Of a stretch of 64,000 nucleotides of DNA, positions 1 through 64,000 are shown piece after piece; positions within the stretch are counted from its first letter, which is position 1; each line of letters starts with the position of its first letter. The notes below the pieces were generated by a model, which saw only the letters and a list, made by a program, of their open reading frames with translations, was not told the origin of the DNA and did not search any database. Source of the DNA: a virus; the IMG/VR virus record IMGVR_UViG_3300036770_005816, positions 32,001-96,000 of that record, one strand, 5' to 3'. Position numbers and translations under genes: made by a program.

Positions 1-11
1 TAGCCAAAAAA

Positions 12-1562
12 ATGGGAGTTGTGCTTCCTCGTTCGATGTCAAAACAATTGGACGATTCGGTGGAATACCTGCTCGGTGAAGGCAAGACGGTCGCAGACGG
101 TTTTGTTCAAGGGATAAACAATCCAGACCCATTGGCTGTGGACGTTCTTAGGGTCAAAGGGCAAAGCATCCTTGATGCAGTCAAGTTGGCGGAGTCAGGT
201 CCTGAAGGAAGAGCACAAGTGAGGGAAGCAATCGCGCAGGGCTACTTGGAGACGATAACCGGCGTGGAGATGATGTTCACGGATAATCCCGCCATGAGGG
301 GTGCGCTCATGCTTGATTTGCACGGAGATGAATACTCCAAGAAATTCCCAGCAATGAAAGAGGCGGCTGGATATGCGTACCAAACCTACACCCCGAATGG
401 GATGATGACTCAGGTCAATTTCCTGCCGCATTCATTGATGTTTGACCAAGATGCAATCCAAGGAATTGTTCCAAAAGGTCAAGGGCTGAATCACAGCGTA
501 AGATTTTCTGGTGCAGACGACCATCAAATAGGTTTGGGTATACACGAAGCGGCGCACGCGGAGCACTTCTACCACCAATACGCAGCGTTGGGCATAAAAA
601 TCGGGCAAGACTCAGGAACGATAGAACAACAGGTAAGAGCAAAAGGACCGCGACTTGAAGATTCGTATATTGGGGTTATGTTCGCCCACAGATACGAATT
701 CTCGTCAGAAATGACATGGGACGAAGTGGTGGAACAGTTGGATAAGGCGGGTAGCAATGAGTCGCTTGATTCGTTGATGGCTGTTGTCGCCCAAGATGCG
801 ACGAGAATCAACATGAAGACTGGCACCCCTGCAGATGATGCAAAGACGGGATATTTGTACTCTCACTTCGGAGGCGCGAACGGAATACAATCAGGTAAGC
901 AAACTGTCTCCGTGATTGAGGCAGTTGAGAATTACACGAGGGCACAGCAATTCCCCAACATTGTTCCATTTTTGCCGAGGGACGAACAAGGAAACCAAAT
1001 CCCCATTCAACGATTGACTCAAGCGCAGACCGACGAAGTGTACGAAAAAGCCAAAGCAGCCGTCAAACTTGAATTGCCCGAAAATATTGAACTTGTCGAC
1101 CCGAATACGGGTGAGGTTCTTTCTGACGAAGGTGCCGCGAAGATGGTGAAAGATGCCATGAACGGACAATTCATTTCAGGGCTTGCCCAAGAATATGTTG
1201 GAGTTAGAAACGACTATCTCGGTATCAGGGAATCCACCATTTCGACAAATGGAGTACCCAACGAAGAAGTTATGGCTGCGCTTGGCGTCTCTTCTGACTA
1301 CGGCAAAACGAACATCATGGAAGCGACAGCAGAAGGTAGAGTCGTTGATGTATACGGACGCAATTTCACGAGTTTCAACATGGAGCAAGAGCAAGTAACG
1401 AAAGTTCGGGAAATGTTAGGGCGTCTTTTCCCCAAGAGTTACGACGACAGACCCTCAGGTAAACCACCGTCTGCGGCTGTTCTCCAACAAAAAATACAGC
1501 AAATCACATCACGAATGCCCACAATCAGAAGAAAAGAAGGAAGCGTAGATTCCGTCGTATGA
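12..1562 (+). CDS. Large head-associated protein with zincin (HExxH) metallopeptidase domain; probably 5'-truncated by window edge
   Basis: GIHEAAHAEH motif plus downstream YGKTNIMEATAE (third ligand Glu motif typical of phage MuF-associated/lethal-factor-like zincins); frame is open to the window start. Confidence 0.6.
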   Translation: MGVVLPRSMSKQLDDSVEYLLGEGKTVADGFVQGINNPDPLAVDVLRVKGQSILDAVKLAESGPEGRAQVREAIAQGYLETITGVEMMFTDNPAMRGALMLDLHGDEYSKKFPAMKEAAGYAYQTYTPNGMMTQVNFLPHSLMFDQDAIQGIVPKGQGLNHSVRFSGADDHQIGLGIHEAAHAEHFYHQYAALGIKIGQDSGTIEQQVRAKGPRLEDSYIGVMFAHRYEFSSEMTWDEVVEQLDKAGSNESLDSLMAVVAQDATRINMKTGTPADDAKTGYLYSHFGGANGIQSGKQTVSVIEAVENYTRAQQFPNIVPFLPRDEQGNQIPIQRLTQAQTDEVYEKAKAAVKLELPENIELVDPNTGEVLSDEGAAKMVKDAMNGQFISGLAQEYVGVRNDYLGIRESTISTNGVPNEEVMAALGVSSDYGKTNIMEATAEGRVVDVYGRNFTSFNMEQEQVTKVREMLGRLFPKSYDDRPSGKPPSAAVLQQKIQQITSRMPTIRRKEGSVDSVV

Positions 1563-1801
1563 AAAAAAATACGAAAAACGATGAAATAGTAAGCGTAGAG
1601 CAGGTTCATTGGGTGGGTTACGGCTGGCTTGTCGTATCCCCAAATGGACAAGAAGAGTGGTATCGGATATATCTGAAAGACGAAAAACTAACCCCTCAAG
1701 AATGGGATTTTGTGCAGACGGTACGCCCCAAAGTGATGCTTCCACCAAAGATTATCAATGACGAAAACATACAAGAGTGGCGAAAAACAATTAAACAGTA
1801 G
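1559..1801 (+). CDS. Small hypothetical protein, candidate immunity/partner of upstream peptidase
   Basis: 80 aa ORF, ATGA overlap with upstream stop. Confidence 0.5.
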   Translation: MKKNTKNDEIVSVEQVHWVGYGWLVVSPNGQEEWYRIYLKDEKLTPQEWDFVQTVRPKVMLPPKIINDENIQEWRKTIKQ

Positions 1802-1859
1802 ACATAATCATGCTCATTTAGCGTGACCTGTAAATAAGGTACAATCAAATAGCCAGCCA

Positions 1860-3230
1860 GTGTGGCTTATCACGGCGAGGGTACGGATGCAAAACGGCTT
1901 AAATTCATCAATTGCGCAACTTCTCCGCAAACAGGTACGTCTTTCGCGCGGTCACAAAAGCATGCGCAGAACCGTGTTGCCGATAGAACGAGAATACAAC
2001 ATCAAATTTTCGGAAATTGAACAAACCAATTCGTTTGACGAATCCGACATCTATAACGCGCCATTGAACGGCGACAGAAACCTAATCAATTTCAAAACAA
2101 TGATGTACCTAAGGAAACTGGAGTCGCGACTCGCTTCACCCATTGACATACTCGCATACGACGAAAAGGTCGGGTTGGTCGGTTCAAGAACAGGGTTCGG
2201 CAGAACACTTCAAGCAGTCGGTTCCGCAATCACGCCGGGCAACATCAGCACGATACGAAGCCCTGTCCGTTCTGCTATTTGGCGGGCTTTGACACCGGGC
2301 GGTGGCGGAGGAAGAGGGCGAAAACTTCCCGGCGAGCGTGGATACAGGTGCCCTGCTGGTTTTGAATTCGGTGGTCGTTTTACCGACAGTGCATTTTCTA
2401 CATGTGGCGCTCAGTTGTTTGAGATACCAGGTCCGCTCGCGTTGGCTGCTCGCGCCATCCGCGGAGCGATGAACCCTCCGTCGGCAAGGCTTGAAAGCCT
2501 CTCGCAGGTGGTTCAAGGCAACGCGTCGCCTGATAGGGCTGTGCAAATTCAGCGAATGGCTCAGATTCCTCGCGACAACATACCCAATAAACAAAAGTTT
2601 GCACAATCAGTCGCATCATCAATAACAACATTGAAGGCGTCCCCACAGGGTGATGCCCGAATGATTCGCAGGGATGGAACAATTTTCCGACCAATCGTTC
2701 CTTCCTCAATCCTTAGACAATTCAGCGGAAACAAAGACATGATGGACGGCGCATTTGTCCGAGCGGTACAAGTGCCGAAAGATATCGCACCTGACGATGT
2801 CGCCCTGCTTGCCGGCGCATCAATGCAAAGAATTTCATTTGTTGCACCAAACGGTGTGGTAATTTCGATTGAGCGACCACGCGCACTGACGGTAGGTGAA
2901 CGACGGAAGTTCGGTCGCCAACTGAACAAAGTGATAGGTGAAACAGACCAATATGAAGTTGGTAAAAACATCAAAGATTTTGCCGAAAGAAGTAACGGTG
3001 CGTTCAAGTACACAGAAACATATGGCGATGTGAAAAACCCGAACGAGTTAGTGACAGTGATTGGCAAAGATGGCGTTGAACGACAGGTGCGTCGATGGAT
3101 TTACGAAACCTTCATAAAGGCTGGCGAAGAAGCACGGACACCCAAACAGCAGGGCGCGAAGCGACGCCAAGTGGCGGAGGCTGGACGAGAAGCGGCTGAG
3201 CGTCTAGCGGAAAGTTCATCAAGAAGATGA
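1860..3230 (+). CDS. Hypothetical head-associated protein with RCPxGxxxGGxxTD...CG module
   Basis: GYRCPAGFEFGGRFTDSAFSTCG resembles GWRCPVGTRYGGQITDRFGRNCG in the two giant ORFs downstream; start may be ATG 1887. Confidence 0.6.
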   Translation: MWLITARVRMQNGLNSSIAQLLRKQVRLSRGHKSMRRTVLPIEREYNIKFSEIEQTNSFDESDIYNAPLNGDRNLINFKTMMYLRKLESRLASPIDILAYDEKVGLVGSRTGFGRTLQAVGSAITPGNISTIRSPVRSAIWRALTPGGGGGRGRKLPGERGYRCPAGFEFGGRFTDSAFSTCGAQLFEIPGPLALAARAIRGAMNPPSARLESLSQVVQGNASPDRAVQIQRMAQIPRDNIPNKQKFAQSVASSITTLKASPQGDARMIRRDGTIFRPIVPSSILRQFSGNKDMMDGAFVRAVQVPKDIAPDDVALLAGASMQRISFVAPNGVVISIERPRALTVGERRKFGRQLNKVIGETDQYEVGKNIKDFAERSNGAFKYTETYGDVKNPNELVTVIGKDGVERQVRRWIYETFIKAGEEARTPKQQGAKRRQVAEAGREAAERLAESSSRR

Positions 3231-6200
3231 AGAAAGTATTTTTCGTTCGTCGTGACGGCGGAAAGCCGTACATGCTTGTCACCGTTCAACCGGGTGGGAC
3301 GGAATTCCAACCCATTTCCGATGATGCCGACGATGTATCTGATGTTCTTGAAAGTGTGTTCAAAAACAAGCCGATAACCAAACGACAACTCGACGATGCA
3401 CTAGACCAAGATTTCGCCATTGAGGGACCTGTTGCCGTAACTCGTGACACAAACAAAAAAATCAAGGAGTTCGCGAACACCGATGTGCCTTCTTTGAAGA
3501 GCATGGATTTTTCTGCAATCAAAATCAGCGATTTGGGTGTATCGAACACTAAAGATTTGGTGAACTTTAAGGCTCGCTCGTTCTTGTATGACCAAACAAA
3601 AACAACCTTCAATTATGAAGTGAAACGGGTTCGCGCAATCTGGGACCCAAGTTTGTCTATTCCGGGGACGGGTCGCCGTGGCGGTTGGAGATGTCCTGTA
3701 GGCACTAGATATGGTGGACAAATCACCGACAGATTTGGCAGAAATTGTGGTTGGGGTGTCGCGCGAAGAATAGCCAACGCAATCACAAACATCGGTGAAC
3801 GACTAGAAAGTGTTGACGATAGGCGCAGGGGGCGCAGAGCCGAACAAAGAAATCAGCGAGTTATGCGACGCCTCCAAAGAGATGCTCGTGGTGGAGCAGC
3901 CGAGCGAGGTTTGAGGGCTGTTGCGGATGTTCTTGACGGCGAAGATACGGCATCGCCAACGCCAGAAGCACCAGCAGCAAGAACACCGAAAGCGCCTGCG
4001 AAGCCACGCGGTCGGAGAAGAGTGTTCGATAGTGACGTTCGGGATGCGGGTTTACGCGACTCGGAATTGAGAAGAGTGCGTCGGGAAATCGAAGAACCTG
4101 GCGCTCCTCGAACAGGTGTAATCGACTTGGACGACACGATTGAACTTCCCGCTGGAGAGAGTACACCCGACAGCCGTTCTTTCCGTAATGTCAACAATAG
4201 ATTCCCGAAGAATGGTCTGCCCGACGAAGCGTATTGGCGTAGGGACAGTTACACGGGTGACGACAAAGCGGAACTCGAAAGGCGTTTTGGAAGATACTAC
4301 GACGATAAAAACAAGATTAACCAAAGAGGGAAGTTTGTAAATCAGCGTCTAGATGATTTCCGTAAGCGTCAAGCGGCTCCCAAGAAGAAACCAGAACCAC
4401 GAAAACAGCCTCGCGGTAAGCGCAAGCCGAGCCAGCGACCGAAAGGTGTTGTCGAAGGTCCGCTGGACGGTGAATCTTTCAATGACTATGTCGACCGAAA
4501 ATACGATGAGTACAAAAATCGTGTAGAGAAGATACAACGAGATGGTGGTCGTGCTGGTTTGTTGACGAAGAAAGAGTGGTTTGATGTTAACCAAGGGAAT
4601 TTGCGTAGTGCTTGGGATAAGAAAAATCCCGACAAGAAGCGACGCGAACCGCGCAAAAAGCCAGCAGGAAGAGCAAAACCACCTGTAGCAGACAAAGAGC
4701 CGACACCTAAGCGACCCCGAAAAATCAGCAAGAAAGATGTTTTCGATAACAGCATCCAAGCGGTTTCCTATGAGGGCGCCGCAAAGAAAATTGATGACCT
4801 TCCAGATAACTGGCTCGGGGACGGACCGAATCGTTTTGCCAATGCCGAAGGAATGAGGGACAGCCTGCGTAGACTCGCAGCGCGTCTCGCCAAATACGAC
4901 AAAGACGACCGAGTTGAACTTGAAAACGGGGAAGATATTCGTGTAGAGGATTTGGCGAAGAATGTGCTCGATGCTGCTGACGCTTGGGATAGGTTCGCAA
5001 AGCGTGCCGGGAACGATGATGATGAGAGGGCGCGTCGTGCGGAGGTAGCCGACATTTTGGAGAATCAGCGCGCCAACAATAGACCAGCACAACCTGATAC
5101 ACGGGAACGAATTGAACAACTGATTGACGAAGAAGCAGAGATTGAACGACAGTTGGAGCGTAACAATCTCGCGAACTTTGGTGCCGACGCCAAAGATTGG
5201 ACAGAAGCACACGACGGCATGATGAAACAAATCGGTTTGCGCAACGACGAAGTCCGCAACGAAGACGACCAAGCATTTAAAGATAATTGGAATGCAGAAG
5301 ATGCAGAACAAAGAAACCAATTTGAAGAAGAGATGGCGCAGTTGGACATGGGCAACATGGACGCCGCCGAACTAGAAGAGCGAATAAACCTCCGAGATGA
5401 ACAAATTAAACAAGCGCTTGAACAACTAGAAAAAGATTTGAAACTAGTTGAAAAGTTAAGAAAACCCCAAAATCCAGAAGAGTTTGCTGAACGCAAGAGA
5501 GCGTTTGAGCGCATTGCAGCCAACGAACGACGCGTAAACCTGAATAAGCAATTCAACAAAGAAAACAGAGGCATTCTCGAAGGGATGCGTGACAATGGTG
5601 GGACGACTCAGTCTCCACCACGAGGTGCGAAGAAACCCAAGAATTCTGACATTAAACGGGTAGTCAAGTTTGAGGAAATAGACGAAAACGAAGGCATCAG
5701 TGTCGGTGACGCAATAGCCCATATCGGATTTAGAGACGAGGACGACAGAGTTATCGATGCACTTGCAGAGAAGTTCGGAATTCCCACACGAGACACTCAA
5801 CGACAAAGAGAATCTAATGTCGGGCGAGTCAATATGGCTGATGTTGGAGAAGCAATTCGTGAGCGGATTGAGCGAAACAAGAAAGAACGATGGAACCCAA
5901 ACGAGAAAAAAGAATTTGCAGAAAAACTAGCCGACCAAGATGATGATGTTTTGGACAGAACCGAAGAGGACGCTGACCGCGCCGTGGACCAGGCTGCAGA
6001 CAAAGTTCGTACAGCGTTGGAAGATTTGGCACGAATCAGAAGAAAAATCAAAGAACGTAAAGGCTCACTCAAGAGACTAAAGAAAGAAGATAAACAAGAC
6101 TTGCAGAGAGAGGCTGACCGTCTCATAGTGTGGAACGCAATTCTTCTCGAAAAGCGCGCCCGTTTGAAGATGGTGCAAGACGAACTTCAAAAGCGACAGG

Positions 6201-8086
6201 GTCGTGGAGGTGTGGCAGAAAACGACGCTAAAGCATTTGACGATGTTGTCAAAGAAGTTAACGGGATGGTGAGTCGAACCGATGACAAACTTAGTGATTC
6301 GCAAGTTGCGGAACTGAAAAACATTTTCGAAGAATATCGAAATCAAGCAGGACCGATTAAAAGAAATGTCGATGCTCGCATAGAGTTCGACAGACTAGTT
6401 AATGAAGGTCAAATAGACCCACAAATCGACGAGTTGATTCAAGGTAGGCGCGACAAATTGGATGAAGCGCAAAGAAAGCGTAACGTCGCTAGACAAAACA
6501 TGGATAGGGGTCTTGGCAACGGAAAAGTTTCAGAGAAGATGGATGAAATCCGCGAATATGTTAAGGCGCAAAGAAATGTCCGTCAGATTGAAGAAGAATT
6601 AGACAGGTTCGAGAAGCGCAAAAATGTCATAAAACAGCAGAAGAAGCGAATTCCGTCGGATTACAAACTGTTTGTTGATGAAGGTGGAATGGAACTGAAT
6701 GATGTTACAAGCGAAATGTTGCGCGGTGGCGCGGACAGGGGAGCGGTCGAGCAGGATTGGTTTAGGAAACAAGTCGAAGACGGCATCGCCAAACAAGTCC
6801 TAGATGAAGGAAACGATTTCGAAGGAGGCGCCGTTTATCGACTCCCGAACGGTTCGTATGTTTTCATTTCCGATAAGCAGCGAACACGAATGCGACAGAT
6901 GGAGGAGAGAGAACGACTTCCCAAAAATCAAAGAGCAGAGCGAATAATCATAATCGACAAAAAATATGCCCCCGACAGACCAGCGAACGCACGACCACAA
7001 ATGCAGAAAGCGTTGGGGACAGAAGACCGAGGTCCTGTCGGCAACGCATTCCCACGACGCAGAAATGAAATGGGCGAATTCGGCATCAAATTCTCCGAAA
7101 AAGGAATCGGAGAGTATGTTCCCGTCAACAACCCTGAGATACGCACAAAAGAAGATGCAATCAAATGGGTCGCGAATGGGGAATCACTCGATGAAGTTCC
7201 GCACGAGTTTTGGCACGACGCAATTGAAGCGAACTCAAGCACAGCGAAACGCGATAAATCTAAGCGATTTAGGCAACTTGCTAGAAACGGTGGAGCAGTT
7301 GGGGATACGCGAATATACGTCCTCCGCGATAAAAGCGGTTATGGAACGAATCATGGCATCGTTCTCAAAGCGGCACAACCCGGAGACAATATTGGCGAGG
7401 TGGTTGGGTGGAATTATCTAGACCGCCTGGGCATCATTGATGGCGGCGCCGTATATGACGGCGAATCAGAAGGAGGTCAGCGGTATGTCATGTTTAACTT
7501 CGCGTTCAAAGACATTCCAGAAGGAAATGAAATTGACATGAGAGAAGGCGTCGAAAACTTCGCTGTTGGCGATGCAGAAGCAGACCCGTACCAGGCTCTT
7601 CCGGGACGTGTCACCCATTGGCTTGCAAACTATATGCTTGGCGTTTCGGATAGACATCCATGGAACGGATTCCTCAAAAGGGTTAAAAATGATGGACAAG
7701 ACAAGGTTCATATAGTCCCAATTGATTTGGGCTGGGCGGGTCGCGCTGTTCTCGACGACCCAATCCAATTTGTCGAATTTGGGTATCTTGGACTCGACAG
7801 CGGAATTCTTGACGACATGCAACGTCTATATGCTTCCGCTACGCCAGAAAATAAACAACGAATACTTCGCGACCTGACAAGAGCCGTGGACAATGTGATT
7901 GAAAAAACTGAAAACATGCTCGATGTCGATTTGGATGTCTTTGTTGCTCAGGCTATAAAAAACGTGCCCGAGAAAGAACGAAGAAGCGCGCAAAATAAGT
8001 CTGAGAGACTATACAACCAGATGAAAGGTCTCTTGGATACCCTAAAGCGTAGACGTCAAGCAATTATCGACAAGGTGACAAGGTAG
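3227..8086 (+). CDS. Giant mosaic protein (1619 aa) with C-terminal HipA/PI3-PI4-kinase-like domain
   Basis: C-terminal VLKAA...NYMLGVSDRHPWN...IVPIDLG (DRHxxN + IDxG catalytic motifs); coiled-coil middle; N-terminal modules shared with 8435..12238 and 12559..13911. Confidence 0.7.
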   Translation: MKKVFFVRRDGGKPYMLVTVQPGGTEFQPISDDADDVSDVLESVFKNKPITKRQLDDALDQDFAIEGPVAVTRDTNKKIKEFANTDVPSLKSMDFSAIKISDLGVSNTKDLVNFKARSFLYDQTKTTFNYEVKRVRAIWDPSLSIPGTGRRGGWRCPVGTRYGGQITDRFGRNCGWGVARRIANAITNIGERLESVDDRRRGRRAEQRNQRVMRRLQRDARGGAAERGLRAVADVLDGEDTASPTPEAPAARTPKAPAKPRGRRRVFDSDVRDAGLRDSELRRVRREIEEPGAPRTGVIDLDDTIELPAGESTPDSRSFRNVNNRFPKNGLPDEAYWRRDSYTGDDKAELERRFGRYYDDKNKINQRGKFVNQRLDDFRKRQAAPKKKPEPRKQPRGKRKPSQRPKGVVEGPLDGESFNDYVDRKYDEYKNRVEKIQRDGGRAGLLTKKEWFDVNQGNLRSAWDKKNPDKKRREPRKKPAGRAKPPVADKEPTPKRPRKISKKDVFDNSIQAVSYEGAAKKIDDLPDNWLGDGPNRFANAEGMRDSLRRLAARLAKYDKDDRVELENGEDIRVEDLAKNVLDAADAWDRFAKRAGNDDDERARRAEVADILENQRANNRPAQPDTRERIEQLIDEEAEIERQLERNNLANFGADAKDWTEAHDGMMKQIGLRNDEVRNEDDQAFKDNWNAEDAEQRNQFEEEMAQLDMGNMDAAELEERINLRDEQIKQALEQLEKDLKLVEKLRKPQNPEEFAERKRAFERIAANERRVNLNKQFNKENRGILEGMRDNGGTTQSPPRGAKKPKNSDIKRVVKFEEIDENEGISVGDAIAHIGFRDEDDRVIDALAEKFGIPTRDTQRQRESNVGRVNMADVGEAIRERIERNKKERWNPNEKKEFAEKLADQDDDVLDRTEEDADRAVDQAADKVRTALEDLARIRRKIKERKGSLKRLKKEDKQDLQREADRLIVWNAILLEKRARLKMVQDELQKRQGRGGVAENDAKAFDDVVKEVNGMVSRTDDKLSDSQVAELKNIFEEYRNQAGPIKRNVDARIEFDRLVNEGQIDPQIDELIQGRRDKLDEAQRKRNVARQNMDRGLGNGKVSEKMDEIREYVKAQRNVRQIEEELDRFEKRKNVIKQQKKRIPSDYKLFVDEGGMELNDVTSEMLRGGADRGAVEQDWFRKQVEDGIAKQVLDEGNDFEGGAVYRLPNGSYVFISDKQRTRMRQMEERERLPKNQRAERIIIIDKKYAPDRPANARPQMQKALGTEDRGPVGNAFPRRRNEMGEFGIKFSEKGIGEYVPVNNPEIRTKEDAIKWVANGESLDEVPHEFWHDAIEANSSTAKRDKSKRFRQLARNGGAVGDTRIYVLRDKSGYGTNHGIVLKAAQPGDNIGEVVGWNYLDRLGIIDGGAVYDGESEGGQRYVMFNFAFKDIPEGNEIDMREGVENFAVGDAEADPYQALPGRVTHWLANYMLGVSDRHPWNGFLKRVKNDGQDKVHIVPIDLGWAGRAVLDDPIQFVEFGYLGLDSGILDDMQRLYASATPENKQRILRDLTRAVDNVIEKTENMLDVDLDVFVAQAIKNVPEKERRSAQNKSERLYNQMKGLLDTLKRRRQAIIDKVTR

Positions 8087-8091
8087 CGGTT

Positions 8092-8445
8092 ATGGCTGAT
8101 TTTGCAAAAATAGTTTTAGACAATGATTACTTCTATTCATTCAAAGATGAACCAGATACATGCATCGCCAAAAATGATAACGGGAACATAGAGTTGCGGG
8201 GCAATAACAAAAAAATTGTGGACTTTGTTTATGATGTTTTGTCTGAGTCTGCAGGCAAATCGACATATTCAAACTCGAAATATGGTTTAGAATATGTGTT
8301 GTCAAAATTGGTCGGTCCGTCAATTGACTACAGTTCCGATTTCTCATTTATTGAAGAGGATTATGAGGAACTTGCCGAAAAACTCAAAGTGACCAAATCT
8401 TTCAAAGTTATATCTACAAAGAAACAAATGAGCGATGACGAATAA
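8092..8445 (+). CDS. Small acidic protein, candidate immunity protein for upstream kinase
   Basis: 117 aa, starts 5 nt after kinase-protein stop and overlaps next gene. Confidence 0.5.
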   Translation: MADFAKIVLDNDYFYSFKDEPDTCIAKNDNGNIELRGNNKKIVDFVYDVLSESAGKSTYSNSKYGLEYVLSKLVGPSIDYSSDFSFIEEDYEELAEKLKVTKSFKVISTKKQMSDDE

Positions 8446-11400
8446 GAATCTCATCAACTATAAAGCGCAACGCTTCCAAAGTGAACTGAATAAAACCACG
8501 TTCGCTTATGAAGTGAAGCGTGTTCGCGCGTTGTGGGACCCGACACTTTCAATACCTGGGACGGGTAGACGTGGCGGTTGGAGATGTCCTGTTGGTACGC
8601 GGTACGGAGGTCAGATAACCGACCGTTTTGGAAGAAACTGTGGGTGGGGCGTTGCTCGCCGTATTGCAAACTCCATCACGAACATTGGTGAAAGATTGGA
8701 AAGCCTCGACGACAGGCGTAGGGGCAGACGAGTAGATAGACGAAACAGGCGTATGGCTGGACGGCTTCAGCGGAACGCGGAAGCAGGTCGGGCAGAGCGC
8801 CGTTTGCGCGGTGTCGCCGATGTCCTGGATGGCGGAGAAGGAACCGACCGAGTAGCACGACCGCCACGAGGGAGAGAAGTTGTCCTTGATGATGTGGACG
8901 CTCCAGAGACTTCCCCTGTTGTCTTAGATGATGGTGGGAGACCGCTAGACGGAAGAGCCGAAAGACGAGAGGCGCGTAAGCGCAGAAGGCAAGAACGACG
9001 CGAGCGACGACTCCGTGAAGCGCAGGAAAGAGAAGAGAGAGGTGACCCACCTGCAGGTCAACTTGGTCGCGGCTGGCGAGGCGTTCTTTCGGAAGGCAAT
9101 CGAAGATACAACGAACAAGGAAATCGTCCTTGGTGGGGTGAGGGTCAACCTGCACCGCGCCCTGATGCTGATTCGGTTGATGTTCCGAGCAGACCAGACA
9201 GAGGTGACGCAGATGCGGAAACACCGCGTCCTCGTCGCCCGCGACCAGAAGGAGAACGCGGACGACGCAGACCGCGAGCAGAGCGAGACGAAGCAGACAT
9301 AGTTGAACCGACTCCAGAAACACCTGATGCATCAGAACCGACACCAGAGGCTCCGAGACCGCCACGGAGACCACGAGCACCGCGAGATGGGGAGGAAAGA
9401 CGACCACGCCCAGGCGAGCGGAGACCTCCACGCGTACCGGCTGCCGACGAAGAAGACGAAGGACTGTTTGACGATTTCCTTAGACCCGGCGCACCGAAGC
9501 GTGACGGCAGAGAACCTGGGGAGATTGTTATCGGTAGCGACGGAGAACCCTATAAATGGGTACCGAACCCCGATGCGAACGTTATTGGTGCAGGAAAACA
9601 AGAAAAGGGTTTTTGGGTTCCCGCATCTGAAGTCGATTTAGAAAATGACCGCCTGAGAAAGAAAGAGCGAAGAGTAAAAGGCGACGATTTACGCAACCCG
9701 AAATCACCAAAAGGTGCACCAGACCCAGAAGGCAAGAACCGTATTTGGACGGACGATGAGGGCGACCAATGGGAGTACGACCCGAACAGCAGACAGTGGA
9801 ACATCAGAGGCAATCCGAGTAAGCGCCGTGAGGCTGAAGAAAACGACAGAGCAAGGCGAGACAATAGGAATGAGCGGTTGCGTGAAAGAAACGAGCGTGG
9901 GAGACGCAGGGCGCCACGCGATGAAGATGAGCGAGACAGAGATTTGCGTTTTTCTGAACGCCGACGTGTACGAAGAGAAATAGAAGAACCCGGCGCACCA
10001 CGAACAGCGCCCGGGGAAACACCAGAAGCGGAAGCACCAAAGCCCAAGAGACCTGCTCGCAAGAGGAACCGTAGACGTGCCGCTTCTGATGAAATCGCAA
10101 CTGAGTCAGCGACTCGACGACCACCAACTCCGAAAGACAAGCCACAAGGCGGACAACCTAAGCCGTCAGAGCGAATCAACCTTGATGAGGAAATGATTGA
10201 ACTTGCGGAAGGCGAGAGTATGCCCGATTCGCGTTCATTCCGAAATGTGAATAACCGTTTCCCGAAGAACGGTCTCCCGAAGAGCGCATATTGGCGTAAA
10301 CCAGATTACGACGGTAATGACAAACCAGAACTTGAACGACGTTTTGGCAGATACTACGATGCGGACGGGAATATCAATAACCGTGGTCGTTTGGTTAATC
10401 AAGAAATTGAAAAACGTAAACGTGGGGGTGGTCTCACACCGAAAGGTCGCAAGCCTCGCCAACGCAAAAAGCCGGCTGATGCACCGAAGCAACCCGTGGA
10501 GAACACTCCACCGAATCAGGCTGATATCCCATCGCCACCGTCATTGGCGGTCACCGAGGAAGCATCAACTGCATTCAGAGAACTTCCGGACGACGCCAAG
10601 ACAAAAGCGCGACAACTTTTCCGTGTGCTTATGCGAGGCAGAGACAGGGAAAATGAAGTTCAAGATGATGTCGTCGATAATGCGATTCGTCGTCCACCTG
10701 GCGATGTAAACAATCAGAATCTTAGAGCACTGCTTGCCGCTCAGCAACAAAATATACAAAGAATAACAAAAGACAAATCTGACGCAACAGCAAACATTGA
10801 GCGGTTGAAACAGGATTACGGGTTGGATAGTCCAACGGGTTTGCGATACGACATTCTTCCTGATGATGTCAAAGACCGCTATGTAGACAATGTTGCCGTC
10901 GTCATGCGCGCAGATAAAGAACTGGCGAGCAATCAAAGACGAATCGCAAGATTGCAAGAAGAAATTATCAGGCGAGATATCGCGAACCCTCCAGTAAACC
11001 AGCCGCAGACTCCGCAGGCTGGACAGACCCCTTCGCCAACGCCGCAATCTCCGCAGCCTCAAGGTCGAAGAAAACTCGCTGACAGATTCATGTTTGTAAA
11101 GCGACGCAAGAATCGTGACAATGTGGTTGCCCCACTCGGTGACGTCGACAAAAATGGAGTCGTTGTTGGCAAGACGGTGAAAGTTGGCGAAAACGGCATG
11201 AACACCAAAGATGAAGCCGTTAAATATTTGCAAGATGGTGGTGAAATAGGAAACGTTCCAGACGAATTCCTGTTTGATGCACTTGAGGGAGTGTCGCATG
11301 ACGGTTCACAGGATTGGGGAGATTTCGTAACCGAAGATGTGTTCAACGACTTGGTTACTAGGGGTGTGATTAACGCGGATGGAATCGACTACGACGCATT

Positions 11401-12238
11401 CCGCCGAAAGAAGTATCATCACTTCTTGTTTGCGCAGGCTCTCTCTGCTTCCGACATGGAAATACCCGAGGAACTCAGAGACAAACTTAAAGGGAAAAAG
11501 TTCGTTCGACTAAGGAGCGGAAGTGCGGCAGCACCTTGGTTGCATTTCCGTGTTTCGGATGACGGGAAACGCCTCACCGGTGAGGGTTTCGTTATCAAGC
11601 CACCAGATGGCTATAACGGCGACGAATCCAACATGTTTGAACTTATGGGCGCCGAATTGTCCGCAATGCTAGGAGCACCAGGCGAAGGTGGTCGTGTTGA
11701 CGGACTCAAAAACGGAAGTAGAACCATTGTTATTCCTTTCGGTGGAAACATGATTGAAGGGAAAATGGTTGTCGGCGTCTATAATCACAAAGGCAATAAA
11801 AAAGACAGACTATTGAATGTCTTGTCGAATTTTGTTCTCAATGTTGGCGACAGACATGGGTTTAATGGAATGGTGTTTAAAGATGAAAACGGGAACGATG
11901 TCGCATATCCGATTGATTTTGGTCGAGCAAGCCCTGGGCGAACTGTGACCGAGGACGGGTTGCGCAATTATTGGGAGACTTTCGATATGGATAGAAAAGC
12001 GGGAATGGGCGCGCGCGATATTGGAGCAGCGAACGAGTTGGGAAGAGAACTTCTTCCCAGACTTAAGGCTATTGATTTTGAAGAAATGGCACGACGATTT
12101 GGCGCAATGTATGGTGACAAACAGGCTCTAAGCGCTGCACAGGTTGCGGAGAGAATTGACCAAATCAGGAAACGGGTCAACGCCATTATTCGCATCCTTG
12201 AGACACGAGGGCTTGGCGATGTTCTGTTTCAGCGTTAA
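8435..12238 (+). CDS. Giant mosaic protein (1267 aa), paralog of 3227..8086, C-terminal HipA/PI3-PI4-kinase-like domain
   Basis: FVIKPP...NFVLNVGDRHGFN...AYPIDFG; shares YEVKRVRAxWDP...RCPVGTRYGGQITDRFGRNCGW and PDSRSFRNVNNRFPKNGLP modules with 3227..8086. Confidence 0.7.
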   Translation: MTNKNLINYKAQRFQSELNKTTFAYEVKRVRALWDPTLSIPGTGRRGGWRCPVGTRYGGQITDRFGRNCGWGVARRIANSITNIGERLESLDDRRRGRRVDRRNRRMAGRLQRNAEAGRAERRLRGVADVLDGGEGTDRVARPPRGREVVLDDVDAPETSPVVLDDGGRPLDGRAERREARKRRRQERRERRLREAQEREERGDPPAGQLGRGWRGVLSEGNRRYNEQGNRPWWGEGQPAPRPDADSVDVPSRPDRGDADAETPRPRRPRPEGERGRRRPRAERDEADIVEPTPETPDASEPTPEAPRPPRRPRAPRDGEERRPRPGERRPPRVPAADEEDEGLFDDFLRPGAPKRDGREPGEIVIGSDGEPYKWVPNPDANVIGAGKQEKGFWVPASEVDLENDRLRKKERRVKGDDLRNPKSPKGAPDPEGKNRIWTDDEGDQWEYDPNSRQWNIRGNPSKRREAEENDRARRDNRNERLRERNERGRRRAPRDEDERDRDLRFSERRRVRREIEEPGAPRTAPGETPEAEAPKPKRPARKRNRRRAASDEIATESATRRPPTPKDKPQGGQPKPSERINLDEEMIELAEGESMPDSRSFRNVNNRFPKNGLPKSAYWRKPDYDGNDKPELERRFGRYYDADGNINNRGRLVNQEIEKRKRGGGLTPKGRKPRQRKKPADAPKQPVENTPPNQADIPSPPSLAVTEEASTAFRELPDDAKTKARQLFRVLMRGRDRENEVQDDVVDNAIRRPPGDVNNQNLRALLAAQQQNIQRITKDKSDATANIERLKQDYGLDSPTGLRYDILPDDVKDRYVDNVAVVMRADKELASNQRRIARLQEEIIRRDIANPPVNQPQTPQAGQTPSPTPQSPQPQGRRKLADRFMFVKRRKNRDNVVAPLGDVDKNGVVVGKTVKVGENGMNTKDEAVKYLQDGGEIGNVPDEFLFDALEGVSHDGSQDWGDFVTEDVFNDLVTRGVINADGIDYDAFRRKKYHHFLFAQALSASDMEIPEELRDKLKGKKFVRLRSGSAAAPWLHFRVSDDGKRLTGEGFVIKPPDGYNGDESNMFELMGAELSAMLGAPGEGGRVDGLKNGSRTIVIPFGGNMIEGKMVVGVYNHKGNKKDRLLNVLSNFVLNVGDRHGFNGMVFKDENGNDVAYPIDFGRASPGRTVTEDGLRNYWETFDMDRKAGMGARDIGAANELGRELLPRLKAIDFEEMARRFGAMYGDKQALSAAQVAERIDQIRKRVNAIIRILETRGLGDVLFQR

Positions 12239-12265
12239 ATTTATGCAGATTGGTAGAGTGCAATC

Positions 12266-12562
12266 ATGAAAAAAACCATGTGGGTCGGTATGGTCGGGAT
12301 GGGGAACTCTGTTGTTGTGGGTTTCGACGGAGAAAAGGTGAGGTGCGCATCAACCTCGCCAGAGTTCGAAGAGTATGTTTTGAACAATGTCAATTCTGAA
12401 CGAGTTTCGGAATTGGCGCAAAAAGATAAAGATTTCAATTATCCGCTTTATGTTGGGACATCAACCATGATGTCCTTCGGGGAGGAAGTTCCTTGGGATG
12501 AAGAGGGTTTCAAAATGTTGTCAGAAATCGCTCGCGCCTTAAGGGAAAAACAGCAAAAGTGA
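12266..12562 (+). CDS. Small protein, candidate immunity protein for upstream kinase
   Basis: 98 aa directly after second kinase protein; GTGA overlap with next gene. Confidence 0.5.
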   Translation: MKKTMWVGMVGMGNSVVVGFDGEKVRCASTSPEFEEYVLNNVNSERVSELAQKDKDFNYPLYVGTSTMMSFGEEVPWDEEGFKMLSEIARALREKQQK

Positions 12563-13911
12563 CTACTTCGTTCGTTGTTCGCAAACGTGACGGTTCCCCG
12601 TATTTCGTCGCCACGACAGGTAAAGGGAAAACCACTTTCCGTGCTGTCTCTGCTGACGCCAAAGAACTTCTCTCCGCTTTCAAGGACGAATACTCCGATT
12701 CTGATATAACCAAACAAGAATTGGAAGTTGCCCTAGACAGAGGTATGACCGTCGAGGGTCCAATGCCCGAGTCGGCAGTTCCAAATGCGCTGGAGCGTGA
12801 AGTGAAGCCGAACGAAAAGGCTGCGAGGGTGGCATCTCGTGAGCAGGCTCTCACCGTAGCGAGACTTCTCGGTTGTCGAGGCGCCCATCAGCACGAAAAT
12901 GGTTCGTGGATGCCATGCACAACTCATGAAGAATTCGAGGCGTTGAAAAAAGGCAAGAACGACTACTACCAAGTTTCTTCGAAGAGCCGTATGCACGGTT
13001 TCACCGAGATTGAGCATCGAACGCAATTGGCGTTGACCAAATCAGGCGAGTATTACGAGGACAGGGCGATGGCTGAAGAAGCGTCGAAAAGACGCGGATG
13101 TAAGGGTGTGCGAGTCATAAAGATTGGTGGCGTCACCTACTACGCCCCTTGTGTTGCTACGGAAAGATTCGAGAAGTTGCGTGAGCGTCCGGTGGCGGGA
13201 ATTGAGACACTTCCTGACGGCGGTTTGGTATCAGCGAAAATGGACACAAAAGGATTTGTTCCTTTTGTCAGCAGGTCTACCGACCCAGACACATTCCCGA
13301 ATCCTGATTCGGCGCGTATCCGTGCAAGAAATCTTGGCTGTATCGGCATACGAAGGTATGTTGCTCGTGACGGGAAAACTGTTTGGATGCCGTGCTCCAA
13401 CGGCTCAGATTACAACCGAGTCATGAAACTGCGGAATGATGGAAGCCCGAAAAACAGGAGAGGCAATAAACCCAGTCGCGGTCGCAAGAGTTTGGTTGAT
13501 TCATCCTTTATTGAGGAAAAGGTTGTCAGAAAGCCGAAGCGAAAGAGTCCACAAATTGATAGCGAGACCGTGAACCGCCTCGCTGTTCTTGTTCGACGCC
13601 ACAATGCTGATGTATCCAAGCAGATACATCGAACCAATTTGAGGGACGCGAAGATTGTGTATCTACGCGGTCTTTCTTCTGGTGGCGAGGCGTCTGCGAA
13701 AAAACGTTTGTCGGATTTCTTTGAATCCATGAAGTCTGACAAGCCCACAAAGCGCGGAACCCGCAGGGATTTCGACTTGGTTCCCGACAATCATCCTTCC
13801 AAGAGCGGGAAGTCAGCAAAAAGGGACGACGCTTACGGTGACGGTGTTATGGGGGTTAAGTATTCGGGTGGGTGTTGCCCCAAGGTTGTGAAACGATATC
13901 ACCGACTGTAA
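12559..13911 (+). CDS. Head-associated protein with three GCxG...(W/Y)xPC repeats
   Basis: LGCRGAHQHENGSWMPC / RGCKGVRVIKIGGVTYYAPC / LGCIGIRRYVARDGKTVWMPC; N-terminal ~70 aa similar to N-terminus of 3227..8086. Confidence 0.6.
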   Translation: MTTSFVVRKRDGSPYFVATTGKGKTTFRAVSADAKELLSAFKDEYSDSDITKQELEVALDRGMTVEGPMPESAVPNALEREVKPNEKAARVASREQALTVARLLGCRGAHQHENGSWMPCTTHEEFEALKKGKNDYYQVSSKSRMHGFTEIEHRTQLALTKSGEYYEDRAMAEEASKRRGCKGVRVIKIGGVTYYAPCVATERFEKLRERPVAGIETLPDGGLVSAKMDTKGFVPFVSRSTDPDTFPNPDSARIRARNLGCIGIRRYVARDGKTVWMPCSNGSDYNRVMKLRNDGSPKNRRGNKPSRGRKSLVDSSFIEEKVVRKPKRKSPQIDSETVNRLAVLVRRHNADVSKQIHRTNLRDAKIVYLRGLSSGGEASAKKRLSDFFESMKSDKPTKRGTRRDFDLVPDNHPSKSGKSAKRDDAYGDGVMGVKYSGGCCPKVVKRYHRL

Positions 13912-14075
13912 ACAATTTATAGTTAGATTCTGTTTTTGGTATTAGTTGCATTTATTGCTACTACAAACATGTTATTCTCGTACTAGTAGTTAATGTAACA
14001 GTTGACTGCTGACTGGGTGCTTACCTAAGTCGAAATATATCAGTACCCAATCAAGTATTTCCGTAGGAGGAAATC

Positions 14076-15392
14076 ATGTCAGACGACATTCGTCTTCGCG
14101 AGTTGCAGAACGCACTTCGCGAAAAGATGGCTGACAACAAGACCATTGCCGACTCGTTCAAAGTCGAAGATGGCACTGTTGTTGTTTCAGCCGAACAAAA
14201 GTCAGCGTTCGACCGCAATATGTCGGACATCCGTGAAATCAAGAGCCTGATTGAGGGCATTGAGGGAATGCGCGATGCAGAGAAGTGGGCTTCGGCTCCT
14301 GCCTCTGAGTCGGTTGCGCAGGCTTCGAATGCACAGCCTCAGCAGGTCGAGCAGAGAATGAGCATCAAGAGCCTCGGCGAAGCGTTCCTTTCGTCCGATG
14401 AGTACAAGGCGCTCGCCTCTGGTCGAAACGGCGCGAACATGCCGGCTCCGTTCGTGTACAACGTGAAGGATGTCTTCACGGGTATGCCGACCGGTCCTGC
14501 TTCGCCGCTTTCCTCGGTTGAACAGTTCGGTCAGTTCCAGCGTGACCCGATGGTGGTCTCGCCGACCCGTACCCGTCGCGTCCGCGACCTCTTCCCGAAG
14601 CGCACCACGAACGCTGCGGTGATTGAGTACTTCCGCCAGATTGGTTACACCGCCGTCACTGGCGCGCCGACCAACAATGCGGCTCCTGTCTCTGAGCGCT
14701 CGGGTTCGCCCGCAGTGTTCACTGCGAAGCCACAGTCTGGTTTGAAGTTCACTGGTCATCAGGCACCGGTTCGCACGCTTGCCCACTGGGAAGCAGCGCA
14801 CCGCAATGTGCTCGCCGACGAGCCGCAACTCCGTAGCATCATCGACAACGAGTTGATGTACGGTCTGCGTCTTCTTGAGGACGAGCAAATCCTGAACGGT
14901 GACGGCACCGGCGAGAACCTCGAAGGTGTTCTCCAGACCACGGGCATCCAGACCTACGATTGGTCTTCTGGTGCGACGGGTGACCTCAAGGCGGACGCGA
15001 TTCGTCGCGCAGCCACCTTGTCGTTCCTCGCGTACTACGAGCCGACGGGCGTCGTGATGCACCCGAACGACTGGGAAGACATCGAACTGTCGAAGGACGA
15101 CAACGGACAGTACCTGGTTGCTGTCTCGGTCGCCCTCGGCGGAACCCCGCGTCTGTGGCGCATCCCGGTTGTGGACACGCCGGCAATCGCAGAAGGCACC
15201 GCTCTTGTCGGTGCGTTCGGCACTGCCGCGCAGATTTACGACCGTGAGCAGGCAAGCATCCGAATCAGCGAGCAGCACGCAGACTTCTTCGTGCGCAACG
15301 CGATTGTGGTGCTCGCCGAGCAGCGTCTCGCACTCGCTGTCAAGCGTCCTGAGGCATTCGTTGCCGTCTCGTTTGACAACGCTCCTGCCTGA
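14076..15392 (+). CDS. Major capsid protein, HK97 fold, with N-terminal scaffold/delta domain
   Basis: SIKSLGEAF processing-site pattern, LADEPQLRSIIDNELMYGL, EDEQILNGDGTG, VMHPNDW, FVRNAIVVLAEQRLALAVKRPEAF; strong RBS (AGGAGG), strongly biased codons. Confidence 0.93.
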   Translation: MSDDIRLRELQNALREKMADNKTIADSFKVEDGTVVVSAEQKSAFDRNMSDIREIKSLIEGIEGMRDAEKWASAPASESVAQASNAQPQQVEQRMSIKSLGEAFLSSDEYKALASGRNGANMPAPFVYNVKDVFTGMPTGPASPLSSVEQFGQFQRDPMVVSPTRTRRVRDLFPKRTTNAAVIEYFRQIGYTAVTGAPTNNAAPVSERSGSPAVFTAKPQSGLKFTGHQAPVRTLAHWEAAHRNVLADEPQLRSIIDNELMYGLRLLEDEQILNGDGTGENLEGVLQTTGIQTYDWSSGATGDLKADAIRRAATLSFLAYYEPTGVVMHPNDWEDIELSKDDNGQYLVAVSVALGGTPRLWRIPVVDTPAIAEGTALVGAFGTAAQIYDREQASIRISEQHADFFVRNAIVVLAEQRLALAVKRPEAFVAVSFDNAPA

Positions 15393-15413
15393 TAACGGCT
15401 GAAGCGCAGTAAG

Positions 15414-15462
15414 CGTAGCCCCCACCCAAGCCCTTCGGGGTGCGGGTGGGGGTTTCGTTTTT
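15414..15462 (+). terminator. Rho-independent terminator after capsid gene
   Basis: CCCCCACCC...GGGTGGGGG stem with internal CCC-TTCG-GGG followed by TTTCGTTTTT. Confidence 0.8.
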
Positions 15463-15492
15463 ATATCGACATGTTTGTTATGGGATAATTGA

Positions 15493-16356
15493 GTGATGGC
15501 TGACGAAAGCAAAAATCTGAAAGTAAAACTTCTTGGAATACCATTTAGTGGTTTTCTCCGCAGAGGGAAGCCCGGTATACCGAGAGATGGCGATGGTGAC
15601 GGAATGTTCACACCCGTCGGCTCTACTGAAGACAACATGCCGTATCCAGCAGTGGTAAACACGGTGGTTAATTTTCTCAGAAAAAAAACCCCTAGTTACA
15701 AGAAAGATTTGGCTCGCAGACGTAACCGCGTTAAGGAAATCATTGCAGACGCACGAAAAGGCGGATTCACTAGAGACAGAAATATTGAAGGGGATGTAAA
15801 AACAGGGATATCGGTAGGTCTCAACAGACACGGATTGAGCAGAGATGTTTCTGATGTTTGGGATAAAGATGGAAACCCGAAAGAAGAAGCAATTCAAACA
15901 GTTCTTGCATGGATGCAGTATCACGGTGACAAAGTATTCGGCAATCCGCTTCCGGGGGCGCGTGAGCGCGGGATTGGCGGATGGGTGCAAACCGTAGATG
16001 GCGTGCCGCGATTCTTCCTCGATGTCGTAGACATATATCCGACCACAGACGAAAATATTGCAAAAGCAGCGTCTCTTGGCAAAGCACAAAATCAGAAAGA
16101 AGTGGCAATTTTGGACAAGGTTTGGGAGGCTAAGGAAGCCGACGCACGGAAGGAGCCTTCAGATTGGAATGCTCCTTTCATAGACAGCGGTGGAGATGGT
16201 GCAGATGTCATTGATTGGGAGTTTTTCAATGACGCGCGCGGAGTTTTCGCTGAACCGAAACGAACGATATCTAGAATATTTAGACCGAATCAATCTGGCA
16301 AATCAGAAGATTTGTCATTCAGGTTTGTGATAACGGAGGATTCATCAAATGGCTGA
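15493..16356 (+). CDS. Hypothetical protein carrying VK(L/V)LG-P...DGDGDG tag
   Basis: VKLLGIPFSG...RDGDGDGMFTPVGSTEDNMPYPA, matches tags in 28723..31098 and 31095..33566. Confidence 0.65.
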   Translation: MMADESKNLKVKLLGIPFSGFLRRGKPGIPRDGDGDGMFTPVGSTEDNMPYPAVVNTVVNFLRKKTPSYKKDLARRRNRVKEIIADARKGGFTRDRNIEGDVKTGISVGLNRHGLSRDVSDVWDKDGNPKEEAIQTVLAWMQYHGDKVFGNPLPGARERGIGGWVQTVDGVPRFFLDVVDIYPTTDENIAKAASLGKAQNQKEVAILDKVWEAKEADARKEPSDWNAPFIDSGGDGADVIDWEFFNDARGVFAEPKRTISRIFRPNQSGKSEDLSFRFVITEDSSNG

Positions 16357-16504
16357 GAACGAAAACGGAAACATGAAATTTAGGAATGTTTCGATACCGA
16401 AAGATTTTTGGTCGATGCCATTGGAGAAGCAGCGGGAGTTCGCAAGGGATTTTCTCATGCGTTTTAGCCCGAATGAAGAGGTACGGAAACAGTCGGATAA
16501 ATGA
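16349..16504 (+). CDS. Small hypothetical protein (51 aa), overlapping upstream tagged gene
   Basis: Read manually: MAENENGNMKFRNVSIPKDFWSMPLEKQREFARDFL...; GGAGG RBS upstream; below ORF-track cutoff. Confidence 0.5.
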   Translation: MAENENGNMKFRNVSIPKDFWSMPLEKQREFARDFLMRFSPNEEVRKQSDK

Positions 16505-16630
16505 TGTATAGGTTGTCTATTTTGAAATTCAAACTGCAATCGTGTATTTATTCTGTGTTGGTTAAATTTTTGGATTGGCGTCTATCTGCTTGGAAACGGG
16601 CAGAGAAAAGAAAACGAATGAGAGACAGTA

Positions 16631-17035
16631 ATGAGTGAACGATTTTGGTATGGTGCAACCGTTTTGAAAGTGGTTGACGGTGACACTGTCGATTTGATGA
16701 TTGACCTCGGATTCAACATCCACCACAAAGTCCGTGTTCGCCTTTATGGTGTCAACACGCCCGAATCCCGAACCAAAGATTTAGCGGAAAAACAAATGGG
16801 CTTGAAAGCGAAATCATTTACCGAGGATTGGCTGACTCGTCACAAATGGGTGTACATAAATACAATCCCCGACAAGAACGACAAGTACGGTCGCATACTC
16901 GCACGCGTATTCTCGTCAGACGATGTTGAATCACCAACAACTGCGTGTCTGAACAAAGACATTATTGATGCAGGGTATGCGCGCGAATACTACGGTGTCG
17001 GCGACAAAACATGGACGGAATTCAAACAGGGTTAG
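16631..17035 (+). CDS. Thermonuclease (SNase-family) nuclease
   Basis: VVDGDTV, VRLYGVNTPE, DKYGRILA motifs. Confidence 0.9.
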   Translation: MSERFWYGATVLKVVDGDTVDLMIDLGFNIHHKVRVRLYGVNTPESRTKDLAEKQMGLKAKSFTEDWLTRHKWVYINTIPDKNDKYGRILARVFSSDDVESPTTACLNKDIIDAGYAREYYGVGDKTWTEFKQG

Positions 17036-17298
17036 TCAGCCTCTTGGGGGGTTGTCCAACCCCTATTTGATGCACGCCATACAGAAGGTGAGTGTTCCTT
17101 TTCTACGGAACTTTTCACATCCAAGTCCTCATACAGTCTGAGAACATGTATGCATGGGTCATCGTTTTCGTCTAGCGCCCACGCCTCGCTTTCCGATGCG
17201 GGAAGCCCGTCATGCATAGCACATACGGGCGGACCACAAAAACCCTTCTTGTATCCGTATTCGAGCCATTCTTCTGCGCTCATATTGATGTCTGTCAT
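17032..17298 (-). CDS. Hypothetical protein
   Basis: 88 aa ORF in a tightly packed minus-strand run; C/H motifs. Confidence 0.6.
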   Translation of the reverse strand: MTDINMSAEEWLEYGYKKGFCGPPVCAMHDGLPASESEAWALDENDDPCIHVLRLYEDLDVKSSVEKEHSPSVWRASNRGWTTPQEAD

Positions 17299-17300
17299 AG

Positions 17301-17567
17301 TTATTTATTGTCCTTCCCATAATAAAAGGGTTTAGCCATATCGGAAATTTTTCTGGTTATGTCACCGAGAGTTCCCGATGTTTTCTCCCATACGACCATT
17401 GTCTGCTTGGTATTCGCAGTGACTTCTTTTTGAACTCCCTTGATTTGACCTCGAAGTTCCAGCATCTCCTTGCGGATGTCTTCGATGTCTTTTTGGAGTT
17501 CGTCGATGGTTTCCGCGAATTCCTGTCTGATTTTTTCGAACTGTGGATTGTCGCCTTGTTCAGCCAC
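17301..17567 (-). CDS. Hypothetical coiled-coil protein
   Basis: Heptad-like E/K/L pattern, packed between neighbours. Confidence 0.6.
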   Translation of the reverse strand: MAEQGDNPQFEKIRQEFAETIDELQKDIEDIRKEMLELRGQIKGVQKEVTANTKQTMVVWEKTSGTLGDITRKISDMAKPFYYGKDNK

Positions 17568-17570
17568 TGC

Positions 17571-17870
17571 TTAACCGATATACCTTTCTTTGTCTACTTG
17601 GTTTTCTGCTTTGGATGCAATGTTTTCCCAAATGTCTGGACGGTGTTTTCTCACCCAACGAGCAGCGAGTTGTGCGCGTTTTGCGTTGAGAACAGCGTAA
17701 TACCGAGCCGAAGCGGCTCCATGCTGTGTTTTGCGATACTTGCGCATATATTCACTCGCCGCCTCCTTGCAGGAGTTACATCTGCATTTTCTGTTGGTAT
17801 ACGAGTTGTATGTTCCGTGGTTGATTGGAGAGCCTTTAGCGCCCATCACATTTCCTCCGCAGGGTGCCAT
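17571..17870 (-). CDS. Hypothetical protein with HGT-Y-CRC-C zinc motif
   Basis: HGTYNSYTNRKCRCNSC motif common in actinophage proteins. Confidence 0.6.
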   Translation of the reverse strand: MAPCGGNVMGAKGSPINHGTYNSYTNRKCRCNSCKEAASEYMRKYRKTQHGAASARYYAVLNAKRAQLAARWVRKHRPDIWENIASKAENQVDKERYIG

Positions 17871-18376
17871 GGGTCTAAACGCAAACCGTTCTCATGGATT
17901 TTGAGGAGTTCGTCCTTTTTGAACCCGAACAATTTTTCCAAATAGGAAATAATCAGTTCGTTCGGACAAAATGACCGCCTGTACCTCATTCCCGAGTATG
18001 AACTTGACGGGTGGTTGTTGCGCAAGGTGATGTAAGCCTCTTCAGCGTCCCAGCCGTTGGAGATTGCCACACCCCATGCTGTGGATGTTGAGCGACTGAT
18101 TCCTGCGTGACAATGAACAAGGATGTTTTCCCGCCCATGCCCCCAAGAAACCATTTCTCGTACATTCTCAAATGTGGGTGGTTTCATCCCCCAATGACTG
18201 TCAACAACATCATCGAATTCCACAACGAGGTGGTCGGGATGGTCGAACTTGACTTCGCGCTTGCTTGGTCCTGCCGTTATTACGGACGCATACTCGTGAG
18301 CGTGCTTCCGTGCCTCCTCCAAGTTTCTTACCGTCGGGAGGAGAGCCAGCGACGATTGTGTGTATGTATTACTCAT
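17846..18376 (-). CDS. Protein-tyrosine/dual-specificity phosphatase (CX5R)
   Basis: LVHCHAGISRS P-loop, upstream EFDD acid loop, downstream PN motif. Confidence 0.88.
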   Translation of the reverse strand: MSNTYTQSSLALLPTVRNLEEARKHAHEYASVITAGPSKREVKFDHPDHLVVEFDDVVDSHWGMKPPTFENVREMVSWGHGRENILVHCHAGISRSTSTAWGVAISNGWDAEEAYITLRNNHPSSSYSGMRYRRSFCPNELIISYLEKLFGFKKDELLKIHENGLRLDPWHPAEEM

Positions 18377-18531
18377 GGGAATAGTGTATGTCGAGGGAAT
18401 GTGGTTGTCAACCCCTTTGTGGTTACTTACATGGGTGTAATTAGGGGTTGCAAATCAAAACGTACCTAGTTAAGATTGCACCAATCAATCAATCGGTGGG
18501 TAAAACTGCCGTTACAAGTGGAGAAACACAC

Positions 18532-18783
18532 ATGACAACTACATATGAAAAAATGCGAAACAAGGTCGGAAACCGTCGCGGTAGAAAACCGCTACCTGAG
18601 CATGTTCGCAAAGAGCGTTTGGAACAGCGCAAGGCTGAGAACCGTCAAAGAATGGAAGCGAAGCGTCGTGCATGGTTCGTTCTTGAGAACAAGTACACCG
18701 ATGAGTTCACCAAGGTGTATGAAGAGGAACTTCGCAAACTCCAACGGGGCAAGTACTCCGTAAAGACCAAAAACAACAAGTAA
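18532..18783 (+). CDS. Small basic hypothetical protein
   Basis: GGAG RBS, RRGRKP motif, followed by terminator. Confidence 0.6.
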   Translation: MTTTYEKMRNKVGNRRGRKPLPEHVRKERLEQRKAENRQRMEAKRRAWFVLENKYTDEFTKVYEEELRKLQRGKYSVKTKNNK

Positions 18784-18819
18784 ACATCTAGTCCGCAGAT
18801 GTCGGACCAAGGTTTCTGC

Positions 18820-18870
18820 CCCATCGCCTCTCTCACCCCTTTCCGAGAGGCGGTGGGGTATTTTTTTGTG
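18820..18870 (+). terminator. Probable rho-independent terminator
   Basis: CCCCATCGCCTCTC...GAGAGGCGGTGGGG stem followed by TATTTTTTT. Confidence 0.6.
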
Positions 18871-19189
18871 TTACCATCTGAAAGTGAGCACGAATCCCGA
18901 ATACCTATACGGAGAATTCCAAATATTGCGCGCCGACAGACAGCCCTGCCCGATTTGTGGACACCCGACAGGCGATTGCCCAAACGACTCTGCGGAACCT
19001 TTGCACAATAAAAACATTGTTGGTGTTGGTCTTTTTCAGAGCCTAGACCACGAAACCAAAATAATAGTCAATGAAGATGTGTACGAAGAACGAACCCTCT
19101 ATGGTCGTCAAACAATAAAAGTTTTAAAGTTCCGAAAAGGTCAACAAATACCTATTTCTGTTGCGCGTGAAAACGGACTCATCGAATAG
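18866..19189 (+). CDS. Hypothetical protein with CxxC-H-C motif
   Basis: CPICGHPTGDC; start probably GTG 18884. Confidence 0.55.
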   Translation: MCYHLKVSTNPEYLYGEFQILRADRQPCPICGHPTGDCPNDSAEPLHNKNIVGVGLFQSLDHETKIIVNEDVYEERTLYGRQTIKVLKFRKGQQIPISVARENGLIE

Positions 19190-19270
19190 CGCGACAGACC
19201 GTTTACTGAAACACCCGCCTAGGGTAAAATAGTTTCTTCCCAAAACCAAACAAGAAAGAAAAGTGTCCCC

Positions 19271-21202
19271 ATGGAGAAAGTCGGCTTGACCCCACAGTTT
19301 TTGGAGCAGTATCGAAATGTGGTTCCGCCTTGGGGTTTCAGTGGACTTGGGGAAATCGTCTACCTTCGAACATACTCTCGCCCAATCGAGGGTGTTGAAC
19401 GAAACGAAACATGGATTGAAACCGTGTCGCGCTGCGTAAACGGAGCGGTAGAAATCGGCGTGCCGTGGACACAAAAAGATTTGGAAGCAATCTTCGACCA
19501 TGTCTACAACCTTCGTTGCTCTTTCTCTGGTCGCGCACTGTGGCAGTTGGGGACTCCACTCATCAAGAAGTTCAACGCGTCCTCGCTAAACAACTGCTAT
19601 TTCACAAACATTGAAAGAATTGAAGATTTCGAACTTTTGTTTGATTACTTGATGCTCGGTGGCGGAGTGGGTTTTTCGGTTGAGCGCTCAAAAATTCACG
19701 ACTTGCCCAAAGTTCGCGCCAATGTAAAAATCACGCACGAGCGAACCAATGATGCTGACATCATTGTCCCCGACAGCAGGCAAGGGTGGCGTCGTCTTCT
19801 GCACAGCGTATTGAAGTCTTTCTTCGATACGGGCAAATCTTTCACCTACTCCACTATTCTCATCCGCGAATTCGGTGCACCACTCAAAACCTTCGGTGGC
19901 ACCGCCAGCGGACCGGGGGCGCTCGTTGACGGCATCGAAGATATCTGCAAGGTGATGAGAAACCGCGAAGGGAAAAAGTTGCGGTCAGTAGATGTTCTAG
20001 ATATTTGCAACATCATCGGTCGGATTGTCGTCTCAGGTTCATCCCGAAGGTCTGCGCAGATTGCCATCGGCGACCCCGACGATGTCCTTTTCCTTCGTGC
20101 AAAAAATTGGGCTAACGGCGACATCCCCGCTTGGCGTGCCAACAGCAACAACAGCATTTACGCCGACTACTACGACCACATCATGCCAGAACTCTGGAAG
20201 GGGTACACAGGTAACGGGGAACCTTACGGACTCGTGAACAGGCGTCTTGCTCGGAAGCATGGTCGCCTTGGCGATGTCCGACCCGACAACAGCATTGAGG
20301 GATTCAATCCTTGCGCAGAAATTGGGCTTGGGGACGGCGAGTCATGCAACCTTGCGACTATCTTCCTGCCGAATGTGGAGTCATTGAAACAGTTGAAGGA
20401 AATATCGCGCCTTCTTTACATGCTCCAAAAGCAGATAACACGCCTTTCGTATCCGTATGAAAAGACAACAGAAATTGTGAACAAAAATGCTCGACTTGGG
20501 CAAAGCATTACAGGGATTCTTCAATGCAATGACGAACAAATTTCTTGGCTTTCCGATGCGTATGAAGCGTTGGACAAACTCGACCAAGAGTATTCACAGA
20601 AACACGGTTTCCCCCGTTCGGTGAGGCTTACGACGGTTCAGCCATCTGGAACACTTTCCCTACTGCCAGGTGTCACTCCGGGTGTGCATCCAGCGTTCGC
20701 GCCGTTCTACATCCGTAGAGTGCGTTTCGGCGCAGCCGACCCGCTTGTGGACAACCTGCGCAAACGGGGGCATAAGGTCGTGTGGGATATCGGTCTCGAC
20801 GGTCGGGAAGACCACACCAAATATGTGGTCGAATTCCCCTGCAAATCACCACAGGGCGCTGTCCTCGCAGAAAACATGACAGCCATTGAACAGTTGGAAT
20901 GGGTCAAAAAAATGCAGACGGTATGGGCTGACAATGCCGTTTCAGTCACCGTTTACTACCGCAAAGAAGAACTTGACTCCATCAAGGAATGGCTTTCCAA
21001 GAACTACGACGATGGTATCAAATCGGTATCATTCCTTCTCCACAGCGACCACAACTTCCCGCTACCCCCTTACGAGGCGTGCACGGAAGAGCACTACAAC
21101 CAAATGGTCTCAAAAATTGACCTGAGTGTTGCCCTTACGCCGATATCGGGAGAAGATTTGGATATCGACGCATGCGCTTCGGGGGCTTGTCCAATCAAGT
21201 AG
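19271..21202 (+). CDS. nrdJ: Class II (B12-dependent) ribonucleotide reductase
   Basis: VYLRTYSR, LNNC, GGGVGFS, RRSAQI, FNPCAEI, TTVQPSGT, C-terminal CASGACP. Confidence 0.93.
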   Translation: MEKVGLTPQFLEQYRNVVPPWGFSGLGEIVYLRTYSRPIEGVERNETWIETVSRCVNGAVEIGVPWTQKDLEAIFDHVYNLRCSFSGRALWQLGTPLIKKFNASSLNNCYFTNIERIEDFELLFDYLMLGGGVGFSVERSKIHDLPKVRANVKITHERTNDADIIVPDSRQGWRRLLHSVLKSFFDTGKSFTYSTILIREFGAPLKTFGGTASGPGALVDGIEDICKVMRNREGKKLRSVDVLDICNIIGRIVVSGSSRRSAQIAIGDPDDVLFLRAKNWANGDIPAWRANSNNSIYADYYDHIMPELWKGYTGNGEPYGLVNRRLARKHGRLGDVRPDNSIEGFNPCAEIGLGDGESCNLATIFLPNVESLKQLKEISRLLYMLQKQITRLSYPYEKTTEIVNKNARLGQSITGILQCNDEQISWLSDAYEALDKLDQEYSQKHGFPRSVRLTTVQPSGTLSLLPGVTPGVHPAFAPFYIRRVRFGAADPLVDNLRKRGHKVVWDIGLDGREDHTKYVVEFPCKSPQGAVLAENMTAIEQLEWVKKMQTVWADNAVSVTVYYRKEELDSIKEWLSKNYDDGIKSVSFLLHSDHNFPLPPYEACTEEHYNQMVSKIDLSVALTPISGEDLDIDACASGACPIK

Positions 21203-21204
21203 TG

Positions 21205-21603
21205 ATGCTGTACTGCCTGAAGGACGCAAAAGTCCACGAGATTTATCGGAAAACTGCTGAAATAATCAGCGAACATGGATTCACGCATGTTCTTCCGTAC
21301 GACCCATACACAAAACAAGTTGACTTTTATGGCGCTCTTCTTCTCGCGTGTGGTGCATCAGAAAAACTTTTGGCATCAGGGTTTGAAGATGCAGAAGATA
21401 CGAATGTCCCCCCAATAAATTTGGGGAAGGTTAAAGTCGCCTACGAATACATCGAGGCGGTGCTAGGGGAAGACCCATCCGTATGGGCGGAAACCCATAC
21501 ATCGGAACAAGCACAAAAAGTGCTTCTTCGGCTTGCGGACAGAATAGAAATTTCTATAAATCTGCCAGAAACTACTTCTTTGAAGCCTCATCAAACAAAC
21601 TAA
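21205..21603 (+). CDS. Hypothetical protein
   Basis: ORF immediately after nrdJ. Confidence 0.55.
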   Translation: MLYCLKDAKVHEIYRKTAEIISEHGFTHVLPYDPYTKQVDFYGALLLACGASEKLLASGFEDAEDTNVPPINLGKVKVAYEYIEAVLGEDPSVWAETHTSEQAQKVLLRLADRIEISINLPETTSLKPHQTN

Positions 21604-22957
21604 GTTGTTCCGTCGCTTTACGCAGAGCGATGTCTTCGAGTTCTTTGTCTAGTCTGCGCGTTGCGATTCCCGCATATTCTGGATTGAGTTCACAACCGCG
21701 ATAGTCGCGACCCAAACGCATCGCCACAACACCAGTCGTACCAGACCCAAAGAACGGGTCAAGAACAGTGCAGGGAACAATTTCTTCTGTCGCACAGTCA
21801 CAACTCTTCTCCCATCCCTTTGTTTCCGTATGCGTATACCCAGCGTCTCCTTTGCCGTTGATTTCCGCGTATGCCCCATCGTAATTATTCGGGCGGTACC
21901 GTGGGTCGTCCTCGGGTAATTCACTTCGCGAAATGCGCTTGCGCTCCACAACTCGATGGTAAGGCGACAGACACAGGGCGCAACATCCGTGTTCGGATGT
22001 TCCTGCCTTGATGCAAGGCTCAACCAAGTCTGTTGGGAATGTCGCGAAATGTGCTTCTTTGAATGGTTTCGTTGTCACTGACCAAACTGAGCGTTTGTTT
22101 CTTGTCGCGCCAGTTGTGCCATTCATTGAGTTGCTGATTACCCCGCGTCGCTTATCTGCTCTGGAGCCTCTGTCGTCGAAAGCGTAAACTGCGGGTTCTT
22201 TGATTGATTCGGAATCAAAAAAGTATCTAGGTTTCTTTGTCAAAAGAAAGATGTATTCATGAGCCTTGGTGCATCTGTCCAAAACTGATTCTGGCATCGG
22301 GTTCGGCTTATGCCAAATAATATCTTGCCGTAGATACCAGCCTGCTTCTTGGAGCGCTAGAGCCACTCTCCACGGGATGCCGACAAGGTCTTTGGGTTTT
22401 AGGTGTCCGTCGTCGCGACCTATCTTTGCGCGAAAATCTTCGTTATCGCCGCCCGCGTTTGAAGCGTTCGTTGAAGCAATCGACTGCTTGTAGCCGTTGC
22501 CGTTACTGCCAGCATACGAATCTCCGAGGTTCAGCCACAGTGTCCCATCGTCTCGCAAGACACGCCAAATTTCAGCAAAAACACCGACCATGTCTTTGAC
22601 ATATTCATCAAACGTCGGTTCAAGCCCTAGTTGACTGTCCTCGCGGGTGGCGCCACATCTTTTACATATCGTTTTGTATATACCGTCCCCGATTGCGCCC
22701 TCTAGGTTTCTTTGACCCGTCGAGCAACTTTCGCTGAACTTGCTGTCTCGCTTATGCGAACAAGACGGGTCTCCACCTATCCACTTTGCTGTTCCGTAAT
22801 CCCGCAAACCCCAATAGGGGGGAGACGTGATAACACAATGAACGCTTCCATCAGGAAGCGACTTCAATGTTTCCCGAACATCACCTATCAGGATTTTCGG
22901 GTTCAAGTTTTGTTCCCCTGTCACGGGGGAGAAGTCTAGCGACCCCTCTTGAACCAT
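21572..22957 (-). CDS. DNA methyltransferase, N4-C/N6-A beta class, with Cys-rich insertions
   Basis: VITSPPYWGLRDY, IIWHKPNPMPES, HFATFP, LDPFFGSGTTG. Confidence 0.92.
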   Translation of the reverse strand: MVQEGSLDFSPVTGEQNLNPKILIGDVRETLKSLPDGSVHCVITSPPYWGLRDYGTAKWIGGDPSCSHKRDSKFSESCSTGQRNLEGAIGDGIYKTICKRCGATREDSQLGLEPTFDEYVKDMVGVFAEIWRVLRDDGTLWLNLGDSYAGSNGNGYKQSIASTNASNAGGDNEDFRAKIGRDDGHLKPKDLVGIPWRVALALQEAGWYLRQDIIWHKPNPMPESVLDRCTKAHEYIFLLTKKPRYFFDSESIKEPAVYAFDDRGSRADKRRGVISNSMNGTTGATRNKRSVWSVTTKPFKEAHFATFPTDLVEPCIKAGTSEHGCCALCLSPYHRVVERKRISRSELPEDDPRYRPNNYDGAYAEINGKGDAGYTHTETKGWEKSCDCATEEIVPCTVLDPFFGSGTTGVVAMRLGRDYRGCELNPEYAGIATRRLDKELEDIALRKATEQLSLFDEASKK

Positions 22958-23208
22958 GCAAGGACACGCTGTCTCACCGAAGAGGACTTGATGTCGTTCG
23001 CGTACACGACGACCGACTCAAACGCCTTCTCCACTGCTGGAGCAGCCTCTGCGACCGCCGAGGCAACCGCCACGGCAGCGTCTTCAATGTCCTTCTTTGT
23101 TGATGCAACGCTCTTCTTCTTGGCAGAGGCAGACTTTGTGGAAGTCTTCTTCACCGAAGAGGTCTTTTTGTTGGTTTTCTTGTTGGTGGTTTTCTTCTTT
23201 TGTGCCAT
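22936..23208 (-). CDS. Small Lys/Ala-rich (histone-like) protein
   Basis: MAQKKKTTNKKTNKKTSSVKK... then Ala-rich helix. Confidence 0.5.
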   Translation of the reverse strand: MAQKKKTTNKKTNKKTSSVKKTSTKSASAKKKSVASTKKDIEDAAVAVASAVAEAAPAVEKAFESVVVYANDIKSSSVRQRVLAWFKRGR

Positions 23209-23275
23209 ACCCGAAACACTAGTAGATGACACGACGCCCCAATGCAACCCTTGGAACAACACCAAATAGGCTATT

Positions 23276-23917
23276 TTGGGGGTGATGGAAACAGGCGTAT
23301 ACGAGACCGATTTAGACAAGGTCGCACTTGCAGTTGAAGCCATAAAACTGGCTAAACAGGCGACAGTTAGCGAGGGCGGTATCGGGGAAGACATGAACAT
23401 AAACCTGTTTTGTTGGAAAGGGGCGAAATTGGTGTCAATTCTCCAACTCACATCAACCCACAATTTGGACAGAGATGAGCGTCTGGAGCGCCTCACAAAG
23501 GCTGCCTGTATCAAGCGTCAGGGTTGGGGTGTCGATTCCTTCACATTCATAGCGGAGGGGTATTGCTCCCTGAAACCCTCCGAAACCAAAAATCAGGATT
23601 TGGCAAAACTGTTCGCCCAGCCCAACTCCCCAGTAACAGAATGTCTATCATTTACTCAACTTGGCTCAGATGTACCTATCTTTATATCAGTGCCTTACAA
23701 AATACTTTTGGGAAAACAAGTACAATTTGGGGACGCGCTCTGGTATTCCGCTCTGGATGTCATGCGCGACCTAACATATGCCGCGACGCTAAACGCTTCA
23801 CTGAAACTTGCTTACCACAGTGCCAAATTCACTGATGCAAAAGATGTTTACTTTGAGACTTTGGCTGACGAAATACACGACATAGGTTTTGACATTTTTT
23901 ATCGAGACGATTTGTGA
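23276..23917 (+). CDS. Hypothetical protein
   Basis: 213 aa ORF; FTFIAEGY segment resembles LAFTAEVF in 36613..37284. Confidence 0.6.
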   Translation: MGVMETGVYETDLDKVALAVEAIKLAKQATVSEGGIGEDMNINLFCWKGAKLVSILQLTSTHNLDRDERLERLTKAACIKRQGWGVDSFTFIAEGYCSLKPSETKNQDLAKLFAQPNSPVTECLSFTQLGSDVPIFISVPYKILLGKQVQFGDALWYSALDVMRDLTYAATLNASLKLAYHSAKFTDAKDVYFETLADEIHDIGFDIFYRDDL

Positions 23918-23924
23918 GAACGAA

Positions 23925-24269
23925 ATGGTAGGACAAGACAAAATGGACTTTGCAAACTATCAGTGGCGGACAGGGCATACTGCGATTTATCCGACAGATA
24001 AGGCTCTTGAGTATCTATCGCTTGGTCTCGTGTCTGAGGCTGGAGAAGTGGCAGGAAAAGTTAAGAAGATTATCCGCGACCACGGTTCAGAACTCACCAC
24101 AGAATTGGTTGATGCGCTGGAATTAGAACTTGGTGATGTCCTTTGGTATATCGCACAGATGTGCACTGTCCTCAAATCAAATCTCGGGGTTGTGGCTAAC
24201 CGCAATGTGGACAAACTTGCTTTGCGCAAAGAGGCGAATACCCTTAAGGGAAGCGGGGACAATAGATAA
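23925..24269 (+). CDS. MazG-like nucleotide pyrophosphohydrolase
   Basis: LGLVSEAGEVAGKVKKIIRD...ELGDVLWY...GSGDNR. Confidence 0.9.
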   Translation: MVGQDKMDFANYQWRTGHTAIYPTDKALEYLSLGLVSEAGEVAGKVKKIIRDHGSELTTELVDALELELGDVLWYIAQMCTVLKSNLGVVANRNVDKLALRKEANTLKGSGDNR

Positions 24270-24481
24270 TGGGCAAGAAAAACAAGCGCGTCACACGCGG
24301 CGCACAGCAAAGAGTTCGGTTCAACTATTTGACTGGGCAGACTGAAACCGTCCCCGGCACCAAGGCTGGCAAGAAACGCACTCGCTTGCCGTACGGTCAC
24401 CCCCTCAGAACCCACGACATGCCGAGAACGCGTGCAAACAAAAAAGAGAAGAGAGATGGAACGCCGAATAGCGATTCTTGA
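24269..24481 (+). CDS. Small basic hypothetical protein
   Basis: 70 aa K/R-rich, coupled to MazG stop. Confidence 0.55.
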   Translation: MGKKNKRVTRGAQQRVRFNYLTGQTETVPGTKAGKKRTRLPYGHPLRTHDMPRTRANKKEKRDGTPNSDS

Positions 24482-25274
24482 CCATCATGATGCACAGCCA
24501 TCATTTGTGTTGGTGAAAGATGCAGAGATAGGGCACATACCACCCACCCCAACGGTTCCACCAAGTGATGATGTTGTGGAACAGGCACGCAAGTTGCTTT
24601 TGAAATTTGGTGCACACTACGGAATTCCAGTCGGGTATGCACAGGAACAAAACGGTCGTCTCATACAACATGTTCTCCCTAATCCCAAAACCGAGTATTC
24701 GCAAATGTCTTCGTCGTCAAAGACGATTCTCAAACTCCACACAGAGACAGCGTTTCACCCTTATAAGCCTGACTGGATTATCCTGATGTGTTTGCGTGGA
24801 GATGAAAACGCGTTCACCACTTATGCGCTTTGCAGTGACATTTTGCGTGATTTGGATAATGAGACGATTCTGGAATTGCGCAAACCACAGTTTTTTACGA
24901 CCACAGACGAAAGTTTTAGGCGCAACGGAGAGAAACACAGAATGATTCGTCTGCCTATTTTGGAAGACGGTTCGAACGGATTGGAGTTGTGTTACGACGA
25001 TGATTTGATGACGGGCGAAAACGCTGTCGCGGAGCGTGCTCTTCGTGCTTTGAGGTATGTGGTGGAATCAAAAACGAGGGAAATTGCGCTCGAATCTGGT
25101 GATGTTTTCATCATCAACAACAGAAAGTTGGTTCATGGTCGCAAACCTTTCCAGCCGCGATACGACGGAACAGACAGGTGGATGCTCAGATTGTTGCTGG
25201 TTGAAAAACTGCCGCCGAAATCGGAAATGATGAACCAACCACACCCCGTAATCAACACAGATTTTGGGGTGTAA
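24456..25274 (+). CDS. TauD/TfdA-family Fe(II)/2-oxoglutarate dioxygenase (clavaminate-synthase-like)
   Basis: LHTETAF (HxE), PDWIILMCLR, INNRKLVHGR, RWMLR. Confidence 0.85.
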   Translation: MERRIAILDHHDAQPSFVLVKDAEIGHIPPTPTVPPSDDVVEQARKLLLKFGAHYGIPVGYAQEQNGRLIQHVLPNPKTEYSQMSSSSKTILKLHTETAFHPYKPDWIILMCLRGDENAFTTYALCSDILRDLDNETILELRKPQFFTTTDESFRRNGEKHRMIRLPILEDGSNGLELCYDDDLMTGENAVAERALRALRYVVESKTREIALESGDVFIINNRKLVHGRKPFQPRYDGTDRWMLRLLLVEKLPPKSEMMNQPHPVINTDFGV

Positions 25275-25275
25275 T

Positions 25276-25476
25276 TTAGAACCAGTTAGGTCCTGAAAAA
25301 TATTTCTCTTCCAAAACAGGTTTGCTTGCTTTGTTTTCACGCAAGCCATATCCTTCGTAATCTTCAACAGACCTGTTCAGAACCGCAAAGTGGAAAAGCA
25401 AACCAGCAAAAATTATTGTTATAAGCGATAAGAGCATGCCGAATATTGTAAACAATATGCTTGTGCGCAGACGCAC
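25276..25476 (-). CDS. Small membrane protein
   Basis: N-terminal hydrophobic helix. Confidence 0.5.
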   Translation of the reverse strand: MRLRTSILFTIFGMLLSLITIIFAGLLFHFAVLNRSVEDYEGYGLRENKASKPVLEEKYFSGPNWF

Positions 25477-26108
25477 TAAGTCGTGTGACTTGCCTCACCC
25501 TCAGGTTTTTCCTCTTCGTCTCCGTCGCCCTCCGTCAACGCAGGCATATTTCCCAACAAGCCAGTAAGCGCACTATCAGAAATAACACCAGCATCACGCA
25601 TAATCGACAACAACTTCTTAGCCTCAGTCTCGGGGTCAAACTTCGACGATTCCTTGACGCCGGGAGCGCCAGCCAAAACAGCCCGAAGATTCTGCTCTGA
25701 CGGATTGCCGAAAGTTTGCATATTTACATTGACATTGGACTGCTCCATACCCAACAGACGAGCACGACGGTCAATAATTGCGAGAACCGTTGACACCGCC
25801 TTAATGTCTGGTTCCATCGCAACCTCGGTGCCGTCATCCATTTTCACTTTTCGGTGTTGCGTGAGCGGCCAGATTGCGCTCTGAAGGGCGTCCAGACGCT
25901 CCAGTTCCATCTGTAAGACCTCTGGATAGGCGAGGAGGGCTTCCTGACTCAACTTACCCAACTGACGCCTAATAGAGCCGTGTACAGCATTGTTGGTCAT
26001 GCCAAAACGACGCGAAATCTCCGCAATAGGCACACCCGCCTGACGCATCTTGAAAATACGCACATCACGCTCGGCGAGAAACTCCCGAGTCAAACCTTTT
26101 TCTGTCAT
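25476..26108 (-). CDS. HTH protein, terminase small-subunit-like
   Basis: N-terminal HTH (RQAGVPIAEISRRFG) and ELERLDAL...AVSTVLAIIDRRARLLG pattern seen in actinophage small terminase-like proteins. Confidence 0.6.
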   Translation of the reverse strand: MTEKGLTREFLAERDVRIFKMRQAGVPIAEISRRFGMTNNAVHGSIRRQLGKLSQEALLAYPEVLQMELERLDALQSAIWPLTQHRKVKMDDGTEVAMEPDIKAVSTVLAIIDRRARLLGMEQSNVNVNMQTFGNPSEQNLRAVLAGAPGVKESSKFDPETEAKKLLSIMRDAGVISDSALTGLLGNMPALTEGDGDEEEKPEGEASHTT

Positions 26109-27859
26109 ATTGGTTCTCTCAAATCAAGCAGTTCAAACGGGAAAACTTTCCCTCTCTTAAGTTTAGTCGGGAATGGTCGCTCATCACGGGCACCACGGAA
26201 ATGGCGGACATCGTAAACATATTCACCAACAGCAGTCGCATCAGGGTGTAAAGCCAAACCGAACTCTGGCCACCGCGACCAAACCGCAGACCCAAACGGA
26301 CGCAAATCCCTTGTACTCATAGAAGTACCGAGGGGGGCGTGGTGCTCAAGCCAAAGCGTGCAGTTGTAGTAGTCGCGAATCATGTCAAAATACCGAGCGA
26401 CCTCAACCGCAACAGCCTCAGATGTTCGTCCACCTGGGTCGATGAACGACTTGTAGATAGGTCCGATGAACAGCATGTCGGGCTTAATGGTCTCAACCGC
26501 TTCTTCAACGACAAGACGGTCTTTCGCCGTCAATAGATTCAGTCCAGCAGGCTTGATGAGAATATGAGCGTCGACTGATTTGACATGACCGAACCTGACA
26601 GCCGCACCCATAATATTCGCCGATGTTCTACGGATGATTCTCTCAGGGTTTTCTAGGTCTATCGTCAAAGTCCTGATTGGTTTGATTCGAGAAAAATTGA
26701 AGGGATGCAAACCAGCGGAAGCACAAATGGCGACCTGTCTGGCGAGCATCGTTTTTCCGACACCTTCGGCTGCGACGACCATTATTCGTTCGCCTCGCTC
26801 AACAAGTTGCGGAATTACCCAATCATAACTTTCATCAGCAGACTCACCCAAAAATTCTTGCCAATTGACCAAACGACCCTTGTCGTAATCGTTTTCGGTG
26901 TTTATTTGATTAAGAAGCATTGACGCCCGCGCGATACGGGTATCCTCAGATAGGTCATCACGCAAAAGAACTTTTGTCACCTGCTGAGCGACAGACGCAA
27001 GCGAACTGGTCGCTTCTTCCACCGCTATTTCGTCTTGCTCCTCGGATTCTTCTTCTTTTGCCTCAGACTCAGTTAGAGGCTCTGCATCTTTTGACTCCAA
27101 GAGGTCATTAAGTGAGCCACCATCGGCTAGCAAGTCGGAAACATCTTTGTATTTCGCTGGCGGAACCCACTGAATAACGGAGCACCCCGCATCACGCAAT
27201 ACGCTCGCCACATGGTCGGAATGCTCGCGTCCGGGGGCATCGTTGTCAGCAACGATGTAGACATTTGCGTTAGCCAAAGTCTCAGTGAAATTGTCCTGCC
27301 ACTTCCCTGCACCATTCGGTGGTGTCGTCGCACACCAACCAAGTTTTACGAGATTGTCTGCGTCTTTCTCTCCTTCGACCAACCATATGGTCTCGCCGTC
27401 TGATTTTGCTTTCAAAACCTGTGGCAGTCGATATAAAACTTTCGTGACACCGTTAAGTGAGTACACCCATTTTTTGGGATTGTCTGGGTCGGGGCGCCGT
27501 TGCATGAATGTCTTCTTGTTCCATTGGTCAACGAACCGCTGTTTTTGATAAAGCAACTCACCCTTTTCGTTCCTGTAATCGTATGTCGCGATAAGGGAAA
27601 GTTTCCGCTCTTCCTGTCGTGGCGGATACAACTCAGTCACTTTCATGTTCAGCGATTTGCAAATATCCACCACATCGCACCCGCCACCGCGATGGCAGGT
27701 GACTAATACGCGCCCGTCATTGCCTTGCCCAATGGAAAGAGATGGATTGTCATCGTCGTTCCTGCATGGGCATCGAGCCTGCCAACCAGAACCAGTCGCT
27801 CGGACACCATTGAGTTTGTCCAAAAATGACTGAACTGTTGGAGATGAAACATTTGGCAT
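26105..27859 (-). CDS. DNA primase-helicase (Zn finger + Toprim + RecA-like AAA)
   Basis: ARCPC...TCHRGGGC, LVEGEKDAD, ADNDAPG, Walker A AAEGVGKT. Confidence 0.9.
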   Translation of the reverse strand: MPNVSSPTVQSFLDKLNGVRATGSGWQARCPCRNDDDNPSLSIGQGNDGRVLVTCHRGGGCDVVDICKSLNMKVTELYPPRQEERKLSLIATYDYRNEKGELLYQKQRFVDQWNKKTFMQRRPDPDNPKKWVYSLNGVTKVLYRLPQVLKAKSDGETIWLVEGEKDADNLVKLGWCATTPPNGAGKWQDNFTETLANANVYIVADNDAPGREHSDHVASVLRDAGCSVIQWVPPAKYKDVSDLLADGGSLNDLLESKDAEPLTESEAKEEESEEQDEIAVEEATSSLASVAQQVTKVLLRDDLSEDTRIARASMLLNQINTENDYDKGRLVNWQEFLGESADESYDWVIPQLVERGERIMVVAAEGVGKTMLARQVAICASAGLHPFNFSRIKPIRTLTIDLENPERIIRRTSANIMGAAVRFGHVKSVDAHILIKPAGLNLLTAKDRLVVEEAVETIKPDMLFIGPIYKSFIDPGGRTSEAVAVEVARYFDMIRDYYNCTLWLEHHAPLGTSMSTRDLRPFGSAVWSRWPEFGLALHPDATAVGEYVYDVRHFRGARDERPFPTKLKRGKVFPFELLDLREPI

Positions 27860-27862
27860 CGG

Positions 27863-28255
27863 CTACTTGGTTTCCTCTTTGTTCTGAAGAGCGAGCGCCT
27901 GCCGTTTGCGTCGTTTGCTCTCCTTGTCGTTGTAAAGTCTCCGTGTTCGTTTCGCAACATCCGAAACGGTTCCCTGAGGCAGCGCGATGTTTCGCTCGAT
28001 GCGGTGATACTCGCGTTCCGATTCCGTCATGCCACCCCAAATGCCGAATGACTCGTTTTTGATTGCATACTCCGCACAAGGTTCACGAACTTCACAACCC
28101 ATGCAAATAGAAATCGCTTTCTTCTGTTCCCTTGAACGGACATGAGCAGATGACTCACCTTTTGGATAGAACAGACTGATTTCCGCACTACCTCGACAGG
28201 CAGCGAGTGAGGTGTCGAACGGCAAATAGTAACTGTTGGTGAGTTCTGTCGTCAT
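27863..28255 (-). CDS. whiB: WhiB-family transcription factor
   Basis: AACRG...ICMGCEVREPC...FGIWGG(M)T: four Cys + G(I/V)WGG turn. Confidence 0.92.
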   Translation of the reverse strand: MTTELTNSYYLPFDTSLAACRGSAEISLFYPKGESSAHVRSREQKKAISICMGCEVREPCAEYAIKNESFGIWGGMTESEREYHRIERNIALPQGTVSDVAKRTRRLYNDKESKRRKRQALALQNKEETK

Positions 28256-28282
28256 GGGGCAATATCGTATTGCCTACAGCGC

Positions 28283-28726
28283 TCAAATGTCAACAGTATT
28301 CTGACGACCAGCCACAATTTGTTTTATTTGGTCGTAACCCAGCAACACCGTCGCATAGTTGACAACCAACCGACCATCGTCGTCAACAGATGACACAATT
28401 TCAACGCTTTCATTAGGGCATCCGAAAGCACTGGCAAGCGCCGACTGCATACGGGCGATACCGACCTCATCAACAATATCTTGGTCATAGAAATCCCATA
28501 ATTCTTCAGTGACAGGGGGCGGAACAACGGTTAGCGTCCGCAACTGCCTCCCCGTTTCGGAAGCGACGACACACCAAGTGCACGCAATCTGCTCCGTTCT
28601 CGCAGGGCGTTTTCGTATCTCCACATGTCCACATTCGAGTGTATGGTGATACTCCACCCCACCCCAACTTCCGACACGCTCAATATTTTTAACTGTTTTT
28701 TGTGGAGCGGATTTTTTATTAATCAC
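28283..28726 (-). CDS. Hypothetical protein with LECGH...CTWC zinc motif
   Basis: ORF overlapping upstream gene stop (GTGA). Confidence 0.6.
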   Translation of the reverse strand: MINKKSAPQKTVKNIERVGSWGGVEYHHTLECGHVEIRKRPARTEQIACTWCVVASETGRQLRTLTVVPPPVTEELWDFYDQDIVDEVGIARMQSALASAFGCPNESVEIVSSVDDDGRLVVNYATVLLGYDQIKQIVAGRQNTVDI

Positions 28727-31098
28727 TTTTTCCTGTTGCGGTAACTCGCAGCCCTCCGCTCAGCAATCGTAGTGTTCGCCACAAACTGTCGCCCCCTCTT
28801 GTCGCCCTCAATCTTTTTGCGGTTAGTCGCCGCTCTCTGCGCAGGCGTCAAACGACCCCACACCTTATCGGGCAGATACCTGCGCATTTTGCCTCCACGC
28901 AACGCTGGTTTGCCGTCAGAAGTACGCCACTTCTCACGCGTCCACTTCTTCAACGAGCGTTGCTTCTTGTTCGGCGACTTACCCTTCTTGTACCCACCGC
29001 CAGCCTTACGGTATCTGACGGCTACCAACTGTGCTTTACGAGCAGACCACTGCCCAGGTCTGCCACCTTCGCTTCCAGCCATCACCCGTGCCTTGATTCT
29101 TTCACGCAAAGCATTGTTCGTGTAAGGGGACTCACCCTTAATATCGACAGCATTCGATTGGACAAGATAGAACTCGGCAACCCTTTGGTTGTAAACAGAC
29201 ATATCATCTCCCGTCTTTCGCTTCAATTTCTTTGCGATTCTCTTTCCTCTTCTATAGACACGCCTAACCAAACTTGCTATCGCGTCAAGCAAAACTTTCG
29301 ATTCTTTGGTTTCATCCACAGAATATTGCTGATTTTTGTTTTCTTTCCTCGGTGTCGCACTAGCCAAACCAGAACACAACGAAATTTCAATTGCACCAGT
29401 TTTACTGAAAGACAAACCAGAGTGCTCATGAACATTGTCTCGTTTGGCTTCCTTCTTTTCAATCCACGACGACATTTTTCTCCAAGCATCAACAAGTTCT
29501 TCATGAGGTGGCGTCAAACCGATTTTATCTGCCGCTCGCTGTTCGGCAACCCATTCAGAAAAATTGACTCCGGCATACGGGGACGTGCGCACCATGCGCC
29601 TACCTCTGTCACCAAAAATCAAAGACATCATATTTCTATTAATATTGTCAAACCACAACGACCACTGATAACTATTCGGGTCTCTAATAACCCCCAAGAT
29701 ACTGTCGCGGTCACCGTTTTTGTTAACAAAAGCATTTCCATAAGCATCGTTGGAAATAAAGTGTGTAACCAACCTGTTCGCCGCCATAATCCACAAAATG
29801 TCATCAGGTATATTTTCGCGTCCATATTTGTCAAGCAAATCGCCGTTCAAAACATCCCTGATGCTCGGAACATTAAATGCCGGCATCGCCTCATCGGGCA
29901 ATTTTTTCATGGCTTCCTTGACGACACCTATGCCCTGAGCAATGAATTCCTCCATCTCTTTGATGTCCGCGTCGGTTATGTTGAAATTAGGATTTTTTGC
30001 ACCAACGGTTGCTTCCTTTTGCAGATTCTGCAAAATCAAAAGATTTCGTGCGACATCGGACTTGGTTTTGGGTTCGATAACAAATTTTTGGGATGTGAGC
30101 CAAGTGTAGTAATGTTCTGCGTGCACAAACTCGTGGTCGGCAACATACGCACCATAGAGATAGTCAAGTTGGTCGTCCGACATCCCTAACTGCTCCAATG
30201 GAAGCAGGAATTCCCTTTCAATTCCCCACAACCGTTTATTCATGTTGGAAATGTCCGCTCCGTCAACTGAAAGGTCTGGCGGGAAATCCAAATACGAATA
30301 CATCATTGGGCGCTGTTGGTCATCCTTGATGCTTTTTATGCCGTCGGAAATTATTCCCGCCACACCGTCGTATTTGACCGCCGCATTTCTGTCTCCTCGG
30401 CGAGAGATACCGCGAAGCAACGAGGCAACATCTGGGCGCTCCTCGCCCCTTCGGAGCAGGGTCAAAAATAAGCCCATATCCGCTGGTGTGGGAGGCTCAT
30501 TATCGAATGCTCTCGCGATTTCCCCATCTTCCAATGCGCGTTCAGAATCACCCAAATTTGGATAAACAGATTTGAGTGCTTTTACGGCGTTCTCGTTTTT
30601 GGTCAAATCGCCAAACTTGTTGGTGTACCGCTCATAGATTTCGGCGTGTGCCTTGAGTATGTTCTGTGCTGCTTTTAGCGAACGCTGTTGCTCATTGCTT
30701 GGTGTGCGGGATTCGAGTTTATTCACTGTTGCCGATTCGTCAGAGCGGAGGTTTCTGACCTTGTTGAAAACTTTTTTAAACAAGGAAACCAATTCGTCAA
30801 CAGGTGGCGTGTAGGGGATATTGTCCTCTCCGCCGGGACCAGTCCTGAACCCGTCGCCGTCACCATCGAAATCTGCGACACCACCGATAGGGGTACCGAG
30901 AACTTTTACAATAAACTCTCCGTGATGTTTGACTTCTGTTGATTGTTCAGCACCATTTTTGATTCTTTTCATTACTTTTTTCGGTTCTTCGTTTTCCACC
31001 AATGTGTAGTAGTAAAAATCAGCCTTCTGTTTCGGAGTCAAAACCTGTACGGCTTTAGCCAAGTCCCTAGATTCCTGTATTGACATAACTGAAATCAT
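28723..31098 (-). CDS. Tagged polyprotein: DGDGDG tag + zincin HExxH domain + C-terminal DUF5872-like basic domain
   Basis: VKVLGTPIGGVADFDGDGDG; ADHEFVHAEH...SPYAGVNFSEWVAE; GGRPGQWSARKAQL...QRSLKKWTREKWRT. Confidence 0.65.
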   Translation of the reverse strand: MISVMSIQESRDLAKAVQVLTPKQKADFYYYTLVENEEPKKVMKRIKNGAEQSTEVKHHGEFIVKVLGTPIGGVADFDGDGDGFRTGPGGEDNIPYTPPVDELVSLFKKVFNKVRNLRSDESATVNKLESRTPSNEQQRSLKAAQNILKAHAEIYERYTNKFGDLTKNENAVKALKSVYPNLGDSERALEDGEIARAFDNEPPTPADMGLFLTLLRRGEERPDVASLLRGISRRGDRNAAVKYDGVAGIISDGIKSIKDDQQRPMMYSYLDFPPDLSVDGADISNMNKRLWGIEREFLLPLEQLGMSDDQLDYLYGAYVADHEFVHAEHYYTWLTSQKFVIEPKTKSDVARNLLILQNLQKEATVGAKNPNFNITDADIKEMEEFIAQGIGVVKEAMKKLPDEAMPAFNVPSIRDVLNGDLLDKYGRENIPDDILWIMAANRLVTHFISNDAYGNAFVNKNGDRDSILGVIRDPNSYQWSLWFDNINRNMMSLIFGDRGRRMVRTSPYAGVNFSEWVAEQRAADKIGLTPPHEELVDAWRKMSSWIEKKEAKRDNVHEHSGLSFSKTGAIEISLCSGLASATPRKENKNQQYSVDETKESKVLLDAIASLVRRVYRRGKRIAKKLKRKTGDDMSVYNQRVAEFYLVQSNAVDIKGESPYTNNALRERIKARVMAGSEGGRPGQWSARKAQLVAVRYRKAGGGYKKGKSPNKKQRSLKKWTREKWRTSDGKPALRGGKMRRYLPDKVWGRLTPAQRAATNRKKIEGDKRGRQFVANTTIAERRAASYRNRKK

Positions 31099-33566
31099 TT
31101 GGACCTCTCCTGCACTGCCAGCATTGACCTATCGTAAACAACAACCACATTTGGTTCGGCATCACTATCTTCAGCAACTTCACTGACCCAACCATTGGAA
31201 ACAAGAACATTCAACCTAGTGCCCTTGACACCTCTCGCCGCCAAAGAACGGCTTATATCGTCATCACCATAAAAATTTGTTTCCCCACGCCCTATACGCG
31301 CGCGATGTTCGGCGACTGTTTTTTTCATTTCCTCGATAGACATCAATGCGTCTGGCGGAATTGCCACAACGAGCACTTCGCCACCGTCTTCGTAAAACCC
31401 TTGAGCATAAATATCGGCAGTTTCTCTATCTAGCGCAAAGTTAATGCCGTTGCCGTGCACCCCCATGCCCGCAAAATATTGACCGCTTCTGAAATCGTCA
31501 GCCATTTGTTTCGCTTTTATGACAGTTCCTTTCCCATCTTCACCCTCAACCATGGCTGTACTTAATCCTCTATATGCAATAATCCAACCTTCTTTACGGA
31601 GACGCTCTATCTCATCCGCAGAGACAACCTTTGGTGGTTTATCGAATCCCTGTTTTTCGGCAATCATTTCCAACTGAACATCCCGACCAACACCTTTTGG
31701 CACTTTCTCGAGCCTTTGTTTGTACTCTCTGCCTGCTTCAGACTTTTCGAATTCATCTTTGCTTTTACCAAATAGCGATGCCAAATCTTTAGTTAAGTCT
31801 CGTATTTGCCGCTTTAGTGGCGCAGGATATTTGTCGCCACCAGGACCGCTAACAAACCCGTCCCCGTCGCCGTCAATCTCAGACATACCGCCAATAGGCG
31901 TACCGAGAACCTTCACCGCCAAATTCTTTTTATCATTTTCTCCCGAATCAACCAAATCCCAGTACCCGAATTTCAACACGGCTGAAACACTCGGAACATC
32001 TATTCTTTCTCCATTCACGAGCAGATAGCCGACATCTTTGTCAACCTCAAACAATCTTGCTTCACCAGAAACGGCAATCAGTACACCAGACTCTCGCTTA
32101 TCGGATTTGCCTTGAAGGTCGCCCGGTTCAACAAATTTACCTTCTCTTGGCAAAATCTGAATAGGAACACCCAACTCAGCCAACCGTTTCTGAACATCTT
32201 TATTCGCGAACTTATAATTAAAAGGAACAGCGATATAGGCGATATCTTCAATCTTTACACCGCCAAATATCTGAGCCTCGAAGTATCGATTATTGTAAGA
32301 CGAATAGTCTGGCTTTTGGTCATTCACTGTCCCCGCCCAGCCACCCTGCACACCTATCCCCTTGGGGTCATTTAGTGGCGAAACACCCATAAATTGTCCT
32401 GCAATCGAATCACCGGCAGTCATCGTTGAACGCTCTTCCACACCGCGTTTCATAACCATTGTCAAACGACCATATGTTCCACCATTAACGCCAATCTGTT
32501 CAACACCATCCTCGAAAAAAAATCCGTACACCGGACGAGCAGATTTTTTGCTTCCAGCAACAGGGATTCCAAAAAGCATCTGTTCGGCAACTGCACGAAA
32601 CTCCATCTGCTTCCTTAATTTGTTTCGTTCTTGCGAATCCCTACGCTCTAGTTTCCACGCATCAATGAACGCATTCCGCCCATTATTTTCAAACAAATTT
32701 TTGTATTTCCCATCAGACAAAACCTTTTCCAGACCACCCTCAGATATGGCAATACCAATTCGGCGATTTTTGTTCTCTACAAGTTTTTTGGCAACTTCAT
32801 CTGCGTCGGGGACTGCGCCATCGCGTTTCACATCAGCCATGAACTGAATAATTTTCCCGCTCTTCTCCAGCCCCATAAGGCTGTGACCCAACCATCTGCC
32901 AATCGGGTTTGGATAATGCGCGGGAGAATTTTCGTATTTTTTGTACTCCAACATCGTTTTGTAAAACGGATGTGTTTCTTTCACGCCGTTTTGTTTAAGC
33001 GCTTCAATTACATGATTAACGTAATCATCGCTCCATTTTTTCACTTTCGCGTGGCGCGCCATTACCGGAACGCCGTTATCCCTGACGAACTTCAACAAAT
33101 CTTGAGATTCTTTAGAGTTTGCATCGTCACCAAGGTTTTTCAGTAATTCTTCAAAATACTTTTTGCCATCCGGGTCGTCTCTGTTCCCAATTACGCTGTG
33201 TGCACCGTCGAACAGTGCCACAATGACACTGTGTGCGTTGGGATTGTCTCCGTATTTATTCAGCCACGCGACGGCTATCGGTGCTAACCGTTTCTCAAAA
33301 TCAATCGCATCGTCCATTTGTTTGCGCAATTCGGGAGTCCACCCGTCCCTCAGTAAAGGCGCCCAAGGTCGGTTCTTTTTGTTTGCTTCAGCAAAATTGC
33401 TGGCAGGAACAAGGATTTCGTTAAGCCCATCAACAGCCTTTTTTATCGGCGCGGGGTACTTGTCACCGCCCGGACCGCTAACAAACCCGTCCCCATCACC
33501 ATCGACCTCGGACATCCCACCAATAGGGGTTCCAAGAACTTTTACATAAAGACCAGACACCCCCAT
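31095..33566 (-). CDS. Tagged polyprotein with two DGDGDG tags and two putative ADP-ribosyltransferase-fold domains (DUF3626-like and YRG..GxGxxF type)
   Basis: Tag at N-terminus and again internally; RPVYG...YG...STMTAGDS...YFEAQIFGGV; AYRGLS...GMGVHGNGINFA. Confidence 0.6.
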   Translation of the reverse strand: MGVSGLYVKVLGTPIGGMSEVDGDGDGFVSGPGGDKYPAPIKKAVDGLNEILVPASNFAEANKKNRPWAPLLRDGWTPELRKQMDDAIDFEKRLAPIAVAWLNKYGDNPNAHSVIVALFDGAHSVIGNRDDPDGKKYFEELLKNLGDDANSKESQDLLKFVRDNGVPVMARHAKVKKWSDDYVNHVIEALKQNGVKETHPFYKTMLEYKKYENSPAHYPNPIGRWLGHSLMGLEKSGKIIQFMADVKRDGAVPDADEVAKKLVENKNRRIGIAISEGGLEKVLSDGKYKNLFENNGRNAFIDAWKLERRDSQERNKLRKQMEFRAVAEQMLFGIPVAGSKKSARPVYGFFFEDGVEQIGVNGGTYGRLTMVMKRGVEERSTMTAGDSIAGQFMGVSPLNDPKGIGVQGGWAGTVNDQKPDYSSYNNRYFEAQIFGGVKIEDIAYIAVPFNYKFANKDVQKRLAELGVPIQILPREGKFVEPGDLQGKSDKRESGVLIAVSGEARLFEVDKDVGYLLVNGERIDVPSVSAVLKFGYWDLVDSGENDKKNLAVKVLGTPIGGMSEIDGDGDGFVSGPGGDKYPAPLKRQIRDLTKDLASLFGKSKDEFEKSEAGREYKQRLEKVPKGVGRDVQLEMIAEKQGFDKPPKVVSADEIERLRKEGWIIAYRGLSTAMVEGEDGKGTVIKAKQMADDFRSGQYFAGMGVHGNGINFALDRETADIYAQGFYEDGGEVLVVAIPPDALMSIEEMKKTVAEHRARIGRGETNFYGDDDISRSLAARGVKGTRLNVLVSNGWVSEVAEDSDAEPNVVVVYDRSMLAVQERSK

Positions 33567-33582
33567 ATTTTACTACGAACCA

Positions 33583-33852
33583 TCAACCACGCTCTAAACG
33601 AATAGCACCCTCCACAATTAAATCATTCACCGAAACCCTCTCCAACAACCCCAACAAAAACTCGGCATCAGGGTCACCAGCCTCAGCAGCCTCCCCCAAA
33701 AAATCCAACACATCCTGCTCCGTCCGAGCATCCCTCACCACCCACGGCGTAAAACCCTTCGGCACCAACCCCGAACCAGACAACCTGATTTCCCTAGACG
33801 CGACATCGCGAGACCCGCGTTGCACAGAACGACGCTTATGATGCTTCGGCAT
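33583..33852 (-). CDS. Hypothetical protein
   Basis: MPKHHKRR... ORF downstream of DUF1599-like gene. Confidence 0.45.
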   Translation of the reverse strand: MPKHHKRRSVQRGSRDVASREIRLSGSGLVPKGFTPWVVRDARTEQDVLDFLGEAAEAGDPDAEFLLGLLERVSVNDLIVEGAIRLERG

Positions 33853-34369
33853 ACGCCAAAGGTAGCAAAAACACTCCACCAACCCACATACAGCCGATAG
33901 CACAATAACCAACCACATCCAAAAGATTGTCAGCCAACGACTCATTCTGCGGAGACGCATCCCGCGCCAACAAATTCTCCAAACGCGCCACCTTGTCATG
34001 CAAACGAACAAACAACCCGCGCTCACCAAACCTACGAATATTCTCATGCCCGTAATCCGTCTGCTTACGAACCAGCGTCTTCGTCACCACATCAGCATCC
34101 AACTCATACCCAAGAACCGACGCCAACATCACACCAGCACGACCGATATCACGCCACGAAGCCAACCGAGCCTCCCCGCTACGCGACTGCTCCTCAAAAT
34201 CGAGACCGATAGCAGCATCCAAAAACGCGCGCAAATCCCCAACCGACCGCACCATCAATTTGTCACTGCTCAAACCACCAAAAATACGGTCAACCGCAAC
34301 CACAGCCGCATCATTCCACGAAACCCCAACCCGACCAGAACCCCAAAAAATGTGATTTTCCATACCCAC
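33836..34369 (-). CDS. DUF1599 / nucleotide-modification-associated domain protein
   Basis: KQTDYG...VRLHDKVARLENL...ESLADNLLDVVGY. Confidence 0.75.
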   Translation of the reverse strand: MGMENHIFWGSGRVGVSWNDAAVVAVDRIFGGLSSDKLMVRSVGDLRAFLDAAIGLDFEEQSRSGEARLASWRDIGRAGVMLASVLGYELDADVVTKTLVRKQTDYGHENIRRFGERGLFVRLHDKVARLENLLARDASPQNESLADNLLDVVGYCAIGCMWVGGVFLLPLAYAEAS

Positions 34370-34386
34370 ACAATAGACTCAAAACA

Positions 34387-34746
34387 GTGAACAACATACG
34401 CACCCAATACACCCGCCGAAGCAACGCCTACGTCATCCTCTGCTACGCCCGCATGATGGCACACTGGAAAGGGCGGGAATGGTTTACAGACAAGGACTAT
34501 CACACCTTCCAAGCAGGACGCATACAAACCAAACGAATCCGAGAAACCCTCAAACGGCTCGTCCAACAAAACTTCCTCACCAAAGACAACACCAACCCCA
34601 AAACACCCCGCTACCACATAACCGAAAAAGGAATCGGCGCAATCTACGACGTAGAACGCAGATACCCATCACAAGAAATCAACAAAGACATCTACCGACC
34701 CGTCCCCAAACAACAAAAACCCAAAGCCCCAGCCGTCATTAAATAA
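34387..34746 (+). CDS. Winged-helix-like protein
   Basis: LKRLVQQNFL...RYHITEKG wing motif. Confidence 0.55.
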   Translation: MNNIRTQYTRRSNAYVILCYARMMAHWKGREWFTDKDYHTFQAGRIQTKRIRETLKRLVQQNFLTKDNTNPKTPRYHITEKGIGAIYDVERRYPSQEINKDIYRPVPKQQKPKAPAVIK

Positions 34747-34753
34747 AACAAAC

Positions 34754-35296
34754 ATGCCCATCTCAGAAATAATGACACTCACCGCCAAAGAACTCATCCA
34801 CGTCGTCACCTGGGTCAAACAAGCACAAGCCAACAAACGCAACCACAAAGTAAACGACCAAATCTACGCAAAAACCCTCGGCTCAGAAGGCATCGCACTC
34901 ATGGGCAAATGCGGAGAAGTCATCGCCGCCCGCTACTACGGCGTCCAACCCGACTGGAACATCTACATCGGCGCAGACAACGGCAACGACCTCCACATCC
35001 ACAACAAAAAAACCGAAATCAAAACCTCAACCCAACGCAACCTCATCATCAACGACCCCGCCCACAACAAATACGGCATCTGGAAACCCGACACCGAAAT
35101 CTGCATCCTCGTCCACTGCAACCGACCCCCCAAAACCGCCATAACCATCAGCACCACCACACAATTCCAAATAATCGGCGCAATCAACCGCCACGAATTC
35201 TTCCAAATCGCCCAAAAACGCAACTACGGCTACGGACCCCGCCTAGTAGCCACAGAACAACAACTCCACGGCAACGAAATCTTCCAAATCAAATAA
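34754..35296 (+). CDS. Hypothetical protein, possible PD-(D/E)xK nuclease
   Basis: GKCGE...DNGND...TEIKT pattern. Confidence 0.45.
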   Translation: MPISEIMTLTAKELIHVVTWVKQAQANKRNHKVNDQIYAKTLGSEGIALMGKCGEVIAARYYGVQPDWNIYIGADNGNDLHIHNKKTEIKTSTQRNLIINDPAHNKYGIWKPDTEICILVHCNRPPKTAITISTTTQFQIIGAINRHEFFQIAQKRNYGYGPRLVATEQQLHGNEIFQIK

Positions 35297-35319
35297 CCCA
35301 AAACAACTAACATCAAACC

Positions 35320-36054
35320 GTGCAAACCAACACAATCACGGTCAACGACGCCACCCAAACACTCCAACAACTCCCCGACAACAGCATCCACACCGTCATC
35401 ACCTCACCCCCCTACAACAAAAAAGGCATAAACGGCGGCAAAACACAAAACAGCAACCAAATCTGGCAAAAACACAACATCAACTACAACCAATACCACG
35501 ACAACATGCCAGAACACCAATACCAACAATGGCTAATAGAAATAATCAACCAACTCCACCGCATCATCACACCAGACGGCTCAATCTTCCTCAACCACAA
35601 ACCCCGACGCCACAACAACCAAGCCCACCTCCCAACCGAAATAATCCACAAAACCAACGCCAACATCTACCAACTCATCATCTGGAACCGCCACAACTCC
35701 CCCAACATCCGAAACGACCACCTCCTCCCCAACACCGAACACATCTACTGGCTCACCAAAAACAAACCACGCACATACCGCAACCAACTACACCCCAAAT
35801 ACATCACCGAAATCTGGGACATCCCCCCACAAAAACAAAACCAACACCCCGCACCATTCCCACCACAACTCGTCGAAAACTGCATCCTCCTCACCACACA
35901 ACCCGGAGACATCATCCTCGACCCATTCAACGGAATCGGAACAACCACCACCACCGCACACAAACTCCAACGCCAATACATCGGCTACGACATAGACCCC
36001 CACTACACACAAATCGCACAACAAGCCATCACAGTCCCCGCTCTCACAAAATAA
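35320..36054 (+). CDS. DNA methyltransferase, N4-C/N6-A beta class
   Basis: VITSPPYN, HPAPFP, LDPFNGIGTT, YIGYDI. Confidence 0.9.
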   Translation: MQTNTITVNDATQTLQQLPDNSIHTVITSPPYNKKGINGGKTQNSNQIWQKHNINYNQYHDNMPEHQYQQWLIEIINQLHRIITPDGSIFLNHKPRRHNNQAHLPTEIIHKTNANIYQLIIWNRHNSPNIRNDHLLPNTEHIYWLTKNKPRTYRNQLHPKYITEIWDIPPQKQNQHPAPFPPQLVENCILLTTQPGDIILDPFNGIGTTTTTAHKLQRQYIGYDIDPHYTQIAQQAITVPALTK

Positions 36055-36152
36055 ACAGAACACACCCGACCAAAAAATTGGCGCACACCCGCCCCCGGTG
36101 CTGTCGAGGCGCCCCTAGGTTGTAGTCCCGCTTATTTGGCTTTTTTGTGTGT

Positions 36153-36265
36153 GAACATGTGTTCGTGTGTGTTTGTTGTGTGTGATTGGGGGCGAACATG
36201 TGTTTGTGGGGGCGAACATGTGTTTTTGTGTGTGAACATGTGTTCGTGTTTGCGAACATGTGTTT
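36153..36265. repeat. Five copies of GAACATGTGTT(C/T), 20-bp phased (LexA-box-like / iteron-like)
   Basis: Copies start at 36153, 36194, 36214, 36234, 36254. Confidence 0.85.
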
Positions 36266-36612
36266 GTTTGTGGTTTGTGGTTTGACTTTCGTTTCGTCGT
36301 GTTGTAAAGTGTTGTGCGATTATCCGTTTTGTTTATTTTGATGAAAGTGAGAGTGTGAGTGTGGCTAAGTACAGGTATCGGAATCGTTATGACATCGCAC
36401 CGTGTTATGAAGAGCGTGGTAAGTGGTGGGTTGTTGATACTGAGAGTCGTTATGCGAAGGTGAAGTTGTGTGGGTCTCGTGCTGAGGCGTTGCGTGAGTC
36501 GTATCGTCTTGACCGTGTGTTGGCGTGAAGTTTCGCAAGGCTCACGGGTGATTTACGGGTGATTTGTGATGTGTATTCGTATGATGAAACTAGGTGAGAG
36601 ACACATGAAAGG

Positions 36613-37284
36613 ATGTGTGAGTGTATGAGTTCGTTAGCGACTAAGTATTGTGATTTCATCACTGAACTTGCTCAACATAGGAAGAGTGAAGCATGTCTTA
36701 TGAATCGTGGTGTGACAGATACAAGTTCGTTCGTGTCTGTTTCGTACAGAGATGAGATGATGACCATTGACGCTACGGGTGGTGAAACACTTGTTGAGAC
36801 GCTACCTCGAACATTGGATGCTGTCATAAAGACAGGTCTCATGAAGTTTGATGTGCTTGCGTTCACCGCAGAAGTGTTCATGAAACCCGCAGAAGGTATG
36901 ACAGAAGAGGAAGCGAAACGATACAAGCGTGGCGACCTTGAGAAGGAATACCAAACGAATCCGCTAACCGATGTGATGGAAGGTTTGTTTACTGTCGTCA
37001 CTACTTGGGAAGGTGATACCGCATACCGTTTCGTGAAAGTGAACTACGACGACAGGGGGCAACCCGTGTACGGGGATACGGGTAGTGAAGTTGCTACCCC
37101 TCAACGAAACATGTCAGGGTTCGTGACTCGCATACTGAACGACTATCGTGACTACTGTCGTAGGGAACTCTCAACCGATGAAGGCAAAGAGTATCTCGAA
37201 GCGTTTGATGAACTCGTCACAGAGCAAGGGTCGTTAGCGAAGGCTGTCGCATACATAGCGAACCTAGACACAGGGAAGAACTAG
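36613..37284 (+). CDS. Hypothetical protein
   Basis: 223 aa ORF followed by inverted repeat at ~37295-37326. Confidence 0.6.
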   Translation: MCECMSSLATKYCDFITELAQHRKSEACLMNRGVTDTSSFVSVSYRDEMMTIDATGGETLVETLPRTLDAVIKTGLMKFDVLAFTAEVFMKPAEGMTEEEAKRYKRGDLEKEYQTNPLTDVMEGLFTVVTTWEGDTAYRFVKVNYDDRGQPVYGDTGSEVATPQRNMSGFVTRILNDYRDYCRRELSTDEGKEYLEAFDELVTEQGSLAKAVAYIANLDTGKN

Positions 37285-37504
37285 CGACGGGTTGCTCACG
37301 GGTAGCACCCCTACTACCCGTGAGACTCACCTCTAATCAGACATACGCCTCATACTCGATGTGGAGTTGGTCGTCGTGGAGATACTTGACTACCTCAACG
37401 GCTTTCTGTCTCGCCGTGTTGATGATGTCTGCTTCAGTCATGGTCTCAGTCGTATCCTCAACCTCGACTAGGAAGGTGACATAGCACTCGTAGAGAATCG
37501 TCAT

Positions 37505-37581
37505 TTCGTATTTCCTCTCTCACCCTCACGGGTGGCTAGTAGTTGTGTATCAGTATTACGCACCGAAGTCATGAAGTGTGA
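37505..37581 (-). promoter_or_regulatory. Phage promoter + CTACTAG-hairpin leader (representative minus-strand copy)
   Basis: Reverse strand reads GTCACAC-N12-GTGCGTAATA...ACTACTAG-CCACCC-GTGA-GGGTG-AGAGAGG...ATG. Confidence 0.75.
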
Positions 37582-37825
37582 CGCTCAGCAGTAGTCGCCG
37601 TCAGGCGGACAGCACTCGTGGCACTCAACCGACGCACCCTCAGGAATCGTGTTGGGGTCGAAGTTCACCCCCAACCAAGATTCGGCGATGTCGCAGAAGA
37701 TTTCGCAGTCGTCGTGAGAAACCTCACGCCCGCAAGAGTTACAAGTAAGCATTTCGTATCACCTCTCCCACCCGTTACGGGTGTCTAGTAGTTGCCGACT
37801 ACCTTAGGGAAAGGGTGTTACGGGG

Positions 37826-38599
37826 TTACTCGTAGTCAGCGTGAGAATCCAAGAACGAAAGCAACCGCTCAGCCGTCGTGTCACCGTCATACGCAGGCGC
37901 AGAACGCAACCACCTGATGAAGTCGTACCACTTGCGTTGTTGCTCAGCAGACTCAAAGACAAGCGTGTACTGAACCACCGCCTTGGAGTTCGCACCACCA
38001 ACCACCGTGCCACTCCCCTGAACCACCGCCCTCGCAGTATCAGTCGAAGCAGGCGCAACCACCCCCGACCCCTCAGCAGTCTCAACCACAGTCAGAGGCG
38101 CAACGGGACTAGCGGACTCGACAACGGGATTCGGATTCACAATCACGGGCGGAGTGTAGGTCGTGTCATCATCCGACACATAATCATCTTCCATCGAAGC
38201 GAACTCGAACTCATCCCATCCGAGCGACTCGAACAAATCCGCATAATCATCAGCAGTCGTAATCATCTCGAACAGAAGGTTGCTATCCACCGTGCCAAGT
38301 TCAGTAGTACGGTTATCAGCAAGAGCGAAAGCGACAGCACGGGAATCGTCGCCATCGAACTCGACGCACGCAACTTCCGACCAACCAAGCCGACGGCACG
38401 CCTCGACCTGATGATTACCCGCAAGCACCGTGTAAGTCCCGTCACCGTTGCCACGCACCACGACGGGTTTCACTTGACCGAACTCCTTGTACGACGCCAT
38501 AATCGCATCGACATTTCCTTTACGGGGGTTGCCGTCGAGAGGAATCAACTTCTCAATCGGCATCGCCAAGTTCTTTATCGACTCGTGGATGTTGCTCAT
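37826..38599 (-). CDS. ParB/Srx-like N-terminal domain protein
   Basis: NPRKG...FGQVKPVVV...LAGNHQVEA...ALADNR. Confidence 0.8.
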   Translation of the reverse strand: MSNIHESIKNLAMPIEKLIPLDGNPRKGNVDAIMASYKEFGQVKPVVVRGNGDGTYTVLAGNHQVEACRRLGWSEVACVEFDGDDSRAVAFALADNRTTELGTVDSNLLFEMITTADDYADLFESLGWDEFEFASMEDDYVSDDDTTYTPPVIVNPNPVVESASPVAPLTVVETAEGSGVVAPASTDTARAVVQGSGTVVGGANSKAVVQYTLVFESAEQQRKWYDFIRWLRSAPAYDGDTTAERLLSFLDSHADYE

Positions 38600-38955
38600 T
38601 GGTTCACCTGAACTCTCACATTTGCGTTTAGTGTTCGCAACGAATCCAACGCCGACCTCACGGACAGCAACTTCTCCCGTTTCGCTTTCACCAACGCCTC
38701 AGCAATCTTGTATCCGTACACCTCGTCGGACAGTTTGTAGTCAGCCCACGCTTCCCGCTCTTTTATAGACCCCTTCGCAGACAGATACTCTTTCGCCCAA
38801 TTTGCTTTCATCAACGCTTCTTTCTTGGCGCAGTCCACACTCAGCGTTTCGAACGCTTCGGTTTCCTCCTCCATTTGCGCCATCAAACGCATCATTTCAC
38901 GCTCGATGTCCACCTGTGAAATCGGTTGTGTTCTCGTCACGACAGTCCCGTCCAA
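38596..38955 (-). CDS. Hypothetical coiled-coil protein
   Basis: LDSLRTLNANVR C-terminus; coupled to RuvC-like gene. Confidence 0.6.
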   Translation of the reverse strand: MDGTVVTRTQPISQVDIEREMMRLMAQMEEETEAFETLSVDCAKKEALMKANWAKEYLSAKGSIKEREAWADYKLSDEVYGYKIAEALVKAKREKLLSVRSALDSLRTLNANVRVQVNQ

Positions 38956-39446
38956 TCAACTTTCTCCAACGCCGATAACTGTTGGGCAGACCAAGCGTAT
39001 TCACTCGAACCGAGTTTCGCAATAAGCATCTGTTCGAGAATCCAAGCGTCACAACGGTCATCGCCATCTCCGCCACCCCACACAATGCCCGTCATCGCCG
39101 AGATAGCCGACACAACTTCGGACTTTCCCGCATTTCCTTTCCCTGTTGCGAACTTCGCACGGCAAGTCGGGGGGATTTCGATGTACGGGATTCCCCTCTC
39201 GAACAAGGCGACCCTGACAACTCCGCCGAGTTCGCCAATCGAGTGCGCCTGAGAGTTGCGGGACATGTAAGAGTAGCCCTCCACTCCGACGACCTGTATG
39301 CGTTGCCCTTCACAGATGTTCATCACCCTGTCTCTGATTTCGACGAGACGCTCAGCACCACGGGTGGTTGGGCGGATACTTTCCGTGTTCCCGTTGTAGG
39401 AAACGCCCGTCGAAGTGAGCGACAAGTCGAGTCCGAGCGTGTTCAC
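38937..39446 (-). CDS. RuvC-like Holliday junction resolvase
   Basis: LGLDLSLTSTG, VGVEG, KFATGKGNAGK, DDRCDA. Confidence 0.85.
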   Translation of the reverse strand: MNTLGLDLSLTSTGVSYNGNTESIRPTTRGAERLVEIRDRVMNICEGQRIQVVGVEGYSYMSRNSQAHSIGELGGVVRVALFERGIPYIEIPPTCRAKFATGKGNAGKSEVVSAISAMTGIVWGGGDGDDRCDAWILEQMLIAKLGSSEYAWSAQQLSALEKVDWTGLS

Positions 39447-39462
39447 GAGGCAAACAATACAA

Positions 39463-39503
39463 CAAAAAAGCGCGTGCCACCCGAAACCGAGTGGACACGC
39501 GCC
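39463..39503 (-). terminator. Rho-independent terminator
   Basis: GCGCGTG..CAC..GTG..CACGCGC stem with AAAAAA on plus strand (U-tract on minus). Confidence 0.6.
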
Positions 39504-39524
39504 TTATTGTGCGTGACAGCAGAT

Positions 39525-39905
39525 TTAGAGGTTCTTGCCTCTGTAAGCAATGGCGACAGTGAAACCCGTGCCTGCCGTGCCTGAGCCAACCTGGTCTACG
39601 TCAACGGTGATGACATCACCAGCAGCGAACGACTTGACTGCCGCTGCGCCGGCGGTTGCCGAGACAGCAGCCGCGGCAACGGTGGGGCGGTTCGCCTGCG
39701 TTGTGAAAATGGTAGTCCCGTTCTTGTTGACATCGAAAATCGCTGACGACCCTGCGGGTGCGCTGAGCACCGACACGGTTACACCGACGATGTGACCTGC
39801 GACGGGCATGCGAACCCGCGCCTTACCTGTGCCTGTGGACAGGACTTCTTCGCTTGACAGTGTGACGATTCCCGCCAACTGCTTTCCGTTTCTCCATGTG
39901 CTCAT
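39525..39905 (-). CDS. Probable virion beta-sandwich (decoration-like) protein
   Basis: G/A/T/V-rich, FDVNKNGTTIFT...AGDVITVDVDQVGS. Confidence 0.55.
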   Translation of the reverse strand: MSTWRNGKQLAGIVTLSSEEVLSTGTGKARVRMPVAGHIVGVTVSVLSAPAGSSAIFDVNKNGTTIFTTQANRPTVAAAAVSATAGAAAVKSFAAGDVITVDVDQVGSGTAGTGFTVAIAYRGKNL

Positions 39906-39972
39906 TGCTTTTCTCCCCCGCACGCCTCAGCGCACGAACTAATGGTTTATGTTACCTAACAGAATACCACAA

Positions 39973-40353
39973 TCAGCGTTCCCAACTTCTTTTTGCGAGA
40001 CCCAACTCGAACGCTAACTGCGGGTTTTCCCCGATTCGCCGATGGCACGGGCGACAGACCGCAATACAATTCGTCTCATCTGTGATGCTTCCGCCTTGTG
40101 AGCGTCGTACCAACTCGTGGATGTCCCGCGAAGGTCGTTTGACGAAGACTGCTTTCCCGTCGTAGCCCGCGAAGATTTGGCACGCTTCGCACCACGGGCG
40201 TTCTTTGAGGAGGCGGGCGACGAGCGGTTTCCTTTCTTCGTCATACACCTTCTGCCGTTTCTTTGACCGTTTGTTGAGCGGGGTGCGTTTGAGCGGTTTC
40301 CCGCGTTTCACCCTCTGAGCCTTTGCCCGCATTTCAGACAAAACTCTGACCAC
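39973..40353 (-). CDS. HNH endonuclease
   Basis: CEAC...DIHE...RSQGG...NCIAVCRPCH. Confidence 0.8.
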   Translation of the reverse strand: MVRVLSEMRAKAQRVKRGKPLKRTPLNKRSKKRQKVYDEERKPLVARLLKERPWCEACQIFAGYDGKAVFVKRPSRDIHELVRRSQGGSITDETNCIAVCRPCHRRIGENPQLAFELGLAKRSWER

Positions 40354-40634
40354 GGGTACGATTTCCTGTGGGAGAGCGGATGTTGGCAGTTCACCAACTC
40401 GTTTGCTTTCCCGACTGCGACTTCACGAACGAACTCCGACATCGATTTCCCTTCGTGTTCGGCAGCCTTCTTGATGAGTTCGTGGTCTTCTTTGCTTGCT
40501 CGAATCAAGATTTGGCTTTGCGCGGGTTCGCCTTCTTGTGTTCGCGGGACTTTCTTGCGAGACGGGGTGAGCGTTTCGGCGACTTTGCTCATCGCTTGTT
40601 CGAGGTTGCTTGGTTCTTTGTTCTCGTCATTCAT
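40308..40634 (-). CDS. Ribbon-helix-helix protein (DUF1778-like) with C-terminal Zn motif
   Basis: QILIRASKEDHELIKKAAEHEGKSMSEFVR; CQH...CLKC. Confidence 0.65.
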   Translation of the reverse strand: MNDENKEPSNLEQAMSKVAETLTPSRKKVPRTQEGEPAQSQILIRASKEDHELIKKAAEHEGKSMSEFVREVAVGKANELVNCQHPLSHRKSYPWSEFCLKCGQRLRG

Positions 40635-41056
40635 TGTTTGTCGCCTTTCGCCAAATACTCTTCTGCTTTTTGGACTGAATCTTTCAGGTTTTCCGACCAT
40701 TGATGGTTGAGTTTGCTTGCCCACGGGGTGTGGAACCATTGCGGGAACTTCCCTGCGGCAGCCAGGTCCGATGAGAGTGGGTCGCGTTTGTTGAGTTCTT
40801 CGCTTGCTTGGATGGCGCGAGTAATCCATTCTTGCTGTTCTTTGACCCACGCGTTTGCTTGGTCTAGTTCTGCTTCTGTTGGGGAGTCGTCTAGTCCCGC
40901 CGATGCGAGGATGGATTGGATGATGTTGTCGGGTGGCAGGAAGTCTTTGAGTTCGGGGTCTTCGAAGTCGAGTGTTGCGTCGCTTGTGGTGGCTATCACC
41001 AATTCCCTGATTTCTTGGGGGAGTTGGTTGGCGACTATTTGTGCGGTGATTTTCAC
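40631..41056 (-). CDS. Hypothetical protein
   Basis: 141 aa ORF, ATGA overlap. Confidence 0.55.
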   Translation of the reverse strand: MKITAQIVANQLPQEIRELVIATTSDATLDFEDPELKDFLPPDNIIQSILASAGLDDSPTEAELDQANAWVKEQQEWITRAIQASEELNKRDPLSSDLAAAGKFPQWFHTPWASKLNHQWSENLKDSVQKAEEYLAKGDKQ

Positions 41057-41174
41057 GAGACTAGATTAGTTGAGAGTTTGCTATCGCGATGCGACAGGTT
41101 GTGTTAGGTGAGCCTTACATGGTGACTTTTGTCCCCTTGACAAACCCCTTGTCACCTATTATGATGGTAGTTAG

Positions 41175-41924
41175 ATGAACACACTAACCTACATACCAAA
41201 CCTAGATAACACGAAAACCGATACACAGCGCGTGCTATTCGCAGGCGACATACACGGCGAAATCGGACACGCAAAGTTCGTGTTCGCGGAAGCAAAGCGT
41301 CAGAACGCTACCCACATCATCGCATGTGGCGACTTCGGCTATTGGGTACACATGCCCAAAGGCGAAAAGTTCGTAAATCAAGTTGCTGAACTCGCAGAAA
41401 AAAACCAAATCAAGTTCCTGTGGGTAGACGGCAACCACGAAAACCACGACCTGCTCAACGACCTCGTAGACATCTACGGAGACTCAGAACCGATTGACAC
41501 ACCAAACGAATGGTGTCAATGGATACCTCGCGGATGTCGTTTCGTCATCGGAGACACCGAGTTCATGGGCTACGGAGGCGCGTACAGCGTCGATTGGCTA
41601 CACCGCGTGGAAGGCGTTTCATGGTGGAGAGGCGAACTCATCAACCCGTACCACATCGACCAACTCCCCGACGGCAAAGTGGACATCCTCATCACGCACG
41701 AAGCACCGTTCGGTCAGGCAATCTCCTACAAAGATGACATCCCCGTAAGCGTCGCGCAACGCGCGCTTGTATCAGAACTCGTACAACGGTTCTCACCGAA
41801 GCGAGTCATCTGCGGTCACCACCACACGCGCGAAACTTGGAAAGACGAAAACGGCATCACAACCGTAGATGTCTTGGGTCGCGACGGAATGGGCAAAGAA
41901 AGCGTCTTGGTGCTAGATGTCTGA
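41175..41924 (+). CDS. Calcineurin-like metallophosphoesterase
   Basis: GDIHG, CGDFG, DGNHE, THEAP, CGHHH; TTGACA-N17-TATGAT promoter just upstream. Confidence 0.9.
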   Translation: MNTLTYIPNLDNTKTDTQRVLFAGDIHGEIGHAKFVFAEAKRQNATHIIACGDFGYWVHMPKGEKFVNQVAELAEKNQIKFLWVDGNHENHDLLNDLVDIYGDSEPIDTPNEWCQWIPRGCRFVIGDTEFMGYGGAYSVDWLHRVEGVSWWRGELINPYHIDQLPDGKVDILITHEAPFGQAISYKDDIPVSVAQRALVSELVQRFSPKRVICGHHHTRETWKDENGITTVDVLGRDGMGKESVLVLDV

Positions 41925-42225
41925 CATCATCCACGACGACTTCATTGACGAACGCGACTTCGTACAATCGTTTGACGAGTTCAGCGAACAAATCGAAGCA
42001 TCGTACGCAAACACACCACTAGTCGGCATCGTCAGATACGCACCAAACCACGGAGGGTTCGCAATCTACGGACCATTCGCAGACGGCAAAGAAGCGATGC
42101 GTTGGATGCGACAAGTCGCGTCTCGCGTACGGGTGGAGTTCGTACCGTTGGAAGACCCATCGGTGAACCGCACATACAACGATTTCTACGACCCAAAACA
42201 AAGCAAACGATACGGAGGAAAATAA
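41917..42225 (+). CDS. Hypothetical protein
   Basis: Overlaps upstream gene. Confidence 0.55.
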   Translation: MSDIIHDDFIDERDFVQSFDEFSEQIEASYANTPLVGIVRYAPNHGGFAIYGPFADGKEAMRWMRQVASRVRVEFVPLEDPSVNRTYNDFYDPKQSKRYGGK

Positions 42226-42623
42226 TGAACAATCAAGCAGTAGTAGTACGAACCGACGGAAGCATCAACTTCATTCCGCTCAACGACAGCGAAGCAATCC
42301 GTCGCGAGGTCGGCGGGTGGTTTGATGTCGCACGCGAAAGCAACGGGTACAACCTCCGTGCGTATGTAAACGACACGGGCATCATCGACAAACTAGAACC
42401 AAACGCAATCGTCTCAATGCTCTTCGGCATCATCCTGTGTGGTGATGCGGTCATCGTATCCAACGACGAAGAAGGCTACGACACCGCACCACCAGACAGT
42501 TTCTTCACGGAAGATTTCGCGGAACAAGCACGCGAAATGAACGGAAATCTCCCCCTACGGATAAACCTTTCCGACCTCCGCGACAAAATCGCGAAGCAAC
42601 CGTTCGAAATCAGAACCCTCTAA
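42225..42623 (+). CDS. DUF3846-like protein
   Basis: IRREVGGWF...YVNDTG...LEPN...LCGDAVI; GGAGG RBS. Confidence 0.6.
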   Translation: MNNQAVVVRTDGSINFIPLNDSEAIRREVGGWFDVARESNGYNLRAYVNDTGIIDKLEPNAIVSMLFGIILCGDAVIVSNDEEGYDTAPPDSFFTEDFAEQAREMNGNLPLRINLSDLRDKIAKQPFEIRTL

Positions 42624-43082
42624 TCAGAAAGGTTCTTCGGTCTCCTCAACGAGAGCAGGCTGAGCCTTCTTCGCAGGCGCAGATGAACGCGTCGCCGTAC
42701 GAGCAGGCGGGACTGAACCGTTAGCCGACTTCTCTTTCTTGTTGTACGAATCGACTCCGTACACGGAAAGACCGATGTTGTCGGCGAGAACCTCGACGGT
42801 CGAACGCTTGTTGCCTTCCTTGTCTTCCCATGAACGCTGTTCCAAACGACCCGTGATGACGACTTTGCTTCCCTTCGAGAGGACATTCCCGCCGTCTTCG
42901 GCGAGAGTGCGCCACGCAACAATGTTGAAGAACGAAGTCTTCTCCTGCTTCTCACCTGCTTGGTCTGTCCAATAATGGTTACAGGCGATGCTGAAACTGA
43001 GTTTCGCTGCTCCGCTGGAAAGGTATTCCAACTTTGGGTCGGCGGTGAGATTGCCGACGAGGGTTACGGGTGATGCTGACAC
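42624..43082 (-). CDS. ssb: Single-stranded DNA-binding protein
   Basis: VTLVGNLTADP, GRLEQRSWEDKEG, acidic EEPF tail. Confidence 0.93.
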   Translation of the reverse strand: MSASPVTLVGNLTADPKLEYLSSGAAKLSFSIACNHYWTDQAGEKQEKTSFFNIVAWRTLAEDGGNVLSKGSKVVITGRLEQRSWEDKEGNKRSTVEVLADNIGLSVYGVDSYNKKEKSANGSVPPARTATRSSAPAKKAQPALVEETEEPF

Positions 43083-43167
43083 TTCGGTTCCTCCTAGTGT
43101 GATGTAGTCCCGCCTATCGGAACTAACGAGGCAACACTAGCAGGGAACCAGCACACACGCAACTAGG

Positions 43168-43449
43168 ATGGCGCACATGGCAAAGACGAACGAAGAAACT
43201 CGCTTGGAAATCCACGAAATAATCACCGAAATCTTGGTCACCTTGGCGGTTGATGACGAAACCACAGACGAAGAGGTTGCGGTGTTCGAGGAAGAAATGG
43301 GAAACATCGCTTCGCTTGTTCTCGACTCGCTGAACTTCTCGGTCACTTCGGTCGAGGTAGATGACAACGGGACTACGAACTTGGTTGCCTCGCTGTCCTA
43401 TGAGGATGGCGACCCGATTAGCGAGGAAGAACTCAGCGAACTCGGTTGA
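43168..43449 (+). CDS. Small acidic protein
   Basis: Very E/D-rich 93 aa ORF. Confidence 0.5.
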   Translation: MAHMAKTNEETRLEIHEIITEILVTLAVDDETTDEEVAVFEEEMGNIASLVLDSLNFSVTSVEVDDNGTTNLVASLSYEDGDPISEEELSELG

Positions 43450-43452
43450 GTT

Positions 43453-43923
43453 TCACCAAAACTTGCGTCGCTTCTTGCGGGTTGGGTGCTTGTCTTGTAG
43501 CACTTCGTTCACGGCTTTCTTGGCGTAGAACTGTGAGAGTTTGTACACCTCGTAGTGGAGTTCCCGTACTGCGTCGGTGTTCCTGACCTTCCCCCACATT
43601 TCGGGGTCGTAGCCGTCAAAGACCTTGAAGAACATTTCTTCCACATCCGACTCGGAGAGAACGATTTCCAAATCCCATCCGTGGCGTCGCTGTACATAGT
43701 TCATGATGAAATCGCTGACTTCTTCGTCGTCGTCGAACTGCTCGTACAGTTCATCCAAATAGTCCCGCACTCTGCGGTTCATGTCGTCTTCTTTCTCTAT
43801 GTGTTGTGCGATGAACTTCGAGAGTTCTTCGATGATGTTGCGTGGCACTTCCAACTCGGGGAGAGGTACGACGATTGGTTCTTCTTCGTCCAACCCGAAA
43901 TCTTGTTCTTCACCGTTTTCCAC
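43453..43923 (-). CDS. Acidic hypothetical protein
   Basis: C-terminal half of 43453..44307 frame; N-terminal half overlaps DUF932 gene and is likely spurious. Confidence 0.55.
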   Translation of the reverse strand: MENGEEQDFGLDEEEPIVVPLPELEVPRNIIEELSKFIAQHIEKEDDMNRRVRDYLDELYEQFDDDEEVSDFIMNYVQRRHGWDLEIVLSESDVEEMFFKVFDGYDPEMWGKVRNTDAVRELHYEVYKLSQFYAKKAVNEVLQDKHPTRKKRRKFW

Positions 43924-43946
43924 AAGAAAATGGTACCACTTGGTGA

Positions 43947-44972
43947 TTACACCAACGAAAGGACAGCCTTTTGAGCGGTAATCTTTCGCTTGGTCACCCA
44001 CGAGTTTTCGTCGATGGATGCCAATGCTCGTTCGGTTGATGTTGCGCTTCGATGATGGTCGAGGTATTCGACAATCGTGTTGTAGATAGACCAACCGTTG
44101 AACCCGTAGCCTCCTGCGTTGCGCTGGTTTGCGTACAAAGCGCGGATAGTCCCGTTGATTTCTTCCCAATTCCTTCGAACGCGGTCGCCGTCGTCGACGC
44201 TTGGTGGTGTGAACACAGCCTCGATAACTTTGTCGACCTTGTTGCTCGATTGGGGTACTGCGATTCCGAGCATTGTTTCTGCTTCTTTGCGGAAATGGGT
44301 TGCCCATTCGGTGGAGATGTGGAGTGCTTCTTGTGCGGTTTTCAGGTACTCGTCCACATTGCGTGTGTGGCGTGCGGTGAAAACTCGTTCCGCTTGCTTG
44401 AGTCCGAGCATCACGGTGTTTTGGCAGACCGCGCGAACATCGGTGTTTGCGTACCGAATCGGCCAGAGTCCGTCGTGTCCGTGGGAGACGACCAAGTAGC
44501 GGGCAATCTTGTCGTTCACGCCCGTCGGGTCGATGATGAGAGTCCCGAGGTCAATCGTGGAGAAGAATCGTGCGCCCCTTTTCAGAACTCCGCAGGTGTC
44601 GATGATGGCGTCGCCTGATGACGCGCCGACGACCGCGAGTGCGCGTTCCAATACTTCGCGGTTTTGTCGGACATCGTAACGAGTTCCGACGGTTGAGAGT
44701 GCGTCAAATGTGCCGTTTTCGTTCACTCGTACGGTTGCTCGGCTATCGTCCACGATGACGGGTGTGCCGTCGGCGTTGAGGATTGGGTTGCCGTCGTCAT
44801 CTGCGACGATAACTTTCGTCAAAATGACCTGATAGTCGGCTTGGGCTGCTTCGAGCATCTCGTCAATGGTCGAGAGTCCCGTCATACGTTTGCCGAGTTT
44901 GTGCCACGGGGTTTCCCCTGCGAAAGCGAACTTTGCGGTTCCGTCGTTGCTGATTTCTATGTTGTGTGCCAT
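43947..44972 (-). CDS. DUF932 (LGT_TIGR03299-like) protein
   Basis: MAHNIE...PWHKLG...SHGHDG...VRAVCQNT...RHT...WSIYNTIVEYLDH. Confidence 0.85.
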   Translation of the reverse strand: MAHNIEISNDGTAKFAFAGETPWHKLGKRMTGLSTIDEMLEAAQADYQVILTKVIVADDDGNPILNADGTPVIVDDSRATVRVNENGTFDALSTVGTRYDVRQNREVLERALAVVGASSGDAIIDTCGVLKRGARFFSTIDLGTLIIDPTGVNDKIARYLVVSHGHDGLWPIRYANTDVRAVCQNTVMLGLKQAERVFTARHTRNVDEYLKTAQEALHISTEWATHFRKEAETMLGIAVPQSSNKVDKVIEAVFTPPSVDDGDRVRRNWEEINGTIRALYANQRNAGGYGFNGWSIYNTIVEYLDHHRSATSTERALASIDENSWVTKRKITAQKAVLSLV

Positions 44973-45074
44973 AACCCCATAATAGTCGGTTCTCACTAAA
45001 TAGCAACCCCCGAAATAATGCCCCCGTAAATAAACCGCAGGTCTTGGGCGGGTCTAGGTGGCAGGTTTCCGCGC

Positions 45075-45148
45075 TTGACAACCGTACTACAACCGTGCGT
45101 AGTATGGGTAGTACCTACTAGCCCCTTCGGGGAGAAAGGAGAAAAACC
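45075..45148 (+). promoter_or_regulatory. Promoter + CTACTAG-hairpin leader
   Basis: TTGACA...GTGCGTAGTAT...CTACTAG-CCCC-TTCG-GGG-AGAAAGGAG. Confidence 0.75.
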
Positions 45149-45346
45149 GTGGCTAACGGCACCGTAGACCGTGGCAGGCTCGTCCTGTCGCGCGAGCAAT
45201 GGGCGGAAATCCATGCGCTGAGGTATGACGCTCGCGCGTACTACTTCCGTCGCGTGCGTCTCGACGGCTGGTCGCACGACGACGCGATGAACTCCATCGC
45301 GCGCATCGAGCGGAACGAGCGTGGCACCATCAACCTGATGTGGTGA
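45149..45346 (+). CDS. Small hypothetical protein
   Basis: Own promoter/leader and downstream bidirectional hairpin (45358-45402). Confidence 0.6.
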   Translation: MANGTVDRGRLVLSREQWAEIHALRYDARAYYFRRVRLDGWSHDDAMNSIARIERNERGTINLMW

Positions 45347-45399
45347 CCGCCTGACCCTAAACCCCCGTCTGCGTGCCTCTTGGCGCGTATGGCGGGGGT

Positions 45400-47325
45400 T
45401 TAGCCGTTTATGCCCAACCCGCGAGACGCGAACAACCCAACAAGGTCACTCGTAGACACATCGCGCGCCACCGTACCGCCTTCGGTAGCCACATCAACAA
45501 CGCCACGCTTACGCTCAATCAGGTCGTAAATCTCCTCATCAATCGTGCCTTCGCATAGCAGATAGGTAGCCGTCACCGAACCCTTCTGCCCGATTCGGTG
45601 GCAACGACCATAGGTTTGGTCTACATCTGCGGGTGTCCACGGCAACTCCACGAACAACACATCTTGCGACGCAGTCAACGTGTGCCCGGTCTTGGCAGCC
45701 TGAATACTCAACACAATCACGGGTGCGTCGGCGCACGACCCGTCTTGGAAACGGGACTTGTGAGCCTCCACCTCCTCCACCGGCATACCGCCCTGAATCT
45801 TCAGACCGCCGAACCGGTTCGCGATTTCATCAACAATGTCCCTGTGGTGAGCAGCCACAACCACTTTCAGACCGGCTTCCGCATGAGACTCAATGAACTC
45901 AACGACCGAATCCATCTTCGCTTTGGCTGCCAGCCGGCGCAAAACCGACAATTTCACCAAATGTTCGTTCGCTTCCGCCTTCATCCGGGCTAAAACGGCT
46001 GCGGACCTGGGTGACAAACCGAGTTCCTCGGCGATTTGTTTCGCTCGTTCCACCAAATACTCGACGATGTCCCGCTCCGCTTTCCTGTACTCCAACATCT
46101 GTGCGGGACTCCCCGTGACGTACACGGGTGCGTGCCGGACTGGCGGCAACTCGGAGAGGACCTGACCTTTCGTGCGCCGAATGTAGCAGTTTCCTCTCAA
46201 CTTCTCGTTTAGTTCATCAAGATTGCTGTGACCTGAGATGTTCCATTGACCGAACCTGTCTCGGAACGCACCGCAATACCGTCGGTAGAAACCCCACCTT
46301 CCGCCGAACAAATCAAGTTTCCCAAGAACTTCCAACTGGCTGGCGTACTCCGCCGGGCGGCTGGTCACCGGCGTGCCGGTTAGACACAACACGATGCCTT
46401 CGGGTTGAACGCGTTTCGCAATCTTCACGGCTGCTTTGGTGCGTTGAGCATCGGGACTCTTGACATAGTGGCTCTCATCGAACACGACGGCTTGGAAACC
46501 TGTGAGTCGCTTCTCCCAATGATGAATGTTGCTGTATCCGACAACAACCACATCGGTCGGTGTTTCGGGAAATGTTTTGCGGTCGGTAATCGTGGACACG
46601 GTGCGGTCAGGCAACCACTTTGCGTACTCTTTCTTCCAATTCAGAACCAAGTTCGGTGGGCAAACCACCAAAACGGGGTACGAATCCATCACATACTCGA
46701 CGGTCGCAATCGCCTGAATCGTCTTCCCAAGACCCATGTCGTCGGCGATGAACGACCTGCGTGCGTGCGACGCATAGGCGACACCTGCCCGCTGATACGG
46801 GAGAAGTGGGAGTCCCGCGACATCAACCTCTGCTTCTGTTGAGCGGGACATCTGTACGGACTCGTCGTGTTTGCTTCTGATTTCCTGCGCCAACAACCTG
46901 AGGTCGTCGGGAACTTTCTCTCGGAAGTTGTCTGCCCACTCGATTGCTTCTGTTATCGACGAAACGGGTGCTCTCCACGCTTTCGTTTTGGTGTGCCAAG
47001 TAACGCTCGGTATCTGCTTTACTGCTTTCACCTTCACAGGGTCGTAGGTGAACGAGAGATAGATGTAGTCGCCTTCCAACCGCACTCCGAACACTTGGTT
47101 CAGCGGGGTCGGCAAATCAAATGTGAGTATCTGCGGGTCTACGGTGAACCCGTGTTTGTTCCCGAAGTCCCGTATCTCGGCGAGCGAGGTGGCGGGTATG
47201 CGCCATGCTTTGGCAAGTTTGTCCCATTTCGCTCCGCTGATTTGTTTGATTTCTGCGACTTGGTCTGCGTCGTACGGGAAGTAGGCGACGATGTGGTCGT
47301 CGTTGAGTAGTAGTTGTTTGTCCAC
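45400..47325 (-). CDS. SNF2/HARP-like (SMARCAL1-type) helicase
   Basis: ADDMGLGKT, FDESH, LTGTP, QTYGRCHRIGQ; two N-terminal HARP-like repeats (KQIxxxxW...KAWR). Confidence 0.9.
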   Translation of the reverse strand: MDKQLLLNDDHIVAYFPYDADQVAEIKQISGAKWDKLAKAWRIPATSLAEIRDFGNKHGFTVDPQILTFDLPTPLNQVFGVRLEGDYIYLSFTYDPVKVKAVKQIPSVTWHTKTKAWRAPVSSITEAIEWADNFREKVPDDLRLLAQEIRSKHDESVQMSRSTEAEVDVAGLPLLPYQRAGVAYASHARRSFIADDMGLGKTIQAIATVEYVMDSYPVLVVCPPNLVLNWKKEYAKWLPDRTVSTITDRKTFPETPTDVVVVGYSNIHHWEKRLTGFQAVVFDESHYVKSPDAQRTKAAVKIAKRVQPEGIVLCLTGTPVTSRPAEYASQLEVLGKLDLFGGRWGFYRRYCGAFRDRFGQWNISGHSNLDELNEKLRGNCYIRRTKGQVLSELPPVRHAPVYVTGSPAQMLEYRKAERDIVEYLVERAKQIAEELGLSPRSAAVLARMKAEANEHLVKLSVLRRLAAKAKMDSVVEFIESHAEAGLKVVVAAHHRDIVDEIANRFGGLKIQGGMPVEEVEAHKSRFQDGSCADAPVIVLSIQAAKTGHTLTASQDVLFVELPWTPADVDQTYGRCHRIGQKGSVTATYLLCEGTIDEEIYDLIERKRGVVDVATEGGTVARDVSTSDLVGLFASRGLGING

Positions 47326-47334
47326 GAATCTAGT

Positions 47335-47880
47335 TTAGAGTTCGTCGTCTGAGATTCGTTTCTTGATTTCGTCGGTGAACATTTGACCCAAAAGGATTGT
47401 TGTTTGGGTTAGGTGGTTGCGTTCGCTTTCGGACATTCTTGCCCATTCGGTAACAATCGAGACGAGCCTTCCTGCGTGTACGGTGTCGGTGACTGCGGTG
47501 CGTGCTTTTTGGTTGTTTTCTTTTGCCCAACCGAGAACATTTATGAGGTCTCGAATCGTTCGTTCTTCTGCTAGTTCGTCAAGCATGGAGATGATTTTGC
47601 TGTCTGCTCCGCTGTTGTGGTTTTCTGCTAAGCCGTTTTGTTCGTAAACGATTTCTGATTGTTCTAGGTACATGAGTTGGTAGTACTCCGCTACTTCCAC
47701 TAGGTCGTTTGGTCGCCTACACCAAGTTCCCATTGGTGCGTTGTCTACCCGTCTCCAAGTGTCTAGGTGCCATTCCTTCATGGCGATAGATGTTCTCAGT
47801 TCGCCTAATCGTGTTCGCCGTCTGTCTCCGTCGTCGTAGTAGCCGTCGTCGATTATGAAGTCAATCATTTGCGAATCCAT
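47335..47880 (-). CDS. Hypothetical protein
   Basis: 181 aa ORF. Confidence 0.55.
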   Translation of the reverse strand: MDSQMIDFIIDDGYYDDGDRRRTRLGELRTSIAMKEWHLDTWRRVDNAPMGTWCRRPNDLVEVAEYYQLMYLEQSEIVYEQNGLAENHNSGADSKIISMLDELAEERTIRDLINVLGWAKENNQKARTAVTDTVHAGRLVSIVTEWARMSESERNHLTQTTILLGQMFTDEIKKRISDDEL

Positions 47881-48019
47881 TTCCCTTCGACGAGAACGAA
47901 TCCCATGTGCTCTGCGTAGTCGGGGTCGTCGTGAAACGCCACATTTCGACAGTAGTCACAGATTTCGTTGTGGTAGTAAAACCGTGTAGTTGGACAAGTA
48001 CATACTTCTTTTGTGTTCA

Positions 48020-48346
48020 TCAGCACTCCTCGTAGATGTTTCCGTTATTTGCTATTTTTAGTGAGCAATCTTGGTTTGTTGGTAGGTAGATGTTGTCGCC
48101 TGATTGGATTACCGTTCCGTAGACTGCGACAAGTTTGTCGGTGACCACCTGAATGTTGCCGTCGCATTTCTTTTCTGCGATGCTCCATAGCGTGTCGTAT
48201 GCGAAAACCTTGTGCGGTGTCGTGTCGCAGGTGAACCGTTCAGCGTTTCTACCGCCGATTGCCAACGCCACCATTGACGCTACCGCTAATCCCAACAACA
48301 TGAGCGTGTTGCGTAGGTTGCGTGAACGATACTTGTGCGTGTTCAT
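48020..48346 (-). CDS. Membrane-anchored LysM-like protein
   Basis: TM helix then HKVFAYDTLWSIA...IQSGDNIYLP. Confidence 0.65.
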   Translation of the reverse strand: MNTHKYRSRNLRNTLMLLGLAVASMVALAIGGRNAERFTCDTTPHKVFAYDTLWSIAEKKCDGNIQVVTDKLVAVYGTVIQSGDNIYLPTNQDCSLKIANNGNIYEEC

Positions 48347-48527
48347 TTAGCGACCTTCGCTTCTTGGTCTTTTTCCCAAAGTGCTTCCGCTTTCTCTGCG
48401 ATTGTGTCGTCGTACTTGTCGGTAGCCCACACATCGTCGCTGAGTGGTAGCCACGCTGACTCAACAAGGTTGTTGGTCGCTCGTTCCCAATACTCGTCAA
48501 TCGTGTCTTGGTCTTGGTCGAACAAAC

Positions 48528-48752
48528 TCATTTCTCCTGAACCTTGCCCTTCGTGGTGTCGAACACTTCGTCGATAAGGTTTTTCCAAACCTCGAACTGA
48601 TTGTTTTCGTAGTCGCCCGTGATTGCCTGCTCGTATGTAATCTTTCCGAGAAGGTTCATCGGTATGCCGAGCACGAGTGCGTCGGTCGCCGAGTAGACGA
48701 TGTTGTCTAGATAGTCCTTCTTGGTGTCGTCTGATTCTGTTGATGTACTCAT
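48528..48752 (-). CDS. Small hypothetical protein
   Basis: Preceded by CTACTAG-GAAAGG leader. Confidence 0.55.
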   Translation of the reverse strand: MSTSTESDDTKKDYLDNIVYSATDALVLGIPMNLLGKITYEQAITGDYENNQFEVWKNLIDEVFDTTKGKVQEK

Positions 48753-48802
48753 TGGGTTCCCTTTCCTAGTAGTTGGTTATTACACAATACATAACATACT
48801 AC

Positions 48803-49513
48803 TCAGGGGTGTAACACGGAAACAACCTGCTTCCGTTCTTTTCTCCGATGATTGAGATTCTGAACCACAACACCGCAACCGAGTTCCCGCCACGAGCGAT
48901 ACCAACCCCGTTTCGTTTTGTAACTCAGATTCGTCGGGTCGGAGAAGTATGCGAGCACACCCCAATCAAACTCCGAGACACGCAGTTCATGACCCTGTGT
49001 GTAATACGACAACGCCCGACTCCGCAAAGAGTCCCGCTCCTGAGACATACCGAAATCCGACAAAGGGAACAATTTCAAGTCCGACATCGGGACTATCAGA
49101 TTTGACGGAACATGTATGTTTTTTGCGGGTCGTGCGAACTGCTCGGAAGTCAAGTCCAAGATGAAGTTGTCGGTCTCCACAAGAAGGTGTCCGCTCCAAC
49201 CGCCGAAGTCTTGGGAGAAACGGGTAACCGCCACATTCCAAGCATCATCGGGAAGGTCGTTCGCGTTCGTTCCGAACATTTCGAACCCTTTGGTGTTGAA
49301 AGAAATTGCGCCGACGGGTCGAAGTCGGTGCGGAACTTTTTGGTTTTCAAGGATTCTGCGTGCGAAGTTGCCCGCAAGAACACAAGAGTTACCCCCGTTC
49401 CCGAGAGTCCCGATGCGTCCCGCCTCGATGTCTCGCCAACCGTCAACGATTGCGTCGAGAATGAACTTCTCTTCGTCGATGGTTATTTGTTTATTTGGTT
49501 TTATCGTTTTCAT
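48803..49513 (-). CDS. Hypothetical protein with C...H...D triad pattern (possible papain/transglutaminase-like)
   Basis: NSCVLA...WSGHLLV...ILDLTSEQF. Confidence 0.45.
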   Translation of the reverse strand: MKTIKPNKQITIDEEKFILDAIVDGWRDIEAGRIGTLGNGGNSCVLAGNFARRILENQKVPHRLRPVGAISFNTKGFEMFGTNANDLPDDAWNVAVTRFSQDFGGWSGHLLVETDNFILDLTSEQFARPAKNIHVPSNLIVPMSDLKLFPLSDFGMSQERDSLRSRALSYYTQGHELRVSEFDWGVLAYFSDPTNLSYKTKRGWYRSWRELGCGVVVQNLNHRRKERKQVVSVLHP

Positions 49514-49689
49514 TTTCGTTACTCCATTTGTCGGAAAGGTTTTTTACGGCAAGGCTGAACATGAGCGACATCAAAACCAAAATCGCTAGTCCCATAACTG
49601 CTTCATACATAATAAAAAAGGTTACTGATTTGATGTCTGCTTGTCAAGGGGGGTGGCAAACAATGAACGGGACTGTTAGCCTGACCCGC

Positions 49690-49992
49690 ATGGAAAACGA
49701 ACCACTCGCCGACGAAAAAACTTATGTAGTCACATGGAAAACCGTCGTAACCCTGAACCCGACAAGCGACCAAGAACTTGACGAAAGTTGGGCTGTCCTT
49801 ACCGCCCGAAACACGATGCGAGACCTTGTCGCCGACCCGGAACACCCGGACAACTGGTTCGAAGTCGAGTCAATCGGGAACAGTCCCGCGACCCGAACAT
49901 ATGTTCGCCTAACGGACGCGATTGACAACTACGGGACTGATAACTTCGCTGCCCGCATGGAAGCGAAGTATGGAATAACCGACCCGAAGTAA
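49690..49992 (+). CDS. Hypothetical protein
   Basis: Distal part of 49495..49992 frame; start uncertain. Confidence 0.45.
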   Translation: MENEPLADEKTYVVTWKTVVTLNPTSDQELDESWAVLTARNTMRDLVADPEHPDNWFEVESIGNSPATRTYVRLTDAIDNYGTDNFAARMEAKYGITDPK

Positions 49993-50005
49993 GCCGCGGT
50001 TTCCT

Positions 50006-50020
50006 GACGGTGGCGGAAAG
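50006..50020 (+). repeat. GACGGTGGCGGAAAG boundary element, copy 1 of 5
   Basis: Also at 53391, 55698 (one mismatch), 57696, 60487, same orientation. Confidence 0.85.
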
Positions 50021-50180
50021 CCGGGCGGGGAGCCGCCCTTGTGCGGGTCGGGCTGTGCCTGAATCACGGGTTTCGTGATGTGATGGCGGTTCGCTACCCA
50101 TCGCACACTTCGTAACACCCCGTGCGTAATCTCGGTATCACCTACTAGCCCACCTTCGGGTGGAGAAAGCGAGATACCCA

Positions 50181-50669
50181 ATGTCCACCGCCACCCTTCC
50201 ACCGCTCACGCGCACCGAGCGCGTTGTTGCGTGGCTCCGCGATAACGCGGGCGACAACAACTTCCTGCGTTCCGTTCTTGCGAATTACGACCGTTGGGGT
50301 CGTCTGTCCGACAAGCAACTTGACGCGGTTGAGCGCAACATGAACCGACCCGCGCGCGTTGCGAACCCGAACCCCGTCACCGAAGTCGGCATGTACCGCG
50401 ATGACGCGGGTGTCGTGTTTCGCGTGAAGTTGTCCAAGCAGGGCAGGCTGTACGCGATGCGTTTCGTTCCCGAAGCGCAGGTCAAGTCCGAGCGTTTCGT
50501 CTACGCGGGTGGTGCGGTTCGCGCACTTCGCGCGGATAACCGCATGAGCGTCGCGCAGGCGCAGGCACTTGGCGTTCAGTTCGGCATCTGCTGTGTCTGT
50601 GGCGCGGAACTCACCGCGAGCGAGTCCGTCGCTAACGGCATCGGACCGGTGTGCGCTAAGCGCGTCTGA
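50181..50669 (+). CDS. DUF6011-like Zn-finger protein
   Basis: GRLSDKQ...CCVCGAELTASESVANGIGPVCA; own promoter/leader at 50103-50180 and terminator at ~50683-50732. Confidence 0.75.
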   Translation: MSTATLPPLTRTERVVAWLRDNAGDNNFLRSVLANYDRWGRLSDKQLDAVERNMNRPARVANPNPVTEVGMYRDDAGVVFRVKLSKQGRLYAMRFVPEAQVKSERFVYAGGAVRALRADNRMSVAQAQALGVQFGICCVCGAELTASESVANGIGPVCAKRV

Positions 50670-50763
50670 CGCGCTAGGCGGGTTTCCCCCGTCTCCGTAC
50701 CTTCGGGTGCGGGGGCGGGGGTTTCGTCGTTTCTAGGGGCTTCTCCGCGCGTCTAGCAGGGTT

Positions 50764-51390
50764 CTACGGGGTCACCTTCTTGGTGCGCTTGCATAGGTGC
50801 GCCCACTTCTCCCCGTAGGTACACGGGTTCCACGGGTTCCAACCCGAATAATCGTAAAGCAGTTTCCCTGCCCGCAGGTTCGTGAGCGGGTCAAGTAACG
50901 GTTCCTGTTCGCAGATACCCATGTCTAGACAGATACGCGCCCACTTGTTGCGTTTCAGGTCGTAGTTCACCCCGTTGATTTGGAGTAGACCCGTATCCGA
51001 GCGGTGATTCCACTCGCGTACCCGCAGGATTTCGCAGGTTTCGCTAGGGACATCGCCACCACGCAGGTTCGGACACCCGCCCGACTCCCGCAGGATTATC
51101 GCCCGCAAGGTCGGGAGATGCTCAGGTAGCCACCCCGCTTCGAGCGCCAGGTCGTCGAGCCAGTCCACCTGCCCATGCCTAAACACAATGGGGGCGGGGG
51201 CGGCGGGGAGTCCCGTCTCCGTCGCCACCCTGTCGGGTGCTGGCGGGACTACGAAATCGGGTCTAGTTTCCGAGATAATTACTTGTGTTTCTGGTTTTGC
51301 GACGTTTTCTGGTGCCGGGTCAATCCGGGAGACCACCCCGAATACTGCGCCATAGAAAATAGTTATCGCTGTTCCTACTTTGAGTAACAA
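50764..51390 (-). CDS. Membrane-anchored lytic transglycosylase-like (SLT/lysozyme fold) protein
   Basis: RESGG...SDTGLLQIN...DPLTNLRAG...GWNPW; N-terminal hydrophobic segment. Confidence 0.75.
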   Translation of the reverse strand: MLLKVGTAITIFYGAVFGVVSRIDPAPENVAKPETQVIISETRPDFVVPPAPDRVATETGLPAAPAPIVFRHGQVDWLDDLALEAGWLPEHLPTLRAIILRESGGCPNLRGGDVPSETCEILRVREWNHRSDTGLLQINGVNYDLKRNKWARICLDMGICEQEPLLDPLTNLRAGKLLYDYSGWNPWNPCTYGEKWAHLCKRTKKVTP

Positions 51391-52215
51391 AATTGTTTCC
51401 TTTGTTCGGTTGATGTGATGTGTATTCGTTTCCGGAGTCCGTTCTCCGTCTAATAATCTGATAACAAGTATACCTGTTGGGGGTTTTCGGGGTCAATAAG
51501 CAGCGCACGTGCAGCGCAGCAGCCAGATTTTTGATTTTTTTTCGCTTTTTGGGAGGTCCTGCGGGAGGTCCTGTTGGGCTGCCCGCGTCGCCTGCTGTCT
51601 AGTCCCGCAAATGGCTTGGTTGTTGGGTTTGGTGGGCGGGACTGTGGTGTGGTGGGGTGGGGGTTGGGTCGGGTTGTTATCGGGTCGGGTGGTGGTTGGG
51701 GAGAAGAACACTTCGGTTTTTTGGTGTGACGCGGTTCACATCAGGTTTCAGGTGCGAATAACCCCGCCCGTGTCGGTTCGGGCGGGGGTTCGGTCGGCTA
51801 CGGGTTCAGGGTGTCGCGTGGTGCGCGCACCACCAACACACTATGTCGTCGTGGCGGTCACTCCAAGTAGGCAGATAGTTGTCATGCCTCTCCGTCATTA
51901 CATCATCACAGATAGGACACTCGCGTCCTTCGTGCTCGTTGCTCATAGGTTATTTCCCCCCTTTCATCATGAAGTAGTTCGCTACCACTATGACCACGCC
52001 GTAGGTGACTAAGAATGTCGCTACATAGTTCACGGGTCATTCACCGCGCTCGGGTAGTGGTTGTATGTCCCATTTCGTGCAGTGTCCGTCGTAGCACGCT
52101 TCGCATACGACAGTGCCGTCGTACTCGTAGTCGCTTCCGTCGGGGAGTATCCCGATAGGTGCTAGCCACCACTTGTCCGTGACGGTTTCGCAGTACTCGC
52201 AGGTTCGTTCATCGT

Positions 52216-52545
52216 TCATCGCGCGCACCTCACATACTTCTCGCGGATAGCGATACTGTCGTGGTGACGCGCACGCGACGGTCGGTGTGTCTTTCTCTGC
52301 CATTGACGCTGAGTCATCGTGAGATACGCGAGACGGTGCTCACGCTTGGCACGGTAGATAGCGCGGAACATCTCCGAGTATCCTCGCGCCTTCGCGTCAC
52401 GCAACGCCATGACGGTTTTTGTGTCCTCTACGGGTACGCGGTATCCGCTCACCATTTCGTTGTAGATAGCCCACATAATTTTGTCGGTTTCCGTGCCTTC
52501 TTTGAGAAGGTTCGGCATACCCGATTGGGTTTCATACTTGCTCAT
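52216..52545 (-). CDS. Hypothetical protein
   Basis: Full promoter + CTACTAG-hairpin leader at 52546-52622. Confidence 0.65.
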   Translation of the reverse strand: MSKYETQSGMPNLLKEGTETDKIMWAIYNEMVSGYRVPVEDTKTVMALRDAKARGYSEMFRAIYRAKREHRLAYLTMTQRQWQRKTHRPSRARHHDSIAIREKYVRCAR

Positions 52546-52623
52546 TTCGGTATTCCTTTCCCCGCCCTTCGGCGGTCTAGTAGTTGCTGATTACATTACG
52601 CACGAATCGTCGTGAAGTGTGAT

Positions 52624-53025
52624 TCACCGCGACGGGTAGAACGGAATCTGCCCCAAGTAGAACCCGTTGTCGTCGTACTGAGATGAGAGAAACGCTCGGT
52701 GCTCGTTTTCTATCTTGCGTCGCTCGTCGTCCGCGCGAAGGTCATCTAGCCACATTTTGAGACCTTCACCGCTCGCGCCGTATTCCATTTCGCCGTAGAA
52801 CGGGTTCGGGTAGCCGACGATGTTGCCGACCCACTTGTCCGCGTCACGCGCCGATGTTTCTCCGCTGAATACGCGCTCGGTTGCCCAACCGTTATTTTCA
52901 CCGCCCGATACCGCGATGCGGATTCGGATTAGGTACGGGTTCACGGGTGCGCGCCATACGCTCACTTCGTATCCGAGTGAGAGTGCCTGCGATTTCTTTT
53001 CCCAAGTGATTCCTAAGAGACTCAT
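52624..53025 (-). CDS. Hypothetical protein
   Basis: CTACTAG-CCC-TTCG-GGG-GAAAGG leader places start at 53025. Confidence 0.65.
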   Translation of the reverse strand: MSLLGITWEKKSQALSLGYEVSVWRAPVNPYLIRIRIAVSGGENNGWATERVFSGETSARDADKWVGNIVGYPNPFYGEMEYGASGEGLKMWLDDLRADDERRKIENEHRAFLSSQYDDNGFYLGQIPFYPSR

Positions 53026-53246
53026 TCTGATTCCTTTCCCCCGAAGGGCTAGTAGTTGATTCCTACCCCCCACAATAACAAGGGGGTGTAATACGGTTAT
53101 CAGCGTATCGGGTCAGAACGGGTATCACGCGACAGGGGGTGTAACACGGTTTCACGACCACGCGATTTCGGATTCCCACTTTTTCGCAACGCCTTCACCC
53201 GCCCGCAAGAGACACGCGAACCGAAACCGCACGCAGGACACGGGCG

Positions 53247-53405
53247 AGTCCCGCCCGAAAGACAGAAGATTGGAGTCCCGCGCGCGTATTCATTGTCGCG
53301 GGACTAGCGACTGTCGAGAGCGGACGGGACTGTTGGGCGGTGGCGCGCTTGTTGGGTCGCGTTGCGTTTGTTGCGTTTGTTGCGTTTCCCGACGGTGGCG
53401 GAAAG
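53247..53405 (+). repeat. Boundary element: nested AGTCCCGC/GCGGGACT stems + GACGGTGGCGGAAAG
   Basis: AGTCCCGC at 53247, 53274; (G/A)CGGGACT at 53298, 53324; 15-mer at 53391. Confidence 0.8.
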
Positions 53406-53601
53406 CGGGGGAATCTTGACTCGTGCTGTCGGGTTTCGTGTGGCGGGTGAACGCTGAGAGTGTTCGTTCGGCTACTTGCTCGTACTCGTACCCTTAGTGT
53501 CACGAGTCACATCGCAGAATGTCACTACCGTACTACACCCGTGCGTAGTATGTATGTCATCAACTACTAGCCCGACGAGAGTCGGAGAAACGAGATACGA
53601 A

Positions 53602-54078
53602 ATGAGCAAGAAGAAGAAGGGCAAGGGCAAGAAGCGCGAGAAGAAGCCACTACGCGAATGGACTCAGAAAGACCATTTCCCTATCCAAGTGAACGGCAAG
53701 AAGTTTCGTTGGGACATCATCAACGACATCATCAACGAGCGAGTCGCTATCACCGTCTCGCCGATTCCACCGAACATTCGTGATTGGAAATGCGAAGATT
53801 GCGGAGCACCCAAGCGGTACATCACCGAGCGCGAAACACCGAGCGACCACGACGACTACAAGATTATCGGGTGCGTGTTCTGCTACAAGTTCATCACTAT
53901 CTATCTGAACGAGCGCAAGCACGGCAACACACCTATCCGTCCTGACCAAGTAGCGAAAGGAATCACGCGATACTACACACCGTGTTGCGGAGTCGAGATA
54001 AACCTGAGTCACAAGACGATTGAGCAAGTACGCGAAGCGTGTCGGCAAGATTGTAAGACGAGAAAGGTGGTGAAGTGA
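53602..54078 (+). CDS. Cys-rich hypothetical protein
   Basis: CEDC, CVFC, PCCG, CRQDC; promoter/leader at 53521-53601. Confidence 0.65.
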   Translation: MSKKKKGKGKKREKKPLREWTQKDHFPIQVNGKKFRWDIINDIINERVAITVSPIPPNIRDWKCEDCGAPKRYITERETPSDHDDYKIIGCVFCYKFITIYLNERKHGNTPIRPDQVAKGITRYYTPCCGVEINLSHKTIEQVREACRQDCKTRKVVK

Positions 54079-54300
54079 TGAAACGGAGAGAATGGAACGA
54101 CGCTGATAGGCAAGCGTTCGCAGACGGAGCGCGTACACGAGCGCAGACCCACGCGAACAAGAAGCGCGCGCGCAACAAGCGCGAGTGTCGGGAATACCGT
54201 TGGCGCGGAGCGGAGTAATCCGCGAAACGCCATAACACCCACACCGTAAAGTGTGGATTACACAACTAGCCCGACGCGAGTCGGAGAAAGAGATGAAGTA

Positions 54301-54588
54301 ATGAGCAACTATCCGAATGACCGAGAGCGTCCAACAATCGTGTTGGACAAGCGGTACGACGCGCGCACGAAATGGGTGACGCGCGAGTATGGCGAGTTCG
54401 TCGGCAAGACAATCAAGGAAATCCGACCGATGCGTAAATCCGAATCCGAAGCGTTCGGGTGGGATTACGAGAGCGAAGATGCGTTCGCAATCGTGTTCAC
54501 GGACGGAAGCGTTCTAATCCCGTCGCAAGACCCCGAAGGAAACGGAGCGGGTTGGCTATTCGTCGCAGATGCGGTGGTAGCGAAATGA
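54301..54588 (+). CDS. Hypothetical protein
   Basis: Leader hairpin at 54265-54290; PSQDPEGNGAG motif. Confidence 0.65.
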   Translation: MSNYPNDRERPTIVLDKRYDARTKWVTREYGEFVGKTIKEIRPMRKSESEAFGWDYESEDAFAIVFTDGSVLIPSQDPEGNGAGWLFVADAVVAK

Positions 54589-54800
54589 GCGAAATCACCG
54601 AAACGCGCATCGAGCATCGCTACACCGTCACATTCGTCGGAGCGTATTTCGTGCTATCCATTCACATCTTCGCAGAGAACGAAGAACAAGCGGTGGATAA
54701 CGCAGACGCGCTATTGGGCGACTACTACGGGTGGAATGTGAAAGATGTTTCGCAGGAAATCACCGTAGAGGACGAGGGAGATTCACGAACAACACCGTGA
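54585..54800 (+). CDS. Small acidic protein, paralog of 55171..55353
   Basis: VTFVGAYFV vs VIFVGDYFV. Confidence 0.6.
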   Translation: MSEITETRIEHRYTVTFVGAYFVLSIHIFAENEEQAVDNADALLGDYYGWNVKDVSQEITVEDEGDSRTTP

Positions 54801-54879
54801 GCGTCACGCTCACGCCTACATCGTGCGTAATACAAGCACAACACCAACACCGACGAGAGTCGGAGAAAGAGATAAAGAA

Positions 54880-55119
54880 ATGTTCACCATACCCAACACC
54901 GAGGATTTCCACCTAGAAGTAATGGAGCGTCGTGCGCGACTCGTCGGCAAGCGCGTCCGTTTGGATTACACGAGCGACCCATACACGAAACTCGTGCGCG
55001 GTGACGAAGGCATCGTGCGAAGCATAGATGTATTCGGCACGGTACACATCGCGTGGGACAACGGAAGCACACTCGGACTCATCGAGGACGCGGGCGACTC
55101 GTTCACAATCATCGGGTGA
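54880..55119 (+). CDS. DUF4314-like protein
   Basis: GKRVRL...DPY...GDEGIV..ID.FGTVHIAWDNGSTLGLI. Confidence 0.75.
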   Translation: MFTIPNTEDFHLEVMERRARLVGKRVRLDYTSDPYTKLVRGDEGIVRSIDVFGTVHIAWDNGSTLGLIEDAGDSFTIIG

Positions 55120-55170
55120 AATCCCGATGCCACTACCAACACCGACAAGCGTCGGAGAAAGAGAAACGAA

Positions 55171-55353
55171 ATGAGCAAGACCGAAACGAAAGCACCGAGA
55201 AAGAATGTCATCTTCGTAGGCGACTATTTCGTCACCGTGTTCACGGTGGAAGCGAGCGACGACGACACCGCGATAGCGCAAGCGGAGCAGATGTTCGCAG
55301 ACGAGTTCGGGAGCGACATCGGCTACAACGAGGTGACAGTAGAAGAAGCGTGA
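55171..55353 (+). CDS. Small acidic protein, paralog of 54585..54800
   Basis: Leader hairpin upstream; shared FVGxYFV motif. Confidence 0.6.
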   Translation: MSKTETKAPRKNVIFVGDYFVTVFTVEASDDDTAIAQAEQMFADEFGSDIGYNEVTVEEA

Positions 55354-55577
55354 TGTCACATCACGCCTACATCGTGCGTATCCATAGCACGACATCAACC
55401 ACGACAGAAAGGTAAATGAAATGAACGAACCAATCGGCAAGTGTCAAGAATGTGACCGCGAGTTTCATCTTCTCGACGAGGACGAAGCGAACGAGTATTG
55501 GTACGGACACGATTGCGAAGCGTCCTGACGAAATAGACAGAATGGAGCGAACCGAAAGGTTCGTTCTATTCGCGTCT

Positions 55578-55712
55578 AGTCCCGCGCGAAGACGCGCGAA
55601 TGCGGGACTGCCACCCCCGCGATGAAACAACGGGACTGTTTGTGTGGCGCGCGTTTGTTTGCTTTTGCCGACCGCGCGCGAGTGCGGGCGACCCATTGAC
55701 GGTGGCGGATAG
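55578..55712 (+). repeat. Boundary element copy
   Basis: AGTCCCGC 55578, GCGGGACT 55602, ACGGGACT 55630, GACGGTGGCGGATAG 55698. Confidence 0.8.
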
Positions 55713-55770
55713 CCGTGCGCAGCGCGATGCGGGCGCACCCGTTAGGGATACGCCCGCAAGTGTCGCGGTG

Positions 55771-56094
55771 TCAGTTCGCTGACTTATCCACGAAGTATTC
55801 GGGGTAATGGTTCTCGACCTGCCCGTCGCTATCGGGGTTAGCGACTTCGTACGCGTTCAGGTAAAGAGTGCCGTCCTTGACACCTTCGCCTTCGTTGCCG
55901 TCGCTGTCTACCGTGTGGTAGGTCTCTTCGCGAAGGTCTACGACGATTACTTCGTCGTGTACGCGGTTGCCGTCTGCGTCCTTCTTCGCGATAGCGATGA
56001 CGACCATCGCGCCTTCGCGCACCGCGCCTTCGTCGATGACTGCGCGGACTACGGTCTTACCGCACTCCATTTCCTTGATGCTTGTGACTGTCAT
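55771..56094 (-). CDS. Hypothetical protein
   Basis: Own promoter/leader at 56095-56166. Confidence 0.65.
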   Translation of the reverse strand: MTVTSIKEMECGKTVVRAVIDEGAVREGAMVVIAIAKKDADGNRVHDEVIVVDLREETYHTVDSDGNEGEGVKDGTLYLNAYEVANPDSDGQVENHYPEYFVDKSAN

Positions 56095-56210
56095 TTCGGT
56101 ATTCCCTTCTCCCCGTGTGGGGGTTGTTGTTGTTGTTAGTTACGCACGATGTGTTCGGTGGTGTGATGTGACGGGTGCGCGCCCCACCTTGACGCGCACC
56201 CGTCGTTAGT

Positions 56211-56513
56211 TCACTTGTTGTTCGGTCGTCTGCCGATAGCACCGCGCACTTCGCGCACCTTCGGGGTGCTCGGTGTGTTGAGCAACCACTCGCCTGCCGT
56301 TCGGTACGCGTTCAGGTATCCGCCGTCCACGATGCCACTCGTGAGTCGGATTAGTCCGTTGACATACTCCGCTTCGGTGACATCTAGGTCTTCGAACTCG
56401 ACGCTACCGCTCAGGTAGTCACTCCACGCGTTGACGATGATGTCACGCCCGTAAAGTTCTCCGATGCCGATGTAGTTGTCTGCGATGACTTCATCTAGTG
56501 AGAAGTCTCTCAT
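56211..56513 (-). CDS. Hypothetical protein
   Basis: Own promoter/leader at 56514-56584 fixes start at 56513. Confidence 0.65.
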   Translation of the reverse strand: MRDFSLDEVIADNYIGIGELYGRDIIVNAWSDYLSGSVEFEDLDVTEAEYVNGLIRLTSGIVDGGYLNAYRTAGEWLLNTPSTPKVREVRGAIGRRPNNK

Positions 56514-56601
56514 GTGTTGTCTCCTTCTCCCCGTTCGGGGTGTTGTTGTTGATAGTGATACGCACGGAACACCATCAAGTGTGATGCTCCGTGCGCGTGG
56601 T

Positions 56602-56982
56602 TCACTTGCTTGCGTGTTGCTCGGTGAGCGCGTGCCACCTTGCGTACCGCTCGTCTGAGTTGAGTAGCGCGAGCGTCTCCGCTTCGTATGCGAGCAACGC
56701 CTTCGGGGAGTATCGCGCGACCTGACGGGTCGGGAGATACTCGTACACCGCTTCTTCGCCGAATAGCGCGAACTCGGTGACTTCGTAGCCACCGCCGTCG
56801 CGATAGACGGACTCACGAAGAACCGCCATGAATCGCTTGCGGTCTGCGTCGTGGTGAATGTCGAGCGTCACCTGCTTGCGGTTGCCGTCCGCGTCGGGTT
56901 GCGCTTCGGGGTTGCGCCAACGGTAGACGACTTCGCGCTTGCCAAGTCGCTCCCTTCGCTCCGAGCCGATGATGATAGTCAT
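56602..56982 (-). CDS. Hypothetical protein
   Basis: Own promoter/leader at 56983-57058. Confidence 0.65.
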   Translation of the reverse strand: MTIIIGSERRERLGKREVVYRWRNPEAQPDADGNRKQVTLDIHHDADRKRFMAVLRESVYRDGGGYEVTEFALFGEEAVYEYLPTRQVARYSPKALLAYEAETLALLNSDERYARWHALTEQHASK

Positions 56983-57082
56983 TTCTTATTCCCTTCTCCG
57001 ACTTGTGTCGGGCTAGTAGTTGGTTATTACATTACGCACGGGGTGTAGCAGGGTGTGACATCGCACCCTGCCCACCTTCGGT

Positions 57083-57400
57083 TCATTCGTGCCACGCTCC
57101 GCACTCAGGACAACCGCCGACCGCGTACGGGTTGTCGCACTCGTAGCACGCTTGCGCTCCGCGTTCGTCGTCCGAATCTTCGTCGGATTCGTCACCGAGT
57201 CCGTCGACATTCACCCATGCGAGCACGGTGCGAAGTAGGTTGTCGTAATCTCCGCTTGTCGCTTCTGCCCTGAACGCATCGACTTCGGATTCGCTGATTC
57301 CTGCGCGACTCATCGCACGGGTGACGCGACCGAGAATCGAGAACGCGTTGCCGTCTTCGCCAACGAGTTGCACATTCACTTCGGGATACTTCGGATTCAT
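57083..57400 (-). CDS. Conserved phage protein (LVGEDGNAF...SGDYDNLL family) with C-terminal CxxC/CxxC
   Basis: Motif recognition; own promoter/leader at 57401-57477. Confidence 0.7.
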   Translation of the reverse strand: MNPKYPEVNVQLVGEDGNAFSILGRVTRAMSRAGISESEVDAFRAEATSGDYDNLLRTVLAWVNVDGLGDESDEDSDDERGAQACYECDNPYAVGGCPECGAWHE

Positions 57401-57522
57401 TACCTATCTCCTTCTCCGACTGTCGTCGGTTCTAGTAGTTGATACACATAGTACGCACGGGGTGTTACATAGTGTGACATCGCGTGTGATGCGACCTGCG
57501 TCACATTGGGTACACGGGTGCT

Positions 57523-57592
57523 CGACCGAGCGACCGACCGACCGAGCGGGCGACCGAGCGGGCGACCGACCGAGCGACCGACCGAGCGAGCA
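57523..57592. repeat. Low-complexity GACC/GAGC/GGGC 4-mer tandem repeat
   Basis: cgaccgagcgaccgaccgaccgagcgggcgaccgagcgggcgaccgaccgagcgaccgaccgagcgagc. Confidence 0.8.
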
Positions 57593-57617
57593 GACGCACG
57601 CGCGCGCACGCGCGGGG

Positions 57618-57710
57618 AGTCCCGCGATGGTTTCGCGGGCGCGGGACTGTGCGTGTGGGGCGCACCCAAAGATGTGAGAGATGAACAAGTTTCCCGACGG
57701 TGGCGGAAAG
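57618..57710 (+). repeat. Boundary element copy
   Basis: AGTCCCGC 57618, GCGGGACTGT 57641, 15-mer 57696. Confidence 0.8.
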
Positions 57711-57921
57711 CCGGTAGCCGGCGCAGCGTGATGTTCGGAAAGTTTGATTTCTGTGTGACCCCGATGTACACACGGCGTGTACTCAGATGTGACGACTGTC
57801 TCTTGACTTGCCGTGTCTATTACCCTATTATGTAAGTAGCAGGTGAGACAACCATGTCACACCCCGCTCGTATTGTGCGTAATAGAAGTATCAACCACCG
57901 AGCCACTACTAGGAGAAACAA

Positions 57922-58341
57922 ATGGATACAACCGAAACAAACAACGAAGTCGCAGAAGCGACACGCATCTTGGCGGAAGCGATTAGCGAGTACGGCAGAC
58001 CCGTCTACATCGTCAAAGTTCCTTCCCGTATTCAGCATCTCGTTCCGTTGGCAGTACGCAAAGAACTTCTCGCTAACTCCAAACTCAGCGAAGGTTGGGT
58101 ACGCGACAACGACGGTTGCTACTACAAAGGTCGACCCGACAACAAGAGCATTATTCTCGCATGGGCGAAAGAGAACCTTTACCAACAAGTCACAACGAAA
58201 GACATCGCAGAAGCGACAGGCGTACCGATACACACCGTACGCACGGTCGTTGGCGACCGACCTGACATCTTCCGCGAGAGCGACGGGTGGACATACGAAG
58301 TCCGCGACCCGCAGGCAGACCGAAAGGCGGAGAAGAAATGA
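57922..58341 (+). CDS. HTH-containing hypothetical protein
   Basis: VTTKDIAEATGVPIHTVRTV; promoter at 57857-57885. Confidence 0.65.
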   Translation: MDTTETNNEVAEATRILAEAISEYGRPVYIVKVPSRIQHLVPLAVRKELLANSKLSEGWVRDNDGCYYKGRPDNKSIILAWAKENLYQQVTTKDIAEATGVPIHTVRTVVGDRPDIFRESDGWTYEVRDPQADRKAEKK

Positions 58342-58572
58342 GCAACACCAAACACGCTTGGGAGTTGGATTATGTCCACTCCGTATTTCAGGAGTTAGAA
58401 GCGCAAGGGGTAGCACTACCGATAGGTGACTACGGCATCGTCTACCGATACATAGAGGACGCTCGCGAAGTGTTCCTATCGGAAGAAGACACCGCGTCAC
58501 ACCCCTGAGTTATCGTGCGTAGTAATAACAACACCTACTAGCCCGACCGAGAGGTCGGAGAAAGAGCAAATA

Positions 58573-58872
58573 ATGAACAGCATAGACAAATGGGAACAAG
58601 CGTTCCTGTTCTACAACTTGGAGGACAACACTTGGGTCGCGTACGAAACGCTACCCCCGAACCACTCGCTCACCGCAGGTGAGGAGGAGAACACCCATGC
58701 GTTCGTGGACATCTCCCATTGGACACAAGCAGACCTTGACGAGTTTGACAAGTCCGAGGAGTTGGAACGACTCACGATTATTGAGTCGTTGGAGTTCACC
58801 GAGTTCAGCAAGCAGATGCGTGAGCATGGCTCAGGCGCAGGCATCGTGTTCGGTATGGGGGGTAGCAAGTGA
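58573..58872 (+). CDS. Hypothetical protein
   Basis: Promoter/leader at 58497-58572. Confidence 0.65.
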   Translation: MNSIDKWEQAFLFYNLEDNTWVAYETLPPNHSLTAGEEENTHAFVDISHWTQADLDEFDKSEELERLTIIESLEFTEFSKQMREHGSGAGIVFGMGGSK

Positions 58873-59324
58873 TTACCACCCAATACCACCTTCCCATTGA
58901 GGACGACAACAAGAAACCGATGCGCGACTCGGCGTTCTTCGTCGGCGACTACGGACACGAACTCGTGGCAACCGTGACCGACAAGACGCAAGACAGAACT
59001 ATCTCCGTCTACTGCGACGGCGAGATGCGTATCCACTTGTGGGAAACGAAAGAGGCGCGCGACCGAGGTGACGACCCCGAAGTCATCAGGTATGTGGACA
59101 GGCTGTTGGAAGCAGGTCTCACGAACGACGAACTTCTCGCGAAAGCGAACGAGGAGGAGCGTTTGGAGTGGGTGAACAACACTTGGTTCGACCTGTACGC
59201 AGACGCACCAAACGACCCTGAGCAGGGTTGGCTCAACGCTGTACACCACGACATCGTGGAAGCAGTAGAGCAGGCTCAGGCACTTATCAACGACGAAGAA
59301 ACATGGAAGGAACTCAACAAATGA
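58869..59324 (+). CDS. Hypothetical protein
   Basis: Coupled to upstream ORF. Confidence 0.6.
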   Translation: MITTQYHLPIEDDNKKPMRDSAFFVGDYGHELVATVTDKTQDRTISVYCDGEMRIHLWETKEARDRGDDPEVIRYVDRLLEAGLTNDELLAKANEEERLEWVNNTWFDLYADAPNDPEQGWLNAVHHDIVEAVEQAQALINDEETWKELNK

Positions 59325-59593
59325 AGATTTCAGACATCGTAGAACACCTGCAAGAGAAGTATTCACCGAACGAGGAAATCGTCATCGCATGGTGGGACAG
59401 AGACCTGTTCCCCAAGTATGACCCCGACAAGGACGACGACATACCGCTCACAAAGAAGGAGTGGACTCGCGCGTTGGAACTCATGGCGCGTGATTCGTCG
59501 GCGTGGTCAGACAACATCTCGGAGAAGATGTACGACTTCATCAAGTACTACACGGAGAAAGCAACAGAACAACTAGCAGAGGAGAACAAGTAA
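59321..59593 (+). CDS. Hypothetical protein
   Basis: ATGA overlap. Confidence 0.55.
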   Translation: MKISDIVEHLQEKYSPNEEIVIAWWDRDLFPKYDPDKDDDIPLTKKEWTRALELMARDSSAWSDNISEKMYDFIKYYTEKATEQLAEENK

Positions 59594-59832
59594 TGAGTAA
59601 TCAACATCAGCACACCGAGCACTACTTCGTGGTGGTCGGCATCGCAGACGAGGAAGGCAACATCTCGTTTCGCATAGACGGCGATACGGCGCAGGCTCGT
59701 TTCCCCGAAGGTTGTATTTGGACGGGAGACGAGTGGATTTCCGCTACACCAAGCGAGGAGTGGCTGTTGGAACGCGACAACGCGATTATCAAGGCTCTCG
59801 ACGACAAGTTCGACAAAGAGGTGAAGGTATGA
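59593..59832 (+). CDS. Hypothetical protein
   Basis: TAATG overlap, GAGGAG RBS. Confidence 0.55.
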   Translation: MSNQHQHTEHYFVVVGIADEEGNISFRIDGDTAQARFPEGCIWTGDEWISATPSEEWLLERDNAIIKALDDKFDKEVKV

Positions 59833-60176
59833 CCAAGAAGAAAGAAACACGCAAAGAACTCGACCCCGTGTTTGACGCGCGAGGAAACCGTGTGTGCGCT
59901 ATGGAAGGTTGCGTCACACGACTCTCCAAATACAACGACCATGTTGTGTGTCGCGCTCACACCGTTGAGTATGCGATAAACTATTTACCGATAGAGGAAC
60001 CTGTATGACCGAGCAAAGCAAGGCAACAGAACTTGTGGACAACGCTTTGAGAGAAATCTCAGGGCGCGACTTGGTATCCGCTAAGGAGATGACCGACCTG
60101 CTGTTGGACATCAGGCTGTACCTGATGAGCGAGGGCGAGAAAGCAAGCACGACACTAACCGAGTAAGGTGTAGGGC

Positions 60177-60374
60177 GTGAAAGTGACCTGTACCCTGTGT
60201 GGGGACGAACTAGACACCGCGACTATGGCGACCGTAGTGAAGGTCGTCGGGTGGGTTGAGTGGAAAGGCGACCGCGTTGTCGGCTCAGTCAAGAACCCTT
60301 CTGCCCCCGTCGGCTACGCACACAAGATGTGTGTCGACTCTCCACAGTCCCGAGACCAAATCACCCTGTTCTGA
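60177..60374 (+). CDS. Small Zn-binding hypothetical protein
   Basis: CTLC...HKMC. Confidence 0.5.
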   Translation: MKVTCTLCGDELDTATMATVVKVVGWVEWKGDRVVGSVKNPSAPVGYAHKMCVDSPQSRDQITLF

Positions 60375-60380
60375 CTTGTG

Positions 60381-60501
60381 AGTCCCGCGTTTCGCGCGCG
60401 GTAGCGGGGCTGTTGTGTGTGTGCTTGTGGTGCGGGACTTCTCGCGGGCGGGCGCGCCTGCGCGTGCGCGTGTGTGCGTGTTTCGTGACGGTGGCGGAAA
60501 G
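60381..60501 (+). repeat. Boundary element copy
   Basis: AGTCCCGC 60381, GCGGGACT 60432, 15-mer 60487. Confidence 0.8.
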
Positions 60502-60700
60502 CGAGCGCAGGTCGGGTTTGTTGGTGCGTTTGTTACCGTTCGGTAACTTACCGCTCGGTAACTTCGGTGTGACGAGCGTCTCTTGACTTCTCATCACACT
60601 TGCCGTATTATTGTGCGTAGTAATAGTGCCACCGAGTGGTGGGGACAGAAACGGGAAACCGTGTAACACCCCTTCCCTAATGTGGATAGCAAGAAGGACA

Positions 60701-60776
60701 TCACACGAACGAAAGTTCGTGCGTAATAGAGATACAAACTACTAGCCGACGAAAGTCGGGAAAGGCAAGAAACAAA
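60701..60776 (+). promoter_or_regulatory. Promoter with embedded LexA-type box + CTACTAG-hairpin leader
   Basis: TCACAC-GAACGAAAGTTC-GTGCGTAATA...CTACTAG-CCGAC-GAAA-GTCGG-GAAAGG. Confidence 0.75.
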
Positions 60777-61181
60777 ATGAAGCACAACATCACGGCTCTC
60801 ACGAGCGACTATCTCGCAAAGCGCGAGGCGGTGGAGACCGCAGAGAAGGCTCTCGCGCAAGCGGAGGCTCTCTTGAAGCAATCGTTCGCACAGAACGGTG
60901 TGGACTTCAACATCGTGAACGGCAAGAAAGTGTCGCTCATCAAGTCAATCCGAAACACTTACAGCGTGGAAGCGTTGAAGGGTCTCGTGTCCGACAAACT
61001 ATTCAAGAAGGTCACGAAGGTCACGGTTGACGGAACGAAGTTCAAGTCGGCGGTCGCTCTCGGAGACATCAAGCACGATGTCGCAGGCGCGGTCACGACC
61101 GAGACCGAGGTCGAGGCAATCCGCGTGTACGAAGTGGACGCGCAAGGCGCGGAAGTCAAGAAGGCGCGAAAGGTTGCGTGA
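60777..61181 (+). CDS. Hypothetical protein (possible Gam/host-nuclease-inhibitor-like coiled coil)
   Basis: N-terminal helix, KVTKVTVDGTKFKSAV pattern. Confidence 0.5.
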   Translation: MKHNITALTSDYLAKREAVETAEKALAQAEALLKQSFAQNGVDFNIVNGKKVSLIKSIRNTYSVEALKGLVSDKLFKKVTKVTVDGTKFKSAVALGDIKHDVAGAVTTETEVEAIRVYEVDAQGAEVKKARKVA

Positions 61182-61260
61182 ACTAGGCACGGTGTGGGGG
61201 GTCAATCCCCCCACGAAACCGTGTAACACCCCTGCCGTAAGGTGGTGGTCAGAAAGCAAG

Positions 61261-61343
61261 ACACACGAACGAAAGTTCGTGCGTAGTAATACCAACACAA
61301 ACTACTAGCCCGACAAAAGTCGGAGAAAGAAAAAGAGATAACA
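61261..61343 (+). promoter_or_regulatory. Promoter with embedded LexA-type box + CTACTAG-hairpin leader
   Basis: ACACAC-GAACGAAAGTTC-GTGCGTAGTAAT...CTACTAG-CCCGAC-AAAA-GTCGG-AGAAAG. Confidence 0.75.
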
Positions 61344-62081
61344 ATGGCTAATCAAGCAAAGGGTCGTCAAGACCTTCCACAATGTTGGAAGGATGTTGAG
61401 GACGCAATCAACGCAGGTGTTGACCGCATCATCTTGTTCGGTCCCCCAGGGACAGGCAAGACCTACGCAGGTCTCAACTACGGAGATGTCAACGCAGGCG
61501 CGTGGAGACTCATCTGCACCGAGGACATGACCAACGCGGATGTGACAGGACACTTCTTCCCGAACGCGCAAGGCGCGTGGACTTGGAACGAAGGCTCCGC
61601 TATCAAGGCGTGGCAGGGCGACGGTGAACGCGGTGGTCGTCTCGTTGTTGACGAGATTGACAAGGCAGGTGGCGATGTGTTCGCAACCTTGCTCGCGATG
61701 ACCGACTCACCTGAGTCAGCGAAGTGGGAGCATCCTGAGAACGGTCGCATCGTGCGACCGCGCGACGGTTTCTCGGTCATCATGACCACGAACATTGAGC
61801 AAATGGATGAACTACCTGAGGCGTTGAAGGACAGGTTCCCTGTCGCAATCCGCATCAACCAACCGCATCCTGACGCATTGGAAAAACTCTCTCCCGACCT
61901 ACGCAACTACGCGGTGCGTATGGCAGACGCAGGGGAACGGCGCATCTCGCTCCGAACCTTCTATGCGTTTGACAAACTCCGCAAGTCGTTGGGCGACGAG
62001 GAAGGCGCACGACTCGTGTTCGGCAAGAACGCAAAGTCGGTGTTGGACGCAATCGCGATTGACAAGTTGGAGGTGAAGTGA
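61344..62081 (+). CDS. MoxR/CbbQ-like AAA+ ATPase
   Basis: GPPGTGKT, LVVDEIDKA, MTTN, LPEALKDRF, ISLR. Confidence 0.88.
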   Translation: MANQAKGRQDLPQCWKDVEDAINAGVDRIILFGPPGTGKTYAGLNYGDVNAGAWRLICTEDMTNADVTGHFFPNAQGAWTWNEGSAIKAWQGDGERGGRLVVDEIDKAGGDVFATLLAMTDSPESAKWEHPENGRIVRPRDGFSVIMTTNIEQMDELPEALKDRFPVAIRINQPHPDALEKLSPDLRNYAVRMADAGERRISLRTFYAFDKLRKSLGDEEGARLVFGKNAKSVLDAIAIDKLEVK

Positions 62082-63613
62082 TGACCGCGACAAACTTGCA
62101 CAACCGTCCTCTCCCCGAACTCTTGGGGAGAAAGGACAAGGCAGATGACCTCGGAGCATGGGCAATCAAAGAGTGCAAACCTGTTCGTGGCGCACCGATG
62201 ACGAGTGTCGTTGACCGCGTGATGAATGTTCCGCACGGCGACGAGGCACTTGACCGCGTGGTTCGCGCTCACGAGATGGTTCACGCGAAGGTGTCCCCTG
62301 CGGATGACTTCCCGAAGTGGATTGAGCGCGGTATCGCTACCGAGACCGCGTTGCGAACCGTTGAGGAAGTGCGCGTCAACTACCTTGTCAAGAAGGCAGG
62401 GTTCGATGTTTCAATCCTCGCAGACGGTTCCGAACTTTCGTCAGGTGTTCTGCTCGCAGAACGCAACGATTGGGCATCGTGTGTCTACACGGCGGTCGGT
62501 TACGCAATCTGCGGAGGTGGCAAAGACTTCTTGACAGGTGTTCGTCGCGTCAATCGTGCGTGGGGCGCAACCTTGCGCGACATCGTGAAGCGTGTTGAGA
62601 AAGAGATGAAAGACGCAGACAAGGGTGGTGACTTGGCATCAACAGAAGTTGACGCTCGCACAGGTCTTGCTCCGCGCGGTTTCTCTCACACGGAACGCAT
62701 CGCGGAGTGGGTTGACCGTCTCGCTAATCCCCCAAAGGATGAGGACGAGAACGGCGAGGAGAACGGCGACGAGAACGGCGACGCTCAGGGCGACGCTCAG
62801 GACGGCGACGGTACTCAGGAAGGCGAAGGCAAAGAGACTCGCAAGAAAGGCAACGGTGCGAACAACGCGAAGCAAGGCGACAAACCTGCTCCGATTGACC
62901 CGAAGCAAATAAATCCTGCGGGTCGCGAGAGGGGTGCAATCCCAACTTGGGGCAAACTCATCACGCACAAACTTCCGTTGACTCGTCGCGCTAAGGGCGG
63001 TCTCGGTCGCAAGCGAACGGCGAACAACATCGGTCGCAATCCGCGTCGCATCGGCAACGCGCTCGTTGACCCTGAGCGTCGCGTCTTTGACAAACAAACC
63101 AAAGGCAACGGCGGTGTCGTGTTGATTGACGGAAGTGGCTCGATGTCGCTCTCGCACAAAGACATTCTCACGATTACTGAGAACGCACCAGGTTGCACGG
63201 TCGCGGTGTATTCCGCAGACAGGGACAATGTGAAACCGAACTTGCTAATCCTCGCGGAGAAGGGTCGCATGGTTGACAAACTTCCCGACCGCAACGGTGG
63301 CAACGGAGTGGACGGAGAAGCAATCCGTTGGGCAATCAAGCAACGGCAACGCTCGTCAACTCCTGTCGTTTGGATTACGGACGGACAAGTTCACGGTCTC
63401 GGCAACGGCGGTCAATGGGGTGGCTATCACGACATCCTCGCAATGGATTGCGTGACGCAAGCGTTGAAGGGCAATGTGTTCGTTGCACCTGATGTCGCGC
63501 GAGGCGTGGAAGTTCTCAAAGACTTGAAGAACGGACGCAAACCTCGCAAGTGGTATCCGTCTTGTTGGCAACAGACATACGAACGGCTAAACGGTCGGCG
63601 GTTGGGGAGATAA
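62078..63613 (+). CDS. VWA (MIDAS) protein with N-terminal HExxH domain and acidic linker; partner of AAA+ ATPase
   Basis: AHEMVH; LIDGSGSM (DxSxS); WITDG. Confidence 0.8.
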   Translation: MMTATNLHNRPLPELLGRKDKADDLGAWAIKECKPVRGAPMTSVVDRVMNVPHGDEALDRVVRAHEMVHAKVSPADDFPKWIERGIATETALRTVEEVRVNYLVKKAGFDVSILADGSELSSGVLLAERNDWASCVYTAVGYAICGGGKDFLTGVRRVNRAWGATLRDIVKRVEKEMKDADKGGDLASTEVDARTGLAPRGFSHTERIAEWVDRLANPPKDEDENGEENGDENGDAQGDAQDGDGTQEGEGKETRKKGNGANNAKQGDKPAPIDPKQINPAGRERGAIPTWGKLITHKLPLTRRAKGGLGRKRTANNIGRNPRRIGNALVDPERRVFDKQTKGNGGVVLIDGSGSMSLSHKDILTITENAPGCTVAVYSADRDNVKPNLLILAEKGRMVDKLPDRNGGNGVDGEAIRWAIKQRQRSSTPVVWITDGQVHGLGNGGQWGGYHDILAMDCVTQALKGNVFVAPDVARGVEVLKDLKNGRKPRKWYPSCWQQTYERLNGRRLGR

Positions 63614-63763
63614 TCCCCAACTTGCCTTTCAGTCGCACACTACCAAGTGTGTTATTCTGAGAGACGAGCGAGAGGGGCTTTTTCATCTCCTTTCACCCTC
63701 GGTCGTTCCGACGAACTCGGTGGCATCGTTCTAGTAGGCGATGTCCACCGAGTCTCGTTGTTT

Positions 63764-63973
63764 CTAGTCTCGTTTCCGTAAGCGCGTCGAGATACCCAAG
63801 TCAAAGTATCTGACTGCGATGAAGCACAACGAAGCAACGAGCGAGTCAATCCACGAGACATTCACGCCGAGCGCGTTCAATCCGTGATAGACGAAAAAAG
63901 AAAAGAACGAAAGACCCGCGACAAGTCCGAGAACGAAAGTGACAATCACACCAACAACTTTGGTGACGGTCAT
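63764..63973 (-). CDS. Small membrane protein
   Basis: Two hydrophobic helices. Confidence 0.5.
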   Translation of the reverse strand: MTVTKVVGVIVTFVLGLVAGLSFFSFFVYHGLNALGVNVSWIDSLVASLCFIAVRYFDLGISTRLRKRD

Positions 63974-64000
63974 ACGCTCACGAACATTGTCGTCTTGGTC

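Follow-up and report, generated by a model that had tools for sequence, protein, structure and literature searches.

A portable peptide tag precedes diverse cargo modules in a phage lineage and may mark them for head loading

Tagged genes and tag copies in the window

The window (a stretch of 64,000 nucleotides, positions 32,001 to 96,000 of the IMG/VR record IMGVR_UViG_3300036770_005816) contains three genes, P0001, P0002 and P0003, in which copies of a single peptide tag, here called T1, stand before otherwise different modules. Two of the genes are adjacent on the minus strand, the start of P0002 overlapping the stop of P0001, and the third follows the gene for the major capsid protein. The features are, by position:

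12559..13911 (+), P0007, DUF3721-repeat protein, encoded immediately before the capsid gene; untagged
14076..15392 (+), HK97-type major capsid protein; scaffold (delta-like) domain at its N-terminus
14364-14378 (+), predicted capsid maturation site K98/S99 in I-K-S-L-G, from alignment with HK97 gp5
15493..16356 (+), P0003, 287 aa, tag and conserved domain of unnamed fold, directly after the major capsid gene
15523..15657 (+), T1 copy 4, looser, spacer sub-type, P0003 residues 11-55 (HMM 53 bits)
28723..31098 (-), P0002, 791 aa, leader, tag, HExxH module and basic C-terminal region
28738-29127 (-), P0002 basic C-terminal region, DUF5872-like (phrog_17747, phrog_14910)
30121-30135 (-), P0002 HEFVH at residue 322; relatives keep HE[WF]xH
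30802..30909 (-), T1 copy 3, P0002 residues 64-99, behind a 63-aa leader (HMM 65.5 bits)
31095..33566 (-), P0001, 823 aa, tag, DUF3626-like module, tag, ART-like module
31098-31808 (-), P0001 ART-like module, residues 587-823; fold-search matches weak, mostly of ART fold
31818..31916 (-), T1 copy 2, P0001 residues 551-583, between both cargo modules (HMM 58 bits)
31956-32780 (-), P0001 DUF3626-like core, residues 263-537, by BLASTP to a DUF3626 module
33447..33545 (-), T1 copy 1, P0001 residues 8-40, at the N-terminus (HMM 59 bits)

An earlier note on this DNA had reported four copies of the tag in these genes, and their number and places were confirmed to within a few bases. The 133-kb genome holds exactly four, scoring 53-66 bits against a tag HMM with the runner-up stretch at 4.0 bits, and in a six-frame regular-expression scan of all 133,214 bp both DGDGDG and K[VIL]LG[TI]P occurred four times, coinciding at four sites. 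The consensus has two parts, hK-hLGxPIGG and DGDGDGFxTGPxGxDNxPxP, separated by a spacer of 0-15 aa; the halves of copy 4 are separated by a 7-aa insert, a sub-type conserved in nine members of the family. The DxDxDG pattern is invariant in the aligned tags, which on inspection have no signal-peptide-like hydrophobic stretch. No Pfam family matches the motif, and a literature search for the core DGDGDG found nothing relevant among the papers listed. In both AF2 models that include it (the ART-like part of P0001, and P0003) the tag has a pLDDT below 50 beside confidently folded cargo, such that T1 is apparently unstructured as modelled.

Copies 1 and 2 are identical at 79 of 99 nucleotides over 33 codons, with a longest identical run of 23 nt, and at 32 of the 33 residues. 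Nei-Gojobori counts give 19 synonymous changes and one non-synonymous change (pS 0.77, saturated; pN 0.013), as claimed previously for the closest copies, and the flanks of the two copies are unrelated to each other. With 80% identity in DNA against 97% in protein, and with synonymous change saturated, the T1 motif is real and under strong purifying selection at the level of the peptide. The edges of the tag are clearly where modules have been exchanged among genes and lineages, as would also be seen if the repeat acted on the DNA as a recombination linker with a functionless peptide. This reading is largely refuted by the ratio of synonymous to non-synonymous change and is very improbable; the protein motif, moreover, is kept across 24 aligned tags and the flanks are not.

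Modules behind the tags

The first module of P0001 scores 17.8-19.1 bits (E 7e-4) against DUF3626 (PF12294), below the cut-off of 27, and is homologous (BLASTP 1e-25) to a module of L030:3514-6111, which passes that cut-off with 47.2 bits; by this transitive evidence it is a divergent DUF3626 relative. The second module was modelled by AF2 with a pLDDT of 82, and in Foldseek ranks 1-50 were all PARP catalytic domains or PE-like toxins (best E 1.4e-3, TM ~0.3). The best VIA match was a chain of the cyanophage A4 pre-ejectosome (Z 7.1, rmsd 5.8, 138 aligned), followed by the catalytic domain of a Streptomyces insecticidal protein, cholix toxin and diphtheria toxin (each Z 6.3) and by further diphtheria-toxin and PE-like relatives (Z 5.4-6.1), all of these at Z <8. 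Y-R-G is invariant in the family alignment of 23 sequences, while an invariant glutamate, as in an R-S-E or H-Y-E catalytic motif, is not evident in it. Sequence searches with the ART-like part gave nothing below E 0.4 in the PDB and no Pfam match, with ART-PolyVal reaching a sub-threshold E of 0.051 for P0017.

The module of P0002 clusters with 12 other tag-preceded modules and is a candidate zincin metallopeptidase by its HExxH motif. No peptidase family was matched in Pfam, a PDB sequence search gave nothing below E 0.4, and residues 100-600 returned no usable match in the ESM Atlas. For P0003, the model is confident in its core (pLDDT 84-95) and places the first half of the tag in a short strand (E9-14) with low confidence; against PDB representatives the best Z was 3.6, and the fold therefore cannot be named. 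The BFVD matches of P0003 are phage XkdF/Zeta-toxin polyproteins.

The genes P0001 and P0002 are not part of the head module but belong to a minus-strand block with a WhiB gene, a primase-helicase gene and an RNase E-like gene, a placement that could indicate early expression. No Phage_Mu_F domain was found in P0001-P0003 or in 57 representatives of the tagged proteins; in this genome it forms residues 641-729 of the portal protein.

Distribution and exchange of tags and cargo

A profile search of 1.84 billion proteins recovered 70 T1 representatives, six of them FG-GAP or EF-hand false positives, and all 20 IMG/VR loci with T1 belong to one phage lineage, with one to three tags in each of five related records. 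A word-index protein search with the 45-aa tag returned only an ortholog (P0004) and a fragment (P0005), such that the profile search was needed, and tblastn of T1 against 50,697 phage records gave no match at E <=1 under a low-complexity filter that may mask DGDGDG. Among 185,579 prokaryote species genomes there were no true copies; the sole hit from 388 pattern matches, DGDGDGM in a 473-aa ORF of Hydrogenophaga, lacks the first half of the tag and was discarded as a false positive. T1 is confined to phage contigs, and the constant, mostly non-phage setting that had been named as evidence against a loading signal was not what was found. DSL-LC01 is, per its listing, metagenome-assembled.

Of 66 tagged proteins, 42 have their first tag beginning within 30 residues of the N-terminus, 27 of these within 12 residues. 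Elsewhere the tag marks a boundary between modules or follows a DUF3721 or leader region, DUF3721 being N-terminal of T1 in 9 of 57 representatives. Twelve of the 66 proteins possess two or three tags, each preceding a module, and in none of the 66 does a tag form the C-terminal end.

The cargo is diverse. The 72 modules that follow T1 form at least 19 BLASTP clusters and include ADP-ribosyltransferases (ARTs), HExxH proteins, DUF3626, GNAT and HTH domains; Pfam annotated DRAT (2), Arr-ms (1), ADPrib_exo_Tox (1), DUF6321 (4) and HTH (2) among the 57 representatives and nothing in 36 of them. The four post-tag modules of the window fall into four different clusters, in agreement with the claim that each tag precedes a different domain. 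In other phage lineages the same cargo modules stand behind two unrelated tags, KASFGGDRSxAGRYAAxxRW (T2) or KHxxHDQxSHGNWA (T3), and the portability proposed for the tag is supported on both counts. The search for homologues of the ART-like module found 33, and among the 22 that were aligned six have T1, nine SFGGDRSxAGRYAA and six HDQxSHGNWA, with one (P0207) beginning past the tag position. The alignment of the DUF3626 module of P0001 with L030:3514-6111 runs from just past the tag to a common ...GYW(D/E) end, and ~10-13 residues further on each protein has the tag of its own lineage. Judged from these alignments, tag type and cargo are both interchangeable, which fits an address or a processing signal; one cargo set carrying different short tags in different phage lineages is the new element of this analysis.

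T2 tags are found at module junctions in 32 of 144 ORFs, and the position two before the lysine is hydrophobic in all 114 T2 tags; T1, T2 and T3 have a single feature in common, a lysine that follows hydrophobic residues. A complete phage of 61,480 bp has 13 T2 tags within one 17-kb block. The gene order of the T2 and T3 phages is portal, Phage_Mu_F (here a separate gene), tagged effectors, S78_2 protease, scaffold and capsid. In a T2 phage the S78_2 protease carries a Zeta toxin and two T2 tags of its own in the same fusion protein. One M90 metallopeptidase match was found in a T2 polyprotein; a likeness between its M90-like modules and P0002 was considered and dropped (BLASTP E 5.2). The capsid profile A3 had no match in five T2/T3 records, all of which are fragments.

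In the T1 lineage, tagged genes flank the capsid gene in four of six annotated loci and lie 6-11 kb away from it in the other two (L004 and L006). The tag HMM found no tag in P0007 or in the 840-aa protease of this genome, while homologues of P0007 in relatives have T1 tags and cargo on their C-terminal side. Complex predictions that paired the tag (alignment of 24 rows) with the capsid protein (48 rows) scored 0.00 in both runs, which is evidence neither way.

Proposed head loading with processing, and the competing readings

The best reading of these data, and on balance a somewhat probable one, is that T1 is a portable tag for head loading coupled to protease processing. As a signal specific to the lineage, a group of actinobacterial myoviruses of ~100-140 kb, T1 would mark effector modules for uptake into the prohead, putatively by binding one of the head components. 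The prohead protease, of HK97 type (S78), would probably cut the tag at its first residues, after the lysine, between h-K and h-L-G. The cut would take a short leader off a single-module protein and would separate a multi-module protein into individual effectors, presumed to be present in the virion and carried with the DNA into the next host. As a leading explanation this reading draws on the head-module location of tagged genes in relatives, on cargo types known from injected effectors (ARTs, some of them Alt-like, as well as GNAT and Zeta toxin match known packaged effectors), on the predicted disorder of the tag and on the analogy with phages T4 and P1. The earlier note had proposed a capsid-loading signal; portability and the location in relatives bear on its side, and the loading itself we infer. 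The placement of P0001 and P0002 away from the head module counts against head loading, as do the tagged genes 6-11 kb from the capsid gene in L004 and L006 and the lack of a tag in P0007 and the protease.

The start of T1, h-K-[VISA]-[LI]-G, resembles the predicted protease site of the capsid protein in four residues. HK97 is cleaved at K103/S104 (PMC10275583), and in the alignment with HK97 gp5 the capsid residues K98-S99-L100-G101 fall on HK97 K103-S104-L-G. The pattern K[STVIA][LIV]G is rare, with 14 occurrences in the 39,455 aa of the ORF set, three of which are tags. By this likeness T1 may also, or instead, be a processing junction. A broader claim, that every tag mimics the maturation site of its own capsid, is not supported for T2: the capsid protein of the complete T2 phage (316 aa, with no N-terminal scaffold domain) has no T2-like stretch. 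In its exclusive form, in which the S78 prohead protease or the HExxH modules would split polyvalent precursors at T1 and head entry would be set otherwise, or the products would act in the producing cell, the junction reading is unlikely. It would account for the tags at module junctions in the multi-tag T1 proteins and T2 ORFs, for the shared lysine after hydrophobic residues and for the tagged T2 protease, and the available part of PMC5512222 proposes that peptidase domains process polyvalent proteins. A few residues suffice for cleavage, however, yet 30-45 are conserved, and the second half, DGDGDGFxTGPxGxDN, has no obvious role in it. A cut at the 27 tags that start within 12 residues of the N-terminus would free almost nothing, and the HExxH module is absent from most tagged proteins.

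A destination in or beyond the host cell is improbable. Here T1 would direct effectors to a common host target, such as a docking hub, or through an export route to the exterior, in line with a 'Trojan horse' role. P0001 and P0002 are placed among replication-type genes, and outside the cytoplasm a DxDxDG loop would be best placed to bind calcium. Further, ARTs of freshwater phages are interpreted as toxins against grazers in the part of PMC6802176 available. The tag nevertheless changes with phage lineage while the cargo stays constant, for which a phage-encoded receptor is the better fit, tagged genes lie within the head modules of relatives and of T2 and T3 phages, and the lack of a hydrophobic stretch in T1 speaks against export.

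There is similarly little chance that T1 serves as a calcium-binding linker with a structural role, or as an anchor by which accessory domains are attached to the outer face of the capsid, as decoration proteins are. The invariant DxDxDG, the FG-GAP calcium-loop repeats among the profile false positives, the low-confidence strand in the P0003 model and the position of P0003 next to the capsid gene on its downstream side, where decoration proteins are commonly encoded, would all be in keeping with it. The D-G-D-G-D-G core is the same as in the calcium loops of EF-hand-like, FG-GAP and thrombospondin type 3 repeats, but the flanking consensus differs, and it is the DxDxDG pattern that makes the T1 loop a candidate calcium site. 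Pfam EF-hand_1 reached E 0.16 for one of six tags, and no EF-hand or other calcium-binding family passed threshold. The NAD-dependent ART, GNAT, Zeta toxin and HTH cargos have intracellular substrates, which does not suit an external anchor, and up to 13 T2-tagged modules per genome is far above known decoration systems.

Head loading with processing can be set beside several described systems. T4 Alt, the T4 capsid targeting sequence (CTS), the N-terminal signal of P1 DarB and polyvalent proteins have all been described (PMC5512222, PMC9024508). According to the parts of these papers available, the T4 and P1 signals are, like T1, short N-terminal peptides on unrelated cargos, including an ART, in myoviruses, the T4 sequence is coupled to prohead protease cleavage, and the P1 capsid protein, as here, may have a scaffold domain of its own at the N-terminus (PMC9024508). 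T1 shares their N-terminal location, with 42 of 66 within 30 residues. The T4 signal, however, is ~10 residues long and is removed, whereas T1 has 36-45, in a strict consensus of two parts that includes a DxDxDG loop, and a cut after the lysine would leave most of T1 on the cargo, which counts against head loading with processing. The P1 Dar N-termini have no common consensus as the available text of PMC9024508 reads. T1 also differs from both in being repeated inside polyproteins and in having a function deduced from sequence.

Polyvalent proteins of phages and conjugative elements combine ARTs, metallopeptidases, acetyltransferases and similar domains; their genes lie close to those for packaging, and they are expected to enter the head, to be processed and to be injected (Iyer et al. 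2017, PMC5512222, in the portion available). P0001, P0002 and their relatives have a similar make-up, with two modules in P0001 and up to three in relatives; at least two effector-type domains and a packaging context are thus found, though P0001 and P0002 themselves lie outside the head module. Conversely, PolyVal Pfam families are sub-threshold here, many T1 proteins have a single module, and a conserved short peptide before each module goes unmentioned in the available portion of PMC5512222. MuF polymorphic toxins likewise carry variable toxic or enzymatic domains on a constant part that brings them to the head, in the same post-portal neighbourhood (PMC5512222 and PMC5576092, both in part), but the effectors described here are not fused to MuF, and what stays constant in them is a short peptide, apparently without structure, that would act in trans.

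Encapsulins, by their cargo-loading peptides, and HK97, by the C-terminal targeting region of its protease, also use short peptides to bring unrelated cargo to the inner side of an HK97-fold shell. Those peptides are C-terminal and unrelated in sequence to T1, for which binding to the capsid is putative.

Packaged and injected phage proteins are hard to predict from sequence and are usually unknown for uncultured phages. If the tags are loading signals, they would offer a sequence handle on the injected effectors of abundant freshwater actinobacterial phages, would recast phage ARTs from 'Trojan horse' grazer toxins to host-takeover or anti-defence enzymes delivered with the DNA, and would supply a natural modular tag with which foreign proteins could be loaded into phage heads. 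The swapping of tags on constant cargo is a natural experiment that makes the idea directly testable. A wider proposal, quite possible though less likely than loading by T1 itself, is that tailed phages of several lineages use families of short 'zip-code' peptides, each peculiar to its lineage (T1, T2, T3 and probably others), that load exchangeable effectors in trans into the prohead and mark the protease cuts. If true, phage heads would have a general code for cargo loading, akin to the loading peptides of encapsulins, and the effectors that a phage injects could be read from its sequence, as in the 61-kb phage that would devote a 17-kb, 13-tag block to them.

Copies and spread of the T1 tag

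The 64-kb window covers bases 32,001-96,000 of a phage genome assembled as a single contig of 133,214 bp. This genome carries four copies of the two-part peptide T1, all of them at the positions reported in an earlier note and the only ones present, with 53–66 bits against 4.0 for the next stretch (tag HMM, six-frame translation). They are distributed over three proteins, the first two of which overlap by four bases (ATGA) on the minus strand and are read together:

31095-33566 (-): P0001, two tags and two modules
28723-31098 (-): P0002, a tag and an HExxH module
15493-16356 (+): P0003, encoded after the capsid gene

The tag consists of a first part, h-K-h-L-G-x-P-I-G-G, a spacer of 0 to ~15 residues and a second part, D-G-D-G-D-G-F-x-T-G-P-x-G-x-D-N-x-P-x-P. 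No Pfam family covers it, and a literature search on the core motif returned nothing relevant. The two copies within P0001 share 32/33 residues but only 79/99 bases and, as had been claimed, differ mostly at synonymous positions (19 synonymous, 1 non-synonymous; pS 0.77, pN 0.013), with the likeness ending sharply at both flanks. Selection therefore acts on the peptide, and it is very unlikely that the repeat works only as DNA. Either the pair was homogenised and its silent sites drifted afterwards, or a common partner constrains both copies to one peptide. Both copies have an unusual ending, G-G-D-K-Y-P-A-P; in P0004, a 91%-identical ortholog of P0001, the second tag has the family-typical K-D-N-I-P ending instead.

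When a profile built from the four tags was run against 1.84 billion cluster representatives (E up to 1e-3), it matched 70 proteins, six of which were rejected as FG-GAP or EF-hand type false positives; one further match, P0044, is doubtful. Among the 66 proteins with tags at ≥18 bits, which include the three window proteins, a duplicate of P0003, and P0044, there was one tag in 54, two in 11 and three in 1, and the first tag began at most 30 residues from the predicted N-terminus in 42/66, some of the other starts possibly being miscalled. The IMG/VR scan returned 20 loci, with the tag confirmed by HMM in every one. Among prokaryotes, scanned as one genome per species (185,579 species), the pattern matched 388 times, and only one match was a tblastn relative; based on these scans, the tag is specific to one phage lineage. 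The lone prokaryote relative, a 473-aa ORF sharing the DGDGDGM stretch only, was set aside. All six annotated T1 loci match the window in capsid type, class II ribonucleotide reductase and nuclease, and each of five whole related records carries 1–3 tags.

Head module and cargo

The phage is tailed and its tail contractile (locus L022 carries the sheath, tube and baseplate genes), and the presence of WhiB genes points to an actinobacterial host. The capsid protein had >2,500 relatives at E <1e-30 among 8,000 candidates scored, so relatives of the phage are numerous in public metagenomes; the 120 capsid relatives listed are 70–98% identical and mostly from metagenome contigs of up to ~130 kb. 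The head module comprises the following genes (G000:C1 is the whole contig):

Large terminase: head gene
Portal: 734 aa, C-terminal Phage_Mu_F domain at residues 641-729
G000:C1:26676-29198 (L023:7676-10198): protease protein, 840 aa, Peptidase_S78 prohead protease at residues 30-176, then DUF6321
Window 3-12238 and G000:C1:29247-32000: very large ORFs of 832, 456, 1619, 117 and 1267 aa in the ~15 kb protease-to-capsid interval
Window 12559-13911: P0007, DUF3721-repeat protein
Major capsid protein: HK97-type, N-terminal coiled-coil scaffold part

Neither Pfam nor PHROG matched the very large ORFs, whose position makes them candidate internal head or ejection proteins. In P0007, three DUF3721-like repeats containing Cys/His are followed by a basic C-terminal half, at the end of which is a CC-containing motif that P0019 also has; in relatives, its homologue forms the N-terminal part to which T1 tags and ADP-ribosyltransferases (ARTs) are attached. 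DUF6321, which follows the S78 domain here, is another portable head-module domain. It lies at the end of four T1-tagged proteins and, both in relatives and in a phage with the T2 tag (see below), is also encoded by small separate genes close to the capsid gene. Elsewhere in the window, 34000-36100 (+) has an extreme strand composition (GC skew -0.50, AT skew +0.51 over 34001-36000). Its + strand ORFs contain very little G or T, and the one at 35320-36054 has an SPPY motif of the kind typical for N6/N4 DNA methyltransferases; the composition could reflect recent acquisition or the avoidance of some sequence. An intergenic tandem repeat (36187-36267; 20-base unit, 4.1 copies, 85% matches) adjoins this region.

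The capsid gene is bordered by tagged genes in four of the six annotated T1 loci: the DUF3721 gene just upstream of it has tags and cargo, and members of the P0003 family follow immediately downstream. In the window, L004 and L006, tagged genes are instead near a WhiB/primase block. A structural or decoration anchor is an improbable role for the tag.

The cargo is diverse. Single-linkage BLASTP clustering sorted the 72 post-tag modules of at least 80 residues into 19 clusters, a minimum for the domain count because linkage merges multi-domain modules, and the proposal of a different domain behind each tag was borne out, the four window modules belonging to four different clusters. The P0002 module (cluster of 13) may be a peptidase, a reading supported by its motif alone. 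The first P0001 module (cluster of 7) is below the Pfam threshold for DUF3626 but matches a module passing the cut-off (BLASTP 1e-25), and by this similarity is classed as a divergent DUF3626 relative. The second P0001 module (cluster of 4; AF2 pLDDT 82) likely has an ART fold, albeit with middling fold-search scores: every Foldseek match listed is a PARP catalytic domain or PE-like toxin (best E 1.4e-3), and in VIA the best match is a cyanophage A4 pre-ejectosome chain (Z 7.1), followed mainly by ART-fold toxins, e.g., cholix and diphtheria toxin (Z 5–6.3). The P0003 module (cluster of 6) had no match in the PDB (best Z 3.6) and resembles predicted structures of phage XkdF-protease/Zeta-toxin polyproteins and small actinophage proteins (E 1.6e-7 to 9e-4). 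Among 57 representatives, Pfam identified DRAT (2), Arr-ms (1), ADPrib_exo_Tox (1), DUF6321 (4) and HTH (2), with DUF5872 (2) and DUF3626 (1) below their own cut-offs; DUF3721 repeats are N-terminal of the tag in nine, and 36 have no Pfam match.

Exchange of tags on shared cargo

The key new result is that homologous cargo bears different tags in different phages. Of 33 homologues of the ART-like module, 22 were aligned, with T1 on six, T2 (K-A-S-F-G-G-D-R-S-x-A-G-R-Y-A-A-x-x-R-W) on nine and T3 (K-H-x-x-H-D-Q-x-S-H-G-N-W-A) on six; the remaining one begins past the tag position. The alignment of P0001's DUF3626 module with a T2-bearing protein runs from directly behind the tag to a common ...GYW(D/E) end, and ~10–13 residues further each protein has its own lineage's tag and then its next module. 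Tag type therefore goes with the phage lineage while cargo is shared, as expected for an address read by a phage-encoded receptor.

T2 is common. In IMG/VR it had 138 tblastn relatives, and the 44 loci kept (including L028, L030, L039 and L074) hold 191 tags, with two to four in 32 of 144 tagged ORFs; neither the T1 tag nor the capsid type of the window occurs in any of these T2 loci. In one complete phage genome of 61,480 bp with terminal repeats, all 13 T2 tags lie within a 17-kb block (G011:C1:23776-41245). Gene order in T2/T3 phages is portal, separate Phage_Mu_F protein, tagged effector genes, scaffold and capsid protein. Among the tagged genes are GNAT, DUF3626, an M90-like metallopeptidase, ADPrib_exo_Tox with an Alt-like match, and an S78_2 protease that precedes two T2 tags and a Zeta toxin. 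On locus L032, T3 occurs three times after portal and MuF (8124, 9617, 10252), once before an ART-like module and otherwise in neighbouring ORFs, two in number, of which one has an ADPrib_exo_Tox domain. In Actinomycetia phage DSL-LC01 (OQ999401; L001:11347-12747), a DUF3626-like homologue annotated as 'cytoplasmic protein' directly follows the portal gene. Close to the N-terminus of this homologue is another short basic motif, R-D-R-K-G-R-F-A, which may be a fourth tag type.

Possible function and known systems

The earlier note read the tag as a capsid-loading or sorting signal with a Ca-binding DxDxDG loop, and a head-loading tag coupled to processing is, somewhat on the side of probable, the best available interpretation. 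Tag pLDDT is <50 beside well-folded cargo in both AF2 models, as would be expected of a linear motif for docking or cleavage. In the alignment with HK97 gp5, I-K-S-L-G of the capsid protein (residues 97-101; K98 and G101 invariant in eight aligned sequences) falls column for column on the stretch holding the known maturation cut K103/S104, and T1 starts with h-K-[VISA]-[LI]-G, exactly K-S-L-G in many relatives. The pattern K[STVIA][LIV]G is rare in this genome, with 14 occurrences in 39,455 residues (ORF set without the capsid gene and P0003), three of them tags, and a lysine behind hydrophobic residues is the sole feature common to T1, T2 and T3. From the likeness to the capsid site and the common lysine, it is proposed that the S78 protease cuts after the lysine of the tag; inside the prohead, such a cut would remove leaders and split multi-tag proteins into their modules. 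Docking, perhaps with calcium, would fall to the second half of the tag, which contains the DxDxDG loop. Weak points of the proposal are that the likeness to the capsid site spans four residues, that the capsid protein of the T2 phage has no scaffold domain and no T2-like stretch, and that, unlike in T4, the cut would leave most of the tag on the cargo. A processing junction and nothing else is a rather unlikely alternative.

T4 internal proteins and P1 DarB are known to have N-terminal capsid targeting sequences, and T4 Alt is a packaged ART (PMC9024508, PMC5512222); the second of these reports also provides the concept of modular head-delivered effectors, from polyvalent proteins and MuF fusions. 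P1 DarA-Hdf pairs are described as bound to the inner capsid surface (PMC12810830). Compared with these T4/P1 signals, polyvalent proteins and MuF fusions, the consensus here is long, strictly conserved and recognisable, the tag is repeated at every module start, and at least three interchangeable tag families serve one shared cargo pool. Unlike MuF fusions, the tag appears to act in trans, without fusion to MuF. Freshwater phage ARTs were earlier read as toxins against eukaryotic grazers (PMC6802176), whereas the tag context suggests delivery of ARTs into the bacterial host; a host-directed signal is an improbable role for the tag itself, whose type follows the phage lineage.

Follow-up and report, generated by a model that had tools for sequence, protein, structure and literature searches.

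A strand-composition island that changes sign at a conserved non-coding element in an uncultured actinophage

Why should a few kilobases of a viral genome be written almost entirely in two letters on one strand, across genes of either orientation, and then switch abruptly to the other two? The question is raised by a 64,000-nucleotide stretch of DNA (the window; positions 32,001 to 96,000 of IMG/VR record IMGVR_UViG_3300036770_005816) from an uncultured actinophage. A sequence-only reading had described a plus strand rich in C and A and poor in G from about 33.6 to 36.1 kb, turning G/T-rich at about 36.11 kb regardless of gene direction, and had suggested that a replication origin or a physical genome end (pac junction) lies there, or that first-entering DNA is selected against palindromic sites and secondary structure. 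The domain and its flip are borne out by the skew profile and by the ranking of composition steps across the genome, and the effect is stronger than was described. A and C make up 73% of the plus strand between window positions 33570 and 36110. In 300-bp windows over 33450-36149 the GC skew lies between -0.34 and -0.705 and the AT skew between +0.31 and +0.63; at 36150-36449 the values are +0.557 and -0.396. Base fractions on the plus strand are A.35, C.38, G.13 and T.13 over 33451-36150 and A.18, C.12, G.34 and T.37 in the 550 bp after the flip. The two arms of this island are:

33570-36110: long arm; plus strand A/C-rich, with the bias maximal beside the flip
36110-36650: short arm; plus strand G/T-rich, with the bias gone by about 36650

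Among the 64 one-kb bins of the window, an absolute GC skew above 0.4 is found only within 34001-36000, and the keto skew of the whole 133,214-bp record in 200-bp windows has a mean of -0.026 (sd 0.150). The flip is one of the two largest composition steps of the genome (delta 1.05), the other (delta 1.12) lying beyond the window at genome position 103,382; after these two, the largest step in the same direction reaches 0.43 (sd of the measure 0.134). The skew is local, occupying about 2.7 kb on one side and 0.55 kb on the other, and the rest of the record weakly follows gene direction; the gene at 36613-37284, next after the short arm's orf57, is unskewed. The possibility of an assembly artefact at 36.1 kb, allowed for in the sequence-only reading, is contradicted by two contigs, one from run X2 (9,268 nt, 0 differences) and one from run X4 (1,174 nt, 1 difference), that bridge the flip, spanning 35876-37049 and beyond, and by the same flip in related contigs that were assembled independently.

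The genes of the island are:

33583-33840, minus: small conserved gene, the C-terminal ~85 codons of the ORF 33583-34047; coding strand G/T-rich
33836-34369, minus: gene of phrog_1485 (E 1.9e-14) with a faint resemblance to DUF1599, running against the island's grain
34387-34746, plus: orf119, a small A/C-coded protein (107/114 synonymous choices)
34754-35296, plus: orf180, a cargo gene, with 174/174 synonymous choices A/C-ending
35320-36054, plus: intact N6/N4 DNA methyltransferase (MTase), a cargo gene directly abutting the flip
36355-36528, plus: orf57, a small gene in the short arm; coding strand G/T-rich

Codon endings were counted by third-base class only at codons with a synonymous choice. 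Over the three plus-strand genes of the long arm 516 of 525 choices end in A or C, the MTase contributing 235/237; as proportions these are 99% for the MTase, 100% for orf180 and 94% for orf119. In the two outer minus-strand genes the coding strand shows the opposite preference, with G/T endings at 145/168 choices in the 33836-34369 gene (86%; third positions G43 T43 A4 C9) and at 73/83 in the conserved part of 33583-34047 (88%). The short-arm gene orf57 has third positions G43 T45 A5 C7 and 48/54 G/T-ending choices. Control genes have A/C endings at 73/248 (ParB) and 203/423 (capsid) choices. In the island T is purged as fully as G. Genes of both orientations therefore carry the same DNA-strand bias, in agreement with the earlier claim that the skew is independent of gene direction.

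Related phages provide further evidence on this point. In the related locus L072 a 61-codon gene, homologous to a gene of G000 (E 1e-18), changes sign in mid-gene, its third positions being 87% A/C in the 5' half and 100% G/T in the 3' half, and the change takes about 10 bp. A pair of orthologues (E 5e-29) lying on opposite sides of the flip has been recoded in opposite directions, with third positions A35 C61 G2 T3 in G000 and A4 C1 G49 T46 in L072; one protein family is rich in Thr/Ile/Asn/Gln/Pro in one phage where another phage has Val/Gly/Leu/Phe. An explanation at the level of the genes, by codon usage, transcription-coupled mutation or recent transfer from a skewed donor, draws some support from the second island, at 103,382, where the coding strands of all genes in both arms are A/C-rich, which taken alone suggests a property of mRNA. 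It is hardly credible for the first, where genes of both directions share the strand bias, where a relative flips inside a gene, where different cargo genes at the same place in relatives carry a like skew, and where the skew of one and the same MTase varies with its distance from the flip. Codon usage alone is thus excluded as the cause, and the genes of both directions, the mid-gene flip and the opposite recoding of orthologues together establish that DNA strand and position govern the skew. The island looks like the trace left by a strand-polar process acting on DNA at a fixed site, and is not a property of its genes.

These genes are nonetheless working genes, nearly two-letter A/C on one strand. 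The MTase was said to be intact and to have had its protein composition displaced, and both statements hold. It matches PF01555 at E 8.6e-44 (150.6 bits against a cut-off of 26.7) over profile positions 1-220 of 221 in an open frame, and phrog_67 at E 2.9e-56; homologues at E <= 1e-10 number 913. The translation shows SPPY and FNGIG-type motifs, which we take to be the catalytic and SAM-binding motifs. The residues K, N, T, Q, H and P together account for 52% of the protein, compared with 41.6% in 19 homologues at 71-78% identity and 32.7 +/- 1.9% in 100 homologues at <=59% identity among the matches listed. The 33836-34369 gene has nine related loci, and its match to PF07659 (E 0.0084) is under the curated cut-off; ORFs at the same place as the 33583-33840 gene share 55% identity over 86 aa in L005 and 47% over 85 aa in G001 (BLASTP). 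Homologues of orf119, whose true start may lie further in, are found at the same place in G001, L005 and L007 at 28-32% identity, and in strains from runs X5 and X6 a different 256-nt piece replaces 34462-34728 within this gene. A homologue of orf180 (55% identical) lies elsewhere in the arm of L007; orf180 has no Pfam match above the curated cut-off and no PHROG family, and orf57 matches no Pfam or PHROG family. Exchanged cargo genes make the long arm a patchwork, such as would be expected at a hotspot of recombination.

At the flip itself alignments and a pattern search identified a conserved element, and the features of this boundary are:

36069-36134: conserved non-coding boundary element, with the sign change inside it
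36069-36094: box A, followed by a variable stretch of ~22 nt
36117-36134: box B, with the octamer AGTCCCGC at its end (36124-36131)
36153-36264, plus: five exact 11-mer GAACATGTGTT repeats, each containing the palindrome AACATGTT; start-to-start distances 41, 20, 20 and 20 bp
36282-36310, plus: promoter-like site (TTGACT, 17 nt, TAAAGT) upstream of orf57, a consensus match only

The sign change spans about 50 bp within the element, which is kept at the flip in 13/13 distinct MTase loci inspected and has neither an Rfam family nor a covarying fold. The octamer occurs in 30 copies, all within the phage's early region, the copy at the flip being the outermost. Since the other copies come without flips, the octamer alone is not the cause. 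Allowing <=1 mismatch, GAACATGTGTT has 9 matches against 1.79 expected, a number reached in 0/100 shuffles, and all five exact copies lie in the array that starts ~40 bp from the flip. The repeats, which the inspected relatives lack at the corresponding place, are probably an operator or iteron array and are specific to this phage. Promoter-like sites number two in the region against 3.7 expected and carry no weight alone; a TTGACA-type box lies to the right of the element in relatives.

Several of these features might be expected of a bidirectional origin at which strand-specific damage or error has accumulated. The exposed displaced or lagging-template strand would be deaminated (C to U, A to hypoxanthine), as happens to the heavy strand of vertebrate mitochondrial DNA while it is single-stranded, or an error-prone initiating polymerase would make G.T mispairs. 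The check by cumulative GC skew proposed in the sequence-only reading places the minimum at ~36.0-36.15 kb, which is the polarity of a bidirectional origin, and the change of sign is sharp. The five evenly spaced repeats lie close by, and right of the flip come genes for ParB-like and RuvC-like proteins and an SNF2 helicase. A search of the record found no recognisable initiator, polymerase, primase or DnaB (no PrimPol, PolA or DnaB match), so that the host replisome would copy the phage. In wild-type C. glutamicum leading-strand A->G changes number 48 and T->C changes 13 (PMC6159521). Against an origin stand the failure of the repeats to be conserved, the confinement of the skew to a local region instead of replichores, the existence of two such points and a purge of T as complete as that of G.

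The sequence-only reading had suggested looking at the orthologous region in relatives. The two islands are seen again in dozens of related viral contigs, and the relatives share the flip within the conserved element. When the 13 loci were aligned on box B, the mean keto skew to its left was -0.50 at 0 kb, -0.43 at 0.8 kb, ~-0.33 at 1-2.4 kb, -0.25 at 3 kb, -0.15 at 4-5 kb and -0.08 at 6 kb; to its right it fell from +0.44 through +0.27 and +0.19 to ~0 by 600 bp. The orthologous MTase behaves in the same manner. Its third positions are 96% A/C at 22 bp from the flip, 60-63% at 3.9-4.8 kb and 43% where there is no island, and A/C content declines with distance across 12 distinct loci (Spearman rho -0.91). 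An anchor point with a gradient about it is thus established for the clade.

The second island is a mirror image of the first, 35 kb from it, and the two flips bracket the ~35-kb early-gene region. All four flips, two in G000 and two in G001, share one polarity: on either strand, A/C-rich sequence precedes the point (5') and G/T-rich sequence follows it (3'). A physical genome end or pac/cos cut, with the arms of an island being two ends joined in assembly, might be suggested by the many related contigs that begin or end inside islands, among them a 34-kb contig whose two ends hold L036 and L068. A site-specific double-strand cut could also anchor a process, with unequal arms as expected if one side of the cut were protected. 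This is nevertheless improbable. There are two flips and not one, two related contigs, one of 138 kb with a completeness rating of 97% and one of 145 kb rated 100%, extend across both, the record is without a terminal repeat, and metagenome contigs commonly break in hypervariable regions.

The nature of the bias was approached through fourfold-degenerate sites compared between island and control in the same 12 genome pairs. The island provided 953 sites (A412 C442 G52 T47), with differences AC 113, AG 28, CT 37, AT 14, CG 15 and GT 11, and the control 1,698 sites, with differences AG 132, CT 126, AC 116, AT 81, CG 45 and GT 39. Each of the four amino-to-keto classes falls short, by a factor of 3.6-4.7, of the number expected at the control rate of change away from A/C, while A<->C and G<->T changes stand at 1.2 and 1.9 times expectation, figures that rest on 99 G/T sites, a divergence of up to ~0.3 per site and partly non-independent pairs, in genes that may differ in age through recombination. 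Transitions and transversions are depleted alike and are sorted by amino versus keto class. Changes toward G/T are in deficit and there is no excess of mutation, which points to a bias of fixation or repair. This is difficult to reconcile with an origin marked by strand-specific damage. Neither deamination nor G.T mispairing predicts that A<->T and C<->G transversions should be depleted like transitions, and it is the changes toward G/T that are ~4-fold too rare and not those toward A/C that are ~10-fold too common. Since within-class change proceeds at the control rate, there is no hypermutation. An origin of this kind is therefore a reading whose polarity stands but which, as a whole, we consider distinctly unlikely.

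A fixation bias is also what would be expected of direct selection, by which one strand would be kept without G and T so that neither strands nor transcripts fold on themselves and palindromic (restriction) sites are avoided; the benefit could be to first-entering DNA or to DNA handled single-stranded, for example as 3' tails for recombination or replication restart. In keeping with this, synonymous choices are saturated (174/174 and 235/237), the outer edge of the island at ~33570 is abrupt in the window and falls between genes, the islands bracket an early region with repeated promoter and operator octamers, and a DNA methylase is among the cargo. Yet a single cut anywhere kills a phage, and shielding 3 kb of 133 kb from restriction would gain little. 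Selection sits uneasily also with the smooth decay over 5-6 kb in relatives, a flip within ~10 bp inside a gene and orthologues recoded in opposite directions, and would have to be effective on every silent site in genes of either direction. We know of no function that requires kilobases of two-letter DNA, and we regard direct selection as unlikely, if less so than an origin. The idea common to the three suggestions of the sequence-only reading, a DNA-level process at a fixed point, is supported by the conserved element at the flip, the decay with distance and the origin-type polarity; none of the three specific suggestions is itself demonstrated.

The reading that we prefer, with a probability of roughly 0.4, supposes that a DNA transaction with strand polarity takes place at fixed anchoring sites and that its mismatches are screened by the actinobacterial enzyme NucS/EndoMS. 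At the two sites bracketing the early region the same strand would repeatedly be the newly made or incoming one, either by strand invasion and annealing after a site-specific break or by strand-specific synthesis from an origin, with tracts extending outward for a few kb and inward for a few hundred bp. NucS/EndoMS of the host, recognising only G/T, G/G and T/T, would remove G or T variants of the incoming strand that oppose a resident A or C, and A or C variants would always pass. The incoming strand would in this way ratchet toward A/C and its partner toward G/T, most strongly beside the anchor, with silent sites shifting first and amino acids following. The host is, on the evidence of a phage WhiB gene (PF02467, E 2.9e-15) and of capsid-gene DNA similarity to actinophages (~70% identity to Gordonia, Brevibacterium and Arthrobacter phages), an actinobacterium; a scan of genome contigs matched only short MAG contigs with unlikely taxon labels, which are probably misbinned phage DNA. 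We infer that this host has NucS, that NucS is the filter and that the anchored transaction is of the kind outlined. At neither flip was a nickase, initiator or recombinase recognised. The abrupt outer edge in the window counts against the NucS reading, as does the second flip, which has no motif in common with the first and varies in location between lineages, and direct selection on composition would yield the same substitution signature.

Whatever the filter, silent sites of intact genes have been driven to a two-letter alphabet (174/174 codons in orf180) and the proteins dragged along, by a cause that depends only on distance from, and side of, a point in the DNA. Islands of this kind would have to be taken into account by gene finders that use composition and in testing for horizontal transfer or selection. 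If the NucS reading is true, start sites of recombination or replication could be read from sequence alone in actinobacterial phages.

The island may be compared with several known systems. Strand asymmetry arising from replication is seen as GC and TA skew between leading and lagging strands of bacterial chromosomes and between the heavy and light strands of vertebrate mitochondrial DNA. The island shares with it the keto versus amino axis and a point sign change of origin polarity and, with the mitochondrial case, a gradient (there tied to single-strand exposure) and effects on protein composition. It differs in being local (3 kb and not replichore-wide) and far stronger (97-100% at silent sites), in having two points of equal polarity 35 kb apart, and in that transversions are affected like transitions and the departure is a deficit toward G/T, not an excess toward A/C. 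GC-biased gene conversion (gBGC) in eukaryotes resembles the proposed process as a fixation bias arising from the resolution of heteroduplex mismatches, strongest at the initiation site, fading over kilobases and mimicking selection. The 1.8-2.6-fold rise and 3.6-4.7-fold drop in the island fit a scaled bias of ~2-2.5 by the standard gBGC formula. However, gBGC favours G/C over A/T on both strands and produces no strand skew, whereas the island favours A/C on one strand, and such a preference requires that the polarity of the strands be fixed and that mismatch repair discriminate by keto content.

NucS/EndoMS, the non-canonical mismatch repair of Actinobacteria and Archaea (PMC11551744, PMC6159521, PMC8228993, PMC5290159), has such a specificity. 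In M. smegmatis only dG-dG, dG-dT and dT-dT mismatches from an annealed strand are removed in a NucS-dependent manner, and dC-dC, dA-dA, dG-dA, dA-dG, dC-dA and dA-dC persist (PMC11551744); EndoMS of C. glutamicum cleaves G/T, G/G and T/T but not C/A (PMC6159521). These substrates map one to one onto the depleted changes on the A/C-rich strand of the island (A->G, C->T, A->T and C->G), and the blind spots A/C, A/A, C/C, A/G and C/T onto the classes that pass. The enzyme is known as a genome-wide guard of replication fidelity, and its role in the island would be a different one; a literature search found no paper linking NucS to local skew, GRINS or phage genomes.

GRINS are defined by Nivina et al. 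(2021; PMC8256042) as duplicated regions of >500 bp that are >80% identical in DNA to another region of the same cluster or genome. They are commonest in Actinobacteria and are linked to gene conversion, and the mechanism is stated there to be unknown; the paper also mentions single-copy skewed regions and reports integrases and phages among GRINS-bearing genes. The likeness to such regions is close: the same axis of G+T versus C+A with correlated GC and TA skews, a bias that peaks at third codon positions and changes sign abruptly, and an occurrence in working genes whose proteins shift to Pro, Thr, His and Gln in the negative sense. At 2.7 kb the island exceeds the 500 bp, and its mean absolute GC and TA skews exceed the 0.15, by which GRINS are recognised; third positions at synonymous choices are 93-100% of one class in its A/C-coded genes, and the shift in MTase composition is of the expected kind. 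It is not duplicated, matching the rest of the record only weakly at two places (76-80% over ~100 bp), and in self-BLAST of the whole record repeats did not exceed 352 bp and were absent from the islands. The island differs further in that its skew is tied to two fixed points of one polarity and decays with distance, and in that it covers unrelated cargo genes and is conserved by position across a phage clade. Skewed repeats are also reported in phyla not relying on NucS (PMC8256042), and NucS therefore cannot be the general cause of such skews. That the amino/keto skews of the phage islands and of actinobacterial GRINS are a common by-product of keto-keto mismatch removal by NucS/EndoMS, a strand-asymmetric biased gene conversion driving the habitually incoming strand to A/C, with flips marking the exact start of strand exchange or synthesis, is a tentative extension that we think unlikely. 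With its fixed anchors, its measurable gradient and the same gene at different distances, the clade is a clean natural experiment on GRINS-type skews, in which the substitution signature argues for fixation or repair bias and NucS is a concrete and testable candidate.

The strand-composition domain that the sequence-only reading had described, with a flip at about 36.11 kb, was borne out. In 300-bp windows the GC skew runs from -0.34 to -0.705 and the AT skew from +0.31 to +0.63 across 33450-36149, and both reverse in 36150-36449 (GC skew +0.557, AT skew -0.396). The A/C-rich domain is composed of A.35, C.38, G.13 and T.13 and the 550 bp after the flip of A.18, C.12, G.34 and T.37. The genome-wide 200-bp keto (G/T) skew is -0.026 +/- 0.150. 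At delta 1.05, this flip is surpassed among the composition steps of the genome only by one other (1.12), and the next largest in the same direction is 0.43. An assembly artefact, which had been raised as a possible source, fails as an explanation because contigs of two sequencing runs cross the flip with zero and one difference, so that it is not an assembly joint.

The skew is a property of the DNA strand and not of the genes. A/C endings make up 235 of 237 synonymous-choice codons in the methylase (35320-36054, plus strand, PF01555), 174 of 174 in orf180 and 107 of 114 in orf119, the latter two being further plus-strand genes of the A/C arm. The minus-strand gene at 33836-34369, which is a real gene (phrog_1485, E 1.9e-14, with nine related loci), has G or T endings in 145 of 168, counted on its own coding strand, as does the plus-strand orf57 beyond the flip in 48 of 54. 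Control genes have 73 of 248 and 203 of 423 A/C endings. Independence from gene direction, as first proposed, therefore stands, and codon usage alone does not account for the skew since the bias follows the DNA strand and even flips in the middle of a gene in the related locus L072; on the same ground a cause at the level of the genes is excluded for practical purposes. The suggestion that the methylase protein itself had been pushed in composition also held: K, N, T, Q, H and P together make up 52% of it. The 19 homologues at 71-78% identity have 41.6%, and the 100 listed homologues at 59% identity or less have 32.7 +/- 1.9%. In strains of two of the matching runs (X5 and X6, from a second study), 34462-34728, part of orf119, is replaced by a different 256-nt piece; these strains diverge by about 2-6% over the rest of the stretch and keep the island.

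The sign change coincides with a conserved non-coding element, followed by a repeat array.

Features at the first flip (window coordinates)
36069-36134: conserved non-coding element at the site of sign change, present at the flip in each of the 13 distinct loci examined; box A ends ACC-GCCC, followed by about 22 variable bases and then by box B, ending AGTCCCGC
36153-36264: five exact GAACATGTGTT repeats with the core palindrome AACATGTT, at 20-bp spacing, specific to this phage

An RNA element is not claimed here. Rfam, searched with 33000-37500 at E <= 1, returned only a chance snoRNA match (E 0.98), placing the element in no family, and local RNAalifold on five sequences yielded nothing beyond short hairpins with weak support on either strand, and no covarying fold. 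Scanning viral contigs with the element pattern yielded six stretches, namely four relatives already known and two (L017 and L018) that lack the skew and were rejected as chance matches. The GAACATGTGTT repeats are missing in relatives and have a promoter-like site directly downstream; they may form an operator, an iteron or a centromere-like array. Box B is also the first copy of an octamer, AGYCCCGC, present 30 times in the record (18 on the plus and 12 on the minus strand), often in inverted pairs 15-30 bp apart. All copies lie within genome positions 68124-101923 (window 36124 to 69923), between the two flips. Four larger relatives have 30-36 copies, again only between the flips, compared with 3-4 for a control word. 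The octamer probably serves the early region as its operator or promoter box.

The other large step lies outside the window in a second island, which is a mirror image of the first in having a short arm and then a long arm.

Second island and tRNA genes (genome coordinates)
102751-106050 (2751-6050 of locus L004): second island, a 0.65-kb A/C arm followed by a 2.65-kb G/T arm
103268-103341: tRNA-Ile(tat), exactly at the second flip
106595-106668: tRNA-Arg(tct), beside the second island
109101-109176 and 112628-112701 of the related genome G001: tRNA-Thr(tgt) and tRNA-Ile(tat)

The arms occupy 102751-103400 (A/C-rich) and 103401-106050 (G/T-rich), and the island holds an exonuclease (phrog_284), an HslV-like peptidase (phrog_1040), WhiB, tRNA-Ile(tat) and two small genes. 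Both flips have the same polarity: read 5' to 3', either strand passes from A/C-rich to G/T-rich at the point. The long arms extend outward from the early region, the 35 kb that the two flips enclose. Of 30 loci retrieved with the HslV-like gene, 24 have the second island, the six most distant (50-53% identity) being those that lack it; the flip is seen in 21 of the 24 and the other three contigs stop before it. Third-position A/C in the HslV-like gene ranges from 63 to 98% between lineages at similar distance from the flip, so distance is not the sole factor. The second flip has no counterpart of the element at the first and its location varies among lineages. The record's only two tRNAs are Ile(tat) and Arg(tct), with none inside the window, and all tRNAs of this genome and G001 decode A-ending codons. 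The link to island codon usage is weak because, although ATA is enriched (15.6 per 1000 codons in island genes vs 8.4 in controls), AGA is rarer (6.1 vs 16.0).

Two small genes near the second flip indicate how far the recoding extends. In L072 the flip lies inside a 61-codon gene whose 5' half has 87% A/C and whose 3' half has 100% G/T at third positions, and which is homologous (E 1e-18) to a fully A/C-coded gene of this phage. Neighbouring it are orthologous small Cys-motif proteins, encoded at 2928-3263 (plus) in L004 and 7927-8340 (minus) in L072 (E 5e-29, 36% identity), with third positions of A35 C61 G2 T3 in the former and A4 C1 G49 T46 in the latter. The PGWLKN and Cys motifs are retained while the family is built of Thr, Ile, Asn, Gln and Pro on one side of the flip and of Val, Gly, Leu and Phe on the other. 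Such orthologues in opposite alphabets are a measure of how far a protein can be recoded.

A physical genome end at the flip seems quite unlikely, since there are two flips and large contigs run through both. A terminal repeat at the first flip was also rejected: contig depth, given as one figure per contig, has no two-fold step (right/left 90/78, 6.95/5, 31/27 and 8.81/7.43 in runs X2, X4, X5 and X6). In X5 and X6 one contig stops and another starts at 36031-36060, the two overlapping by 30 nt, which is read as an ordinary graph break. Several related contigs start or stop inside islands, one 34-kb contig spans from island to island (ends L036 and L068), and G001 terminates 1.5 kb beyond the second flip. 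The islands seem to be places where assemblies break, and strain-level mosaicism there may be the reason. Identity profiles around the first flip, in which replaced segments alternate with stretches of 90-97% identity adjoining the flip, also hint at mosaicism, and are used as a hint only because a two-letter alphabet inflates identity.

Comparison of the orthologous region in relatives showed that island and flip recur. Five of the nine loci retrieved with phrog_1485 have both (L005-L009, of which L008 and L009 are near-identical) and the four distant ones, at 55-63% GC, have no island. In a methylase search the gene lies in an A/C-rich domain in 31 of 33 loci; 20 have a downstream flip with a step >0.8, in four the step is weaker (0.57-0.71), seven contigs stop too early for a flip to be reached, and the two unskewed loci (L052 and L056) have no flip. 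Many of these loci are closely related to one another and the counts are therefore not independent events. Relatives carry different cargo in the interval from the conserved left genes to the flip, but the skew is alike. Averaged over 13 loci, the keto skew left of box B weakens from -0.50 adjoining the flip through -0.43 (0.8 kb), about -0.33 (1-2.4 kb), -0.25 (3 kb) and -0.15 (4-5 kb) to -0.08 (6 kb), and to the right it passes from +0.44 through +0.27 and +0.19 to about 0. The methylase follows the same gradient, its third-position A/C falling from 96% (22 bp from the flip) through 81-85% (1.3-1.6 kb), 74-76% (1.7 kb) and 68% (2.8 kb) to 60-63% (3.9-4.8 kb), with 43% where there is no island (Spearman rho -0.91 over 12 distinct loci, one of them, L046, aligned over 59 codons only). 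A BLAST search of a phage collection with the island matched only five cyanophage records, over 7% of the query and inside a methylase gene, and these were dropped as uninformative.

The substitution pattern was examined at fourfold-degenerate sites of island and flanking genes in the same 12 genome pairs, leaving out island genes with less than 80% A/C at these sites. The 1,698 control sites gave AG 132, CT 126, AC 116, AT 81, CG 45 and GT 39, and the 953 island sites (A412 C442 G52 T47) gave AC 113, AG 28, CT 37, AT 14, CG 15 and GT 11. If changes away from A/C occurred at the control rate under stationary composition, about 125 AG, 134 CT, 66 AT and 58 CG would be expected; those observed fall below this by 4.5x, 3.6x, 4.7x and 3.8x respectively, with A<->C at 1.2x expectation (97 expected) and G<->T at 1.9x (6 expected). 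Per-site rates relative to control are 1.8-2.6x toward A/C and 0.21-0.28x toward G/T, and together with the counts these show no hypermutation. Transitions and transversions behave alike, and it is the amino (A, C) or keto (G, T) class that decides. By the standard formula for scaled fixation bias the counts fit a strength of about 2-2.5, in a test with few G/T sites, multiple hits, partly dependent pairs and possibly different gene ages. All-site differences in 10 close pairs agree in direction (1.31 transitions per A<->C in the A/C arm vs 6.12 in the flanks) but mix constrained and free sites. G/T-coded island genes (353 sites: GT 30, CT 21, AG 3, AT 2, CG 3, AC 2) fit in part, C<->T being frequent in two pairs with differing skew. 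A transition-only signature, sought with the unskewed methylase of L052 as outgroup, was set aside because fourfold sites are saturated (outgroup T became 9 A and 9 C in the window) and say nothing of the mutational path.

This pattern is what a fixation or repair bias gives, and is not that of strand-specific deamination or G.T mispairing. A replication origin with strand-specific damage would fit the polarity but misfits the transversions and the pattern of deficits, and we consider it decidedly improbable. Direct selection for two-letter DNA would yield the same substitution signature; it must also account for a gradient of 5-6 kb, for the flip within a gene and for orthologues recoded oppositely, and appears an unlikely cause.

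The record (133,214 bp, rated 91% complete, with the window as bases 32001-96000) is on sequence grounds a phage of actinobacteria. At the DNA level its capsid gene shares about 70% identity with counterparts in phages of Gordonia, Brevibacterium and Arthrobacter, and the record carries a WhiB gene (PF02467, E 2.9e-15). Searching genome contigs with WhiB found four loci, on short contigs of MAGs that bear an archaeon or planctomycete label, and one weak haloarchaeal match. The close relatives among them (70-74% identity; L092-L094, labelled marine archaeon and planctomycetes) are on what are probably misbinned phage contigs, and none of these matches was usable as a guide to host or NucS. Structural and MuF-like genes form a leftward block to the left of the first island, and to its right are small early genes with ParB-like, RuvC-like and SNF2-helicase genes. 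PF09250 (Prim-Pol), PF00476 (DNA_pol_A) and PF03796 (DnaB_C) had no matches in the whole record and there was no polymerase among 10 further large ORFs, an absence of replisome genes that is unproven because of the 91% completeness. Replication may proceed via the host replisome or unrecognised proteins.

The amino/keto rule matches the specificity of NucS/EndoMS, the mismatch repair of Actinobacteria, as published. In M. smegmatis, only dG-dG, dG-dT and dT-dT among annealed-strand mismatches are removed, by short patch, and the rest persist (PMC11551744); in C. glutamicum the enzyme acts on G/T, G/G and T/T and leaves C/A uncut, and the wild-type leading strand accumulates A->G 48 vs T->C 13 (PMC6159521). 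We tentatively propose, with a probability of roughly 0.4, a strand-polar process at fixed sites whose mismatches are screened by host NucS; the host enzyme, the filter and the DNA transaction are all presumed. If one strand were habitually the incoming or newly made one, a G or T replacing A or C on it would create a keto-keto mismatch and be erased, while variants toward A or C, and likewise A<->C and G<->T exchanges, would pass, and the incoming strand would ratchet to A/C. The observed polarity on both sides, with a kilobase-scale gradient, would arise if a site-specific break were resected 5'-3' and its 3' tails then invaded. An origin would also serve if the nascent lagging strand made more NucS-invisible mismatches, and the direction would then be that in wild-type C. 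glutamicum.

At the level of abstracts, a literature search found no paper connecting NucS with skew or GRINS, and no prior description beyond GRINS themselves, with none for such phage islands. GRINS, the duplicated skewed regions of Nivina et al. (2021), are the nearest described phenomenon in the abstracts and passages covered. As portrayed in PMC8256042, they share the compositional axis, the third-position focus, the abrupt sign changes and the amino-acid shifts, together with an actinobacterial bias and a link to gene conversion, and their mechanism is unknown. Duplication defines GRINS, by that account, and is lacking in the phage island, which in turn goes beyond them in its fixed anchors, single polarity and gradient.

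Follow-up and report, generated by a model that had tools for sequence, protein, structure and literature searches.

An uncultured phage that infects aquatic actinobacteria carries the same "expression kit" before about 20 unrelated small genes: a phage-specific promoter, the word CTACTAG, a tiny, highly stable RNA hairpin and a ribosome-binding site. We analysed a 64-kb stretch of its genome record (the window, to which all coordinates refer); its cassettes are collected in Table 1. The window has 10 exact copies of TCACAC-N12/13-GTGCGTA versus 0 expected (0 of 100 shuffles), 25 copies of GTGCGTA alone versus 6.6 expected, and 18 copies of CTACTAG versus 1.4 expected, with 14 of the 18 between 37.5 and 61.4 kb. 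A sequence-only reading had listed 16 promoter-like and five "leader-only" coordinates; every one is present, far above chance, and the 16 coincide with 16 of the 25 GTGCGTA copies. Scanning the whole 133-kb record with a relaxed promoter pattern (at most one mismatch per box) returned 22 matches. Eighteen are intergenic and gene-directed, all between 37.5 and 67.2 kb of the window, and the remaining four lie in coding DNA and look like chance; the sites at 45095 and 53541, whose upstream box has diverged, escape this pattern. Every gene-proximal copy is oriented toward the gene behind it. The cassette proposed as common to about 20 genes is real, strictly gene-directed and non-random.

CTACTAG and a stem had been said to follow most promoters, which holds for most, but parts are absent at several genes. 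The hairpin stands without CTACTAG at 54880, 55171, 56094 and 56513, CTACTAG without the hairpin at 48752 and 57922, and at 55356 the promoter is alone. The ortholog of the weak-HTH gene 57922-58341 in the relative L081 has a hairpin. As for the "leader-only" copies, 55135 is indeed promoterless, but those at 37785, 48766, 53049 and 54265 have a second promoter-like motif upstream and are therefore not.

Table 1 Cassettes and their parts, in window coordinates.
Region	Strand	Gene behind	Promoter	Leader word	Hairpin	Other
37505..37581	-	55 aa, 37337-37504	type-1, 37557-37581	CTACTAG 37536-37542	37521-37534, CACCC/GGGTG, loop GTGA	purine SD
37753..37818	-	55 aa, 37585-37752	box-type, 37801-37818 (ACACCC..TAAGGT)	CTACTAG 37785-37791	37769-37783, CACCCG/CGGGTG, loop TAA	covariance model E=0.4
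45089..45148	+	65 aa, 45149-45346	ACAACC-GTGCG-TAGTAT	CTACTAG 45115-45121	45122-45133, CCCC/GGGG, loop UUCG	TTGACA 19 nt upstream of TAGTAT
48753..48812	-	74 aa, 48528-48752	box-type, 48796-48812	CTACTAG 48766-48772, directly on SD	none
50103..50180	+	162 aa, DUF6011, 50181-50669	type-1 + ACACCCC box	CTACTAG 50142-50148	50150-50163, CCACC/GGTGG, loop UUCG
52546..52622	-	109 aa, 52216-52545	type-1, 52597-52622	CTACTAG 52577-52583	52562-52575, CCGCC/GGCGG
53026..53087	-	133 aa, 52624-53025	box-type, 53072-53087	CTACTAG 53049-53055	short, 53039-53048, CCC/GGG, loop UUCG	promoter within inverted repeat CCCCC..GGGGGG
53535..53601	+	158 aa, 53602-54078	ACACCC-GTGCG-TAGTAT	CTACTAG 53564-53570	53572-53585, CCGAC/GTCGG, loop GAGA
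54235..54300	+	95 aa, 54301-54588	box-type, 54235-54252	AACTAG 54263-54268	54271-54284, CCGAC/GTCGG, loop GCGA
54804..54879	+	79-aa ORF, 54880-55119	type-1, 54804-54829	no CTAG	54850-54863, loop GAGA
55123..55170	+	60-aa ORF, 55171-55353	none (only truly promoterless leader)		55142-55155, CCGAC/GTCGG, loop AAGC	AGAAAG
55356..55426	+	33-aa ORF, uncertain	type-1, 55356-55380	no CTAG	none	plain leader
56095..56166	-	107 aa, 55771-56094	type-1, 56141-56166	(CAA)n leader	56111-56122, CCCC/GGGG
56514..56584	-	100 aa, 56211-56513	type-1, 56559-56584	(CAA)n leader	56529-56540, CCCC/GGGG
56983..57058	-	126 aa, 56602-56982	type-1 + ACACCCC box	CTACTAG 57013-57019	56998-57011, CCGAC/GTCGG
57401..57477	-	105 aa, 57083-57400	type-1 + ACACCCC box	CTACTAG 57432-57438	57416-57429
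57857..57921	+	139 aa, weak HTH, 57922-58341	type-1	CTACTAG 57906-57912, directly on SD	none
58497..58572	+	99 aa, 58573-58872	type-1	CTACTAG 58535-58541	6-bp, 58543-58558, CCGACC/GGTCGG, loop GAGA
60583..60683	+	no own ORF	tandem: canonical TTGACT-N17-TATTAT overlapping type-1, 60594-60619		60629-60642, CCACC/GGTGG	then box-type promoter 60666-60683
60701..60776	+	134 aa, 60777-61181	type-1	CTACTAG 60739-60745	60746-60759, loop GAAA	promoter spacer is palindrome GAAC-GAAA-GTTC
61261..61343	+	MoxR-like AAA, 61344-62081	type-1	CTACTAG 61302-61308	61310-61323

We then considered the hairpins, 17 of them loop-centred plus the one at 37769-37783. Their stems include CCGAC/GTCGG (nine), CCCC/GGGG (three), CCACC/GGTGG (two), CCGACC/GGTCGG, CCGCC/GGCGG, CACCC/GGGTG and CCC/GGG; they are G+C-rich, with stabilities of -6 to -10 kcal/mol. 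A scan without hairpin pre-selection placed a hairpin before 17 of 55 genes between 37 and 62 kb of the window and before 7 of 140 genes outside it, with 1.8 expected after shuffling. From the end of the 3' arm to the start codon there are 14-17 nt (20 in one case), and the stem abuts the purine run without a gap in 17 of 17 aligned rows, as read by eye; it is from the start codon, and not from the promoter, that the hairpin keeps a fixed distance. Six of 17 copies have a GNRA loop and 3 of 17 UUCG, and the claim of such loops stands at 9/17 versus 0.6 expected (P = 1.4e-9); the complements of these loops are no special loops. The inner stem pairs are formed in 100, 100, 100 and 88% of the 17 copies, with double changes at two stem pairs in 8 of them. 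The covariation score is 0.461 versus 0.105 for shuffles, with 0 of 500 reaching the observed value and slid controls at or below 0.123, in agreement with the covarying RNA stem proposed earlier. Raw non-Watson-Crick pairs (n = 10) comprise three G.T, six C.A or A.C and one T.C, so that G.U is not favoured; on inspection two G.T pairs belong to true cassettes, and the C.A/A.C pairs to three mis-registered cassette hairpins and three non-cassettes. The covariation, the loops and the placement support a hairpin that acts as RNA, which is partly shown.

Two promoter classes precede these leaders. The second, ACACCC(C) followed after 4-7 nt by TAnnnT, is found clade-wide. Aligning 113 such sites gave the conserved columns AAC(C)nTGTnACACCC, about 5 nt and then the hexamer, whose T/C-A-nnn-T was fixed by the search pattern and is not an independent result. 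Among loci of at least 6 kb, most with a vWA-like marker of 55% identity or more contain the motif 4-19 times, and most loci more distant than that contain it 0-1 times. In the promoter as we picture it, GTGCG would precede a TAnnnn -10 element, with one or two ACAC-type boxes farther upstream, spaced by a helical turn: TCACAC around -35, ACACCC(C) at roughly -24 to -18, or both. A T ends the assumed hexamer in about 6 of 20 sites of this phage (G000; read by eye), which leaves the exact -10 register uncertain. We looked for RNA runs that contain the phage and found none. The regulon had been called phage-specific with a non-consensus -35. The upstream box is indeed unlike the TTGACA that the same phage uses elsewhere, which makes a phage-specific class plausible. 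Canonical sigma-70-type sites lie at 41.2 kb, 51467-51496, 57803-57831 and 60583-60611; since the phage has such TTGACA-N17-TAnnnT promoters as well, the cassette class is probably read by host RNA polymerase together with a phage-encoded helper. Its genome codes for several candidate helpers: an HTH protein of the Mor family, some small HTH proteins, and two WhiB proteins, WhiB having been among the regulators suggested earlier. Searches for a sigma factor or phage RNA polymerase found none, but the control of one of them had no match either, so that search proves nothing. The geometry would also fit an ECF-like reading, GAAAC-N16-CGTAA; a sigma region 2 was searched for in the phage and not found. 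Partial dyad symmetry is seen in both promoter types (CACAC..GTGCG; ACACCC..GGGTGT around -10), which could thus be operators.

None of 16 cassette genes has a paralog in this phage, the two relatives retrieved in full, G001 and G002, contain no homolog of 9 of the 16, and most lack a Pfam family. Cassette similarity extends to the ATG (ATAC(C)GAAATG in six copies). Genes are ordered and oriented differently in G000 and L081, and each cassette stays with its own gene. These features favour portable units. Neighbouring cassettes are most alike, for example 60701/61261, 54804/55356 and 57033/57452. DNA contigs from two other studies have 110 different letters in place of 61245-61364 and skip 60372-60657. 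The altered gene order, the likeness of neighbours and these contigs could be taken to mean that the repeats work mainly as DNA, either as homology patches or structure-specific recombination sites that shuffle ORFans, in the manner of integrons and of the PeSL cassettes, for which PMC2839356 is a precedent, or, given the dyad-symmetric boxes, as operators of a dimeric phage regulator. We regard this as distinctly unlikely, because the GNRA/UUCG enrichment and the strict sense-strand polarity indicate RNA. Moreover, the breakpoints of the replacement 58338-58920 coincide with plain boundaries of genes, and L081 has no cassette there; intergenic breakpoints are expected anyway. The suggestion of recombination joints fares unevenly: single genes moved or inverted with their cassette are compatible with it, but the one replacement examined speaks against it.

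Across relatives, the invariant leader word is (A)ACTAG; CTACTAG is clade-wide, also where the hairpin is absent, and of its 132 distinct contexts in relatives 75 are of the leader type, for the most part at 10-18 nt from a start codon. A covariance-model search of 1.28 Mb from relatives gave 39 matches, 34 of them in the closest group, L080-L084. Many relatives translate an ortholog of the AAA gene without a hairpin, which makes the hairpin dispensable. Where orthologs of this gene have one, the stem varies and pairing is kept (CCGAC/GTCGG, CCGAAC/GTTCGG, CCCACT/AGTGGG and CCCGAC/GUUGGG, the last with a G.U pair). Before gene 52545 the stem is CCGCC/GGCGG in G000 and CCCC/GGGG in L081, and between the two the loop of another gene changes from GCGA to GAGA, still GNRA. 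CCGAC/GTCGG is the commonest stem, in 9 of 17 copies here and 16 of 40 in the clade, and such sequence conservation also fits recognition by a protein. T4 is known to shut off its early genes post-transcriptionally, RegA being a translational repressor and RegB an endoribonuclease. By analogy, (CTA)CTAG and the hairpin could serve as operator for a phage-encoded RNA-binding protein of either kind, which would shut off or process the whole early set at once; a conserved linear word and a predominant stem, placed right where ribosomes bind on about 20 mRNAs, and the word's persistence without the hairpin, speak for it. Yet stems and loops vary freely, and CTAG is missing in some cassettes and the hairpin in others, and we consider such an operator rather unlikely.

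We hold, with little more than even confidence, that these are autonomous, portable promoter and 5'-UTR cassettes of about 60-80 bp for early ORFans, in which the hairpin acts at translation initiation. Each would make a small, fast-evolving early gene a separate unit of transcription and translation. The leader is short and A/C-rich and carries (CTA)CTAG, conserved across the clade, at about +3 to +12 of the predicted transcript. Behind it comes a G+C hairpin of 4-6 bp, capped by an extra-stable tetraloop, whose 3' arm passes without a gap into AGAAAG(G). This run would pair with the last bases of the actinobacterial 16S rRNA 3' end, which we take to be ...CCUCCUUUCU (that of the host itself may differ). 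The hairpin would then serve as an insulator or presenter that leaves the ribosome site unpaired regardless of the ORF that follows, perhaps stacking coaxially on the SD:anti-SD helix, and would give swapped-in ORFans context-independent translation.

Stable, G+C-rich hairpins with GNRA/UUCG loops that occupy the 5' UTRs of numerous short transcripts might instead be 5' stabilisers that shield the mRNAs from 5'-end-dependent RNases. Protection of the ompA type requires a stem within a few nucleotides of the 5' end, and here about 12-20 unpaired nt would precede the hairpin if transcription starts some 7 nt after the -10 element. This distance weakens the earlier suggestion of mRNA protection, the spacing to the start codon rather than the promoter also counts against it, and we give it little credence. 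In lambda nut, a linear boxA is followed by the boxB hairpin, and the promoter-proximal CTACTAG, with a 5-bp stem and GNRA-type loop 0-2 nt behind, resembles that layout. That the leader loads an N-like factor onto RNA polymerase for antitermination is nevertheless very improbable: no N-like protein was identified in the phage, GNRA loops account for only 6 of 17, the hairpin is tied to the start codon, and the roughly 20 sites each precede one short gene instead of numbering one or two per operon.

An Rfam search returned no matching family, so the description of the motif as undescribed holds in that respect. Composite cassettes of promoter, stem-loop and SD are, however, already in print: the closest known systems are the PeSL cassettes of T4-type phages (PMC2839356, PMC4122927) and the start-associated repeats, or SAS/ESAS motifs, of actinophages (PMC3203893, PMC7302621). 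The present cassettes are much like the shuffling promoter/stem-loop units of T4-type phages.

The composite motif proposed in the sequence-only reading is strongly over-represented. The exact type-1 promoter motif, TCACAC-N12/13-GTGCGTA, occurs in 10 copies (0 expected), GTGCGTA alone in 25 copies against 6.6 expected, 16 of the 25 being the sites originally listed, and the leader word CTACTAG in 18 copies against 1.4 expected, of which 14 fall inside the region first delimited. Relaxing the type-1 pattern yielded 22 matches in the whole record, 18 of them intergenic and directed toward a gene, all between 37.5 and 67.2 kb. In the full arrangement, the promoter-like motif is followed by an A/C-rich stretch, the word (A)CTACTAG, a small hairpin, a purine block and the start codon. 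The purine block, AGAAAG(G), is 6-7 nt long and ends about 10-12 nt before the ATG, and (CTA)CTAG, which could be the site for an RNA-binding regulator, lies at about +3 to +12 throughout the clade. We counted 21 cassettes at 37.5-61.4 kb, 20 of which directly precede an ORF (one, of 33 aa, is uncertain); the one at 60583-60683 comprises tandem upstream promoters and has no ORF itself. Neighbouring cassettes are most alike one another.

The virus itself, a 133,214-bp IMG/VR record, has no match in the phage collection by megablast of 12 kb or tblastn of the 510-aa protein. We infer an actinobacterial host because the record encodes two WhiB-family genes (28010-28204, minus strand, 59.5 bits; genome coordinates 103518-103709, minus strand, 57.3 bits) and a helicase whose best matches, at only 35% identity, are to Arthrobacter phages. 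The DNA runs that contain much of the stretch bear the labels subsurface, marine, lagoon or freshwater. A tRNA scan of the window found none. Strand composition is extreme at 34001-36000, spanning the genes at 34772-36054, where a GC skew of -0.50 and an AT skew of +0.51 make the plus strand A+C-rich. The pairing of a MoxR-like AAA gene with a downstream 510-aa gene, at 61344-63613, is widely conserved. Metagenomes contain 1597 homologs of the AAA protein at E <= 1e-40, and the 510-aa protein matched no Pfam family and no cultured phage.

Seventeen copies of the hairpin, picked by eye, were aligned on their loops without gaps. Pairing at the four inner positions is intact in 100, 100, 100 and 88% of the rows, and two of the pairs show double-sided changes in 8 of the 17 rows and are never unpaired. 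The covariation suspected earlier is borne out by a score of 0.461, compared with 0.105 +/- 0.036 in shuffles, none of 500 reaching that value, and with at most 0.123 when the partner was slid. Since the copies had been picked by eye, we also ran a blind scan for perfect stems of at least 4 bp ending 10-24 nt before a start codon. Such stems stand before 17 of 55 genes in 37-62 kb versus 7 of 140 elsewhere, with 1.8 expected after shuffling; in the cassette copies, 14-17 nt (20 nt in one) separate the end of the 3' arm from the ATG. The loops are GNRA in six and UUCG in three of the 17 hairpins (0.6 expected, P = 1.4e-9), an enrichment that confirms the earlier impression and argues for selection on the sense-strand RNA. 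The structure of the hairpin is under selection, and the hairpin is tied to the start codon rather than to the promoter and adjoins the purine block without a gap. Apart from its 17 training rows, a covariance model returned nothing in the window below E = 0.1; the left-out hairpin at 37769-37783 comes up at E = 0.4. A role as terminator was rejected, as no U-run follows the stem on either strand and AGAAAG and a start codon come next. At lambda-type nut sites, a boxA word is followed by a boxB hairpin whose GNRA-like loop is bound by N protein; the leader resembles them in its layout of word and then hairpin, with GNRA loops in only 6 of 17 copies.

The hairpin also recurs in relatives, so that a feature unique to this phage was dropped from consideration. 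At the orthologous MoxR-like AAA gene it again lies beside the ribosome site, with stems that differ yet pair (CCGAC/GTCGG, CCGAAC/GTTCGG, CCCACT/AGTGGG, CCGAA/TTCGG and, with one G.U, CCCGAC/GTTGGG); in other lineages it is absent from this gene. The closest group, loci L080-L084 with 82-83% identity in the AAA protein, accounts for 34 of the 39 covariance-model matches, about 10 per 16 kb, in cassettes of the form ..CAA-CTAG-hairpin-AGAAAGCAAGG..ATG. Between orthologs of the phage and L081, one stem changes from CCGCC/GGCGG to CCCC/GGGG, one loop from GNRA to another GNRA, and hairpins are gained or lost. Across the clade we collected 50 distinct CTAG-hairpin-purine-start leaders. Forty of these are perfect and comprise 13 stem sequences. 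Non-Watson-Crick pairs, counted raw (3 G.T, 6 C.A or A.C, 1 T.C), show by themselves no tilt to G.U; among the cases inspected, two are true cassettes, both with G.U.

Hairpins that stabilise mRNA at the 5' terminus place the stem within a few nt of the transcript end, whereas the transcript start predicted here would leave about 12-20 unpaired nt before the stem, which makes a stabilising role less likely. We lean, by a modest margin, toward portable cassettes of promoter plus 5' UTR in which the hairpin works at the initiation of translation. On this reading, AGAAAG(G) would pair with the extreme 3' end of actinobacterial 16S rRNA; the hairpin would therefore insulate or present the ribosome site, and may stack on the SD:anti-SD helix. 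Such a cassette offers a compact natural promoter-plus-5'-UTR part with a directly testable hairpin/SD geometry. Considerably more speculative, and rather improbable as a whole, is the proposal that the gapless hairpin-AGAAAG unit is a new translation-initiation element in which the 16S end pairs beside the stem and the helices stack, and which together with (CTA)CTAG defines a regulon through which the phage controls about 20 early genes post-transcriptionally, in an entire clade of uncultured actinophages from aquatic habitats, a plug-in 5' UTR making any captured ORF translatable.

Turning to the promoters, we read the cassette motifs as such from their position, their polarity and a -10-like element. 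Of the five copies that had been listed as leader-only, at 37785, 48766, 53049, 54265 and 55135, four are preceded by a second promoter-like motif, T(T/A)ACACCC(C), 4-7 nt, TAnnGT. Relatives show this box-type promoter to be the older, clade-wide form. In loci L051, L052/L078 and L065, which share 56-57% identity with the phage in the 510-aa marker protein, nearly every CTACTAG comes 8-11 nt after a (T/C)AnnnT hexamer, itself about 5 nt behind TGA(C/T)ACACCC(C), and leads directly into AAAGGA and ATG. In an alignment of 113 box-type sites, the columns conserved ahead of the hexamer read AAC(C)nTGTnACACCC. The box-type motif reaches 4-19 copies per locus in most loci of at least 6 kb with at least 55% marker identity, versus 0-1 in most more distant ones (exceptions, L106/L107 and L153-L155, have 4-6). 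Enrichment of the phage's own type, CACA-N13-15-TGCGTA, is confined to the closest lineages, at 3-12 per locus versus about 0.1 in shuffles; the exact type-1 motif gave 16 single matches across IMG/VR, about chance level by a rough estimate. Several promoters of the phage carry both boxes 10 bp apart, such as GTCACAC-TAT-GTAACACCCC-GTGCG-TACTAT.

Canonical TTGACA-type promoters are present in the same phage, and a sigma-70 scan returned 6 sites in 20 kb (8.1 expected), of which only that at 60583-60611 overlaps a cassette. This coexistence, together with the distribution of both motif classes, is the reason to treat the putative cassette promoters as a separate class. The overlap of a canonical with a type-1 promoter is seen again at window coordinate 64801. 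By our own reading, box-type sites can also be written as (G)AAAC-N16-C(G/C)TAA, with 7 cases in the phage, 5 of them in the window; ECF-sigma promoters combine AAC at -35 with CGT at -10, about 16 nt apart, and have a cognate group-4 sigma factor. Upstream of the promoters, 59-mers at 16 sites fold with a mean z of -1.56, a few having strong stems (z = -5.2, -3.4, -2.9) and others none.

Canonical promoters and further repeated leader elements, in window coordinates
Feature	Position	Strand	Remark
Canonical sigma-70-type promoter	60583-60611	+	10/12 matches; overlaps type-1 promoter
Canonical sigma-70-type promoter	57803-57831	+	10/12 matches
Canonical sigma-70-type promoter	51467-51496	-	10/12 matches
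Third repeat, GACGGTGG(C/A)GGAAAG	50006, 53391, 57696, 60487	+	
Third repeat, GACGGTGG(C/A)GGAAAG	64741, 68494, 69160, 69400, 69607, 70076, 70381	+	beyond window
Leader ACACGGAGGTAATA(A/C)(A/G)A(A)-ATG	65617, 65862, 67206 (and 66585)		beyond window; no hairpin

As for the factor reading these promoters, no Sigma70_r2 (region 2) match was found in the phage, TIGR02937 gave only two weak HTH matches (15.6 and 13.6 bits), and Sigma70_r4_2 likewise gave only weak HTH matches. The Pfam scan for regulators returned Mor/HA domains and otherwise weak HTH matches only. These domains lie in a 233-aa protein encoded past the window end (window coordinates 64078-64779, minus strand), divergently from the promoter at 64812. 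The protein combines a helicase-associated (HA) domain with a Mor-family HTH at its C-terminus, the latter scoring 25.5 bits against a cut-off of 24.9. Because it is kept in most relatives, we regard it as a candidate regulator and no more. T4 middle promoters combine a MotA box with a sigma-70 -10 element, and Mu has Mor/C-dependent promoters. The putative cassette promoters resemble both in pairing a normal-looking -10 with a phage-specific box in place of the -35, and the Mu system also in the candidate Mor-family protein, but differ in the sequence and position of the box.

The cassette had been presented as undescribed. This holds for the cassette itself, which matches no Rfam family (0 matches at E <= 1 in 36000-64000, both strands) and for which we found no describing paper, the word CTACTAG retrieving only primers and unrelated texts; it does not hold for the kind of element, two of which are already in print. 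The closest working analogue is PeSL, the promoter-early stem-loop cassette of the T4-type phages RB49/phi1, PST and nt-1 (PMC2839356, PMC4122927). There the promoter is a strong early one of sigma-70 consensus, the stem-loop is a terminator inside or beside it that ends upstream transcription, and recombination between cassettes yields indels and mini-circles (PMC2839356). Like PeSL, the present cassette is a repeated composite intergenic unit of less than 100 bp with promoter, stem-loop, SD and start codon, is concentrated among variable ORFans in a hyperplastic region whose small genes differ between close relatives, and makes every gene a self-contained unit; in some of the promoters here, as in PeSL subclasses, the -10 or -35 element is covered by a C-run/G-run inverted repeat. 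In contrast to PeSL, the upstream box reads TCACAC or ACACCC in place of TTGACA, the phage group is unrelated and has a presumed actinobacterial host, the defining hairpin comes after the promoter, within the 5' UTR and joined to the ribosome site, and (CTA)CTAG is an additional conserved word. The comparison extends the notion behind PeSL, ORFan cassettes that are self-contained and shuffled, from T4-type phages of Gram-negatives to actinophages. A 14-bp perfect inverted repeat at about 56170-56205 (minus strand), just upstream of the promoter at 56141, folds at -30.4 kcal/mol (z = -5.2) and could, as in PeSL, be the terminator of the upstream gene.

Among actinophages, the closest relatives are the Start-Associated Sequences (SAS) and extended SAS (ESAS) found in mycobacteriophages of Cluster K and Microbacterium phages of Cluster EF, and the other start-linked repeats, which occur in clusters EC, EG and O (PMC3203893, PMC7302621). 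SAS is asymmetric and fixed in sequence, 13 bp long, and lies at the RBS with 3-8 bp between it and the start codon; ESAS consists of 17-bp imperfect inverted repeats of conserved sequence (PMC3203893, PMC7302621). Shared with these are repeats at or just upstream of the RBS of 10-20 genes of different families, partial complementarity to the 16S 3' end (predicted for the cassette) and a linked upstream inverted repeat. Unlike SAS, the cassette has no fixed 13-mer 3-8 bp from the start, its purine block being farther off; unlike the conserved 17-bp arms of ESAS, its stem is 4-6 bp and variable, with compensatory changes and RNA tetraloops; and unlike both, the unit includes a putative promoter. 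Having neither a sigma-70 consensus promoter nor a fixed 13-mer at the RBS, the cassette is a member of neither family. If the stacking or insulator idea is true, it would account for the recurrence in actinophages of start-associated repeats (SAS/ESAS and the motifs of EC, EG and O), which have been known for long without an explanation.

Gene duplication as the origin of the repeats was ruled out by the genes themselves: none of the 16 cassette genes in the homology table (ORFs 53602, 54880 and 55171, missed by the gene caller, fall outside this count) has a paralog in the phage. Nine of the 16 have no homolog in either of two relatives, G001 and G002, and Pfam recognised only DUF6011, weak DUF7376, AAA_5 and weak HTH among the cassette genes. 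The suggestion that the repeats serve as recombination joints is compatible with our data: gene order and orientation differ between the phage and L081 while each gene retains its cassette, and in contigs from two other studies 61245-61364 is swapped for 110 other letters or 60372-60657 is skipped, although the replacement at 58338-58920 has plain gene boundaries as its breakpoints. The contigs, from runs X5, X7, X9 and X10, span the stretch piecewise, and the covered parts were interpreted. Together these data give a sequence-level map of early-gene wiring in a large, abundant, uncultured group of actinobacterial phages.

Two further repeated elements were observed. The third repeat (11 copies) is always on the plus strand, whatever the local gene direction, and is present in L052 and L065 too. 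Copies in the 68-70 kb block precede start codons by 3-8 nt, SAS-like, and those in the window stand 60-160 nt upstream of plus-strand promoters, often within a TTTCC..GGAAA inverted repeat. The ACACGGAGGTAATA leader, likewise stereotyped, stands behind type-1 or canonical promoters, and the leader style changes at the AAA/vWA operon.
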